This document shows, one piece after another, positions 1 through 64,000 of a stretch of DNA of 64,000 nt. The position numbers and the translations under genes are program-made. The stretch is from Hemiscyllium ocellatum (lineage: Eukaryota). Location of the stretch: the NCBI RefSeq assembly GCF_020745735.1, contig NC_083426.1, forward strand, positions 12,834,001-12,898,000, written 5' to 3'. Positions within the stretch are counted from its first letter, which is position 1, and every line of letters begins with the position of its first letter. The notes under the pieces were generated by a model that saw only the letters and a program-made list of their open reading frames with translations, was not told where the DNA came from and searched no databases.

Positions 1-1803
1 GTATAAGTCCTGCTAAGGTTTGCTTTCCCAAAATGTAGCACCTCACATTTATCTAACTGGAACTCCATCTGCCACTTATCAGCCATTGACACATCTGGTC
101 AAGATCCCATTGTAATCTGAAGTAAGCTTCTTCGCTGTCAACTCCACCTCCAATTTTGGTGTCATCTGAAAATTATGAACTATACCTCTTAGGCTCACAT
201 CCTAATCATTGAGATAAATGATGAAAAGTAGTGGACCCAGCACTGATCCTTGTGGCACTCCACTGGTCACAGACCTCCACTCTGAAAAATAACCCTCCCC
301 CACCACCTTCTGTCTTCTACCTTTGACCCAGTTCTGTATCCAAATAGCTTGTTCTCCCTGCGTTCAGTGAGATCTAACCTTTCTAAACAATCTTCCATGG
401 GGAACCTTGTCAATAGCCTTACTGAAGTCCATATAAATCACATTTATTGCTCTGCCCTCATCAATTTTCCTTGTTACTTCTTCCAAAAATTCAATCAAGT
501 TTGTGAGACATGATTTCCCACACACAAAGCCATGTTGACTTTCCCTTGTCAGTCCTTGCCTTTCAAAATACATGTACATCCTGTCCCTCAGGATTCCCTC
601 CACCAACTTGCCCAACACTGACGTCAGGCTCACTGGTCTATAGTTCCCTGACCTGTCCTTACTACCTTTCTTGAACAGTGGCACCATGTTAGGCAACCTC
701 CAGTCTTCTGGCACCTCACCTGTGAGTATCAATGACACAAATACTTCAGTAAGAGGCCCAGCTATCCTAGCTTCCCACAGAGTTCTAGGGTACAGCTAAT
801 CAGGTCCTGGGGATGTATCCACTTTTATGCATTTCAAGCCATCCAGCACTTCCTCCTCTGTAATATGGACATTTTTCAAGATGTCACCATCTGTTTCCCT
901 ACATTCTATAACTTACACGTCCTTTTCCACAGTAAATACAGATGCAAAATACCAATTAGTTTCTCCCCCATCTCCTGCACCTCCACACAAAGGCCGCCTT
1001 GCTGATCTTTGAGGGACCCTATTCTCTCCCTCTTTACCCTTTTGTCCTTACTGTATTTGTAAAAGCACTTAGGATTCTTCTTAACCCTATTTGCCAAAGC
1101 CATCTCATTTCCCCTTTTTTCCCTCATGATTTCTCTTTTAAGTATACTTCTACTGCCTTGATACTCTTCTCAGGATTCACTCGATCTATCCTGTCTATAC
1201 CTGACATGTGCTTCCTTCTTTTCTTTAATGAAATTCTCAATTTCTTTAGTTATCCAGCATTCCCATTCCTACCAGCCTTTCCTTTCACCCTGACAGGAAT
1301 ATACTTTCTCTGGACTCTCGTTATCTCATTTCTGAAGGCTTCCCATTTTCCATCCATCCTTTTACCTGCAACCATCTGCCCCCTATCAGCTTTTGAAAGT
1401 TTTTGCCTAACACAGTCAAAATTGGCCTTTCTCCAATTTAGAATGTCAAATTTGAGATGCACTTTGAATGCTGCCTGAACTGCTGTGCTCTTCCAGCACT
1501 ACTAATCCGAAATTTGAGATGTGGTCTATCCTTTTCCATCACTATTTTAAAACTAACAGAATTATGGTCACTGGCCCAAAGTGCCTCCCCACTGACACCT
1601 CAGTCACCTGCCCTGCACTGCCTTATTTCCTCAGAGTAGGTCAAGTTTTGCACATTCTCTAGTAGGTACATCCACATACTGAATCAGAAAATTGTCTTGT
1701 ACACACTTAAGAAATTCCTCTCCATCTAAATCTTGAACACAATGGCAGTGCCAGTCGATGTTTGGAAAGTTAAAATCCCCGACCATAACTACCCTATTAT
1801 TCT
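1..1803 (-). mobile_element. CR1 LINE fragment (ORF2 EN/RT region), decayed, cut by the window edge
   Basis: Minus-strand ORF fragments [33 protein letters not shown]. Confidence 0.9.
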
Positions 1804-1904
1804 CTCTCTCACTCTCTCTCCCTCACACACATGCACACATCTTCCCTCTGCCTCTCTCCCCCACCATGCCACCTCCCACCCCACTACACACAAACGCACA
1901 CGCA

Positions 1905-2445
1905 TACAGGTCTATGGGATGAATTGCATTTGCAAATTTGTATTTACAGATATTTTAGATTATGTTCAAAAAACACACAATCTATTGACAGTGAGTAAAT
2001 GTGATATTTTATAAATCCCTTCTTTCAAAATGAATCCTGTCTGACTCCATGCTGGAAACAGACTCGAACATCATTCCTGCAATGCATTGTCTGAGCTGAC
2101 GAGGCACTTTTTTATTTGTAGATAAAACTTGAAGATATATCGGGACGGTGACTTGACAGAAATTCTGGGATTTACCTATTAATCAATGGAAACCTGCAGC
2201 CTCATTCTAAGTGACTGAAGACTTAACAGCAATCTAGGTTACTCTAATACATTGTATCCATTGTGTGATACTTTGTTCTTTTATTTATAAATTCTGTGCC
2301 CGATGTATCCTGCCCCACTGACTCCCTGACAAAGGAGTAGTGCTCTGAAAGCTTATATTTTCAAATAAACCTGTTGGACTATAACCTGGTGTTGTGTGAC
2401 TTGCAGCTTTGTCCACCCCAGTCCAACAGCAGCCCCTCCACATCC
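1905..2445 (+). mobile_element. Penelope-like element 3' remnant (family 2), decayed hammerhead at about 2325-2357
   Basis: Terminal repeat AAATAAACCTGTTGGACTATAACCTGGTGTTGTG recurs many times in the window; paralogous copy at about 37940-38510. Confidence 0.55.
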
Positions 2446-3261
2446 TGAATCTTCTTACCAGTGGCTCATATCCAGCAGACAGTGAGTGCTGAGCCTGAGC
2501 CTGAATGACAGTTGTTCATCTCTCCAAGGAGACAGCTAGACGTACGGCTCGGGATTGAGAGTGATGGTTGGTGCCTCCATCCCCATTGATCCAGTTTAAG
2601 GGCTGTCTCTGACATACCGACCTGCTGTGATTGTGCTTGTCTCTGCATTTTCACAACTTCAATAAAATTACACCTGACAGTCCTGAATGTTGAAGCCATT
2701 GTCTCTATCACAGCACATTCACCTTTCCTTCACCGCTGACTCCATCCATCTCCCTGCTCAACAGAGCCCTCATCCATGATGTTATTAGTTTCACGTCCAA
2801 CCATTCCAACATCATTCAATCTGGCCTTGAATCTTCCAATTTACACTCTTCCATCTCTCTGCTCCAGCTTTGCATCTTTGAAGGTGCTATGTGAATGCAA
2901 CTTGCCATATTCGCAAACACAATGACAAGGCAAGGCTTTCAAATGAATGTGCTTCACAGCTCACTGTATTTAGAAAGCTGCAAATCCACCGATCATTCTG
3001 AAATAATGTGAAGTTTTATCCCAAACATTACAATCCAAGTTAAGTTCAATGGAATTGAATAATTTTAAAACTTTATGAAATTAAAATTTAAATCTGGTAA
3101 AATAGATTTCTTCCCAAAATTACTTTATTTTTAAATATGTTTCTATCTGCAGCATGCTGTGTGTGAATGGCTCATTGTAAATGATCACACATTCAGTTTG
3201 GGCCCATTCCATTAAACTCTCAAACAGGTTCATGGTCGATGAGGAATGTAACTGAGAATTA

Positions 3262-3554
3262 GCACTGTTGCCTCACAGCGCCTGAGACCCGGGTTCAATT
3301 CCCGACTCAGGCGACTGACTGTGTGGAGTTTGCACATTCTCCCCGTGTCTCCGTGGGTTTCCTTCGGGTGCTCCGGTTTCCTCCCACAGTCCAAAGATGT
3401 ATGGGTCAGGTGAATTGGCCATGCTAAATTGCCCGTAGTGTTAGGTAAGGGGTAAATGTAGGGGGATGGGTGGGTTGCGCTTCAGCGGGTCGGTGTGGAC
3501 TTGTTGGGCCGAAGGGCCTGTTTCCACACTGTAAGTAATCTAATCTAATCTAAT
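3262..3554 (+). mobile_element. HE1-like tRNA-derived SINE, 5'-truncated
   Basis: B box GGTTCAATTCC and (TAATC)n tail. Absent at paralogous sites about 6300 and 39330; AATTA occurs at both junctions. Confidence 0.85.
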
Positions 3555-3559
3555 TATAG

Positions 3560-3907
3560 AATCCCTACAGTGCAGAAAGAGGCCATTTGGCCCATCTGGT
3601 CTGTATCATCCATCCAAAGAACTTCCCACCAGACCCAGAACCCCACTCTTTCCTACAGCCACACATTTCCCACGGCTCACCCACTGAGACTATACCTCCC
3701 TGGACACTCTGGGCAATTCAGCATGACCATTCCACCTAATCTGCACATTGGTAGACAGTGGGAAAAAACTGTAGCACTTGGAGAAAACCCACACAGACTC
3801 AGGGAGAACATACAAACTGTACACAGACAGTCACCCAAGGTTTGAACTGAACACAGGTCACGGGGACTGTGAGGCAGCAGTGCTAACCACTGAGACACTG
3901 TGCTGTC
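3560..3907 (-). mobile_element. Older HE1-related SINE
   Basis: Reverse-complement head ...GCAGCAGTGCTAACCAC; paralog at about 39335-39790. Confidence 0.65.
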
Positions 3908-6900
3908 CATTTTTGAGAAGTTGAGATGTAAAACGCAAGTTTCCACATTTGTTGCATGTTTTGATGTTCATTGTGTTTTCACACTATCAGAAAAAAGTGT
4001 GAATAATATCAAGGGAGATGTGTGATAGATAGCCATGGATGTACAATGACAGTAAGTGTTAGTTACTTTGGTCTGAAATTGGAGAGAGAGCTGCCCTGGT
4101 ACAGCACTTGCTGGAGGCTAATGTTGTAGGGCCTGGTCCATTTGAAGGACATTGTTGGATGTGGATGGAACAAACAGTGGACAGATGTATCGCGGTTCGA
4201 CCTGAGTGAGATGTAGGTTATGAATCACAAAGAGGACAGCTGAAAGGGGAGAGAAGCTTTATCGATTAATCCACAGGGGAGATTCCAAAGGATCAGAAGA
4301 AACATGATCAATTAAACTGTGCTGTAAACTGTTCCTAAAGTTCCTTCAGCACTGAGCATTTTATATTGTCCAGGAACTGTGTGACAAATAGCTCAGGAGT
4401 TCAGGAATATGTCACTAACTGCTACAGCAGGGACATTACACAACTCTTCTAAAGGCTTTCAAAAAGCTGAGTAGACACTTGGGATTGGCCTCCTCAGTCA
4501 CTGGTAAAAGCCCAGAGCCTGTGGGAAAGCCCATTGTGAATCCACAACCCATACCTGCAGGCACTGTAACACCCTCCTGGCACCCATTGTCTACAGCTCA
4601 ATAAAGAGGGAGAACTGTGTCACCTGGAGCAATATGTCTACAGCCACGTTTGTACAGCCACTGACAGAAATGTTCAGTGGAGAGGCTTTCTGGAAAGGCA
4701 GGGTGGGGACAGTTTTCTTAGAGTCCAGATCAGTGTTAATCAACAGGATATTGTGGGTGGCACACTCTGGGTCATTCAAGGCTGTACTGAGAGTTTTCAG
4801 ATCCAGCCCTTTGATCACAATCTCTGAGAAGGAAACCTCCTGGGACAGGCTCATGTCCATGTTGTGGGTGGATCACTGCACCATTCCAGAGCAAATGGGA
4901 CATCCATCCGAATGGGGGAGGGGCTTTGTGGCAGCTCCAGGTCCTGCAATTGTTTGTCTCAGAAGAACGGTCTTTTAAAAACTGCTGAGTGACCGTCTAC
5001 CAGGATATGGCTTTGACACTGAGCAAGTCACTTTACAGGATCCCTGACAATTAGATCAGATATTCTTCACTTTGTTAATAACTGCTGCCATCACTGTTTC
5101 ATCACAGAATCTGATGTTTCAATCTGGTCTATTTTTCCAACTGATTCTACAGTGTCCATGTCATTTTGGGACTGGGGGATCTCTGCTCTCTGTTTCTGAC
5201 ACTCAGACACTGGTGACCTAACAGCAGAGGGGTTTCATCCCCATTGGGGTATTAACCCACAAATGTTTCCAAGTATTCTCCAGGGATTTACCCAACGTAT
5301 TGTTTCTGTTTCCCAGACAGAGCATTGCGATGGTCCCCGTTGGTTCAGTCTCTGGGGAATGACTCCAGTGACTCTCCTTCCATATTAAGGATTAAGGTGG
5401 GGGCACTGCCTTCAGCATTGTGGCTGGGGATGAGCACGGTTGATGAAGGGTGTCAGTCCCTTTGATCCTCTCAAAGGTGAAACCCAGCATGGTTCACCAG
5501 ACTCACTCATCATCAACCACGTCCTGGTGAATACAAAGCCCCATGTCCATCAGTTCACCACAGGTCCAACCATTTACAAACTGTGAAAGACTGTTTGAAC
5601 TGTCATGTCTGTTCCATTTTAGGAACCACAGCATTAATTTGTGACAGCAAGCTTCTGCAAGGAACAATCTGATAATGACCAGATCGTGACTTTAGTTGGT
5701 GAGAATTATGGACCAGGAGATGAGGCAACTCCACAGCTGTCCTTTGAAATAATGCAGTGTAGTTAGTTTCCAGGAAATGAAGGTTTATAAATAAAAATAG
5801 ACTGCAAAGACTGGGGCCTTTTTCACTGGAGTGGAGGAGGCTGGGTGGTGTCCTTTTTGAGGTTTATAAGATCATTCGTGGCACGGAAAAGATCTTATTT
5901 CTCGGGTGGGCTGTTCAAAACCTGGGAGCATGTCTTTAAGGTGAGAAGAGAGGCAATTACTTTATGAGAAAGTGAGGCAAATGTTTTACACAGACAGTGG
6001 TCCGTGTGTGGAATAAATCATTATAACTTTTCCAATGTCTTTAATGTTGAACACAGACTGAAAACTGGAGTGGTCATAAGCCCTCAAACAAAACATCTTG
6101 AGTTTGCTTTTATGGCTTTTATTTTTGAAGTGCAGTTCCTTAAATATTTTTTGTGAGGAACTAGAGCTTTCTTAAAATGTTTCTGTCCGCAGCATGCTGT
6201 GTGTGAATGGTTCATTGTAAATGATCACACATTCAGTTTGGGCCCATTCCGTTAAAACCTCAAACAGGTTCCTGGTCATTGAGGAATGGAACTGAGAATT
6301 ATAGCATCCTGACAGTGCAGAAAGAGGCCATTTGGCCCATCTGGAGGCTAATGTTGTGGGTCCTGGTCCATTTGAAGGACATTGTTGGAGGTGGATGGAA
6401 CAAACAGTGGACAGATGTATCGGGGTCCAGCCTGAGTGGGATGTAGGTTATGAATCACAAAGAGGACAGCTGAAAGGGGAGAGAAGCTTTATCGATTAAT
6501 CTACAGGGGAGATTCCAAAGGACCAGAAGAAACGTTATTAATTAAACTGTGCTGTAAACTGTTCCTAAAGTTCCTTCAGCACTGAGCATTTTACTTTGTA
6601 TAGGAACTATGTGACAAGTAGCTCAGGAGTTCAGGAATATGTCACTAACTGCTACAGCAGGGACATTACACAACTCTTCTAAAGGCTTTCAAAAAGCTGA
6701 GTAGACACTTGGGATTGGCCTCCTCAGTCACTGGTAAAAGCCCAGAGCCTGTGGGAAAGCCCATTGTGAATCCACAACCCATACCTGCAGGCACTGTAAC
6801 ACCCTCCTGGCACCCATTGTCTACAGCTCAGTAAAGAGGGAGAACTGTGTCACCTGGAGCAATATGTCTGCAGCCATGTTTGCACAGCCACTGTCAGAAA

Positions 6901-8039
6901 TGTGCAGTGGAGAGGCTTTCTGGAAAGGCAGGGTGGGGACAGTTTTCTTAGAGCCCAGATCAGTGTTAATCAACAGGATATTGTGGTAGGCACACTCTGG
7001 GTCATTCAAGGCTGAACTGAGAGTTTTCAGACCCAGCCCTTTGATCACAATCTCTGGGAAGGAAACCTCCTGGGACAGGCTCATGTCCATGTTGTGGGTG
7101 GATCACTGCACCATCCCAGAGCAAATGGGACATCCATCCGAATGAGGGAGGGGCTTTGTGGCAGCTCCAAGTCCTGCAATTATTTGTCTCAGAAGAACAG
7201 TCTTTTAAAAACTGCTGAGTGACCGTCTACCAGGATATGGCTTTGACACTGAGCAAGTCACTTTACAGGATCCCTGACAATTTGATCAGATATTCTTCAC
7301 TTTGTTAATAACTGCTGCTATCACTGCTTCATCACAGAATCTAATGTTTCAATCTGGTCTATTTTTCCAATTGATTCTACAGTGTCCATGTCATTCAGGG
7401 GCTGGGGGATCTCTGCTCTCTGTTTCTGACACTCAGACACTGGTAACCTGACAGCAGAGGGGTTTCATCCCCATTGGGGTATTAACACCCAAATGTTTCC
7501 AAGTGTTCTCCAGGAATTTACCCAACGTATTGTTTCTGTTTCCCAGACAGAGCATTGCGATGGTCCTCGTTGGTTCAGTCTCTGGGTAATGACTCCAGTG
7601 ACTCTCCTTCCATATTAAGGGTTAAGGTGGGGGCACTGCCTTCAGCATTGTGGCTGGGGATGAGCACGGTTGATGAAGGGTGTCAGTCCCTTTGATCTTC
7701 TCAAAGATGAAACCCAGCATGGTTCACCAGACTCACTCATCATCAACCATGTCCTGGTGAATACAAAGCCCCATGTCAGTCGGTACACCAGAGGGACCCT
7801 CACCTTGGAGCAGGTCCAACCATTTACAGTCTGTGAAAGACTGTTTGAACTGTCATGTCTGTTCCATTTTAGGAACCACAGCAGTTAATTTGTGACAGCA
7901 AGCTTCTGCAAGGAACAATCTGATAATGATCAAATTTTCTTTATTTGTGACCTTAGTTGGTGAGAATTATGGATGAGGAGATGAGGCAACTCCACGACTG
8001 TCCTTTGAAATAATGCAATGTAGTTAGTTGCTGCGAAAT

Positions 8040-8295
8040 GAGAGTTTTATAAACAAAAATGGACTGAAAAGACTGGGGCCTTTTTCACTGGAGTGGAGGA
8101 GGCTGAGAGGTGACCTTTTTGAGGTTTACAAGATCTTGAACGGCACGGATGAGGTCTTTTCTCTCGGGTGTCTGTTCAAAACCTGGGTGCATGTTTTTAA
8201 GGTGAGAGGAGAAATATTTAAAAAGAACATGAGGGGAAATTTTTTCGGAGAAATGAGGCAAATATTTTACACAGAGAGAAGTTCGTGTGTGGAAT
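8040..8295 (+). mobile_element. Decayed CR1 3' fragment (duplicate at about 5785-6010)
   Basis: LKRLGPFSLEWRRLRGDLFEVYKI, the CR1 ORF2 C-terminus. Confidence 0.7.
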
Positions 8296-8974
8296 AAATT
8301 ATTGTAATTTTTCCAATGTCTTTAATGTTGAATACAGACTGAAAACTGGAGTGGTCATAAGCCCTCAAACAAAACATCTTGAGTTTTTATTTCTTTTATT
8401 TTTGAAGTGCAGTTCATTAAATATTGTTTTGTGAGGAACTGGAGCACACTCCCAGTTACTCAATCACAATTCACTTCTCCCTGAATTTTCTCTCCGTTGT
8501 TGAGTTTCTGTTTCTGCTTGAAATCGGCCCCAGGGCTTGTTTACTTGGATCTTGTGGAAATGGAACAGAGGGTGTCCTTCTCCTGTACATCTGGGAGTTC
8601 AGATCCTGACACAATAATTATTCAGCACTAATGATAGGAGGAATATTCTGCCAGCAGACAAAATATTCAAAACAATTCTACTCTTAGCTGCAAGATTTTT
8701 TTTGCAAAAAAAATTTATTTGCAAAAAAGTGTTTGTTGAAATTTTATAACATGGGAGAATATGTCAGTTGTCATTCAACTGAGATTTCAGTATAAATACT
8801 GAGTTTGGATCAACATTATCCTCAACACTTGATTTTTTAACTTTCTTGATTTCAGAACATTCTATTCTTTCATTGGAAATTAAATCAGTTTTTCTGTTAA
8901 ACACGACTAATCAAAATAAATGTCTTCACAGTGAACTTTCCCCATCTGGCCTACTGTAGTTTCACAAACTGGCT

Positions 8975-9095
8975 TCGTATATCCTGTTCCTCATTTAGCT
9001 TCTTGCAGACATTGCATCACACACTTATTTCAATGTGAGAAACAAGAGCTGTGGGACTGACATCAAGAACTGAACTGACCTTTGAGAATAAAACG
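8975..9095 (+). promoter_or_regulatory. Putative proximal promoter/5'UTR of gene A
   Basis: Conserved with 44140-44261 upstream of gene B. ETS/PU.1-like TTCCTC box near 8985 and a C/EBP-ATF composite ATTGCATCA at 9011-9019. Motif reading only; TSS unknown. Confidence 0.35.
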
Positions 9096-9132
9096 ATGTG
9101 GATATTGATTCTCCTCATGTGTTCCATTCCCG
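9096..9132 (+). CDS. Gene A exon 1, signal peptide [12 protein letters not shown](G)
   Basis: ATG at 9096, hydrophobic stretch, donor CCG|gtgagt at 9133; paralog at 44262. Confidence 0.85.
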
Positions 9133-12100
9133 GTGAGTGACCATCTGAGTTGTATATTCAGATAATCAATGTTTGTTGAAGTCCACTGTGTGGTTTATAC
9201 AGAAGAAATGTTTAAATATTTGAAGGTACATATTCAGATAAAGTGAGAGCTTGTGACACAATGGTTACATTGTTCTTGCTGTGATAAATGCTGAGAGTTT
9301 GATTCTCACTCCAGCACATTTCACAAAAGCATGTGTGTTCTCACAAAGTCGAACAGGTTCATTACCAACCTGTAAATCCATCGAACATGCCCAGTCCAGG
9401 GAGCAGGACTGGGTGAGGTTCCAGGTCAGCCTTACACAATGCAGAGTGACACCCCTCACATTACAGCGACTGGCTTCAGGCAAGTGACAAGCTGTAGAAA
9501 ACAGACACAGCATGGACTTTTTCTACCCCATGTATCTCTAAATATGGAAGTCTTGGATGTTGAAAGGAACAAATATAAAAATACCTGAACAACATCACAA
9601 ACATATCTTCTACTGAACATATTGCAATCCCATGTGACACAGTTCCCAAATACTTGAGAGCAGCTTTATTAATTCTGAATTAAATAAAAATGGACCAAAT
9701 AATGTTTCATTTGAGTGAAAAAAGCAGCATAATTACTTTAATTTTTCTAATGTTTTTAATGTTGAAGATACACTGAAATCTGGAGTTGTAATCAGCCCTC
9801 AAGGGAAACATTTTGAGTTGATTAAATATTGTTTTGTGCGGCTCAGTTGCAAAAGTAGATGATTAGTTTAATTTCTCTTCACAGAAAAAGCCTTTTATCT
9901 TTCAGTCATTAACGTGAATCAAGTCGCTGACTCTCTTTAAATCCCACTGTTTTACACATTACAATGTAACACTAAAACTATTGCTCATCATTGCAACCTT
10001 CGAGTAAAAAATGAGGTCTGCAGATGCTGGAGTCTATCTCTCACTGCACCCCCCAGGTCATCTCCTCTGCACAGAACGCCCCTCCCCCAAGTCCCTCCTC
10101 CTTACCTTTTATCTTAGCCTGCTTAGCAAACTCTCTCTCATTCCTGATGAAGGGCTTATGCTCGAAACGTCGAATTTCCTATTCCTGAGATGCTGCCTAA
10201 CCTGCTGTGCTTTAACCAGCAACACATTTTCAGCTCTCATCATTGCAAACTCTCCATTTATGAGCAAGGAATTATCAAACACTCAAGATTAAAATTCCCA
10301 GTGTGGCATTACTCTAAACTGGAACTCCGTGAATTCTGTTCCATGAAAACTTCCTGAAATATTTTGTGGCTCTCGCCCACCAAATTCATGTAGAATACTT
10401 CACGGGCAGAAACCTGAAGCATGAATCTCTCTGTTTTCACAACTCTCTTTCATTCAAGGCTTTCCTTTTTCCAATGAGGTCTCTTTCTCCTGACTTGCAT
10501 CAGCTTTACATATTCATGAACTGAATGCCTTTCTCTTCTCCTCTCCACCTTAGATTTCAATTCCATTCTGTCATTTTACTCAAGAATTGTTCTCCACAAA
10601 AAGGGTGGTTCTCCCAACAAGATTGTTGGTCTGGTATTTATTGAAGTAAAGTCTCCCCAGTCATCAATAGGCTGTTCCTCTCCCACACCAGGAAACAACA
10701 TTGCAGCAATTTAAGAACTGTCTCATGAAACATCTCTCTGGTACAGTCAGTAAATTATTTATGTTATTTTACACTCCTTACACAGACAACAATGTGTGAT
10801 TACAAACCATCCTGCCCTCAAGGTCCTACACATTGATCTCTCTCTCCCGTTGTGAACCATCCCTTGCTGAACTCCAATTCTCTTCCTCTCCCACTTGAGG
10901 ACTGTCATCATCTTGCCTGAGTCACCTATTGTATCTACACGTTGAGCCCTGAAAATGCAGGCCCAGAGCCCACCATGACTTTACACACACCCCTCTCCTC
11001 CCTGGATTAAACCCTCGTTCTCTAGTCAGAGTAAGGGTCCTTCAGCACCTGTGCCCAGCCAACTCCAATCCAAGCCTGTCTCTTGGGCTGCCCTCGCGGT
11101 GGGAGGATGGGGGTTGGGGTGTGCGGGTGTGGTCAACACTGCGATGATGTCACACACAGTGGAGTTAGAGCCCACAGCGGACAGCACAAACCCAATTTCC
11201 AAGATTGTCGCAAAGCTCGGCCGGTGGTGTATGAAAATATCCCGACTACTTCAATCATTCATAGAGTCATAGAGATGTACAGCATGGAAACAGACCCTTC
11301 GGTCCAACTCCTCCTTGCTGACCGGATATTCCAACCCAATCTCGTCCCACCTGCCAGCGCCCAGCCCATATCCATCCAAACCCTTCCTATTCATATACCC
11401 ATCCAAATGCCTCTTAAATGTTCAACTGTACCAGCCTCCACCGCATCCTCTGGTAACTCATTCCATACAGGTCCACCCTCTGCATGAAAAACTTGCCCCT
11501 TAGGTCCCTTTTATATCTTTCCCCTCTCACCCTAAAACTATGCCCTCTAGTTCTGGACTCCCCGACCCCAGGGAAAAGACTTTGTCTATTTATCCTATCC
11601 ATGCTCCTCAAAAATTTCTAAACCTCTATAAGGTCACCCCTCAGTCTCCGACGCTCCAGGGAAAACAGCCCCAGTCTTTTCAGCCTCTCCCTGTAGCTCA
11701 GATCTTCCAACCCTGGCAACATCCGTGTAAATCTTTTCTGAACCCTTTCAAGTTTCACAACATCTTTCCGATAGGAAGCAGACCAGAGCTGCATGCAATA
11801 TTCCAACAGTAGCCTAACCAATGTCCTGTACAGCCGCAACATGACCTCCCAACTCCTATACTCAATACTCTGACCAATGAAGGAAAGCATACCAAACGCC
11901 TTCTTCACTATCCTATCTACCTGCGACTCCACTTTCAAGGAGCTATGAACCTGCACTCCAAGATCTCTTTGTTCAGCAACACTCCCTAGGACATTATCAT
12001 TAAGTGTATAAGTCCTGCTTAGATTTGCTTTCCCAAAATGCAGCACCTCGCATCTATCTGAATTAAACTCCTGCCACTTCTCAGCTCATTGGCCCATCTG

Positions 12101-15100
12101 ATCAAGATCCTGTTGTAATCTGAGGTAACCCTCTTCGGTGTCTATTACACCTTCAATTTAGGTGTCATCTGCAAACTTACTAACTGTACCTCTTATGCTC
12201 GTAACCAAATCATTTATGTAAATGTCAAAAAGTAAAGGGCCCAGCACTGATCCTGATCACTGGCCTCCAGTCTGAAAAACAACCCTCCACCACCACCCTC
12301 TGTCTTCTACCTTTGAGCCAGTTCTGTATCCAAATGGCTGGTTCTCCCTGTATTCCATGAGATCTAATCTTGCTAATCAGTGCCCCATGGGGAACGTTGT
12401 TGAACGCCTTCATGAAGTCGATATAGATCACATCTACTGCTCTGCCCTCATCAATCTTCTTTGTTATTTCTTCAAAAAACTCAATCAAGTTTTGTGAGAC
12501 ATGATTTCTCAAGCACAAAGCCATGTTGACTATCCCGAATCAGGCCTGGCCTTTCCAAACACATATACATCCTGTCCGTCAGGATTCCCTCCAACACCTT
12601 GCCCACCACCGAGGTCAGGCTCACTGGTCTGTAGTTCCTTGGCTTGTCCTTACCACCCTTCTTAAACAGTGACATCACGTTTGCCAACATTCACTCTTCC
12701 GGCATCTCACCTGTGACTATTTTTGCTCCTTCACAATCTACAGACCCAGAAAATAACACCGTCTTATTCCTCGACAAACACTGCCCCAGGTTAAATTAAT
12801 AGCTATGGCTTATATTTTAAGTTTAATCAAGAGGCTTATTTACAAAACCATATAATCATGAAAGAATCCACTGTACCCACTACTGCAGCCTTTCGCTTGG
12901 ACAGGCTTAAAACAACAATTACCTTCTCTGATTGTGTACTGTGAACTTCGTCCAACAGTTCCTCCAAGATTCGGTGTGAACTTCACTGATTGTTAATTTT
13001 CCCAGATGCGCTGCGATGTCCAGCGATACACGAATTCAAACAGCAAAGGCAGTAACTGTGCAGGTTTTCTCTCTCTCTCTCTCTCTCCTGCACTGTCCTC
13101 ACCATGTGCTTCCTTTGTCTGCTCTTCTCCCTTTTAAACTGCTGTTGTTTTGACTTTTTTTTCCAAAGTTCCAAAACAATGCAACAGCAGATAAACAATA
13201 ATTGCTGCTTCTGGAATTCGTGGAAATCACCTCCAACACCTAAAATACCTCAAAAAAAGGAGCAGCTCTTACAGCCAGAAATGTTTCCCATCCTGGGAAT
13301 TTGGAACATCCTGAGGCTGTGACAAAGGATTGCCTTCATCATGAACTCGATGGAATGGAGCTGATTAAAATGTTAATGTTTATATTAAGCAATTCAATCC
13401 AGTCAAATTTATCAATTTGATTCTCCTCCGTTTCAGGTGATTTATGGGCAGAGAAAGATGTAACGGGAATTTTGGGAAGAGCGATCACAATATCTTGTCA
13501 CTACGAAGCACGGTGGTACCAGTCACACATAAAATATTGGTGTCTCGGATGGACTCGTCAGTGTAAGGTAATAGCAATGACAAATTGGCCAAATGGGAGA
13601 ATATCAATCACTGACAACAAAACACAAGGAATATTTCTTGTCACAATCAAGAATCTTCAATGGAGTGATGCCGGACGATACAGCTGTGGGATTGAGTTTC
13701 CTGGTATTGAGCTTGACCTCCTGTTTACCGTAAATCTGCACATCTCTGAAGGTAAATGTCTCATTGATCTTTTCAAAAGATACTCTCTGCTGATATATCT
13801 TATCAATGTTTATCCAGGAAGAAAAGTGACAAAGAGTTGGGGGATATTTGATTTTTTGATCTCTCAAAAATTGTTTCTTTCCCACAGAAGCTGTCTCTGT
13901 TCCTGGGCTTCGATTTTTATCCCAACCAAAAACCTCATGGTCTGGGTTTTCAGTGACCTGTGAGTCTGCCCGGGGATCCCTCCCCATCCACTACACATGG
14001 TCTGAGAAGATGCCATCACAAGATTCAATGATCTCTGACACCAATAAACTGGATCTACATTGTCAATCCTTCACACAGCAACATCATCAATATTACTGCA
14101 CAGCCTCAAATACTCAGGGAACAAAACCCAGTGAAATTGTTCATGTGTCAGTCAACAATGTAAGAGAGAAGAACTGCAGTTATAGGATACAGATCAACAG
14201 CATCGGTAAGTGTGATGTAAACAATGCTTGTTTATTATCTCTCTCTGGGAAACTGTAATTGATAAAATGCACTCCATTTGTTTCTTCATCATTTCTGGAA
14301 AAATCCAAGGGTTTACACTGTAGTTAGAAAATGTGGAGGTCCAAAAAATACTAACCATGTCATGCAGAAACATTGGAACAACTTCAATAATCCCCGCAAA
14401 ATTAAAACAGCATTTTATTGATGGAGAATTTGCATTTTTCTAACAAATGGAATTTTAAATTCACTCCTTGAATGTTGTGTCCAGATTTAGGGCCGATATT
14501 GGGGATAGAGAGGAAATCAGTTGTACAATGAAATACCTATAAATATTGCCTGCAGCCATTTCCTGATCTGATCTGTTTGAGCTGTCAGAGAAGAAGCAAG
14601 TCAGCATCAAGTCGAAGTGACCCACGGGAACTGTATTTGGAACTATCAGCAGCAGCTCATGTGGCTGCACTCCCACTTTTGATGCCAGCATGTTGGGGGT
14701 TCCAGTTCCCCTTCGGGGTTAAAATCCAGCTGGATCCCAGTGCCCAGCAGAGAGAAGTAATGCTGTGCTGTGGCAGGTGAGACAGTGTCGATGAGGTGAG
14801 AAACTGAGAACCTGTTCCCCCTTTAGGAATGGCACCATTTGTAAACTATTTACAGAATAGAGGTCCTCCTAGTGTCTGAGCAAGCATTCATAGAGTCATA
14901 GAGTCATAGAGATGTACAGCGTGGAAACAGACCCTTTGATTCAACGCGTCCATGCCGACCAAATATCCCAACCCAATCTAGTCCCACCTGCCAGCACCAG
15001 GCCCATATCCCTCTAAACCCTTCCTATTCATATACCCATCCAGATTCCTTTTAAATGTTGCAATTGTACCAGCCTCCACCACTTCTTCTGGCAGCACATT

Positions 15101-18100
15101 TATTCCATGTACCACCCTCTGTGTGCAAAAGTTACCCCTTAGGTCTCTTTTATATCTTTCCCTCTCACCCTAAACCTATGCTCGCTAGTTCTGGACTCCC
15201 CCACCCCAGGGAAAAGTCTTTGTCTGTTTATCCTATCCATACCCCTGTTGGGGAGAATCTGCTATCGGGGTACCTACATTGGGGCTAGGGAGGGGAGCAC
15301 CATTATTAAAGCAGACACTGTCAGATACCAGCTAAAACACAGCCATGTAAAGTAAACCCAGCCACTGCAGGACTGCCTGCCTGGGGCCACATTCCTGGGG
15401 GATTAGAACATGTCCGTCAGTTTCAGATCATCCTATTACACTCTCATTGTTAATAAAGGAAACCGGTAACTATCGGATAGTGTAAATCGCACCGATACCA
15501 CACTTGATTGATAAAGTACTTGCTAATGCCTCCGCTGACGTCAAACTCATTCGGGTCCTGTGTTAAATGATAATATCTGTATATTCAACTATGGAGAACT
15601 ATTGTGAACGCCCAGACAGCCAGACGCATAGCAATGAGGAAACCCTTCCAACAATAAACTTTTAATTTACAAGATCGGAAACTGCCGAACCCAGGATGTC
15701 TACCCATTGTTCGGCACAGCAGGAGTGGGACAGGTATCTCGGGGCAGCCAATAGAGACACTAATCCCTTCACAGATAGGTGAACCGACCAATGAAAGAGC
15801 CGAACAAGGGGAACCTGACCGGGAACTCGAGGAAGCGCGAAGTACAACTGCACCAGATCCGAAGGGAGAGACAGAACGCCTTCTCCAACGAATTGCATGC
15901 CTTTGAATTCGTTGTATAGTTTGCCAGTTTTGATCCTGTAATAAACGGTGTTTTTGCTCCAAACTCTAGCCGGTTTGATCTCTCCTTCCAACGAACACGT
16001 AGAGACGAGACCATTCGGTTTCCGTCTCAACACCCCTCATAATGTTGTAAACCTCTATAAGGTCACCCCTCAGTATATGACGCTCCAGGGAAAATAATCC
16101 CAGCCTGTTCAGCCTCTCTCTATAGTTCAAATCCTCCAACCCTGACAAAATCCTTGTAAATCTTTTCTGAACCCTTTCAAGGTTCACAACATCTTTCCGA
16201 TAGAAAGACAACCAAAATTGCAGACAATATTCCAGCAGAAGCCTAACCAATACCATGTACAGCTGCATCATCACCTCCCAACTCCTGTACTCAATACTCT
16301 GACCAAGAAAAGGAAACATATCAAATGCCTTCTTCACTATCCAATCTACCTGCAACTCCACTTTCAAGGAACTATGAATCTGCACTCCAAGGTCTCTTTG
16401 TTCAGCAACACTCTCGAGGACCTCACCAGTCCTACGAAGATTTGCTTTCCAAAAATGCAGCATCTCGCATTTATATGAATTAAACTCCATATGCCACTTC
16501 TCAGCCCATTGGCCCAACTGATCAAGATCCTGTTGTAATCTGAGATAACCTTCTTCACTGTCCACTACACCTCCAATTTTGGTGTCATCTGCAGACTCAC
16601 TAACTGTACCTCTTATGATTGTATCCAAATCATTTATGTAAATTACAAAAAGTCGAGGACCCAGCACCGATCCGTGTGGCACTTCACTGATCACAGGACT
16701 CCAGTCTGAAAAACCACCCTCCACTACCACCCTCTGTCTTCTAACTTTGTGCCAGTTCTGTATCCAAATGGCTAGTTCTCCCTGTATTCCATGAGATCTA
16801 ACCTTGCTAATCGATCTCCCATGGGGAAACTTGTCAAACACTTTACTGAAGTCCATGTAGATCACATCTACCATTCTGCCTTCATCAATCCTCTTTGTTA
16901 CTTTTTTCAAAAACCTCAATCAAGTTTGTGAGACATGATTTCCCACGCACAAAGCCATGTTGATTATCCCTAATCAGTCCTTACCTTTCCAAATACTTGC
17001 ATATCCTCTCCCTCAGGATTCCCTCCAACAACTTGCCCACCACTGACATCAGGCTGACTGGTTATAGATCCCTGGCTTGTCTTTACTAACCTCCTTAAAT
17101 AGTGGCACCATGTGAGCCAACCTCCAGTCTCCTGGCACCTCACCTGTGACTATTGATGATCCAAAAATCTCAGCAAGAGGCCCAGCAATCACTTCTCTAG
17201 CTTCTCAAAGAGTTCTAGGGTACACCTAATCAGGTCCTGGAGATTTATTCACGTTTATGCATTTCAGGACATCCTGCACTTCTTCCTCTGTAATATGGAC
17301 ATATTCCAAGGTGTCACCATTTACTTCGCTACTTTCTATATCTTCCATAACCTTTTCCACAGTAAATACTGATGCAAAATACTCACTGAGTATCTCCCAC
17401 ATTTTCTGTGGCTCCACACAAAGGCCGCCTTGCTGATCTTTGAGGGCCCCTATTCTCTCCCGAGTTATCCTTTTGTCCTTAATGTATTGTAAAAATCTTT
17501 GGATTCTCCTTAACTCTATTTGCCAAAGGTATGTCATTTCCCTTTTTACCCGCCTGATTTCCCTCTTAAGTATACTCCTACTGCCTTTATACTCTTCTCA
17601 GGATTCACTCAATCTATCCTGTCTATACCTTACATATGCTTCCTTCTTTTTCTTAAGCGAACCCTCAATTTCTTTAGTCATCCAGCATTCCCTATACCTA
17701 CCAGCCTTTCCTTTCACCCTAACAGGAATGTACTTTCTCTGGATTCTCGTTATCTCATTTCTGAAGACTCCCCATTTTCCAGCCGTCCCTTTACTTGCGA
17801 ACATCTGCCCCTAATCAGCTTTCAAATGTACTTGCCTCATACTGTAAAATTAGACTCTCTCCAATTTAGTACTTCAACTTTTAGATCTAGTCTATCCTTT
17901 TCCATCACTCTTAAATCTCGTGGAATTATGGTCGCTGGCCACAAAGTGCTCCCCCACTGACACCTCAGTCACCTGCCCTGCCTTATTTCCCAAGAGTAGT
18001 CAGGTTTTGCACATTCCCTGGTAGGTACATCCACATACTGAATCATAAAATTGTCTTGTACGCACTTAACAAATTCCTCTCCATCTAAACCCTTAACACT

Positions 18101-21100
18101 ATGGCAGTCCCAGTCTATGTTTGGAAAGTTAAAGTCCCCTACCATAACCACCCTCTTATTCTTACAGAAAGCTGAGATCTCCTGACAAGTTTGTTTCTCA
18201 ATTTCCCTCTGACTGTTCGGGGGTCAGTAATACAATCCAAATAAGGTTATCATCCCTTACTTATTTCTCAGTTTCCCCCAGATAACTTCCCTGGATGTAT
18301 TTCCAGGAATATCCTCCCTCAGCACAGCTGTAAGGCTATCCCTTATCAAAAACGCCACTCTCCCTCCTCTCTTGCCTCCCTTTCTATCCTTCCTGTAGCA
18401 TTTGTATCCTGGAACATTAAGCTGCTAGTTCTGCCCATCCCTGAGCCATGTCCCTGTATTTGCTGTGATATGCCAGTCCCATGTTCCCAACCATGCCCTG
18501 AGTTCATCTGCCTTCCCTGTTAGGCTCCTTGCATTGAAATAAATGCAGTTTAATTTAACAGTCCTACCTTGTTCTCTGCTTTGTCCCTGTCTGTCCTGAC
18601 TGTTTGAATCACTTCTGTTCTCAACTGTACCAGTCTCAGATTAATCTCCTTCCTCACTATCTCCCTGGGTTCCTCCCCAACCCCCCCACACCACCCCCGC
18701 CCCCCCCCCCGCCCAACGTTACTAGTTTAAGCCCTCCTGCCCAGCTCAGGCAAATTTCCCTGCCAGTATATTAGTCTGCTTCCAATTCAGGAACAATCCG
18801 TCCCTCTTGTCCAGGTCATTTCTACCACAGAAGAGATTCCAATGATCCAAATGTGTGAATCCTTCACCCATACACCAGCTCCTCAGCCATGCATTCATCT
18901 GCTCTACCCTCCTATTCTTGCCCTCACTAGCTCGTAGCACTGGGAATAATCCAGATATTACTACTCTCGAGGACCTCCATTTTAAATTCCTGCAAAACTC
19001 TCTGTAATCTCCCTTCTGAATCTTAACCATTTCCCTTCCTATGTTGTTTTTTTCCAACATGGACAATGACCTCATGCTGATCCCTCTCCCCTGTGAGAAC
19101 ATTCTGCACCCCCTCTGAGACATCCTTGATCCTGGCGCCAGGGAAGCAACACATCATTCTGCTTTCTCGCTGATGGCCACAGAAACGTCTGTCTGTACCT
19201 CAGACTAGAGAGTCCCCTAACACAACCGATCTCTTGGAACTCGACATACCCCTCATTGCATCAGAGCCTATCTCAATACCAGAAACTTGGCTGTTCTTGC
19301 TACATTCACCTGAGAATCCATCATCCCCTGCATTTCCCAAAACAGCATACCTGTTTGAAATGGGGATAGTCACAGAAAACCCTGCATTACCTGCCTACCT
19401 CTCTTACCTTTCCTGGACATAACCCATCTATGTGACTGTATCTGCAACTTTTCCCCCTTCCTATAACTGCCATCCATCACGCCACCTTGCTCTTGTAAAT
19501 TCTTCATAGCCCTTAACTGTCTCTCCAACCGATACATTCGATATGAAAGGATTTGCAACCAAAAGCATTTATTGCAGATATAATTCTCAGTAACATGTAA
19601 ACTCTCTCAGAACGATCACATTCAACAGGAAGGGCATATCACTCTTCACCAGGCCATTTTTGCTTCTTCCAATTTGCAGACCCAGAAAATAGGACTGTCT
19701 TATTCCTCTCCTGCTCCAGGCTAACTTAATGCTTATATTTTTAAGTTTAATCAAGAGACATATTTCAATAAAACATGTAATCAAGAAAGAAACCACTCTA
19801 CTCACTACTGCAGACTTTCTGTCAGGCCACACTTAAAAATATTCACTTATCTGTTTCTGTGCTGTGACCTCTCCCAAACAGGTTCCTCCAAGATTAGTTG
19901 TCAATTTCATTGTCTGTTAATTTTCTCAGGCGCACTACGATGTCCAGTGATACATCAATTCAAACAACAAAGGCAGTAACTGAGCAGGTTCACTGCTGTG
20001 TCAGTTAGCAGTGTGGGTTTCCTTTTCTGTCTCCCTGTCCTGCACTGACCTAACCATGTGTTGCCTTTGTCTGTTCCTCCCCCTTTTAAAAGTGCTGCTA
20101 ATTTGACATTTTTTGCCCAAAGTTCCAAAACAATGCAGCAGCACTTAAACAGTATTTGCTGCTCCTGGAATTCGAGGAGATCACCTTCAACACCTGAAAT
20201 ACCTCAAAAAAGGAGCAGCCTGTTACGGCCAGAAATTTTTCCCATCCTCCATCTTGGATTACCCAGAATCCTCTTTTTGCTGCCTTCCAACTGTTTTCTT
20301 TCTTCAAATGAGTACTTCACAGAATGGGAAGTATTTTGGGATCTCCTCAGATTCTCGAAAGCACCAAGACCCTTCTGATTTATCAACGTCCTTTAGGCAA
20401 TGATATCTGCCACCATTTCCAAGTCTGCTCCACATCAGACTCCAGTAATGTACTTTGTCCTTAACTGCCCACTTCAAATGGCTTAGAAAACCACTCAGTC
20501 AGGGGAATTGGAATGGACAACAAAAGCTGTCCATTAAAGTCTAAAAAATAAAGAGTTCATAGTTTATTTGTTGCAGAAATGATTCACCTAAAAAAAAACC
20601 CCAACCCATGTTGACTGTGCATTCCCTGGAGATGGGGAACCTCATCTGTCTGTCTCATGGATTCTCACACTTCAGGAGATGGAAAACCACTGGCGGGTTG
20701 TGTCGGTGTGAGGATGAGGTTTCACATTATTCCTGCAGGCTCAGAAAACAGACCTCAAGAGGATGGAGGTGACCACTGTCTATGTCGGCAAGTGACAGCT
20801 CCATGTGAAACCCATGGTTTTAAACAAGTGGGATATCTGGGATGTAGTTACCAGCCCAAACCCTTTAACAAACACCAATGTGACACACCAACTCTCAGAT
20901 TCAGGGAAAAAAGTAATCGGGATTGTCATTGTGGGGAACTACAGGAGATGGGAGAGATACTGAACAAATATTTCGCAGGAGTTTCTACAATGGAAAATAA
21001 CATAGAGGTGAGGGAGCTCCAGGAAATAAACATTGATGTCATAAGACACAGTCCATATTATACAAGAGGAAGTTTTGGAGGTTTTAAAAAACATAAAAGT

Positions 21101-24100
21101 TAATAACTCACTGGGACCTGATCAAGTGTATCCGAGGATGGTGTGGGAAGTTGGGGAAGGAATTTGGGGCATCTCTAGCAGAGATATTTGCAACATCCAC
21201 AGCCATGGGTGAGGTGCTGAAGGACTGGAGGGTGGTTAATGTTGTGCCTTTATATAAGAAAGACTGTAAGGAGAAGCTTGGGAACTCTCGAGCTGTGATT
21301 CCGATATCTGTGCTGGGTTGGTTGTTGCAGTGGATTCTGAGAGTTAGGATTTACATACATTTGGAGAGTCAAGAGCTGATTTGGGATAGAGTGAGTGAAA
21401 TCGTGCTGTCCAAACCTGACTGAGATATTTAATGAAGTTACCAAAACAATTGATGACAACACAGCAGTACACATTGTCTACACAGACATTAATGACAGGG
21501 TTCCGCAGGGTAGACTAATCAGGAAAGTTCGATCACATGGGGTTCAGGGTAAGCTTGCCAATCAGATACAAATTTGGTTTGGGACAGGAGACAGAGGGTG
21601 GTCATGAAGGACGTTTTTTGGACTGATGGCATGTGACGAGTGGTGTTTCACAGGGATCAGTGTAATTTGTATAAGCAATTTGGAGAGGAATTTAGGATGC
21701 ATGGTTAATGAGTTTGTGAATGACACCAAATTGGGTGGTACAGTCAACAGTGAAGAAGATTATCTAAGATTACCAAGGCATTTTGATCAGCTGGGTCATT
21801 GGGCTGCTCGGTGGCAGATGGAGTTTAATTTGGATAAATGTGAGGTATTGCATTTTGGTAAAACAAACAAGGGGAGGATTTATACAATTAATGGTCAGGC
21901 CCTGGATTGTGCTGGCGAACAGAGGGACCTTGGGGCTCAGGTGAAGCAGGTATTTAGCACGTTTGTCTGCATTGCTCAGACCATTGAGTATCGGAGTTGG
22001 AACATCTTATTGTGGTTGTATAGGATGTTGCTGAGGCCACTCTTGGAGCACTGTGTACAATTCTGATCACTGCAACAGGAAGGTGATCATTCAACTGGAG
22101 AGGTTTCGATCTTCTCCTGAACATATCATAAGCCCATGTGACAGAGTTCCCAAATACTGAAGAGCAACCTTATTAATTATGAATGAAATGAAAAAGAGCA
22201 AATAATGTTTCTTTTAAGTGAACATACCAGTATAATAATTTTAATTTTTCCAAAGTTTTTAATGTTGAACACACTCTGGAAACAGGAGTGGTAGTAACTC
22301 CTCAAACAAAATATCTTGCGTTTGCTTTTATTTCTTTTCTGTTTTGGAGTGCTGTTCATTAAATATTGTTTTGTGAGATTCAGTCACAAAAGTAGGTGGT
22401 TGGGTTATATTTCTCTTCTCACTAAAAGCCTTTTTCCATTCAGTCTTTAACTTGAATGAAGTTGTTTACTCTCTTTCAATCTCATTGAATTACACATTAC
22501 AGTGTAATACTACAATAACATTTTTGTTCATCATTTCCATCCCTCCATTTATAGTCAAGAAATTTTCAAACATTCAAAATTAAAATGTCCAATGTAACAT
22601 TACTCTAGACTATGACTTAGTCAATTCTGTTACAAGAAACCTTCCGGAAACATTTTGTGGCTGGAGCCCAGGAATTTCATGCAGAATAATTCACGGGCAG
22701 AAACCTGAAGTGTGCATCTCTCTGTTTTCACAATTCTCTTTCTTCCAAAGCTTCCTTTTTCCAATAAGATCACTGCTTTCTGACCTTCATCACCTTTAAT
22801 CATTCATGTATCTATCTCCCTTTCTTCTCTCCCCACCACCTCTTCACTTACACTTAATATCCTTTCTGTCACTTTATTAAAGAATTGTACCCCACACAAA
22901 AAGCAATTCTCTCAACAAAATTGTTGGTCTGGTATTTATTGAACTAAAGTCTAGCCAGACATCGACAGGCTGCTCCTCTTTCACACCAGAACCTAATGGC
23001 ACAGCAATTTATACATTTTCCCATGAAGCATCTCTCTGGCAAAGTCAGTAACTTACTTTGAGGAGAAAGTGAGGACTGTGGATGCTGGAGATCAGAGTCG
23101 AGAGTGTGGTGCTGGAAAAACACAGCAGGTCAGTCAGCGCCCGGAGAGCAGCTGGTGATTTTACCCTCCTTACATTCTCAGCAATATGTGATTGCAAATA
23201 ATCCTGCCCTTATTGCCATCAAGGTCCTGCACATTGATCTCTCTCCAACAATGTGAAACATCCCGGGCAGAAGCTGAATTCTCTTTCTTTTTCTTTCCTA
23301 CACAAGGGCTCACATCATCGTCCTGGGTCACCTGTTGTGTCTGCTCCTTGAGCCTTGAAAATGCAAACCCTGAGCCCACCATGAGTCCACACACACACAC
23401 ACACCTCCTCCCTGGATGAAACCCTCCTTCACTGGTCGGAGTAAGGACCCTTCAGCACCTGTACCCTCCTTCACACTGATCCCCAGCCGACTCCAATCCA
23501 GGCCTTTCACTCAGGCTGCTCTCCGCGGGGGACAACATTTCGATGATGTCACACACGGTGGAGTTAGAGCCCACAGCGGGCAGCACAAACCCAATTTCAA
23601 GATTGTCCCTAAGCTTGACCAGGAAGGTAAGAAAATATCCCGACTATTTCAATTATTCCCTGGGAATTTGGAACAGCCTGAGACTGTGATAATGGTTTAT
23701 ATGAATGATTACCTTCATCATGTACTGGGTGGAGTGCAGCTGATTAAAATGTATCTGTGTTTATTAAGTCATTCTTTCCAGTTAAATTTCTGAAATATTA
23801 TCTCTTCAGTTTCAGATGTTTTAATGGCAGCGAAACACGTCACTGGAATTTTGGGAAGAGCGATCACAATATCTTGTTACTATGAAAATTGGTGGTACCA
23901 ATCAAACATGAAATATTGGTGTCATGGAAGGAATCGTTCATGTAATATTATAGCAAAAACAGATTGGCCAAATGGGAGAATATCAATCACTGAGAACAAA
24001 ACACAAGGAATATTTCTTGTCACAATGAAGAATCTTCAATGGGAAGATGCCGGATGGTACAGCTGTGGGATTCAGATTCCTGGTATTTACTCTGACCTCA

Positions 24101-27100
24101 TGTTTAATGTAAATCTGCACATCTCTGAAGGTAAATGTCTCAGTGATTTTTACATTACTCTTTGCTGATATGTCTGATCAATAATTTAACCAGGAAGAAA
24201 ATTGGTCAGGTTTTGGAGTATATTTGATTTTTTGATCTCTCAATAATTGTTTCTTTCCCACAGAAGCCGTCTCTGTTCCTGGGCTTCGATTTTTATCCCA
24301 ACCAAATGTCTCATGTTCTGGGGGTTCAGTGACAGTCTCCTCTGAGTCTGCCCAGGGATCCCTCCCCATTCACTACACATGGTCTGAGAAGATGCCATCT
24401 CAAGATTCAATGATCGCTGACACCAATAAACTGGATCTACATTGTCAATCCTTCACACAGAAACATCATCAATATTACTGCACAGCCTCAAATATTCAGG
24501 GAACAAAACCCAGTGAAATTGTTCATGTGTCAGTCAACAATGTAAGAGAGAAGAACTGCAGTTATAGGATACAGATCAACAGCATCGGTAAGTGTGATGC
24601 AAACAGTCTTGTACTTGGAAAATGAACAGGTACATAAAATCCTGCCCACAGCATGGAGAAACGTTGCAACAATTCCATTGCTGCATTACAGCCATTTGCT
24701 TCCTTCAACCAAGTACATCACAAATGGTGGAGATACTAAACAAATATTTTGAATATTTTACTGTGTAGAAAGACATGGAGATTAGGGAACTCAGCAAAAT
24801 AAACATTGATGTCTTGAAAATAGTCCACATTACAGAAGGGGAAGTGCTGATCATCTTAAAATACATAACGATGGATAAATCTCCAGGAATCGACCAAGTG
24901 TCTCCTAGAACAGTGTGGGTAATTTGGGAAGAAATCGTAGGGCCTCATAGCAGAGATATTTGTATCATCCACAGTCACGGTGAGGTACCGGAGGACTGGA
25001 GGGTGGCTAATATTATACCTTAATCTAGGAAAGGCTGTATGGAGAAGTCTGAGAATTATAGGCCTGAATCTGACATCAGTGGTGGGTAAGTTGTTGAAGG
25101 GGATTTTGGGCGATCCGATTTACAGGCATTTAGAGAGGCAAGAACTAATTCGGGATAGTATGTGGGAAATAGTGCGTTCTAAACCTGATTGAGTTTTTTG
25201 AGAATGTGGCCAAAAATATTGCGAGTGTAGAGCAGTAGATGTTGTCTATATGGACTTTAGTAACAAAGGTTCTACATGGTAGACTAATTCATAAAGTTAG
25301 ATCTCATGGAATTCAGGCTGAGCTTGTCTATAGAATACAAAATCAGCTTAATGTCAGGAGACAGAGCGTGGTTGTGGAGGGTCATTTTTTGGATTGGAAG
25401 CCTTCGACTAGTGGTGTTCCATAGGGATCAGTGTAATTTATATCAACAAGTTGAAAGAGAAATTAGAAGGCATGGTTCGTAAATTCATGGATGAAACCAA
25501 AATTGATGGCATTGTTGACAGTGACAAAAGTTATCTACAATTACAAAGGGATCTTGATCAATTGGGCCAATGGGCTGAGGATTGGCAGATGAAGTTCTAT
25601 TTGGATCAATGTGAGGTATAGCCTTTTGGTAAAACAAACAAGGACATAACTAATACAATTACAAGTTGGGCCCTGGGTAGTGCTGTCGAACAGAGAGACC
25701 CAGGGGATCTTTGAAATTTGTATCACAGATGGACAGGGTGGTTAAGAAGGTATTTATCATGCTTACAATCATTGCTCAGACCATTGTGTGTAGGAGTTGG
25801 AACATCATCTTGAGCTTGTACAGAATGATGGGGAGGCCACTTTTGGAAACTGTGTACACTTCTAGTCCTGCTGCTTTCGGCAAGTTATTATTAAATTGAA
25901 GTGGTTTCAGCAAAGATTTACCAAGATTTTGCCGTGACTAGTGGGTTTGAGTGATAAGGATAGTCTGGGATTTTTTTCCACTGGAGGTTGAGGGGTGACT
26001 TTATCGAGGTTTATAAAATCACGAGGGGCATAAGTAAGATGAATAGCAAAATATTTTTTCACTAGGTTGGGAGAGGTCAAAGTGAGGGGGCATATTTTTA
26101 AGGTGAGAGGAGAAAAATGTAAAAGGGGCCAGAAGGGCAACATTTTCACACAGAGAGTGGTTCGTATCGAGTCATCGAGACATTGAGATGTACACCACAG
26201 AAACATTGGCTTCAGTCCAACTCGTCCATGCCAACCAGATATCCCAACCTAATCTAGTCCCACCTGCCAGCACTTGACCCATATCCCTCTGAATCATTCC
26301 TATTCATCTATTCATCCAGATCATTCTTAACCAGATGGGCCAATGGGCTGAAAAGTGGCAGATGGAGTTTAATTCAGATAAATGCGAGGTGCTGCATTTT
26401 GGGAAAGCAAATCTTAGCAGGAGTTTGCACTTAATGATAAGGTCCTAGGGAGTGTTGCAGAAGAAAGAGATCTTGGAGTGCAGGTTCATAGCTCCTTGAA
26501 AGTGGAGTCGCAGGTAGATAGGGTAGTGGAGAAGGCATTTGGTATGTTTTCCTTTATTGGTCAGAGTATTGAGTACAGGAGTTGGGAAGTCATGTTACAG
26601 CTGTGCACAACATTGGTTAGGCCACTGTTGGACTATTGTCTGCAATTCTGGTCTCCTTCCTACCAGAAAGATGCTGTGAAACTTGAAAGGGTTCAGAAAA
26701 GATTTACAAGTATGTTGCCGGGACTGGAGGATTTGAGCTACAGGGAGAGGCTGAACAGGCTCGGGCTGATTTCTCTGGAGCATCGGAGACAGAGGGGTGA
26801 CCTTATAGAGGTTTACAAAATTATGAGGGGCATGGATAGGGTAAATTGGCAAAGTCTTTTCCCTGAGGTCGAGGAGTCCAGAACTAGAGGGCATAGGTTT
26901 AGGGTGAGAGGGGAAAGATATAAATGAGACCTATGGGGCAACTTTTTCACGCAGAGGGTGGTACATGCATGGAATGAGCTGCCAGAGGAAGTGGTGGAGG
27001 CTGGGACAATTGCAACATTTAAGAGGCATTTGGATGGGTATATGAATAGGAAGGGTTTGGAGGGATATGGACCGGGTGCTGGCAGTTGGGAATAGATTGG

Positions 27101-30100
27101 GTTGGGATATCTGGTGGGCATGGACGGATTTGACCATAGGGTCTGTTTCCATGCTGTACATCTCTATGACTCTAAATGTTATAAATGTACAAGCCTCTAC
27201 CACTTTCTCTGGCAGCTCATTCCATACACGCACCACCCTCGGTGTGAAAACGTTGCCCTTCAGGTTCCCCATATATCTTTCCCCTCTCACCCTAAACCTA
27301 TGACCTCGCGTTCTGGACTCCCCGACCCCAGGGAAAAGACGTTGTCTATTTACCATATCCATGCCCCTCATGATTTTCTAAATCTCTATAAGATTACCCC
27401 TCAGATTCCGATGCTCCAGGGAAAAATACCCCCAGCCTATTCAGCTTCTCCCGATAGCTCAAATCCTTCAACCCAGCAAGATCTTTGTAAACATTTTCTG
27501 AAGCCTTCCAAATTTCACAATATCCTTCTGATAGGAAAGGAGATCAGAATTGCATACAATATTCCAAAAGTGGCCCAACTAATGTCCTGTTCAGCCACAA
27601 CATGACCTCCCAATTCCGATACTCAATGCTCTGACCAATAAAGGAAAGCATTGTTGTGATTCTGTTTGCCGAGCTGGGAGATTTTGTTGCAAATGTTTCG
27701 TCCCCTTTCTAGGTGACATCTTCAGTGCTTGGGAGCTTCCTGTGAAGCGCTTCTGTGCTGATTCCTCCAGCATTTGTACTGGTTTGTATCTGCCGCTTCC
27801 GGTTGTCAGTTGCTGTCCGCTGCAGTGGCCGGTATATAGGGTCTAGTTCGATGTGTCTGTTGATAGAATTTGTGGATGAGTGACTGTCTATCAACAGATA
27901 CATCGAACTAGACCCTATATACCAACCACTGCAGCGGACAGCAACTGACAACCGGAAGCAGCAGATTCAAACCAGTATAAATGCCGGAGGAATCAGCACA
28001 GAAGCGCTTCACAGGAAGCTCCCAAGCACTGAAGATGTCACCTAGAAAGGGGACAAAACATTTACAACAAAAACTCCCAGCTCGGCAAACAGAACCACAA
28101 CAACAAACACCCGAGCTACAAATCTTCTCACAAAGGAACGCATACCAAACACCTTCTTCACGGCCCTATCCACCTATGTCTCTACTTTCAAGGAGCTATG
28201 AACCTATACTCCAAGGTTTCTTTGTTCAGCAATACCCTCCTGAACCTTCCCATTAAATAGATGAGTCCTGCTCTGATTTGCCTTTCCAAAATGCAGCACC
28301 TCACATTAAAATCCATCTGCCAATCCCTCGCCCATTGGCCCATTTGATCACGATCCCATTGTACCTGGAGCTAACCTTCTTTGTTGTACAGTAAAGCTGC
28401 AATTTTGTTGTCACCTGCAACATATAATTACTAACTGTAGCTCCTATGTTCACACACAAATAATTTATGTAAATGATGATGTGGAGTGAAAGGCCAGAGG
28501 ACATGGTAGATGAAGGTACAGTCACAGTATTTAAAAGACATTTGAAAAGCTGCATGAATAAGAAATGTTTAGAGAGACATGGGCCAAACACAGATAAGTG
28601 GGACTAGTATATTTTGAGAAGCATGTTTGGCACTGACGTGTTGAACCAAAGGGTCTATTTCCGCGCTGACTATGACTCTAACATTTTCAGTAGAATTAGC
28701 CCACTTACAGGTGTCATTGTTACCAGGGAAGGGGAAATAATGCAAAACTCCATGATATCAAATGGGCTTTTCCCCAAGTAATGAAGTTCCATTTGTGCAT
28801 GAGGTTCTCTTGGGTAACTACAAGTGAGAAGGAGATGAATCTGAACATCATTCCCTTGTTTCAACAGGTGAACAATATACTTGTGCTGTTTCTTCAACAA
28901 CATCACCAGGGACCACACATTCCCCAGATACAAGTGGAGGTTTCTCGACCAGTCAAAACCAGTCCCCAGGAAAGAATTCCCATGAAAAGTATTATATTCT
29001 CTGTTTTGATTCAGTGTGTGAGTTTAACAATATTTTTAAGGAGAAAGTGAGGACTGCAGATGCTGGAGATCAGAGCTGAAAATGTGTTGCTGGAAAAGCG
29101 CAGCAGGTCAGGCAGCATCCAAGGAGCAGGAAAATCGACGTTTCTGCTATGAGCCCTTCTTCAGGAATGAGGAAAGTGTGCCAAGCAGGATAAGACAAAA
29201 GGTAGGGAGGAGGGACTGAGGGGAGGGGCATTGGAAATGTGATAGGTGGAAGGAGGTTAAGGTGAGGGTGATAGGCCGGAGTAGGGGTGGGGGGGGAGAG
29301 CTCAGGAAGAAGATTGCAGGTTAGGAAGGTGTTGCTGAGTTCGAGGGTTGGGACTGAGACAAGATGGGGGGAGTGGAAATGAAACTGGAGAAGCCTGAGT
29401 TCATCCCTTGTGGTTGGAGGGTTCCTAGGCTGAAGATGGCGAAAGGCGGCATGGTGGCACAGTGGTTAGCACTGCTGCCTCACAGCGCCAGAAACCCGGG
29501 TTCAATTCCCACCTCAGGTGACTGACTGTGAGGAGTTTGCACATTCTCCCCGTGTCTGCGTGGGTTTCCTCCGGGTGCTCCGGTTTCCTCCCACAATCCA
29601 AAGATGTGCAGGTCAGGTAAATTGGCCATGCTAAATTGCCCATAGTGTTAGGTAAGGGTCAAATGTAGGGGTATGGGTGGGTTTCACTTCAGCGGGTCGG
29701 TGTGGACTTGTTGGGCCGAAGGGCCTGTTTCCACACTGTAAATAATCTAATCTAATCTAATCTAATGAGGTGCTCTTCCTCCAGCCGTCATGTTGCTATG
29801 GTCTGGCAATGGAGGAGTCCAAGGACCTGCATGTCCTTGGTGGAGTGGGAGGGGAGTTGAAGTGTTGAGCCACGGGGTGGTTGGGTTGGTTGGTCCGGGT
29901 GTCCTAGAGGTGTTCTCTGAAACATTCTGCAAGTAGGCGGCCGCTTGGCACACTTTCCTCATTCCTGATGAAGGGCTCATAGCAGAAATGTCGATTCTCC
30001 TGCTCCTTGGATGCTGCCTGACCTGCTGCGCTTTTCCAGCAACACATTTTCAGTCACAATATTTTTTAGCCAAACAACTGAATGGCTTTTGTTATTTTGG

Positions 30101-33100
30101 AAATGGAAATGGTGCTGGGTTTATATTGAGCTCCTGTGTGGGTTCCATATTAAAGGTTCAATTGATTTTGAAAAGCTCAAATGGAAAATAATTGTTTCTA
30201 TTTTGTTGGCCCTCAGATGGCATTGCTCATCTTCATTACTTCACCATTAATCTACACCATCTGTGATGTCCCTGCTTGCCAAACGTACCTTGCTGCTGTG
30301 ATCTTGAGTGAGGTTTCAGGATAGTGTCATTCCTGCTGGTGAAAAGGAAGGTTTGAAGTGATATCTCTGCACAGGGACAGATAGCTCGCAGCGTTAGGCT
30401 TTAGCCTGAGTTCATCAGCCTGAGCTGTCAGAAATAAGCTGCAGGAACTGTAAGTGTGAGAGAAACACTGAGCAAATCATTCTTGGAAGTTACAATGGGG
30501 ATGAGGAAAAAGTGCCAATTAAGTGTCAGTCAGAAATGGAGAATATTGGAAACGCAGTGTGATTTAGTCCACATTTGGGTAGAAATAGATCAGTGCAGAA
30601 TTCTTCACAATTCTAGTTGACACCCGAAACAACCCCCAGATACTGTCTGATCATACCTTTCCAGCAACTTCTAGTTTTCATTCAGGTCTCCAGCACATGT
30701 TATTCATTTGTTTTTACACAGATAATACTCTGTGATTCAAAAAGCATTGAAAGTTTATAAATTTTATTTGCAGTCATATCTGTATGTCTGTTGTTTAATT
30801 TTGTGTAAATGAAGACCATTGAACTCTAATATCCATTCTCAAACCTGTTGTTGGTAATTTTCGGTGACCATCTAGTGTTTTTTTATTCCATTTTTACCGA
30901 GTGAAATGGACCACATCTTAAAAAGGCTCAGTGGGTGGTACACTCACCTTCTACTCCAGAGATTGTCAGTTCTCTTCCTCTTCAGAAACATGGGCACATT
31001 GTCAATGCTGAGTCCATAGTGCAGTACTGAGGCAGTGCCCTGCTATTGTGGTACTATCTTCCCTGTGTGATCAATCCAGGTCCCATCTCCCCCTCTGAGG
31101 GGAACGTGACAGATCTCTTGGTGATATCTGTGGAAGAGCAGGGCTGTTCTCCCTGGAGACCTGGGCAATGCCTCTCCCTTACCAATTCCAAATTACATGA
31201 TCAGTCATCTGATTATTGTTTGTGGGAACATACTGTGTGCGAATTGAATATTATGTTTGCAAACACAACATTTAACACAAGGATTTCACTTCCTGCATTG
31301 TTTTTGGATGTCCTGAGGTCATAAAAGTCATTTTTAATATATTTCTTGCATCAAAGGGCCAAGACTCGATTGTGAACAAACACTGTCACTTTTCTGTTTT
31401 CACTATCACAGTCTGGTTTATATTTTGGTCGGTGTACTGGGGGCCATTCTGGTTGTTTTTGCTCTGCTTTTGTACCTGAGGCAAATCAACAAGGGTGAGT
31501 TTTTATTTCTCTTCAATTATTTCGTTATGTCTCAGCAGCTTAGAGTTACAAATAAAGAGATTATCAGGTTTGGATTTTCTCATGGCTAGACGGCTGATAT
31601 TCCAGTACAGTCAGGAGCTGCTCAGAATCATAGAGTCATAGAGATGTACAGCACGGAAAGCGACCCTTTGCTCCAACCCGTCCATGCCAATCAGATATCC
31701 CAACCCAATCTAGTCCCTCCGACCAGCATCTGGCCCATATCCCTCCAAACCTTTCCCATTCATAGATCCGTCTAAATGCCTCTTAAATGTTGCAGTCGTA
31801 CTAGCCTCTACCACTTCCTCTGACAGCTCATGTACCACCCTCTGCATGAAAAAGTTGCCCCTTGGGTCTCTTTTATATCTTTCCACCCTCACCCTAAATG
31901 GACTCCCCCACCCCAGGGAAATGATTTTGTCTATTTACCCTATCCACGCCCCTCAAGATTTTGTAAACTTCTATCAGGTCACCCCTCAGCCCCTGGACGC
32001 TCTAGAGAAAACAGCCCCAGCTTGTTCAGCCTCTCCCTGTAGTTCAAATCCTCCAACCCTGGCAGCATCTTTGTAAATCTTATCTGAACTGTTTCAAGTT
32101 TCGCAACATCTTTCCGATAGGAAGGAGACCAGAATTGCACGCAATATTCCAACAGTGGCTTCACCAAAGTCCTGTACAGCCGCAACATGACCTCTCAACT
32201 CCTGAACTCAATACTCTGACCAATAAAGGAAAGCATACCAAATGTCTTCTTCACTATCCTATCTACCTGCAACTCCACTTTCAAGGAGCTATGAACCTGC
32301 ATCCTCTTTGTTTAGCAACACTGCCTAGGACTTTACCATTAAGTGTATAAGTCCTGCTAAGATTTGTTTACCCAAAATTCAGCACCTCACATTTATCTAA
32401 ATTAAACTCCATCTGCCACTTCTCAGCCCATTGGCCCATCTGGTCAAGATCCTGTTGTAATCTGATGTAACCGACTTCGCTGTCCGCTACACCTCCAATT
32501 TTGGTGTCATCTGCAAACTTACTAACTGTACTCTTATGCTCACATCCAAATCATTTATGTAAATGTCATATAGTGGCGGACCTAGCACCAATCCTTGTGG
32601 CACTCCACTGATCACAGACCTCCACTCTGAAAAACAACCCTCCACCTGCACCCTCTGTCTTCTACCTTTGATCCATTTCTGTATCCAAATGGCTTGTTCT
32701 CCCTGCGTTCAGTGAGATCTAACCTTGCTAACCAATCTTCCATGAGGAACCTTGTCAAAAGCCTTACTGAAGTCCACATAGATCACATTTACTGCTCTGC
32801 CTTCAACAATCTTCTTTGTTACTTCTTCAAAAAATTCAATCAAGTTCGTGAGATATGATTTCCCATGCACAAAGCCATGTTGCCTTTCCAAATCCTGTCC
32901 CTCAGGATTCCCTCCAACAACTTGCCCAACACTGACGTCAGGCTCAATGGTCTATAGTTCCCTGATCTGTCCTTACCACCTTTCTTGAACAGTGGCACCA
33001 TGTTAGGCAACCTCCAGTCTTCTGACACCTTACCTGTGAGTATCGATGACACCAATACTTCAGTAAGAGGCCCAGCAATCACTTCCCTAGCTTCCCACAG

Positions 33101-35407
33101 AGTTCTAGGGTACACCTAATCAGGTCCTGAGGATTTATCCACTTTTATGCATTTCAAGCCATCCAGCAGCTCCTCCTCTGTAACGTGGACATTTTTCAAG
33201 CTGTCCCTACATTCTATATCTTCCACATCCTTTTCCATAGTAAACACTGATGCAAAATACTTGTTTAGTATCTTCCCCATCTCCTGCGGCTCCACATGTG
33301 GGAACTCTCCAGAATCTCCATCCTAGCAGAGGATGAAGGGATTGCCTGGAAAATTGAATGTTCCACTTGGCAATTCCTCAACACCTGGGGCCACTCATTA
33401 CATTCAGAGATTTCTCATAAATTCCTGTAAAATTGTTATTCAGTAAAAGTTTGACGAATAAATGCATGGTCTCACTTTGGAGTAATGATTGCACTAACCC
33501 CATACTTCCGTTACATACCCCGAACTATACATTCCCAAGACTCCTTCTACCCCTCAGACTCATGCTGGGAATCATGGGAGCAATAGCGATGGATGTAGTT
33601 CAGTACATGATTACGCACACTGCAAGGAGAAAGTGAGGACTGCAGATGCTGGAGATCAGAGCTGAAAAATGTGTTGCTGGAAAAGTGCAGCAGGTCAGGC
33701 AGCATCAAAGGAGCAGGAGAATCAATGTTTCGAGCATAAGCTGTTCCTTTGATGCTGCCTGACCTGCTGCGCTTTTCCAGCAACACATTTTTCAGCTATG
33801 CACACTGCAATCCATGCTCAGTTTGAATATTTTAAACATTCAGCATTCCTGTTAAAGTTGTTTGAACAACTGTATTGTAACGTTTCAGGGACATCCTGCA
33901 TCATGTGTCATCAGAGAACGAAGAGTCTTAATGATGAACAGGTAAGAATAATAAATATTAACTTGCTGAAAATTGTTTAGAAATTTGAAGAACATAGGAT
34001 TGACAGCACAGGAATCAGCTATTTGGCCCATCTGTGACATACTGGCTCTTTTGCTCCACACAAGACATCTCCCATGACTCTTCATCTGACCTTTCCAATT
34101 CCCGCTTCCAACTCCTGCTTTGTTTACGTGCTGATCAAACTATCTCTTAAATTTCACAATGCATCTTCACTCAACTCCCCCTCGAGGAAAGAAGAAGGAG
34201 AGAGTTCAAAAGAAACCTTGTCCTATGAAGAGTGTCAGAAAGTGGGACTTATTGCCATTAGGGGTCATTGAGGCAAATACTGTGAAACCATTCAGAGGGG
34301 CAGCTGGATAAGCACATGAGGGTGAAATGAATAGCGAGATAAGTTAATAAGATTGGATGAAAATGGATAGAGGAGGCTCAAGAGGAGAATTACTTTAGTA
34401 CGGGGTTGCATTATACCCTGGAAATAGAATCATAGAGTCAGAGAAATGTACAGCACAGAAACAGACCCTTCAGTCCAACTCATCCCTGCCAGCCAGATAT
34501 CTCAACACAATCTGGTTCCATTTGCCAGCACTTGGCCCATATTCCTCTCAACCCTTCCCATTCGTACGCCCATCCAGATGCCTTATAAATGTTGCAATTA
34601 TACCAGCACCCACCACTTCCTCTGGCAGCTCATTCCATACACGCACCACCCTTTATGTGAAAAGGTTGCCCCTTAGGTCTCTTTTATATCTTTCCCCTCT
34701 CACCCTGAACCTATGCCCTCTAGTTCAGAACTCTCCCTCCCCAGGAAAAGTACTTTGACTATTTTACCCTATCCATGCCCTTCATGATTTAATAAACTTC
34801 TATAAGGTCACCCATCAGCTTTCAACGCTCCATGGAAAACATCCCCAGCCTATTCAGCCTCTCCCCGTAGCTCAAATTTTCCAACCCTGGCAACATCTTT
34901 GTCAATCTTTTCTGAACCCTTTCAAGTCTCACAACATCCTTCCAATAGGAAGGAGACCAGAACTGCACACAATAATAATTTATAATAACTTCTAATACTG
35001 TACATTGATTAAGAATAATCAAGAATTTGCTTTCTCTTCATAATAACGCACGTCACCATTCAAGTGAATGAAAAATACATTTTTTTCAAATTTAGGAAAT
35101 GGTGTCAGTGGAAGAGAACTTGGTATATGCAAACATAAACCACATTCAAAGGAACACAGCAGAAAGACAGAGAGAGAGAAGAAGCAACTTGAAGAATGAT
35201 GAAATCACATACGCAGTGTTGGCATTTCAAAAGAAATCTTCATCACTGAGCGGTGGGCTGGCAATGCACACAGGTGACAACTCAGACAGTGTCACCTACA
35301 GTGAGCTCAACTTTCCAAACCAGCCGCCAAAGGGGAATAAAAAAGCCCCAAAACGCAACACCCCTCAGGAATCTGGAAGGGACGTTTACGCTGATATTGA
35401 TTTTTAG
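9096..35407 (+). CDS. Gene A: CD300/pIgR-like (MDIR-like) inhibitory Ig-superfamily receptor, V-C2-V-C2-stalk-TM-ITIM tail, 625 aa
   Basis: join(9096..9132,13437..13751,13888..14205,23816..24130,24264..24587,28868..28988,31412..31494,33889..33941,35096..35407) = 1878 nt. Introns are all GT-AG, phases are compatible (1,1,1,1,1,2,1,0) and no stop was found. Every exon has a counterpart in gene B. Confidence 0.88.
9997..10235 (+). mobile_element. Penelope-like insertion (family 1) in gene A intron 1
   Basis: 13-bp TSD CTCATCATTGCAA (9984-9996 and 10236-10248). Empty site in gene B about 45380. Inverted terminal piece at the 5' end. Confidence 0.8.
10140..10175 (+). ncRNA. Minimal type I hammerhead ribozyme motif
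   Basis: AUUC-CUGAUGA-A-GGGC(UUAU)GCUC-GAAA-CG-UC|GAAU: complete core, 4-bp stem I, 4-bp stem II, palindromic ACGU in place of stem III. Activity not tested. Confidence 0.7.
11261..13291 (-). mobile_element. Internally deleted CR1 retaining 5'UTR and 3' end
   Basis: Empty site ATCATTC|CCTGGGAAT in the paralogous introns (about 46405; similar at about 23655). (CATAGAGT)n tail at the left, RT fragments, and a 5'UTR matching 19650-20250. Confidence 0.9.
13437..13751 (+). CDS. Gene A exon 2, Ig V-set domain 1 (CD300/pIgR type)
   Basis: tttcag|GT acceptor and GAAG|gtaaat donor, 315 nt, phase 1-1. Motifs [16 protein letters not shown] and DAGRYSCG. Confidence 0.92.
13888..14205 (+). CDS. Gene A exon 3, Ig C2-type domain 1 (FcR-like)
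   Basis: cccacag|AA acceptor and ATCG|gtaagt donor, 318 nt. [16 protein letters not shown]...QYYCTASN. Confidence 0.9.
14890..20270 (-). mobile_element. Near full-length CR1 LINE (5'UTR, ORF1 Zn-finger/esterase, ORF2 EN-RT), inactivated
   Basis: ORF1 remnants (ICNKC, VLGDS, DGLFLN), EN ([13 protein letters not shown]) and RT ([14 protein letters not shown]); 8-nt tail repeats. Absent from gene B at about 48168. Stops and frameshifts present. Confidence 0.92.
15246..16032 (+). mobile_element. Solo LTR (787 bp) inserted into the CR1
   Basis: TGTTG...CAACA termini, 4-bp TSD CCCC (15242-15245 and 16033-16036), AATAAA at 15940. The CR1 sequence resumes seamlessly on both sides. Confidence 0.85.
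20930..22108 (+). mobile_element. Old CR1 fragment in the post-C2 intron, module 1
   Basis: Decayed RT motifs (NDTKLGG, LEHCVQF); same ancestral insertion as 24725-26165 and 48855-50390. Confidence 0.8.
23061..23152 (-). mobile_element. Penelope family 1 terminal fragment
   Basis: GAGAAAGTGAGGACTG..GATGCTGGAGATCAGAG tail; absent in the paralogous introns. Confidence 0.6.
23816..24130 (+). CDS. Gene A exon 4, Ig V-set domain 2
   Basis: tttcag|AT acceptor and GAAG|gtaaat donor, 315 nt. [24 protein letters not shown]. Confidence 0.9.
24264..24587 (+). CDS. Gene A exon 5, Ig C2-type domain 2 (B-strand Cys replaced by Ser)
   Basis: cccacag|AA acceptor and ATCG|gtaagt donor, 324 nt. [10 protein letters not shown] where gene B has VTVSCESARG. 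Confidence 0.9.
24725..26165 (+). mobile_element. Old CR1 fragment, module 2 (3' end continues at about 28480-28680)
   Basis: Colinear with 48855-50390; split by the younger nested stack. Confidence 0.8.
26169..28479 (-). mobile_element. Younger CR1 (minus) interrupted by a plus-strand CR1 (26331-27175) and a Penelope insert
   Basis: The minus piece ending ...CATTCTTAA at 26330 continues as ATGTT... at about 27176. The plus copy ends in CTCTATGACTCTA. Confidence 0.8.
27652..28131. mobile_element. Penelope-like insertion (family 3): 215-bp inverted repeat plus 29-nt tail
   Basis: Arms 27652-27866 and 27888-28102; TSD AAAGGAA(A/C)GCAT. Encodes [20 protein letters not shown], which resembles a Penelope endonuclease C-terminus. 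Hammerhead core at 27728-27688 (minus). Confidence 0.8.
28868..28988 (+). CDS. Gene A exon 6, Ser/Thr/Pro-rich stalk
   Basis: tttcaacag|GT acceptor and AA|gtatta donor, 121 nt, phase 1-2. [40 protein letters not shown]. Same length and phase in gene B. Confidence 0.8.
29038..30055 (-). mobile_element. Penelope-like insertion (family 1) with 111-bp inverted termini
   Basis: TSD ACAATATTTTT (29027-29037 and 30056-30066). Arms 29076-29186 and 29943-30053. GIY-YIG C-terminal peptide [38 protein letters not shown]. Confidence 0.85.
29439..29765 (+). mobile_element. Full-length HE1-like SINE nested in the Penelope insert
   Basis: A box TGGCACAGTGGTT, B box GGTTCAATTCC, (TAATC)n tail. It splits the EEHLI|FSLG coding run. 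Confidence 0.9.
31412..31494 (+). CDS. Gene A exon 7, transmembrane segment
   Basis: tatcacag|T acceptor and AAGG|gtgagt donor. [27 protein letters not shown], no charged residue in the helix. Confidence 0.88.
31621..33294 (-). mobile_element. 5'-truncated CR1 in gene A post-TM intron
   Basis: Empty site GAGCTG|CATGTGGG in gene B at about 52615; RT fragments and tail. Confidence 0.9.
33626..33796. mobile_element. Penelope family 1 mini-insert with about 52-bp inverted arms
   Basis: 14-bp TSD TA(C/T)GCACACTGCAA; empty in gene B at about 52940. Confidence 0.8.
33889..33941 (+). CDS. Gene A exon 8, juxtamembrane cytoplasmic exon with CxxC
   Basis: tttcag|GG acceptor and CAG|gtaaga donor, 53 nt. 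[18 protein letters not shown]. Phase 1-0 bridges the TM exon to the last exon. Confidence 0.8.
34428..34972 (-). mobile_element. CR1 3' fragment in gene A last intron
   Basis: Tail and ORF2 C-terminus; absent from gene B at about 53675. Confidence 0.85.
35096..35407 (+). CDS. Gene A exon 9, ITIM-bearing cytoplasmic tail
   Basis: tttag|GAA acceptor, ORF to TAG at 35407. Motifs LVYANI, ITYAVL, VTYSEL and DVYADI. Confidence 0.9.
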   Translation, partial: EMVSVEENLVYANINHIQRNTAERQRERRSNLKNDEITYAVLAFQKKSSSLSGGLAMHTGDNSDSVTYSELNFPNQPPKGNKKAPKRNTPQESGRDVYADIDF

Positions 35408-35897
35408 GAAAACCATGATGAGATATTTTTCCTGTTCATTTTTCCTTCTTACTTTGCAATGCAGTTGTATTGAATTTTGTCTGTTGTTAGCTGTTATTGT
35501 CAGTTTGCTTTCCTCAGCAGATGGAATCAATTTAACTTTTATTCCCAAGTCTGGGTCATTTGCATTAAATAACAAGAGCAGAAGTCTAAATACCAAGGTG
35601 TTTGGCAACCCAATCAGTCCCCATCTCCCTGTCTCCCCTCACTCTAACCTCGGAGTCACAGATTCCAGGTTGGAGTCCCACTTCCGGAGTTAAGTTCAAA
35701 AATCAAACTTGACTTGCTAGCATGGCACTATGGGCTCCTAATGATTGTGTGATACAGAACTTGCACATTGTTAAAAAGAGATGCAAAAGTTTAAGTTTTT
35801 GTTCCACTCTCATCAGGACTAAGCCACAAAAAAAAACTTCAAAAGGGAATATCAATATAAACAGCATGAGAAGAGAGTGCAAATTGTTTGGATAATG

Positions 35898-36073
35898 TTA
35901 AAAATGGCAAAACACCAGGTTATAATCCAACAGGTTTAATTGGAAGCACACTAGCTTTCGGAGCGCTACTCTTTCATCAGGTGGGCTTCCAATTAAACCT
36001 GTTGGACTATAACCTGGTGTTGTGTCATTGTTAACTTTGTACACCCCAGTCCAACACTGGCATCTCTAAATCA
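35898..36073. mobile_element. Penelope family 2 insert with inverted arms; hammerhead at 35984-35948 (minus)
   Basis: 13-bp TSD TGTTTGGATAATG. CCAC-CUGAUGA-A-AGAGU(AGC)GCUCC-GAAA-GC-UA|GUG. Confidence 0.8.
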
Positions 36074-37121
36074 TGTTTGGATAATGGTTGACATGGAGAG
36101 GCAGCAGGAACTGTTAACCATCAAGCTTCACTGATAAAGCTCAGACCAGCCAAGTAGGCTCTGATTGGTTTAGGCTGCAATGATTAGCAAAGTGCATGAT
36201 TCTCTCCTCAATTAAACAGGTGAGATGTACGGACATACTCATTTTCCTGAAAAAAAACAGGGCCCTCAGTAGTAATATATGTAATTTCTAGCCTGCACAA
36301 ATGAATCACACTGCAAGCCCAGTGGATAATCTGAAACTGGTTTCCAGTGTGTTTCTGTGCACAGGTGGGACTGTTCAATATTGTTCAACAGCAGCATCAT
36401 GTCTAATGTTGGATATGTCACCCTGGGATTACAGTATGGTCTTGTTAACATGATTGGCTCACTGCTGGCCTGCAGTGTTGTCTGATATAGTCAGCCTACA
36501 CACTTGGCATCACAGCAACATTAAAGCTGGTATTCCACAGTGTTTCTGAATTATAATAATTGGGAAGTGGAATTGGTTGGACATTATTGGGTTGAAGAGG
36601 GATTTAACATGTGATTGCTGGAAAAATGTCAATTCAAACTGCTTTTTTTTGCTGTGTACTGGAACAACAAATAATTTTGGGAAGTAGGCAACATTTAAAA
36701 GAGATTGTATTTCTGGCCTAAATGTCTGAACAAACTTGAAGAGAAATCCTCAGCCTTATCCTGTTGTCCGAATTTATCCCACCCACAAACCCTCAGCAGG
36801 GCTGTGTAATCTTCCCCTCTCTGTGTGTGAATCTGTGTTTGAGATTAAGAGGATGTAGTTTGGTTCCTCACTGTTCTGCCAATTGATTTTTAAAAAGGTT
36901 TGTTTTAATAAACAAGTTATTTTTGGAGTACATCAAAAAAACGAAAGAGTCTTTTGTTTATAATAACTGTAATAAATAGAAATAACTAAACCGTTTTAGT
37001 GAAAATGTGAAATACTAATGCATTTGGTATTGCTTGTAGAGCAGTGGGATTTTATTAACTGTACACACTCCCCATCAGAACCGTAGCTGAGGTAAGAGAC
37101 TCCACTCCCAAACCTATGGGC

Positions 37122-37271
37122 CAGGATGTTGAGGTGCCAGTGTTGGACTGGAGTGGGCAAAGTCAGAAGTCACACGACACCGGGTTATAGTGCATCAGGT
37201 TTATTGAGATCACAAGCTTTCTGAGCGTTGGTCCTTCAGGTGAAGTCACCTGATGATGGGACAGTGCTCTG
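37122..37271. mobile_element. Penelope family 2 insert with head-to-head hammerhead remnants
   Basis: TSD AAACCT(A/C)TGGGC (37110-37121 and 37272-37283). Confidence 0.7.
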
Positions 37272-37489
37272 AAACCTCTGGGCACAATCTTCTCTGCCCA
37301 GAGGCGGTAGGCCTGGAGTTGGCAAGTGAGCTTTATTAGCTCGGATGGTGGGGCACCTAACCCAGGCACTTCTCCACCCTTGATTGAATTTGGATCTCAG
37401 CAGGAAGGTCCAAGCTCCAATAACACCAACTCACCACCAACTGAGACCCTTAAGTGCTCATTCAAGCTTCAAGTGCTCTTTCAGCTCCA

Positions 37490-37895
37490 GGAGAAAGTGA
37501 AGACTGCAGATGCTGGAGGTCAGAGTCAAAACGTGTGGCACTGGAAAAGCACAGCAGGTCAGGCAGCATCCGAGGAAGGAGAGTCAACGTTTTAGGCAGA
37601 AGCTCTTCATCAGGAATGGAAGGCACGGGCAGAAGTATGTTGAGAGATAAATAGGAGGGTGGGGCTGGAGCTGGGGCTGAGGGAGGGTAGCTCAGAAAGT
37701 GATAGGTAGATGCACGTGGGAGGTGATGGTGATAGGTCAGAGGGGATGGTGGAGCGGTTTGGTGGGAAGGAAGATGGACAAGTAGGATAGTTCAAAAGGG
37801 CAGTGCCGGGTTGGAGGATTTGATCTGAGATGAGGTGGAGGAAGGGCAGATGAGGAAACTGGTGAAGTGATCATTGATGCCGCGTGGTTGGAGAG
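37490..37895 (-). mobile_element. Penelope family 1 3' fragment at the A/B block boundary
   Basis: Terminal repeat and a decayed hammerhead at about 37585-37617. Confidence 0.7.
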
Positions 37896-40230
37896 TCCCT
37901 CATCTTTCGCTATCAACCGTCCCTTCACTCTTTCCCACACGCACGTGCGCGCACACACACAAATCTAGGGGGTGAAGTTACGTTTGCAGATTTGTATTTG
38001 CAGACATATTACATTTTGTTCAAAAAGCACTCAGTCTGGAGGCAGTCAGTCAATGTTACATTTTATAAATTCCTGCTTTGGAAATAAAACTAATCTGACT
38101 GCAGGTTGGAACACAGACTCTATCCTCATACCTTTAATACATTGTCTGGGCAAAATGTCACTTCCTTTTATTTACTGATAAAAACTTAAGGTATATCAGG
38201 GCAGTGATGAGAGAAATTCTGGGATGTACATATTCATCAATCAATACCTGTATCCCCATTCTACATGATTACAGACTGAGCAGCAATCTCGGTTTCTCTA
38301 ACACATTGCACCAAATGTGTGACACTTTGATATTTTAATTATAAATCCTGTGCCCTATGTATCTTGCCCAATGGCTCCCTGACAAAGGGGTAGTGCTTTG
38401 AAAGCTTGTATTTTCAAATAAACCTGTTGGACTATAACCTGGTGTTGTGTGATTTTCAGCTCTGTCCATTCCAGTCCAACAGCAGCCCCTCCACATCCTG
38501 AATCTTCTTGCCAGTGGCTCATACCCAGCAGACAGTGAGTGCTGAGCCTGAGTCTGAATGACAGTTGTTCACCTCTCCAAGGAGACAGCTAGACATACGG
38601 CTCGGGATTGATAGTGATGGTTGATGCCTCCATCCCCATTGATCCAGTTTAAGGGCTGTCCCTGACATACCGACCTGCTGTGATTGTGCTTGTCTGAGCA
38701 TTTTCACAACTTCAATAAAATTACACCTGACAATTCTGAAGATTGAAGCCATTATCTTTATCCCACTGCAATCACCTTTCCTTAGCCACTGACTCCATCC
38801 ATCTCCCTGTCCAACAGAGCTCTATCCACAATGTTGTTAGCTCCACACTGAACGAGTCCAACATCATTCCAGCTGGCCTTAAATCTTCCACCATACATCA
38901 ACTTGCTTTCATCTATATCTCTGCTCCAGCTTTACATCTTTGAAGGTGCTATATAAATGCAACTTGCCATATTCACAAACACACAAACAAGGCCAGGCTT
39001 TGAAAGAAATGAATGTGCTTCTCAGCTCACTGTATTTTGAAAGCTGCAAATCCACCGATATCATTCTGAAGAGTTTGAACTTTTATCCCAGATGTTACAA
39101 TCCAAATTAATTTCAATGGCATTGAATAATTTTAAACTTTTGCCAAATTAAAATTTCAATCTTCTAAAATAGTTTTCCTCCCAAAATTACTTTATTTCTA
39201 AAAATGTTTCTGTCTGCAGCATGCTGTGTGTGAATGGTTCATTGTAAATGAACATACATTCAGTTTGGGCCCATTCCATTAAACCCTCAAACAGGTTCCT
39301 GGTCAATGAGGAATGTAACTGAGAATTATAGAATCCCTACAGTGCAGAAAGAGGCCATTTGGCCCATCTGAAGAACATCCCACCAGATGCAGAACCCCAC
39401 TCTGTTCCCATAGCCACACATTTCACACGGCTAACCCACCGAGCCTGTACATCCCTGAACACAATGGACAATTTAGCCTGACCATTCAACCCAACCTGAA
39501 CATCATTAAAGTTAAAAATCACACAACACCAGGTTACAGTCCGACAATTTCATCTGGAAGTACATGCTTTTGAAGCGCTGCTCCTTCGTCAGGTAGACAG
39601 AGGAGTAGGATCATAGGACACAAAATGTACAGCAAAAGATCTTTAGAAAGTAAGAAGAAACTGCAGTACCTGGAGGAAACCCACACAGACAGGGAGAGTG
39701 CTCAAAATGCACAGTCACCCAAGACTTGAACTGAACCCAGGGATTACTGGGACTGTGAGGCAGCAGTGCTAACCACCGAGACACTGTGCTGTCCATTTTT
39801 GAGAAGTTGAGATGTAAAACACAAGTTTCCACACTTGTTCATGTTTTGATGTTCATTGTGTTTTCACGCTATAAGAAAAAGTGTGAATAATATCAAGGGA
39901 GATGTGTGATAGATAGCCCTGGATGTACAATCAGAGTAAGTGTCAGTTACTTTGGTCTGCAAATTGGAGAGAGAGCTGCCCTGGTACAGCACTTGCTGGA
40001 GGCTAATGTTGTGGGGCCTGGTCCATTTGAAGGACATTGTTGGATGTGGATGGAACAAACAGTGGACAGATGTATCGGGGTCCGGCCTGTGTGGGATGTA
40101 GGTTATGAATCACAAAGAGGACAGCTGAAAGGGGAGAGAAGCTTTATCGATTAATCTACAGGGGAGATTCCAAAGGATCAGAAGAAACATTATCGATTAA
40201 AATGTGCTATAAACTGGAGTTAAAGTTCCT

Positions 40231-42390
40231 ACAGGAGGGGGGTACGAGAAAGGCTTGGCAGAACGGATTAGGGAGAACACAAAGGCAATTTAACCTGATG
40301 TAAGGAATAAGAGAATGTTCAAAGAAAGAGTAGCGCCAATCAGGGATAGCATAGGGAACTTGTGTGTGGAGTCTGAGGAGTTAGGGGAAGCCCTAAATGA
40401 GATTTTTGCTTCTGTCTTTACAAAAGAAACGAACTTTGTAGTGCATGAAACCTTTGAAGAGCAGGTGTGCATGTTGGAATGGATAGAGATAGAGGAAGAT
40501 GATGTGCTGAAAATTTTGTCAAACATTAAGATTGACAAGTCGCCAGGCCCATACCAGATTTAGATTAGATTAGATTACTTACAGTGCGGAAACAGGCCCT
40601 TCGGCCCAACAAGTCCACACCGACCCGCCGAAGCGCAACCCACCCATACCCCTACATTTACCCCTTACCTAACACTACGGGCAATTTAGCATGGCCAATT
40701 CACCTGACCCGCACATCTTAGGACTGTGGGAGGAAATCGGAGCACCCGGAGGAAACCCACGCAGACAAGGGGAGAACGTGCAAACTCCACACAGTCAGTC
40801 GCCTGAGTCGGGAATTGAACCCGGGTCTCAGGCGCTGTGAGGCAGCAGTGCTAACCACTGTGCCACCGTGCCGCCCACTGATTTGTCCTCGGCTGCTTTG
40901 GAAAAAGAGAAATGCAATTGCTTCACCACTTGTGAAGATTTTTGCGTCCTCGCTCTCCATTGGAGTCGTACCTGAGGACTGGAGGGAGGCAAATGTAATT
41001 CCTCTCTTCAAGAAAGGAATTAGGTAAATCCCGGCAATTACAGACCAGTAAGTCTCACGTCGGTCATCTGCAAGGTGTTAGAAAGGATTCTGAGGGATAG
41101 GATTTATGACCATCTGGAAGAGTATGGCTTGATTAAATGCTGTCAACACGGCTTTGTGAGGGGGAGGTCATGCCTCACAAACCTTATCAAGTTCTTTGAG
41201 GATGTGACTAGAAACGTTGATGAGGGTCGAGCTGTGGATGTGGTGTATATGGATTTCAGCAAGGCGTTTGATAAGGTTCCCCATGGTAGGCTCAGTCAGA
41301 CGGTCAGGAGGAATGGGATACAGGGGAACTTAGCTGTCTGGATACAGAATTGGCTGGCCAACACAAGACAGCAAGTGGTATAAGAAGGAAAATATTCAGC
41401 CTGGAAGTCAGTTGTGAGTCGTGTTCCACAGGGCTCTGTCCTTGGGCCTCTACTGGTTGTAATTTTTATTAATGACTTGGATGAGGGGATTGAAGGATGA
41501 GTCAGCAAGTTTGCAGATGACACAAAGGTTGGAGGTGTCGTTGACAGCATAGAGGGATGTTGGAGGCTGCAGCGGGACATTGACAGGATTCAGAGATGGG
41601 CTGAGAGGTGGCAGATGGAGTTCGACCTGGATGAATGCGAGGTGATGCATTTTGGAAAGTCAAATTGGAAAGCTGAGTACAGGATTAAGGATCGGATTCT
41701 TGGCAGTGTGGAGGAACAGAGGGATCTTGGTGTGCAGGTACATAGATCCCTTAAAATGGCACCCAAGTGGACAGGGTTGTTAAGAAAGCATATGGTGTTT
41801 TGGCTTTCATTAACAGGGGGAGTTTAAGAGTTGTGAGATCTTGTTGCAGATCATTCAAACTTTGGTTAGACCGCACATGGAATACTGCATCCAGTTCTGG
41901 TCGCCCTATTATCGGAAAGATGTGGATTCTTTGGAAAGGGTTCAGAGGAGGTTTACCAGGATGTTGCCTGAACTGGAGGGCTTATCTTATGAAGAGAGGT
42001 TGACTGAGCTCGGACTTTTTTCATTGGAGAAAAGGAGGAGGAGAGGGGGCCTAATTGAGGTGTACAAGATAATGAGAGGCATAGATAGAGTCGTTAGCCA
42101 GGGACTATTTCCCAGGGCAGAAATGACTAACATGAGGGGTCATAGTTTTAAGCTGGTTGGAGGAAAGTATAGAGGGGATGTCAGAGGTGGGTTCTTTACA
42201 CAGAGAGTTGTGAGAGCATGGAATGCGTTGCCAGCAGCAGTTGTGGGAGCAAGGTCATTGGGGACATTTAGGAGACTGTTGGACATGCATCTGGTCACAG
42301 AAATGTGAGGGTGCATACATGAGGATCAATGGTCAGCACAACATCGTGGGCTGAAGGGCCTGTTCTGTGCTGTACTGTTCTATGTTCTAA
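40231..42390 (+). mobile_element. CR1 of a second family ((GTTCTAT)n tail), 5'-truncated
   Basis: RT motifs ([26 protein letters not shown]). Empty sites at about 4345 and 6575. Confidence 0.9.
40561..40877 (-). mobile_element. Full-length HE1-like SINE nested in CR1
   Basis: A/B boxes on the minus strand, (GATTA)n tail, short GATTT duplication. Confidence 0.88.
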
Positions 42391-44261
42391 CACTGAGCAT
42401 TTTATATTGTCCAGAAACTGTGTGACAAATAGCTCAGGAGTTCAGGAATATGTCACTAACTGTTACAGCAGGGACATTAAACAACTCTTCCACAGGCTTT
42501 CAAAACGTTTGTTAGACACTTGGGATTGGCCTCCTCAGTCACTGGTAAAACCCCAGAGCCTGTGGGGAAGCCCATTGTGAAACCACAACCCATACCTGCA
42601 GGCACTGTAACACCCTCCTGGCACCCATTGTCTACAGCTCAGTAAAGAGGGAGAACTGTGTCACCTGGAGCAATATGTCTGCAGCCACGTTTGCACAGCC
42701 ACTGTCAGAAATGTTCAGTGGAGAGGCATTCTGGAAAGGCAGGGTGGGGACAGTTTTCTTAGAGCCCAGATCAGTGTTAATCAACAGGATATTGGAGGTG
42801 GCACACTTTCGGTCATTCAAGGCTGTACTGAGAGTTTTCAGATCCAGCCCATTGATCACCATCTCTGGGAAGGAAACCTCCTGGGACAGGCTCATGTCCA
42901 TGTTGTGGGTGGATCACTGCACCATTCCAGAGTAAATGGGACATCCATCTGAATGAGGGAGGGGCTTTGTGGCGGCTCCAAGTCCTGCAATTTTCTGTCT
43001 CAGAAGAACGGTCTTTTAAAAACTGCTGAGTGACCGTCTATCAGGATATGGCTTTGACACTGAGCAAGTCACTTTACAGGATCCCTGACAGTTTGATCAG
43101 ATATTCTACACTCTGTTAATAACTGTTACACTCACTGTTTCATCACAGAATGTAATTTTTCAATCTGGTCTATTTTTCCAACTGATTCTACAATGTCCAT
43201 GTCATTCAGGGGCTGGGGGATCTCTGCTCTCTGTTTCTGACACTCAGACACTGGTGACCTGACAGCAGAGGGGTTTCATCCCCATTGGGATATTAACCCC
43301 CAAATGTTTCCAAGTGTTCTTTAGGAGTTTACCCAACGTGTTGTTTCTGTTTCCCAGACAGAGCATTGCGATGGTCCTCGTTGGTTCAGTCTCTGGGTAA
43401 TGACTCCAGTGACTCTCCTCCCATATTAAGGGTTAAGGTGGGGGCACTGCCTTCAGCATTGTGGCTGGGGGTGAGCACGGTTGGTGAATGGTCAAAGATG
43501 ATCTTCTCAAAGGTGAAACCCAGCATGGTTCACCAGACTCACTCATCATCAACCATGTTCTGGTGAATACAAAGCCCCATGTCAGTCGGTACACCAGAGG
43601 GATCCTCACCTTGGAACTGAAGCTCACTCCCAGTTACTCAATCACAGTTCACTTCCCCCTGAATTTTCTCTGTGTCAGTTGAGTTTCATTCTCTGCCTGA
43701 AATCGGCCCCAGGACCTTTTACTTGAATCTTGTGGGAATGGAGCAGAGGATGTCCTTCTCCTGCCCATCGGGGAATTCAGATCCTGACACAATAATTATT
43801 CAGCACTGACGGTAGGAGGCATATTCTGCAAACAAAATATTTGAAAGAGCTCTATTTTTAGGTGAAGGCTTAATTTTCGCAAACTAAATCGATGTCTGTC
43901 TCAAACTGTAGGTTGAAATTTCCTAACATGGGAGAATGAGACAGTTGTCATTCAAATGAGATTTCAGTATAAATACTGAGCTTGGGTCAACATTATCCTG
44001 AGCACCTGATGCGTTAACTGCCTTGGTTTCAGAATTTTTTGTTCATTCGATAAAAATTCTTTAGCTCTGTTAAACATAACCAAGGAGAAAAATCTCTTCA
44101 CGATTAAATTTCACTGGCTCACTGTGGTTTCTGAAGCTGGCTTCCTGTTCCTCTTCCTCATTTAACTTCTTGTAGACATTGCATTGCACAGTATCTCAAT
44201 GTGAGAAATAAGAGCTGAGAGACTGACATCAAGAACTGAACTGATCTTTGTGAACAAAACG

Positions 44262-44298
44262 ATGTGGACTTTGATTCTCCTCATTTGTTCCATTCCCG
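44262..44298 (+). CDS. Gene B exon 1, signal peptide MWTLILLICSIP(G)
   Basis: ATG at 44262, donor CCG|gtgagt. Confidence 0.85.
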
Positions 44299-47200
44299 GT
44301 GAGTGACTATCCGAGTTGTATATTCAGATAATCCACATTTGTTGAAATCCACTGTGTTATAAAGTAGAAATGTTTAAATATTTGAAGATACATAATTGGA
44401 AAAGGGAGAGCTTGTGACACAATGGGTAACATCGTTATTGCCATGGCAAATGCTGAGAGTTCAATTCTTACAAAAGTACATTTTTCAAAGGAATGTGTCT
44501 TCTCACAAAGCCAAACTGGTTCATTTTCAACCTACAAATCCTTCCAACATACAGAGAGTAGGACTGGGTGAGATTCCACATCAGTCTTTTCCAATGCTCA
44601 CTTAAAAATCACGCAAAACAAAGATTTAGTCCAGCAGGTTTATTTGGAAGCATTCGCTTTCAGAGCACTGCTCCTTCATCAGGTGAACACAACCACTTGA
44701 TGAAGAAACAGTTCTTCGAAAGTTAATGCTTCCAAACAAACCTGTTGAACTATAAACTGCTGTTGTGTGATTTGTCTACCCCAGTCCAACACCGGCACCT
44801 CATGGTTATCCAATGCAGAGTGACACCCCTCACATCACAGCAACTGGCTTCAGGCTGGTGACAAGCTGCAGAAAACAGACACAGCATGGACTTTGTCTGC
44901 TCCATGTGTCTCTAAATATGGACGCCATTGAATCTTAAAAAAACAAACATAAAAGTACATGAACAACATCACAAAATGTAGTAATTCTACTAAACACTTT
45001 ATAATCCCATGCTGCAGAGTTCCCAAATAATTTAGAGCAGCATAATGAATTATGAATTAAATTAAAAGGGTACCATAACATTTTTTTCAGTGAAAAAAAG
45101 GGCACAATTATTTTAATTTGACTGAAGTTTTCAATTTTCAATACACACTGAAAAGTGTATGAGGAATAAGCCCTCAAACAAAACATCTTGAGTTTGCTTT
45201 TATTTATTTTATTTTTGAAGATCAATTCATTAAATATTGCTCTGTGAGGCTCAGTCACAAAAGGAGATGGTTGGTTTATTTTTCTCTTCACTTAGAAAAG
45301 CCTTTTTCCTTTCAGTCTAATTGAATCAAGTTGTTTGCTCTCTTTCAATTCCATTGATTTACACAGTACAATAAAGTTAATGCTCATCATTGCAATCGCT
45401 CCATTAATGATAAAGAAATGTTTGAAAGACTCAAGAATAAAATTCTCAGTGTCGCTTTCCCCTCGGCTACAGCTCTGTGAATTCTGTTACATGAAAATTC
45501 CCTGAAATGTTTTGTGGCTCCAGCCCACCAACTTCATGCAGAATACTTCATGGACAGAAATCTGAAACATGCATCTCTCTGCTTTCACAGTTCTCTCTCT
45601 TTCAAGGCTTTCTTTTTCCAATAAGGTCTCTGTCTCCAAACCAGCATCATTTTTAATCATTCACGTATCTCCCTCCCTTTCATCTCAGATCTCCACCTCT
45701 TCACTTACATTTAAAATCCTTTGTTATTTTACTCAAGAATTGTTCGTCACACAAAGGGCAGTTCTCCCAAAAAAACTGTTGGTCTGGCATTGATTGAAGT
45801 AAAGTCTACGCTGTCATCAACAGGCTTCTCCTCTTCAACACCAGGACACAATGTGGCAGCAATTTCAACATTTTCTCATGAACCATCTCTCTGGCACAAT
45901 CAGTAAATTACTTCTGTTATTTTATTATTCATACAATGATATCAATATGTGATTATAAATAATTCTGCCTTTACTGCCCTCAAGATCCTCCACATTGATC
46001 TCTCTCCCATCGTGAACCATCCCTTGCTGAACTTTAATTCTCTTCCTTTCCCACTTAAGGTCTCTTATCATCTTCCTGGATCACCTGTTTTCTCGGCCCC
46101 TTGAGCCCTGAAAATGCAGCCCCTGAGCCCATCATGAGTCCACATAGATCCCTCTCCTCCCTGGATGAAACCCTCCTTCTCCAGTCGGAGTAAGGACCCT
46201 TCAGCACCTGTGCCCTCCTTCACACTGATCTTCAGTCGACTCCAATCCAGGCCTGTCACTCAGGCTGCTCTCCAGGGGGAACAACATTTTGATGATGTCA
46301 CACACGGTGGAGTTAGAGCCCACAGCGGGCAGCACAAACCCAATTTCAAGATTGTCCCAAAGCTCGACCAGGGAGGTAAGAAAATATTCCGACTGTTTCA
46401 ATCATTCCCTGGGAATATGGAACAGCCTGAGGCTCTGATAAGGGTTTATATTAATGATTACCTTCATCATGTACTGGATGGAATGTAGCTGATTAAAATG
46501 TATCTGTTTGTAATAAGCAGTTCTTTCCAGTTAAATTTCTGAAATATTGTCTCCTCAGTTACAGGTGCTGTATGGGCAGAGAAAGGTGTAACGGGAATTT
46601 TGGGAAGAGCGATCACAATATCTTGTCAATACGAAGCACGGAGGTACCAGTCACACAAGAAATATTGGTGTCTCGGATGGACACGTCAGTGTAATGTTAT
46701 AGCAACGACAAATTGGCCAAATGGGAGAATATCAATCACTGACAACAAAACACAAGGAATATTTCTTGTCACAATGAAGAATCTTCAATGGAGGGATGCA
46801 GGATGGTACAGCTGTGGGATTGAGATGTCTGGCTATGACCCGATGTTTAATGTAAAGCTGCACATTTCTGACGGTACGTGACTCACTTTGTTTTAAATTA
46901 CTCTCTGCTGATATGTCTGATCAGTGTTTTATCCAGGAAGAAAAGTGACAAAGTGTTGGGGAATATTTGAATTTTCTCACAGAATAATTGTTTCTTTCCC
47001 ACAGAAGCCATCTCTGTTCCTGGGCTTCGATTTTTATCCCAACCAAATGTCTCATGTTCTGGGGGGTCAGTGACAGTCTCCTGTGAGTCTGCCCGAGGAT
47101 CCCTCCCCATTCACTACACATGGTCTGAGAAAATGCCATCACAAGATTCAAAGATCTCTGACACCAATAAACTGGATCTACATTGTCAATCCTTCACACA

Positions 47201-50200
47201 GCAACAACATCAATATTACTGCTCAGCCTCAAATACTCAGGGAACAAAATCCAGTGAAATTGTTCATGTGTCAGTCAACAATGTAAGAGAGAAGAACTGC
47301 AATTATAGGATACAGATCAACAGCATCGGTAAGTGTGATGTAAACAATATTTGTTTACTATCTCACTCTGGGAAACTGTAATTGATAAATGCACTCCATT
47401 TGTTTTCATTGTCAGTTCTGAACAAAGCCAATGGCTTGCCCTATACTTAGAAAGTACATAAAAGCCTACCCACAGCATAGGGAGACATTGCAACATCTCC
47501 AATGATCCCAGCAAATTAAAATAGCATTTGATTGACAGACAATTTGCATTTTTGTAACAGAAGGAATTATTAAATTTAGTCAGTGACTGTTGTGTGCAGA
47601 TTTAGGACAAATATTGGGGACAGATTGGAGATCAGTTGCACAAATGAAATACAGAGGAACCTCGATTATCTGAACGTCGATGATCCTAATTTCGGGTTAT
47701 CCAAACAGGATCTCAAGGTCCCGATGCTTTGGTGAACTGTATTATCCAAACATTCGATTATCCAGACAAAACATTCCCTTCCCGAGTCATTTGGATTATC
47801 AAGGGTCCTCTGTATATGTAAATATTGCCTGCAGCCATTTCCTGATCTGATCTGTTTGAGCTGTCAGAGAAGAAGCAAGTCAGCATCAAGTCGAAGTGAC
47901 ACACGGGAACTGTATTTGGAACTATCAGCAGCAGCTCATGTGGCTGCACTCTCACTTTTGATGCCAGCATGTTGGGGGTTCCAGTTCCCCTTCAGGGTTA
48001 AAATTCAGCTGGATCCCACTGCCCAGCAGAGAGAAGTAATGCTGTGCTGTGGCAGGTGAGACAGTGTCAATGAGGCGATAAACTGAGAACCTGTTCCCCC
48101 TTTAGGAATGGCACCATTTGTAAACTATTTACAGAATGGAGGTCTCCTAGTGTCTGAGCAAGCATTCATTCCTCAATCAATGTTACTAAAAACAATCAGA
48201 TTTTTGAGAAATTATTTCACTTTAGGTTTGAGTTATTGTTGCATTCCAACTGTTTGTTTCCATCTCCTCAGATCCTGTAATGTACCAAAACCCATCTGAT
48301 TCATTAATGTTCTTTAGGGAAGGAAATCTCTAGCCTTTTCCAGGTCTGCTCCACATGGGACTCCAGCAATGTGGTTTGTTCTTAAACTGCTCTCTTCAAA
48401 AGGTTTAGAAAGTCACTCAGTCAGGGTTAATTAGAAATGGGCTACAAAATCTGGCCATTAAAGACCAAAAAATAGAGAATCAACAGTTTACTTGTTGCAG
48501 AAATAATTCACATAAAACACACCCAAGCCGTATTGCCTGTGTACCCCTTGGAGATGGGGAACCTTATCAGTCTACCTCATGGATCCTTTTGGTTCAGTTG
48601 ATGGAAAATCTTTGGTGGGTTTTGTGTCTATAAATGAGGCTTCCCATTATTCCTGCAAGATCGGAAAACCATCTCAAGAGGGTGGAAGAGACCTCTGTCG
48701 GCAAGTGACAGCTCCATGTGAAACCCGTGGTTTTAAACAAGTGGGATACCTGGGTCATAGTTACCAGCTCAAACCCTTTAACAAACCCCAATGGAACACA
48801 CCAACTCTCAGATTCAGGGAAAAAAGTAACCGGGATCGTCATTGTGTGCAACCACAGGAGATGGGAGAGATACTAAACAGTCCACGTTACAGAAGAGGAA
48901 GTGCTGAAAGTCTCAAAATGCATAACAAGAGATAAATCTCCAAAATCCGATCAAATGTCATCCAAACCAATGTGGGAAATTAGGGAAGAAATTGTGGGGC
49001 CCCTAGCAAAGCTATTTGTATCATCCACAGTCACAGGTGAGGTGCTGGAGGACTGGAGGGTGGCTAATATTATTCATTTAGTTCGGAAAGGCTGTATGGA
49101 GAAGCCTGGGAATTATAGATCTGCGAGTCTGACAGCAGTGGTGGGTAGGTTGTTGGAGGGGATTTTGAGAGATTGCATGTATATGCATTTGGAGAGGCAC
49201 AAACTGATTAGGTATCATGCTTTGGAAATCGTGTGTTACAAACTTGATTGAGTTTTTTGAGGACGTAACTAAAAAGATTGATTAGGGTAGAGCAGTAGGC
49301 AATGTTTCACATGGTGGACGAAATAAAGTTAGATCACATGGATTCAGGGCGAGCTTGCCAATTGAATACAAAATTAACTTGATGGCAGGAGACAGAGGGT
49401 AATGGTGGAGGGTCATTTTTTTCGATTGGAGATGTGTGACCTGTGGTATTCTGCAGTGATCGGATTAAGTTATATAAATTATTTGAATGAGAATTTAGAA
49501 GGAATGGTTAGCAAGTTTGTGGATGACACCAAAATTGGTGGTATTGTTGATAGTGATGAATGTTATCTATGATTACAAAGGGATCTTGCTCAATTGGGCC
49601 AGTTAGCTGAGGATTGGCAGTTAGTTTCATTTGCATCAATGCGAGCTATAGCCTTTTGGTAAAACGAACAAAGACAGGACTTATACAATTAAAGGTAGGG
49701 CCCTGGGTAATGCTGTCAAACAGAGAGTCCCAGGAGATCTTTGAAATTTTCATCCCAGGTAGACAGGGTGGTTAAGAAGCTATTTAGTATGCTTACCATC
49801 ATTGCTCAGACCAATGAGTGTTGGAGTTGGTACAGCACGTTGCGCTTGCATAGAATGATGGTGAGGCCACTTTTTGTTTTGTGCGTACAGTTCATGTCAC
49901 CCTGCTTCAGGAAGGTTATTATTAATTTGAAGAGGTTTCAGAAAAGATCTACTAAGATGTTGTCGTGATTGGAGGGTTTGAGTGATAAGGATAGGCTGGG
50001 ACTTTTTCCACTGGATCGGAGAAGGTTGAGAGGTGACTTTATAAGAGGATAATAAAATCATGAGGTGAATAGCAAAGATTTTTAATCATGAGGCAGAGTG
50101 AGTTCAAAGTGAGGAGGTATACTTTTAAGATGTAAGGAGAACAATGTAAAAGGGAGGTGTGGTGCCACACGTTGACACAGAGGGTGGCTCATTTGTGGAA

Positions 50201-53200
50201 TGAAATGCCAGAGGACATGGTGGATGAAGCTAGAGTTACATGTAAACGACATTTGATTAGATACATGAATAGAAAAGGTTTAGAGTGACATGAGCCAAAT
50301 GCAGAAGAGTGGTACTAATTTATTTTGAGAAACTTTTTGGGCACTGATGCGTTAAACAGAAGGGTCTCTTTCCGTGCTGACCATGACTCTAACATTTTCA
50401 GCAGAGTTAGACCACTTATAGGTGTCATTGTTACCAGGGAAGGGGAATTAATGCAAAACTCCATGATATCAAATGGGCTGTTCCCCAAGTAATGAAGTTC
50501 CATTTATTCATGAGGTTCTCTCTGGTAACTACAAATGAAAAGGAGATGAATCTGAACATCATTCCCTTGTTTCAACAGGTGGACGATATAATTGTACTGT
50601 TTCTTCAACAACATCACCAGGAACTACACATTCCCCAAATACAAGTGGAGGTTCCTCTGCCAGTCTAACCCAACTCTCCGGAAATAATTCCCATGAAACG
50701 TATGATATTATCTTTTTCATTCCATGTGTGAGGTTTACAATATTTTTGAACAATTATTGGCGAAACGTGTCAAAGCCTTTTGTTGTTTTGGAAATGAAAA
50801 TGGTGCTGGGTTTATATTGAGCTCCTGTGTTAGTTCCATATTAAAGGTTCAATTGTTTTTGAAAAGCACAAATGGAAAATAATTGTTTCTATTTTGTTGG
50901 CCCTCAGATGGCATTGCTCATCTTCATTACTTCACCATTAATCTACACCATCTGTCATGTCCCTGCTTGCCAAACGTACCTTGCTGCTGTGATCTTGAGT
51001 GAGGTTTCAGGATAGTGTCATTCCTGCTGGTGAAAAGGAAGGTTTGAAGTGATATTTCTGCACAGGGACAGATAGCTCGCAGCGTTAGGCTTTAGCCTGA
51101 GTTCATCAGCCTGAGCTGTCGGTAATAAGCTGCAGGAACTGTAAGTGTGATAGAAACACTGAGCAAATCATTCTTGGAAGTTACAATGGGGATGAGGGAA
51201 AAGTGCCAATTAAGTGTCAGTTAGAAACGGAGAATATTGGAAACGCAAAGTGATTTAATCTATATTTGGATAGAAATAGCTCAGTGCAGAATTCTTCACA
51301 ATTGTAGTCGACACCCGAAGCAACCCCCAGATACTGTCTGATCATACCTTTCCAGCAACTTCTGTTTTTCATTCAGGTCTCCAGCACATGTTATTCATTT
51401 GTTTTTAAACAGATAATACTCTGTGATTCAAAAAGCATTGAAAGTTTATAAATTTTATTTGCAGTCATATCTATATATCTGTTGTGTTAAGTTTGTGTAA
51501 ATGAAGATCATCGGAATCTAACATCCATTCTCAAACCTGTTGTTGCTAATTTTTAGTGGTCATCCAGTGTTCCTTTATTCCATTTTTACCGAGTGAAATT
51601 TACCACATCTTAAAAAGGCTCAGTGGTGGTACACTCACCTTCTATGTCAGAGATTGTGAGTTTACTTCCTCTTCAGAACCATGGGCACATTATCAATGCT
51701 GAGTCCCTAGTGCAGTACTGAGGCAGTGCCATGCTATTGTGGTACTATCTTCCCTGTGTGATCAATCCAGGCCCCATCTCCCCCTCTCAGGGGAACGTGA
51801 CAGATCTCTTGGTGATATTTGTGGAAGAGCAGGGCTGTTCTCCCTGGAGATCTGGGCAATACTTCTCCCTTACCAATTCCAAATTGCATGATCAGTCATC
51901 TGATTATTGTTTGTTGAAATATACTGTGTGCAAATTGAATGCCATGTTTGCCTAAAAAACATTTAAGTATTTCACTTCATGCATTGTTTTTGGATGTCCT
52001 GAGGTCATGAAAGTGTTTCTTAATATATTTCTTGCATCAAAGGGCCTAGAATCATGGGTGGCACAGTGGCACGGTGGTTAGCACTGCTGCCTCACAGCAC
52101 CAGAGACCTGAGTTCAATTCCTGCCTCAGGCGACTGACTGTGTGGAGTTTGCACGTTCTCCCTGTGTCTGTGTGGGTTTCCTCCGGGTGCTCCGGTTTCC
52201 TCCCAGTCACAAAGATGTGTGGGTCAGGTGAATTGGCCATGCTAAATTGCCCGTAGTGTTAGGTAAGGTGTAAATGTATGGGTGGGTTGTGCTTCGGCGG
52301 GTTGGTGTGGACATTTTGGGCCGAAGGGCCTGTTTCCACACTGTAAGTAATCTAATTGATTGTGTATTAACACTGTCCCTTTTCTATTCTCAATATCCCA
52401 GTCTGGTTTACATTGTGGTCGGTGTACTGGGGGCCATTCTGGTTGTTTTTGCTGTTGCTCTACTTTTGTACCTAAGACAAATCAACAAGGGTGAGTTTTT
52501 ATTTCTCTTCAATTGTTTCATTTACCTCAATAGCTTGTAGTTGAGAATAGTAAGTATATCAGACTTGGATCTTCTAATGGCTAGATATCTGATATTCCAG
52601 TATAGTCAGGAGCTGCATGTGGGAACACTGCAGAATCTCCATCCTAGCAGACGCTGAAGAGATTGCCCCGAAAATTGAATGTTCCACTTGGCAATTCCTC
52701 AAACCTGGGACCATTCATTTAATTCAGTGATTTTCAATAAAATTCAGTAAAATCATTACTCGGTAAAAGTTAGGTTAATAAATGGGTGGCCAAATGTCTG
52801 AGTAACTGTTCAACTAACCCCGTACTTACTTCACATGTCCTGAACAATATCTTCTCAAGCCTCCTTACACCCCTCAGACTCATGTTGGGAATTGTGTTGC
52901 GATGGTGATGAATGAAGTTCAGTGCATACAGGATTATGTACACTGCAAAACATGTTCAGTTTGAAGATTTTAAACATCTAGCATTCCTGTCAAATTAGCT
53001 TGAACAATTCAATTGTAATGTTTCAGGTACACTCTGCATCATGTGTCAACAAAGTGATAAGTCTCTTAATAATGGCCAGGTAAGGATGATAAATATTAAA
53101 CTGTATGGAAATTTGCAGAACATAGCAAATGTCTGTACTGGAAATCCTGTTTGGTCCATGTAGTGCACGTCGGCTCTTATCCTCCTCACAAGATTTCCTG

Positions 53201-54114
53201 AATTCCTTTTCATCTAACCCTATCAATTTCCAACTCCTGCTTTCTCCACATGCTTATCAAGTTCTCTCTCAAATATCACAATGCAACTTGACTCAACTCC
53301 TCCCTTAGAAAAAAAATAGAAAATTCAGGAGAAACCTTGTTATCCAAAGATTGTCAGAAAGTGGAACTTATTGCCATTAGGGGTCCTTGAGGCAAATATT
53401 GTAAATCCATTCAGAGGGGCAGCTGGATAAGAACAGGAGGATGAAATGAATAGCAAGATATATCGATGAGATTGGATGAAAATGGATAGAGGAGGCTCAA
53501 GAGGAGAAGGGCTTTTACCCAAAACATCAACTCTCCTGCTCCTCGGATGCTGCCTGACCTGCTCTGCTTTTCCAGCACCACACTTGCAACTCTAATCTCA
53601 GCATCTGCAGTCCTCACTTTTGCCTAGTCAAGAGGAGAATTACTTTAGTACTGGGTTCAAATGCCTGTTCTACACTGGAAGTGATTTATAATATCTTCTA
53701 TTACTGTACATTGATTAATAATAATCAAGAATTTGCTTTCTCTTTGTAAGGACACAAATCATCATTCAAGTGAATGAAAAATATGTTTTTCTTCCATTTT
53801 AGGAATTGGTGCCAGTGGAAGAGAACTTGGTATATGCAAACATAAACCACACTCAAAGGAACACAGCAGAAAGACAAAGCAAGAGAAGAAGCAACTTGAA
53901 GAATGATGAAATCACATACGCGGCATTGGAATTTCAAAAGAAATCATTATCACTGAGAGGTGGGCTGGCAATGCACACAGGTGACAACTCAGACAGTGTC
54001 ACCTACAGTGAGCTCAACTTTCCAACCCAGCCGCCAAAGGGGAATAAAAATGCCCCAAAACGCAACACCCCTCAGGAATCTGGAAGGGAAGTTTATGCTG
54101 ATATTACTTTTTAG
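44262..54114 (+). CDS. Gene B: CD300/pIgR-like (MDIR-like) inhibitory receptor, V-C2-stalk-TM-ITIM tail, 414 aa
   Basis: join(44262..44298,46565..46873,47005..47328,50579..50699,52402..52490,53027..53079,53803..54114) = 1245 nt. All introns GT-AG, open frame. Confidence 0.9.
44598..44808. mobile_element. Penelope family 2 inverted insert in gene B intron 1
   Basis: TSD TCCAATGC; empty in gene A at about 9440; two mutated hammerhead cores. Confidence 0.75.
46565..46873 (+). CDS. Gene B exon 2, Ig V-set domain
   Basis: ttacag|GT acceptor and GACG|gtacgt donor, 309 nt. [19 protein letters not shown]; FG loop is 2 aa shorter than in gene A. Confidence 0.92.
47005..47328 (+). CDS. Gene B exon 3, Ig C2-type domain
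   Basis: cccacag|AA acceptor and ATCG|gtaagt donor, 324 nt; all five Cys retained. Confidence 0.9.
47652..47812. mobile_element. Tc1/mariner (pogo/Tigger-like) MITE, 161 bp
   Basis: Imperfect TIRs CAGAGGAACCTCGATTATC / CAGAGGACCCTTGATAATC with TA on both sides; absent from gene A at about 14535. Confidence 0.75.
48855..50390 (+). mobile_element. Old CR1 fragment in gene B post-C2 intron
   Basis: Paralogous to 24725-26165 plus 28480-28680. Confidence 0.8.
50579..50699 (+). CDS. Gene B exon 4, Ser/Thr-rich stalk
   Basis: tttcaacag|GT acceptor and AC|gtatga donor, 121 nt. [40 protein letters not shown]. Confidence 0.82.
52054..52357 (+). mobile_element. HE1-like SINE 44 nt upstream of the gene B TM exon
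   Basis: A/B boxes and TAATC tail; absent from gene A at about 31368. Confidence 0.88.
52402..52490 (+). CDS. Gene B exon 5, transmembrane segment
   Basis: atcccag|T acceptor and AAGG|gtgagt donor. [29 protein letters not shown]. Confidence 0.88.
53027..53079 (+). CDS. Gene B exon 6, juxtamembrane CxxC exon
   Basis: tttcag|GT acceptor and CAG|gtaagg donor, 53 nt. GTLCIMCQQSDKSLNNGQ. Confidence 0.8.
53509..53627 (+). mobile_element. Penelope family 1 mini-insert truncated inside the hammerhead
   Basis: Perfect 12-bp TSD TCAAGAGGAGAA; empty in gene A at about 34385. Confidence 0.8.
53803..54114 (+). CDS. Gene B exon 7, ITIM-bearing cytoplasmic tail
   Basis: ttttag|GAA acceptor, ORF to TAG at 54114. 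Motifs LVYANI, ITYAALE, VTYSEL and EVYADI. Confidence 0.9.
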   Translation, partial: ELVPVEENLVYANINHTQRNTAERQSKRRSNLKNDEITYAALEFQKKSLSLRGGLAMHTGDNSDSVTYSELNFPTQPPKGNKNAPKRNTPQESGREVYADITF

Positions 54115-54325
54115 GAAAACCATGATGAGATATTTGTACTCTTCATTTTTCCTTCTTTGCAATGCAGTTGTATTGAATTTTGTCTGTTGTAAGCTGCCCG
54201 CACATTTACTTTGTCCAACTCCTTAGGATTTGATCCCAACAATTCCATGCTCTATCCAGTTTGGTTTCCTCAGCAGATGGAATCAATCTATCTTTTCTTC
54301 CCAAGTCTGGATCACTTGCATAAAA

Positions 54326-54555
54326 TCTTCGAGAAGAAAGTGAGGACTGCAGATGCTGGAGATCAGAGCTGAAAATGTGTTGCTGGAAAAGCGCAGCAGG
54401 TCAGGCAGCATCCAAGGAGCAAGAAAATCGACGTTTCGGGCATGAGCCCTTCTTCAGGAAAGATTCCTGAAAAAGGCTCATGCCCGAAACGTCGATTCTC
54501 CTGCTCCTTGGATCCTGCCTGACCTGCTGCACTTTTCCAGCAACACATTTTCAGC
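54326..54555. mobile_element. Penelope family 1 palindromic insert downstream of the gene B stop
   Basis: Arms 54368-54460 and 54464-54555 with a 3-nt spacer; imperfect TSD ACTTGCnnAAAAT. Intact hammerhead core on the minus strand at 54460-54426. Confidence 0.8.
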
Positions 54556-55639
54556 ACTTGCTGAAAATAGCAAGAGCAGAAGTCTAAATACCAAGGTGTT
54601 TGGCAACCCAATCATTCCCCATCTCCTTGTCTCCCCTCACTCTAACCTCTGAGTCACAGATTCCGGGTCAGAGCCCCATTCCCAGAGCTAAATTCAAAAA
54701 TCAAACTTGACATGCTAGCATGGGACTATGGGACCCTAATGATTGTGTGATACAGAACTGGCACATTGTTAAAAAGAGATGGAAAAGTTAAAGTTTTTGT
54801 TCCACTCTCATCAGGACTAAGCCACAAGAAACTAAACTTTAAAAGGGAATATCAATATAAACAGCATGAGGAGAGAGTGCAAATTGTTTGGATAATGGTT
54901 GACATGGAGATGTAGCAGAAGCTGTTAACCATCAAATTTAACTGATTAAACTCAGACCAGCCAAGTAGGCTCTGATTGGTTAAGGCTGCAATGATTAGCA
55001 AAGTGCATGATTCTCTCCTCAATTAAAGAGGTGAGATGGACGGACATACTCATTTTCCTGGAAAGAACAGGGCCCTCAGTAGTAATATATGTAATTTCTA
55101 GCCTGCACAAATGAATCACACTGCAAGCCCAGTGGATAATCTGAAACTGGTTTCCAGTGTGTTTCTGTGCACAGGTCGGACTGTTCAATATTGTTCAACA
55201 GCAGCATCATGTCTAATGTTGGATATGTCACCCTGGGATTACAGTATGGGCTTGTTAACATGATTGGCTCACTGCTGACTTGCAGTGTTGTCTGATATAG
55301 TCAGCCTACACACTTGGCATCACAGCAACATTAAAGCTGGTATTCCACAGTGTTTCTGGATTATAACAATTGGGAAGTGGAATTGGTTGGACATTATTGT
55401 GTTGAAGAGGGATTTAACATGTGATTGCTGGAAAAATGTCAAAGGTCAAAGCAAACTGTTTTTTTTTATGCTGTGTTCTCGAACAACAAATTATTTTGGG
55501 AAGTCGGCAACCTGAAACTTTTAAAAGAGATTGTATTTGTCTAAACGTCTGAACAAATTTGAAGAGAAATCCTTAGCCTTGTCCTGTTGTCTGAATTTAT
55601 CTCACCCACAAACCCTCTGAAGAGCTGTGGGCAATGATG

Positions 55640-56085
55640 TAGAGGTGAAAATGTGTTGTTGGAAAAGCACAGCAGGTCAGGCAGCATCCAAGGAGCAGGA
55701 GAATCGACGTTTCGGGCATGAGCCCTTCTCCAGGAATGAGGAAAGTGTGCCGAGCAGGCTAAGATAAAAGGTAGGGAGGGACTTGGGGGAGGGACGTTGG
55801 AAATACGATAGGTGGAAAGAGGTCAAGGTTAGGGTGATAGGCCAGAGTGGGGGTGGGGGCGGAGAGATCAGGAAGAAGATTGCAGGTTAGGAAGGCGGTG
55901 CTGAGTTCGAGGGATTTGACTGAGACAAGTGGAGGAGGGGAAATGAGGAAACTGGAGAAATCTTAGTTCATCCCTTGTGGTTGGAGGGTTCCCAGGCGGA
56001 AGATGAGGTGCTGTTTCTCCAGCCGCCGTGTTGCTATGGTCTGGTGATGGAGGAGTCCAAGGGCCTGCATGTCCTTGGTGGAGTG
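55640..56085 (-). mobile_element. Penelope family 1 3' fragment
   Basis: [36 protein letters not shown] (GIY-YIG C-terminus) followed by the terminal repeat. Confidence 0.8.
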
Positions 56086-56505
56086 GTTCTCCACCCTGGG
56101 TTGAATTTGTATCACAGCAGGAAAGTCCAAGCTCCAACAACACCAACCCACCACCAATTGAGACCCTTAAGTGCTCATTCAGCCCCCCAGTAGGACACAA
56201 AGAGTGAACGGTGTGTGGGGTGCGGCATGTGGGGTGTGGGATGTGTGTCCAATTAGATGTATCTTGTTGAATAAGCAAAATGTCATTTATTGCATTTATT
56301 GCAACTCTTTAGAATTTAGAATAGACTCCACATTTCTTTAAAGAAGGCTGTGAGGCCACCTAGCCTCCGTTCCTACTTCACTCCCTCCCCAAGTCATTAT
56401 GATATATCAGTCAGTAATGATTCTTGCATTCAATTAAATGTTAACTTTTTCAGACCCTTTCATACCTATATACAACATTTCCCACAGGTTTTGTTTTTGC
56501 ATCAC

Positions 56506-56529
56506 TATTATTATTATTATTATTATTAT
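56506..56529. repeat. (TAT)8 microsatellite
   Basis: Direct reading. Confidence 0.9.
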
Positions 56530-56584
56530 GTATTTATTTGCAATTACATTTAGCACTATCCCAGCTCCCTCCAGAAACTTTGAC

Positions 56585-57110
56585 TTGACAAGTTCAGAAG
56601 CTGAGGAGAGTTTGTTTTGTTATTCATTTGTGGGATGTGGGGGTTGCTGGCTACTCAGCATTTATTACGTGTCCCTAGCTGCCCTTGGGATGATGGTGGT
56701 GAGCTATCTACTTGAATTACTGCAGTCCCTGTGCTATAAGAGAGACCCATGATGCCAACAGGAAGGGCATACCAGGATTTTGACCCAGCAACACTGATTG
56801 AATGGCAATGATGAGTGGCTTGGAGGGGAACTTGCAGGTGCTGGTGTTCACAAATATCTGCTGCCCTTGTCCTTGCAGATGGAAGTGGTCATGAGTTAGA
56901 AAGGTGCTGTCTGAAGATCTTTGGCAAATTTCCAGTGCATCTTGTGGATAGCAAACACTGCTGTGACCGAGTGTTAGTGGTGGAGGGATTGAATGTAAGT
57001 GGGCCCTATGTCCTGGATGGTGTCAAGTTTCTTGAGTGTTGTTGGAGCTGAACACATCCAGGCAAGTGGGGAGCATTCCATCAGACTCCTGCCTTGTGCC
57101 TGAGTCTCTA
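56585..57110. mobile_element. Decayed interspersed repeat, probably a LINE 3' fragment; family not assigned
   Basis: Resembles a common elasmobranch repeat recalled from memory; no diagnostic ORF. Confidence 0.35.
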
Positions 57111-57599
57111 ACCAAGTTTGTGCCTTGTAGCCTATGGGGAGACAGGAGGTGGGTTACTTACTGCAGTACCTGGAGAAGAGAGGTTGATGAACAGCAGATC
57201 CTGCAAAGCAGAAGGGTCATCTCAGTTAACCTCGTGGACAGCGGTCTTTCCTGTTTCTTTTCCCTCCACCCACAGCACCAATGTTTTTGTCTATGTCAGT
57301 CTGCATGTGTGCGTGTAGGGACTGCATCATAAGGAGGTTAGGGTTTTACTTGGTTGAGTTGAATGTCAACAATTTGTAGTTGTTTATTTGTGGTTAGAAT
57401 CTATTTATTTGCAATAAATAGCAACTCCTATTAAATCTTGTTGAAACAGGCAGGTAATTTGGAGAATTTTTGAATACTTTGATAAAATCTTTCGCTTTTG
57501 TGGTGAATCTGGGAGTTGGGATTTTGAGTTTCAGTGTTTGACCTCAGTGAGGCTAGAGAGTTCCTTCCAGAATTATGAGAATAGAAAGTGGCTGTCTTA

Positions 57600-59460
57600 G
57601 ACTGTCATTGTTATGGTCTGAGGTCCTTTACAAAACTGGGTAACCTCTCATTTCACCTACGTTTTTTTTGTACAAGGTGTCCACCCTTTCTTTGTAGCAT
57701 CTTGACTTTGTAGACATTGCTTATCTTTTCTTAATGGTGTCATCCAGGGCGTTTTATGCACCACATCTCCAATTTGTATCAGTGGATTTTTGTTCTCAAT
57801 TCATTTGTATATCTGCACCAAAGCAGACAGATATTTTACCTCAACTTTGTTTCGTTTAGAGGTTCTGTTCATCATCAATGATTAAATTATTGCAGAAATT
57901 GTTTGTTTCCATGCTGTACAGCTCTATGACTCCATAAATCAATTAATTGTCTTCCTTGGTTGTCTTACCTGAAGACTCCTATTTTTTGAGATGATATCCA
58001 TTATGTTTGTTGAGACTCTTCTTTGGAAGTTAAGGAGGTCGGATATTCTACATGACCCTCTCCCTTCGTCATCACCTCAGAATCTAACTTGAATTTGCTG
58101 TTTGTAATTGTTCACGCCGCTAAGTTGCAATATGACTCAATTCAGTCTCCGTTGTGTCAATTGTCTGAAGTGGTATGTACTATTCAGTTGTTGCTTCTTC
58201 ATTTTCCTTATTTCTTGAACTTTGCTGTCAATTAGAATTTCAACTCCTTTCAGTGTTGATTGCAGTGGATTCTTTTCTTTTGCCAAGCCAGTTTGTCACA
58301 ATTTTTCATCTAATTGATAGTATAAAACAACCTTTTATTCTTGTATAATTAACTTTGGGGGATTCTGATTTTTTTTTCCTTCTTCTCCCCCATGATCTTA
58401 AGGAGCCCTCCCAAATCCTCCACTGGCTGCTTTTTCTGTGTGTTTTTGACTGGACTTGCCTTCTCCAGCTATTCTTTGACATGTTGGTGTTTAACCATTT
58501 TCACCATAAAAATGAGATTCTGGTTAAGACACTCCTTTCTGCTCAGATTAAGAATCCCTGTTACCAAACTGTGTTTTCTAATAGTTGTAATACTATAATC
58601 TGTGAAGCATCACTGGATTCGAAATGTTCATCTCTACAAATGACGCCAGTCCTGCTTTACTTCTCCAGCATTCGTTGTTTTTATTCCAGATTTCCAGCAC
58701 TTACAGTTTTTTGTATTTATTTTTCTAATATCTGATGTTGCTTATGGTGGAGAGACACATATAGCATGTGGTTATATTTAAGCCAGATATCATCAGTGTT
58801 TATTCCGCAAAAGCTTGCCATGTCATCAGATTCTGACACTTCCCATTATATGTAACTTGAAATTCATGAGACTGACAAAAAATGTGAGCATGCCAGATTA
58901 TTTGGTCAGGTCACCAATATCTCTGTAGGAAAACTTTGGGTTTATCTTCTACAGCAGAATTTTCTATCTCGTTTACCTCTTTGTTTGTGTAGCTCTTTGC
59001 TTTGTTGTGGCTGCATTGTACTTCGTTATCCATTTTTTTGAAAGAGACGACATTGATCCTAATAGCATTTAGTTTTAAAGCTGGGTACGGTTTGTGTTAA
59101 TGAGGTTTGCTGCACCACAATGTTGGCAAGGAATTCACATATCTGCCCCAACCACCACATTGGCTTATCATGTGTCTTTTTTCTGATTCTGTATATGAAG
59201 AGTAGAATGTACTCTGAAGGTCTGACGGATGGAGTTTGATCTTCTCCCCTGAGGATTGATTGGTGTTCACCTGCAATAAAAATTCGTCAGTAATGACTAC
59301 AACATTTTGGTACCTTATGAATTCTAACTTTAAATCAGCATTGTCATACTTCTTCACTGATTTGTAGAGGTCATAAACAAATCATCAAAGAGTCCCCTGC
59401 AGTTTGCATTCTTCCACTAAATCTTAATCTTCCAAAATTTTATTAGTTCCAAGGTGGAAA
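57600..59460 (-). mobile_element. Heavily decayed Ty3/Gypsy gag-pol relic
   Basis: Frame-corrected QTAGDSFDDFVYDLYKSVKKYDNADLKLEFIRYQNVVVITDEFL resembles the vertebrate Gypsy gag core. A degenerate Cys knuckle and an RT-N-terminus-like peptide follow. Confidence 0.5.
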
Positions 59461-59764
59461 CATTATCAAAGGCTCATAATATTTCTGCAAATGTGAGTGT
59501 TGTGTTTCTTTCTCCCGTTTAGTGAACGATATTATCATTGGTTATAGTCCCATTTTTTTCCCCTGTAGCACATTCGGTCCATCAACTCCATGCTGGTCAG
59601 AAACAAGTTCTAACTATTCTAATCTGATTTTCCACCACTTGGCTCACAGCTTTGTCATTATAAATGCACATCTAAATACTTCTTTAAAATACTATAAATA
59701 TTCCTGCTTCTATCACCTTTCCAGTTTCCCAGCATCCTCCAGGTGAAAATGGTTTTTCTCATCG

Positions 59765-60032
59765 CTCAGCACGGTGGCTCAGTGGTTAGCACTGCTGCCT
59801 AACAGCACCAGGAGCCCAGGTTCAATTCCTACCTCTGGCAAACTGTGGAGTTTGCACATTCTCCCCGTGTCTGCATGGTTTCCTCCCACAGATTAGATAA
59901 ATTGGCCATGCTAAATTGCCCGTAATATTAGGTGCAGGGGAATGGGTCTGGTTGAGTTGCTCTTCAGAGGGTTGGTGTGGACTTGTTGGGCCAAAGGGTC
60001 TGTTTCCACACTGTAACGAATCTGATCTAATC
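59765..60032 (+). mobile_element. HE1-like SINE, internally deleted
   Basis: A/B boxes and GGGCCAAAGGGTCTGTTTCC 3' end. Confidence 0.8.
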
Positions 60033-60149
60033 TTTATTCCTTCCCTTAAATTTACGCCCAGGTCATCGATCCCTCCATCAAGGAGAAAGAATTCTTCTGA
60101 TCTACTTTATCTATACCCCTCAATTTTATGCATCTCAATCATGTCTCCT

Positions 60150-60610
60150 TTCAATCTACTCTGCTCTAAGGAAAACAACTCCAGTCTGTCCAAACTCTCT
60201 TCATAAAAGGAAACTCTCCAGTCCAGGCAATATCTTGGTAAATCCCCTCTGCACCCTCTTTAATACTATCACATCCCTCCTATGATGTGGATTCCAGATC
60301 TGCTCTTCGACTCTGACCTAGGCAAAGTGTTATACAGCTCCAGAAAAAAAAACCCTGCTCTTAAGCTTAATACCTCAGCTAATAAAGACAAGTATCCCAT
60401 AAGGCCTTCTTAACCACTTTATCCAGCTGTCCTGCTATCTTAAGAGACTGGTGTCCTTATGTACCAAGGTCCCTCTGATCCTTGGTTTTTCCCAGGATCC
60501 TACTGTTCATCATTGATTCCCTTGTCTTGTTTGTCCTGCCTAAGTGCATCACCTCACATTTATCCTGAATAAATTCCATTTGCCGTTGATCATCCCATCT
60601 GACCAGGATT
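60150..60610 (-). mobile_element. Decayed CR1 fragment
   Basis: WDDQRQMEFIQDKCEVMHLGR on the minus strand. Confidence 0.65.
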
Positions 60611-61309
60611 GAGTGTAGGCACAAATATTTAAATTTATGACTACATTCAATACTCATAATAATAAGTATCTGTTTCTTTTGAAGTCCTCTGGGTTATCAT
60701 CATGTTAGTTGCATTGATTCTGTTAAATTAAATAACATCACATGCTGATCACCATATCTTGTAAATGTGTGGGTTCTTCAGAGCTTTCTGCATGTGTGTG
60801 CGTGCAAGAGAGAGAGAGAGTATGGCCTACTTCTGGTCTAAAGAAAGAGGGTAAGAAAGATGTAGTTTATTGCATTCCTTCAACTATAAATAGACTCAAC
60901 GTTACGACAAAAACTAGTGGAATTAGCCTGAGGTCTGACACACACAAGATCCTGCTCAACCCTCCCACCTCAAAGCATCAAAGTGTGATAGCATGTATTG
61001 CACTCAGTCAGTTCTAACCCGTACCAGCAATCCCTGGATCTACTGAGAATTACCCCCAGCACCACGTCCCTAATTCTCCATACACCTTCTCTAGATTAAC
61101 CCCATCCTGCAAGACTCCACCTCTCCTCTGGATAATCTTTTGTACTGGGGGGGGGGGGGGCCTGGAGATTTGTCATTGCCCTGTAACAGACATGACCTTC
61201 CCCGTGGCACTGCCAAACTCAGATGCTGCTGGTCTCTGATTAACCAGGATGTGCCTCCACTCAGGTCCTAACTCCAGCAGAGAGCCCACCTTCGCAGACT
61301 GCCATGATT

Positions 61310-61420
61310 TGGAAGTGCTGGTGTTGGACTGGGGTGGACAAAGTTAAAATTAAACAACACCATGTTGTAGTCCAACAGGCTTATTTGGAAACACCAGCTT
61401 TCGGAGCGCTGCTCCTGATA
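61310..61420 (-). mobile_element. Penelope family 2 terminal fragment
   Basis: Reverse complement of the family 2 terminal repeat, truncated before CUGAUGA. Confidence 0.7.
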
Positions 61421-61734
61421 TCACAAGAATGTGGTACTCTTTCCTGAAAATGCTCTTATAAAACATGAACTTATTTCAAAACTGGGACATTCCTGACTCT
61501 CAGATATTTCGCAAATGTACTTGTTACAGTAAGTTCTAATATTTTCTCTGATCGGAAATGAAACTTGCATTTGTGAGAAGCCAATGAAGCAACTTCTGGA
61601 AGAGGAATCTGGACTCAGAATCACATGGCAGCAGAGTTAATTCATGAAATTAACACATTTAGTAATAAATGCGAAAGGCTTTTCATGTCCACTTGACCTA
61701 GTTTTTAATAAAAGAAAATTCATTCTGTGTCAGG

Positions 61735-62290
61735 ACTAGATGTGGTAAATGCAGAAAAGGTGTTCCCAATGATCAGAGTATCCAGAATCAGGGTGCAGTC
61801 GAACAATAGGACGAGGCCATTTCAGACTCAGATGAGGAGACACGTCTTCATCCAGAGGGTGGAGAGCACTTGAATTCTCTGCCACTGGAAAACGGCTGAG
61901 ATCAAAACATTGAAAGTTGAACCTGAGGGGCAACTTACATTCAAACACACAGGGTAGTACGCATATGGAATTAGCTGCCAGTGCAAGTGGGTGAGGTGGG
62001 TACATTAACAACATTTAAAAGGCATTTGGGAAAATGCATGGATTGAAAAGGTTTAGAAGGATATAGGCCAAGTGCAAGGAAATGGGGTTAGCATGGATAG
62101 ACATTTTGGTCAGCAAGGGCCTGTTTCCATGCTGGAGAACTCTATAACTCTAAGGAGTAAGGCATAGTTCTTACGACTAAAGGGATCCAAGGATATGGGG
62201 AGAAAGTGGGAACAGGTTACTGAATTGGATGATCTGCCATGATCATATTGAATGATGAAGCATGCTAGAAGGGCTGAATGGCCTATTCCC
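61735..62290 (+). mobile_element. Decayed CR1 3' end fragments
   Basis: GGGCCTGTTTCCATGCTG...CTCTATAACTCTA tail at about 62115-62152. Confidence 0.6.
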
Positions 62291-62551
62291 ACTCCTATAG
62301 TCTGTATTTTTAAACAAGCGTTTCACTTCAGGGCGAGCTTAAAAATAATGTAATGTTAGGGATAGAAAGGTCTAACAGTTGGGAAAGCAGCAAACGAGAT
62401 GATAGCATGATCTTGGCAGTGGTCCAGGAGCCTCTAGTGGCAAGGCTACCAGGTAGTTGTTGGGATGAAAACAGAAATAGCTGGCAAATCTCAGCAGGTC
62501 TGGTAGCACTTTTGGGAAGAAAGCAGAGCTAACGATTTGAGTCCAGTGAAA

Positions 62552-64000
62552 ACTGATAGCAGATACCTTTACATCGAGCCTCCTCCTGGGTGGTCCGCCC
62601 TGGCGACTTATTTTTTCCGCCAGGTGCGTAACCTCAACTACGACACACAGCTCCTGTTCGTCGACCATGACGGTTTGGAGGCCACCCTTAAGGCGCTGCC
62701 TGTCTTTTACCAGGACCTGATCACTGTCTGGAACATGGTCGAATCGCGCTGCTCCTACCCTCCAGCAGGAGTAGCGGCTGTCGTCAGGGAGCCATTGCTC
62801 AGGAATCCGCACCTCCGTGCTCGCGGGTTCGAGTGGCTGTCAAAGGGGAGGGCCGTGGTGGCGAGAGTGACCAGGGTCGGGGACGTGCTGGATGCCGGGC
62901 GCCTGGGCTGGACGCAGCGAGCAGGGCAGCGGTAGACGTCCGGTATGTGGCCACCGCCATCCGATGCCTTAAAACGGCTGTGCTCGGACCCGACATAGTG
63001 CACCAGTTGGAGGATGCTCAGGTGTGCGGTGGGATCCCGTCCGTGCTCACCCCAGCCCGGACGGAATTTCACATTGGCCCCAAGGTCCCGTACTTCTCGC
63101 GGGAGCCTGTGCCCCACAACCTGAGCCGCCTCCAGAATTTTACTTTTGTCCCTTTCAAGGACGTAAAAAGGCGGGCCCTGTATCGACTGCTGCTGCAGAC
63201 CGTCCACCTCTTCTCCCTCATCCACTGTCCGGACACGCCTTGGCGTGCCCATTTGCCGCCGGGCGGTGGGGATCTCTACGCGGGAGTCCTCCCCCTTTCT
63301 CTTGGGGATCTGGGGTGGAGGATGCTGCACGCAGCAGTCCCCTGCAACCATAGGTTGCGGTGGTTCATGGACTCCCAACCCAACTGCTTGTTCTGTGGCG
63401 CTGTGGAGTCCGTGGACCATGTGTATATTGGGTGTGGGTGTTTGCCCTCCCTTTTTGATTTTCTCAACAACCTTCTCCTCTGCTTTTGGTTGCACTTCAG
63501 TCCCACGCTCCTGATCTTCGGGCACCCGGTTCGGAGGAGGGAGGGCAGGTCTGAAGACCTCCTCATGGGTCTGCTCCTGGGCCTGGCCAAACTGGCCATA
63601 AACAGGTCCAGGCAGCGGGCCGTGGAGGGGGTCGTTAGGGCCGACTGCCTGCCCCTCTTCCGCGGTTACGTTAGGGCCCGGGTGTCCTTGGAGAAGGAGC
63701 ACGCAGTGTCCACCAACACCCTGGAGTTGTTCAGGGAGAGGTGGGCGCCGCAGGGAGTGGAGTGCATTATTTCCCCCTCCAACTCTATTTTGATTTAGTC
63801 CCTGCCCTCCCCTTCACTGTTTGATCATACAGCATTGCCCTTTGACATGAAGGGCACTGCTTGTCACTGGCCACCCGGGTGTTTTCCTATCTTCCTGGTG
63901 GTGGGAGTTGAATAAAGATTTGTGCACTTTGTGTCTCTCACTGTGTCTCACACCTGCACACACACACCATGGGTGCTGGGGAAAAAATAAGCACTACCGC
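62552..64000 (+). mobile_element. Tx1-like (L1 clade) non-LTR retrotransposon, 5'-truncated ORF2 plus 3'UTR
   Basis: GC-rich. About 410 codons with one frameshift near 62915, ending at TAG 63798. zf-RVT motif DLGWRMLH...CLFCGAVESVDHVYIGC; AATAAA at 63911. Confidence 0.85.

Follow-up and report, generated by a model that had tools for sequence, protein, structure and literature searches.

Do the two neighbouring immunoglobulin (Ig) superfamily genes found in a 64,000-nt stretch of the genome of the epaulette shark Hemiscyllium ocellatum (contig NC_083426.1; this whole stretch is hereafter called the window) encode CD300-, pIgR- or Fc receptor-type proteins of uncommon architecture, or do they belong to a receptor family already on record from cartilaginous fish? 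The genes, named here A and B, are tandemly duplicated, intact and adjoining, and they are very probably two genes of the modular domain immune-type receptor (MDIR) family, of the inhibitory MDIR2/MDIR3 type. As cited in PMC3031540, the MDIR family was first described from skate (Cannon et al., 2006, Immunogenetics 58:362), and the family features used here for comparison were taken from deposited sequences and from PMC3031540.

Exon structure and duplication of the two genes

Gene A lies on the + strand at 9096-35407 and has nine coding exons (1875 nt) that encode 625 aa in the order V-C2-V-C2, and gene B, on the same strand at 44262-54114, has seven coding exons (1242 nt) that encode 414 aa in the order V-C2. 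An earlier note on this DNA had spliced two complete, stop-free genes of these lengths by hand, and the same lengths follow from the GT-AG sites and matching phases: both genes are stop-free when spliced, with AG/GT at each internal boundary and compatible phases. The stalk, the uncharged transmembrane segment and the multi-ITIM tail that the two were said to share are likewise present in both spliced models. The features are given below, where P0177 is an H. ocellatum RefSeq model.

2406..2481, + strand: putative leader exon of gene A, non-coding, with a GTGAGT donor at its end
9096..9132, + strand: gene A ATG and signal peptide exon, ending in phase 1
13437..13751, + strand: gene A V1 exon, phase 1-1, with a V of pIgR/CD300 type (Pfam V-set 1.1e-8)
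13888..14205, + strand: gene A C2a exon, two residues short and without the conserved Cys upstream
22109..24612, + strand: internal duplicate, intron-1/V/C2 segment (self-BLAST, 73-86% identity)
23816..24130, + strand: gene A V2 exon (Pfam V-set 5.4e-12; alternative acceptor at 23810)
24264..24587, + strand: gene A C2b exon, B-strand Cys replaced by Ser (VTVSSES)
28868..28988, + strand: stalk exon of gene A, rich in Ser/Thr (95% match to the P0177 C-terminus)
31412..31494, + strand: gene A transmembrane exon, uncharged
33889..33941, + strand: short exon of gene A for a cytoplasmic segment (phase 1 to 0; 94% match to P0335/P0336 of Chiloscyllium punctatum)
35096..35407, + strand: gene A tail exon, holding the stop codon and the motifs LVYANI, ITYAVL, VTYSEL, DVYADI
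38459..38534, + strand: putative leader exon of gene B, non-coding
44262..44298, + strand: gene B ATG and signal peptide exon (MWTLILLICSIPG), 100% to P0177 residues 63-90
46565..46873, + strand: gene B V exon (PDB pIgR 8.2e-31, CD300LF 2e-16; alternative acceptor at 46559)
47005..47328, + strand: gene B C2 exon (PDB FCRL5 4.3e-28, domains 4-9)
50579..50699, + strand: gene B stalk exon
52402..52490, + strand: gene B transmembrane exon, uncharged
53027..53079, + strand: gene B short cytoplasmic exon
53803..54114, + strand: gene B tail exon, holding the stop codon and the motifs LVYANI, ITYAAL, VTYSEL, EVYADI

The leader-exon candidate of gene A shows an 84% match to residues 374-398 of P0177, where it is an exon, and the V2 domain of gene A is 97% identical to V2 of the same model. 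In gene B, the second in-frame acceptor at 46559, located 6 nt upstream, would give a product of 416 aa with the residues PVTG, which match the PVSG of most homologues better than the product of the acceptor at 46565. No Ig, transmembrane or tail exons beyond those of A and B came up when the window was searched with MDIR-family proteins, no activating partner gene was found within the window, and an Rfam scan of the window at gathering scores gave no matches. Among the RefSeq proteins retrieved, none is identical to the product of A or B.

Two large colinear duplication blocks were found at about 1880-36806 and 37934-55629/56005, so that the flanking homology which the earlier note had placed at about 1.9-37.5 kb and 37.9-56.2 kb is real. 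Inside gene A, the segment 22109..24612 is a copy of about 9605-14231 minus a LINE insert and lacks its own leader exon; signal-exon matches in the window are limited to 9039-9134 and 44205-44300.

Domain kinds and family membership

The V exons match the Pfam V-set with E-values from 1e-8 to 5e-12, and in the PDB the V domain matches pIgR (E 8e-31) and CD300LF/CLM-1 (2e-16). When folds were compared on the predicted structure (pLDDT 89.9) of the Chiloscyllium plagiosum orthologue, a bamboo-shark protein 85% identical and not A or B itself, the V domain superposed on CD300LF with an rmsd of 1.1-1.2 A over about 105 residues (TM 0.82-0.86), and the top Foldseek match of the V model was a teleost pIgR. 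The C2 exon matches FCRL5 in the PDB (2.4e-20; 4.3e-28 with the full exon), and this match covers the repeated membrane-proximal domains 4-9 of human FCRL5, which have the motifs CE..RGSLPI.Y and YYC.A.N in common with it. The earlier note had spoken of an FcR-type C2, but the label should be FCRL5 domain 4-9 type, given that no match to the N-terminal domains of FCRL5 was found. Variable positions amount to 34/105 in V and 18/109 in C2, making V about twice as variable (p 0.01), and the excess of V-domain loops over strands was not significant (p 0.21); the copies may bind different ligands.

The transmembrane segments are uncharged, with 22 residues in A and 24 in B, and each tail carries three canonical ITIMs ([SIVL]xYxx[IVL]) and a C-terminal YADI, the motifs being LVYANI, ITYAVL (A) or ITYAAL (B), VTYSEL, and DVYADI (A) or EVYADI (B). 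The central ITIM (ITYAxL/V) is kept from chimaera to sharks and aligns with IMYAAV of MDIR2. Both genes thus combine an uncharged transmembrane segment with at least one cytoplasmic ITIM, as in the inhibitory subtype, and the abstract of the 2006 MDIR study is said to give these inhibitory features for MDIR2 and MDIR3.

Three named systems share parts of this design. CD300/CMRF35 proteins (CD300LF, CD300A) resemble the shark V domains in fold (rmsd 1.1-1.9 A, 33-35% identity), in the extra C-C′ disulfide motif (YWC...C) together with DAGxYxCG, and in the pairing of inhibitory (ITIM) and activating (charged transmembrane) members, but their ectodomain is a single V with no C2, whereas in A and B a C2 follows every V, and the shark V domains fall outside the pIgR/CD300 group in the tree; A and B are therefore not CD300/CMRF35 members. 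pIgR provides the best V-domain sequence matches (E 8e-31, to several domains) and the top Foldseek match, but it is a transcytosis receptor with a chain of V-type domains only, lacking C2 domains and an ITIM tail, and membership was rejected for the alternating C2 and V domains, the ITIM-type tail and the position of the V domains outside the pIgR group. FcR and FCRL ectodomains are made of C2-type domains only, with D1-D3 subtypes that FCRLs share with classical FcR. Human FCRL5 (PDB 9loc) has CE..RGSLPI.Y and YYCTA.N..G in its domains 4-9, and FCRLs use ITIMs, but FCRLs have no V domain; A and B, with a V present and a C2 that matches FCRL5 domains 4-9 only and stands in an MDIR clade of its own (98/99), were not placed among them.

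The agreement with MDIRs extends over the whole protein. Residues 1-412 of gene B align with clearnose-skate MDIR2 (P0222, 416 aa) at 43% identity (E 1e-108), and gene A aligns with MDIR3 (P0175) at 42% over 620 aa (E 4e-143) and with MDIR5 (P0192, V-C2-V-C2) at 48% over 442 aa. There are zero gaps at exon junctions in the alignment with skate MDIRs. Over their whole length, A and B run colinear to MDIR2, MDIR3 and MDIR5 of skate, to elephant-shark MDIR2 and to RefSeq predictions from other sharks. Per-domain phylogenies, which the earlier note had suggested building, place both V and C2 inside an MDIR clade with the skate and elephant-shark MDIRs, apart from pIgR/CD300 for V (96/83) and apart from FCRL-type C2 for C2 (98/99). 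The fit to the clearnose skate family that had been proposed is thus borne out by full-length alignments and by both domain types, and these comparisons support the assignment of A and B to the MDIR family of cartilaginous fish. The eight hemiscylliid V domains all group together (100/98) apart from batoid V, and the hemiscylliid C2 domains form one clade (100/97) apart from batoid C2, which supports the lineage-specific expansion that the earlier note had put forward; because the V domains cluster by lineage, the module duplications of skate and shark appear to be independent.

Skate MDIR2, MDIR3 and MDIR5 are built from V and C2 domains of these kinds, arranged as in A and B, with a Ser/Thr stalk and a single transmembrane segment, and MDIR2 and MDIR3 also have an ITIM tail; MDIR2 corresponds to gene B over its full length, and MDIR5 is V-C2-V-C2 like gene A. 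Their identity to A and B is 40-48%, however, and the shark tails have three canonical ITIMs compared to one in skate MDIR2. Gene A joins an MDIR5-like four-domain ectodomain to an MDIR2-like inhibitory tail. The number of family Ig modules varies in the window itself, from V-C2 in B to V-C2-V-C2 in A, and family models in the databases range from a single V-C2 pair up to five V plus six C2 domains, so that a repeated V-C2 unit, which had been called unusual, is so in comparison with mammals but is the norm in the MDIR family. The family is a large multigene one: two genes stand in the window, and at least 10 H. ocellatum RefSeq models of the family are found on one 58.7-Mb record (GCA_020745735.1), where the annotated cluster genes include XP_060700977-983 and XP_060701340-346. 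A and B are new members of a known, little-studied family, and their architecture is not new. Since this family has been known since 2006 and was already predicted in related sharks, the find is sound and largely ordinary, with no new kind of system in A and B.

Orthologues, alternative products and constraint

Gene B matches C. plagiosum XP_043572421.1 (414 aa, “uncharacterized”) at 85% over 414/414 residues. The C. punctatum model XP_072419285.1 (1073 aa) aligns at 87% to A over 619 residues and then at 88% to B over 402, gap-free against the gene B part and with five gap positions against gene A. This model fuses, by read-through, the orthologues of A and B, which follow one another as they do in the window, so that the pair is conserved in tandem, with every junction, in another genus. 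These bamboo-shark RefSeq predictions agree with A and B in identity (85-88%) and exon layout, but they are automatic models with uninformative or misleading names.

Gene A might nevertheless give rise mainly to two-domain products, through skipping of V2-C2b or V1-C2a, or to a soluble form through read-through of the stalk donor, with the four-domain form being minor or artificial. All Ig exons of gene A are phase 1-1, which allows in-frame skipping of any V-C2 pair, and the P0177 model, from a closely paralogous or orthologous gene, continues past the stalk donor, a read-through that is open in gene A as well. This seems unlikely to us, given that V2-C2b has no leader, transmembrane or tail exons of its own and that four-domain proteins are on record, both under the family names MDIR5 and MDIR3 in skate and as RefSeq models in several species.

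Chance open frames are excluded for A and B, because a stop-free frame was rare in neutral simulations, being retained after 5-15% divergence in 0.15-8% of them for B and in 0.03-2% for A. It could still be argued that one gene, most likely A, is a young non-functional copy, open by luck or by recent duplication, which has lost constraint or expression. Between the copies, dN/dS is 0.6-0.8 for V, C2 and tail, values that come from few sites and are not clearly below neutral, and 0.6-0.9 once the stalk is counted in; the C2a domain of gene A is without the conserved Cys and two residues, its C2b has lost the B-strand Cys by TGT to TCT, and its introns have been swollen by LINE insertions to 26 kb. 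Against this, the dN/dS of the transmembrane exon is 0.09, an open frame of 1875 nt with nine good splice pairs is expected in at most 2% of the neutral simulations, the C. punctatum orthologue, 87% identical and with gaps at five positions, retains the V-C2-V-C2-tail frame, and the B-strand Cys is missing from the deposited elephant-shark MDIR2 too, which together make a decayed gene A distinctly improbable.

Putative inhibitory signalling and relatives elsewhere

As intact inhibitory MDIR genes, A and B each encode a type I membrane protein with one (B) or two (A) V-C2 units, a stalk, a transmembrane segment and an ITIM tail. The membrane-distal V face would bind a ligand, Src-family kinases would then phosphorylate the ITIM tyrosines, and the recruitment of SHP-1, SHP-2 or SHIP would dampen signals from activating receptors of the same cell. 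Such activating receptors may include relatives with near-identical V domains and an Arg-containing transmembrane segment that are encoded elsewhere on the same epaulette-shark chromosome; the V domains of the activating-type members P0230 and P0243 are 85-96% identical to those of gene A, and XP_060701344 and XP_060701346 are genes with such a transmembrane Arg. We infer that A and B are expressed, bind ligand and transmit inhibitory signals. Essentially a single study, from 2006, has reportedly dealt with MDIRs. With an inhibitory pair now modelled exon by exon, ligands can be screened for and signalling tested in a shark whose genome is good, and the near-identical V domains on activating forms with a transmembrane Arg likewise make such tests possible. 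The pair also bears on the claim that sharks have no relatives of pIgR and FCRL, in that for both kinds of domain the nearest relatives are present in sharks, combined in a single protein.

It is very doubtful that A and B are true Ig-binding receptors of cartilaginous fish (pIgR, Fc-alpha/mu-R, FCRL) for IgM, IgW or IgNAR and not for lipids or self ligands: the best PDB sequence matches of the V domain are pIgR domains, FCRL5 is the sole strong PDB match of C2, and sharks possess J chain and polymeric IgM yet no reported pIgR or FcR (PMC4016189, PMC10081254), but in the trees V lies outside the pIgR/CD300 group and C2 outside the FCRL group, and multi-ITIM tails with paired activating forms are more in line with innate receptors of the CD300 or KIR kind than with a transport receptor. 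Just as far-fetched is the wider idea that MDIRs, including A and B, are the missing Ig receptors of cartilaginous fish, relatives of a form with pIgR/Fc-alpha/mu-R-type V and FCRL-type C2 that bind polymeric IgM, IgW or IgNAR; if true, it would overturn the statement that homologues of pIgR, FcRL and FcR appear first in bony fish (PMC4016189).

Better supported is that the MDIR family to which we assign A and B, including its activating form with a transmembrane Arg (W-x-x-x-R-W-x-x-F), makes up an unnamed gene family whose conservation extends from chimaeras to coelacanth and teleosts. The bony-fish relatives found are unnamed proteins of about 320 aa, and homologue searches with two of them (P0147, P0269) returned unnamed proteins only and no named DICP. 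DICPs of teleosts, holosteans and coelacanth have the domain order D1-D2 or D1a-D2a-D1b-D2b (bioRxiv 10.1101/2021.06.11.448072), and at the level of architecture only they resemble MDIRs in pairing two different Ig domains once or twice, in occurring as inhibitory (ITIM), activating (Arg in the transmembrane segment) and secreted forms, and in forming multigene clusters. In shark and ray genomes, automatic family names such as “pIgR-like,” “Fc receptor-like 5,” “CMRF35-like,” and “A33 antigen-like” are misleading, and several RefSeq models of the family merge neighbouring genes.

Structure of the two genes

Genes A and B are correctly annotated by hand as two new members, in conserved tandem, of the MDIRs (modular domain immune-type receptors), a kind of receptor that is already known. 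MDIRs were published in 2006 (as cited in PMC3031540), and all chondrichthyan genomes sampled have predicted MDIR-type proteins. Both genes lie on the + strand at 9096-54114, and were modelled from open frames, three-frame reads and protein-guided mapping of database relatives; exon ends were chosen by listing frame-keeping AG/GT boundaries and then splicing in silico. Gene A (V1-C2a-V2-C2b) has nine coding exons encoding 625 residues and gene B (V-C2) has seven encoding 414, exactly the lengths claimed in the earlier note. All internal boundaries of both genes are AG...GT, and the Ig exons are uniformly phase 1-1.

Exons of genes A and B
2406-2481: conserved candidate leader exon, gene A, ending in a GTGAGT donor
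9096-9132, +: gene A signal
13437-13751, +: gene A V1
13888-14205, +: gene A C2a
23816-24130, +: gene A V2
24264-24587, +: gene A C2b
28868-28988, +: gene A stalk
31412-31494, +: gene A TM
33889-33941, +: gene A cytoplasmic
35096-35407, +: gene A tail
38459-38534: conserved candidate leader exon, gene B, ending in a GTGAGT donor
44262-44298, +: gene B signal
46565-46873, +: gene B V
47005-47328, +: gene B C2
50579-50699, +: gene B stalk
52402-52490, +: gene B TM
53027-53079, +: gene B cytoplasmic
53803-54114, +: gene B tail

An alternative in-frame acceptor at 46559, 6 nt upstream of the gene B V exon, would add Val-Thr and match the PVSG present in most relatives in the multiple alignment, hence the gene B product may have 414 or 416 residues. 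The conserved stretches with the GTGAGT donor are located upstream of the ATG exons, by 6.6 kb in gene A and by 5.7 kb in gene B, and their homologue serves as an exon in P0177, an H. ocellatum RefSeq model. They are probably non-coding leader exons, in which case the promoters would be at around 2.4 kb and 38.4 kb. Beyond the stalk donor the frame stays open at 28989-29070 (29 codons) in gene A and 50700-50820 (40 codons) in gene B. The C-terminus of P0177 is a homologous stalk read-through, and such a read-through in genes A and B could possibly give a soluble isoform.

Membership in the MDIR family

An exhaustive profile-free protein search with the C2 exon retrieved 225 proteins, the closest of which alternate V and C2 in a single unit or several; the tail has homologues in some of them. 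By source names the family extends over sharks, rays and elephant shark, under automatic names such as "polymeric immunoglobulin receptor-like", "Fc receptor-like protein 5", "CMRF35-like molecule" and "uncharacterized". The matches include Callorhinchus "modular domain immune-type receptor 2" and clearnose-skate MDIR2, MDIR3 and MDIR5. Skate MDIR2 aligns with gene B over the whole length (43%, E 1e-108), MDIR3 with gene A across 620 residues (42%), and MDIR5, itself V-C2-V-C2, also with gene A; the six gene B junctions are gap-free in the multiple alignment. In the maximum likelihood V tree, the V domains of the window fall within a 35-row clade (96/83) that includes skate and chimaera MDIRs and is separate from pIgR/CD300 V domains, and in the corresponding C2 tree their C2 domains fall within a 37-row clade (98/99) separate from FCRL5 and fish FCRL-like repeats. 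The skate alignments and both trees thus support the MDIR identity proposed earlier, and neither domain groups with a single non-immune IgSF family. The repeated V-C2 unit, considered unusual in the earlier note, is so in comparison with mammals, but is the defining architecture within MDIRs. In these trees hemiscylliid domains form one group (V 100/98; C2 100/97) and batoid domains another, and therefore gene expansion and V-C2 doubling appear to have been independent in the two lineages.

The V exons of both genes pass Pfam V-set. Against solved structures, the gene B V exon matches pIgR (E 8e-31) and CD300LF/CLM-1 (2e-16), then CD300A, TREM2 and NKp44, and the V domains carry an extra C-C' cysteine pair (KYWC...C) together with DAGWYSCG. 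The V-C2 unit of the C. plagiosum orthologue (85% identical) was modelled from a 40-sequence family alignment (pLDDT 89.9); its V domain superimposes on mouse CD300LF at 1.1-1.2 A over about 105 residues (TM 0.82-0.86), with teleost pIgR as the top Foldseek match.

The sole strong structure match of the C2 exon is human FCRL5 (E 2.4e-20; 4.3e-28 using the whole exon). At residue level it aligns to the repeated FCRL5 domains 4-9, with the common motifs CE..RGSLPI.Y and YYC.A.N..G, and does not match the FCRL5 N-terminal domains. The term "FcR-type C2" is therefore better replaced by "FCRL5 repeat-type". In C2a, one conserved Cys and two residues are missing, and in C2b the B-strand Cys is replaced by Ser; elephant-shark MDIR2, as deposited, likewise lacks the B-strand Cys, so the loss in gene A need not be fatal. 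Genes A and B fit awkwardly with a published statement (PMC4016189) that pIgR and FcRL homologues are absent from sharks, since relatives of each domain kind do occur there, joined within a single family.

Duplication, conservation and constraint

The two large colinear blocks described earlier were recovered by self-comparison at about 1880-36806 and 37934-55629. The same comparison revealed that the intron-1/V/C2 segment of gene A is copied internally at 22109-24612. A search of this copy with family proteins found neither leader nor membrane or tail exons in it, so V2 and C2b can serve only as exons internal to gene A.

Gene B is matched along its full length by C. plagiosum XP_043572421.1 (414 aa) at 85% identity. 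In C. punctatum XP_072419285.1 (1073 aa; P0336), residues 1-624 are 87% identical to gene A and residues 672-1073 are 88% identical, gap-free, to gene B; this model fuses the two orthologues by read-through, with their order unchanged. Hence the pair predates the split of these genera, and the frames are open in both. Such fusions of adjacent genes recur among RefSeq models of the cluster: besides P0336, P0177 links an Arg-TM gene with the latter half of a gene-A-like one, and in P0002, also from H. ocellatum, a second signal peptide separates two V-C2 units. Among single matches the nearest are RefSeq models of H. ocellatum (V2 97%, stalk 95%, gene B leader region 100%), and none of the retrieved proteins is encoded by the window.

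Intact splice sites throughout and conservation across genera both favour living genes. In neutral simulations at 5-15% divergence, a stop-free frame was kept in only 0.15-8% of cases for gene B and 0.03-2% for gene A. On the other side, between-copy dN/dS of 0.6-0.8 for V, C2 and tail counts against living genes or leaves the matter open, the membrane exon (0.09) being the only clearly constrained one; the losses in C2a and C2b of gene A weigh in the same way. Among the three copies, 34 of 105 V positions vary as compared to 18 of 109 in C2 (p 0.01); the V differences are located in the BC, C-C' and FG regions, with no significant excess of loop over strand (p 0.21; three copies). Synonymous divergence of the C2 exons (13888-14205, 24264-24587, 47005-47328) is 0.06-0.08, well under the 0.14-0.20 found for the adjacent 130-nt V-C2 introns and the 0.15-0.27 for the V exons, which hints at gene conversion or homogenisation confined to the C2 exons.

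Gene A spans 26 kb and gene B 10 kb, and LINE fragments in introns account for most of the difference. Such fragments occur in both orientations in introns and flanks, at 1-1500, 11260-13290, 14890-19650, 20940-22100, 24720-28480, 31620-33300, 40560-42310, 48880-50300 and 62370-63800.

Example LINE frames
15966-16919, -: RVT_1, 317-aa frame
62833-63798, +: zf-RVT, 321-aa frame

Upstream of gene A there is also a direct tandem repeat of 2.1 kb (4111-6167 and 6341-8445; 91.7% identity), with a single-copy counterpart in block B at 42365-43615. An Rfam scan of the window yielded nothing at gathering scores, and in 10050-10270 no hammerhead family appeared at E up to 10.

Predicted signalling and activating-type relatives

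The uncharged TM and multi-ITIM tail noticed earlier are borne out in both spliced products. Both tails contain LVYANI, ITYA(V/A)L and VTYSEL, three fits to [SIVL]xYxx[IVL], plus a C-terminal (D/E)VYADI, and the central ITIM is aligned with ITIMs of heterodontid, catshark, cow-shark, skate and chimaera relatives. Read from sequence, the layout is that of a type I receptor whose distal V face is CD300/pIgR-like, with a C2 domain as spacer and an O-glycan-type stalk. ITIM receptors such as CD300A/F, KIR, LILRB and FCRL are the reference for signalling; by analogy, the tail tyrosines would be phosphorylated, SHP-1, SHP-2 or SHIP would then be recruited, and ITAM-coupled signals would thereby be damped. 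Candidate ligands are guesses drawn from CD300 (lipids) or from pIgR and FCRL (immunoglobulin), and the trees do not favour immunoglobulin binding by any MDIR.

Two H. ocellatum proteins, XP_060701344.1 (P0230) and XP_060701346.1 (P0243), have the same V-C2 unit as genes A and B. Their V domains share 85-96% identity with gene A's, and P0230 and gene B have identical signal peptides. At their C-termini they carry a span that contains Arg, WDVIRWVLFTLLV, followed by a four-residue tail; the Arg-containing membrane span of both reads WDVIRWVLFTLLVICSV. By a search of the window with family proteins, their genes lie outside it. Both belong to the activating type of the family, the counterpart expected for an inhibitory receptor, and probably pair with the inhibitory genes.

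A membrane motif W-x-x-x-R-W-x-x-F is common to skate MDIR5 (P0192) and unnamed V-C2 proteins of roughly 230-350 aa. Its carriers (P0192, P0098, P0102, P0147, P0269, P0296, P0300) extend to coelacanth, paddlefish and many teleosts. The unnamed bony-fish proteins fall within the MDIR clade of the C2 tree, the teleost ones also in that of the V tree, and seem to be an unnamed branch of the MDIR family in bony fish.
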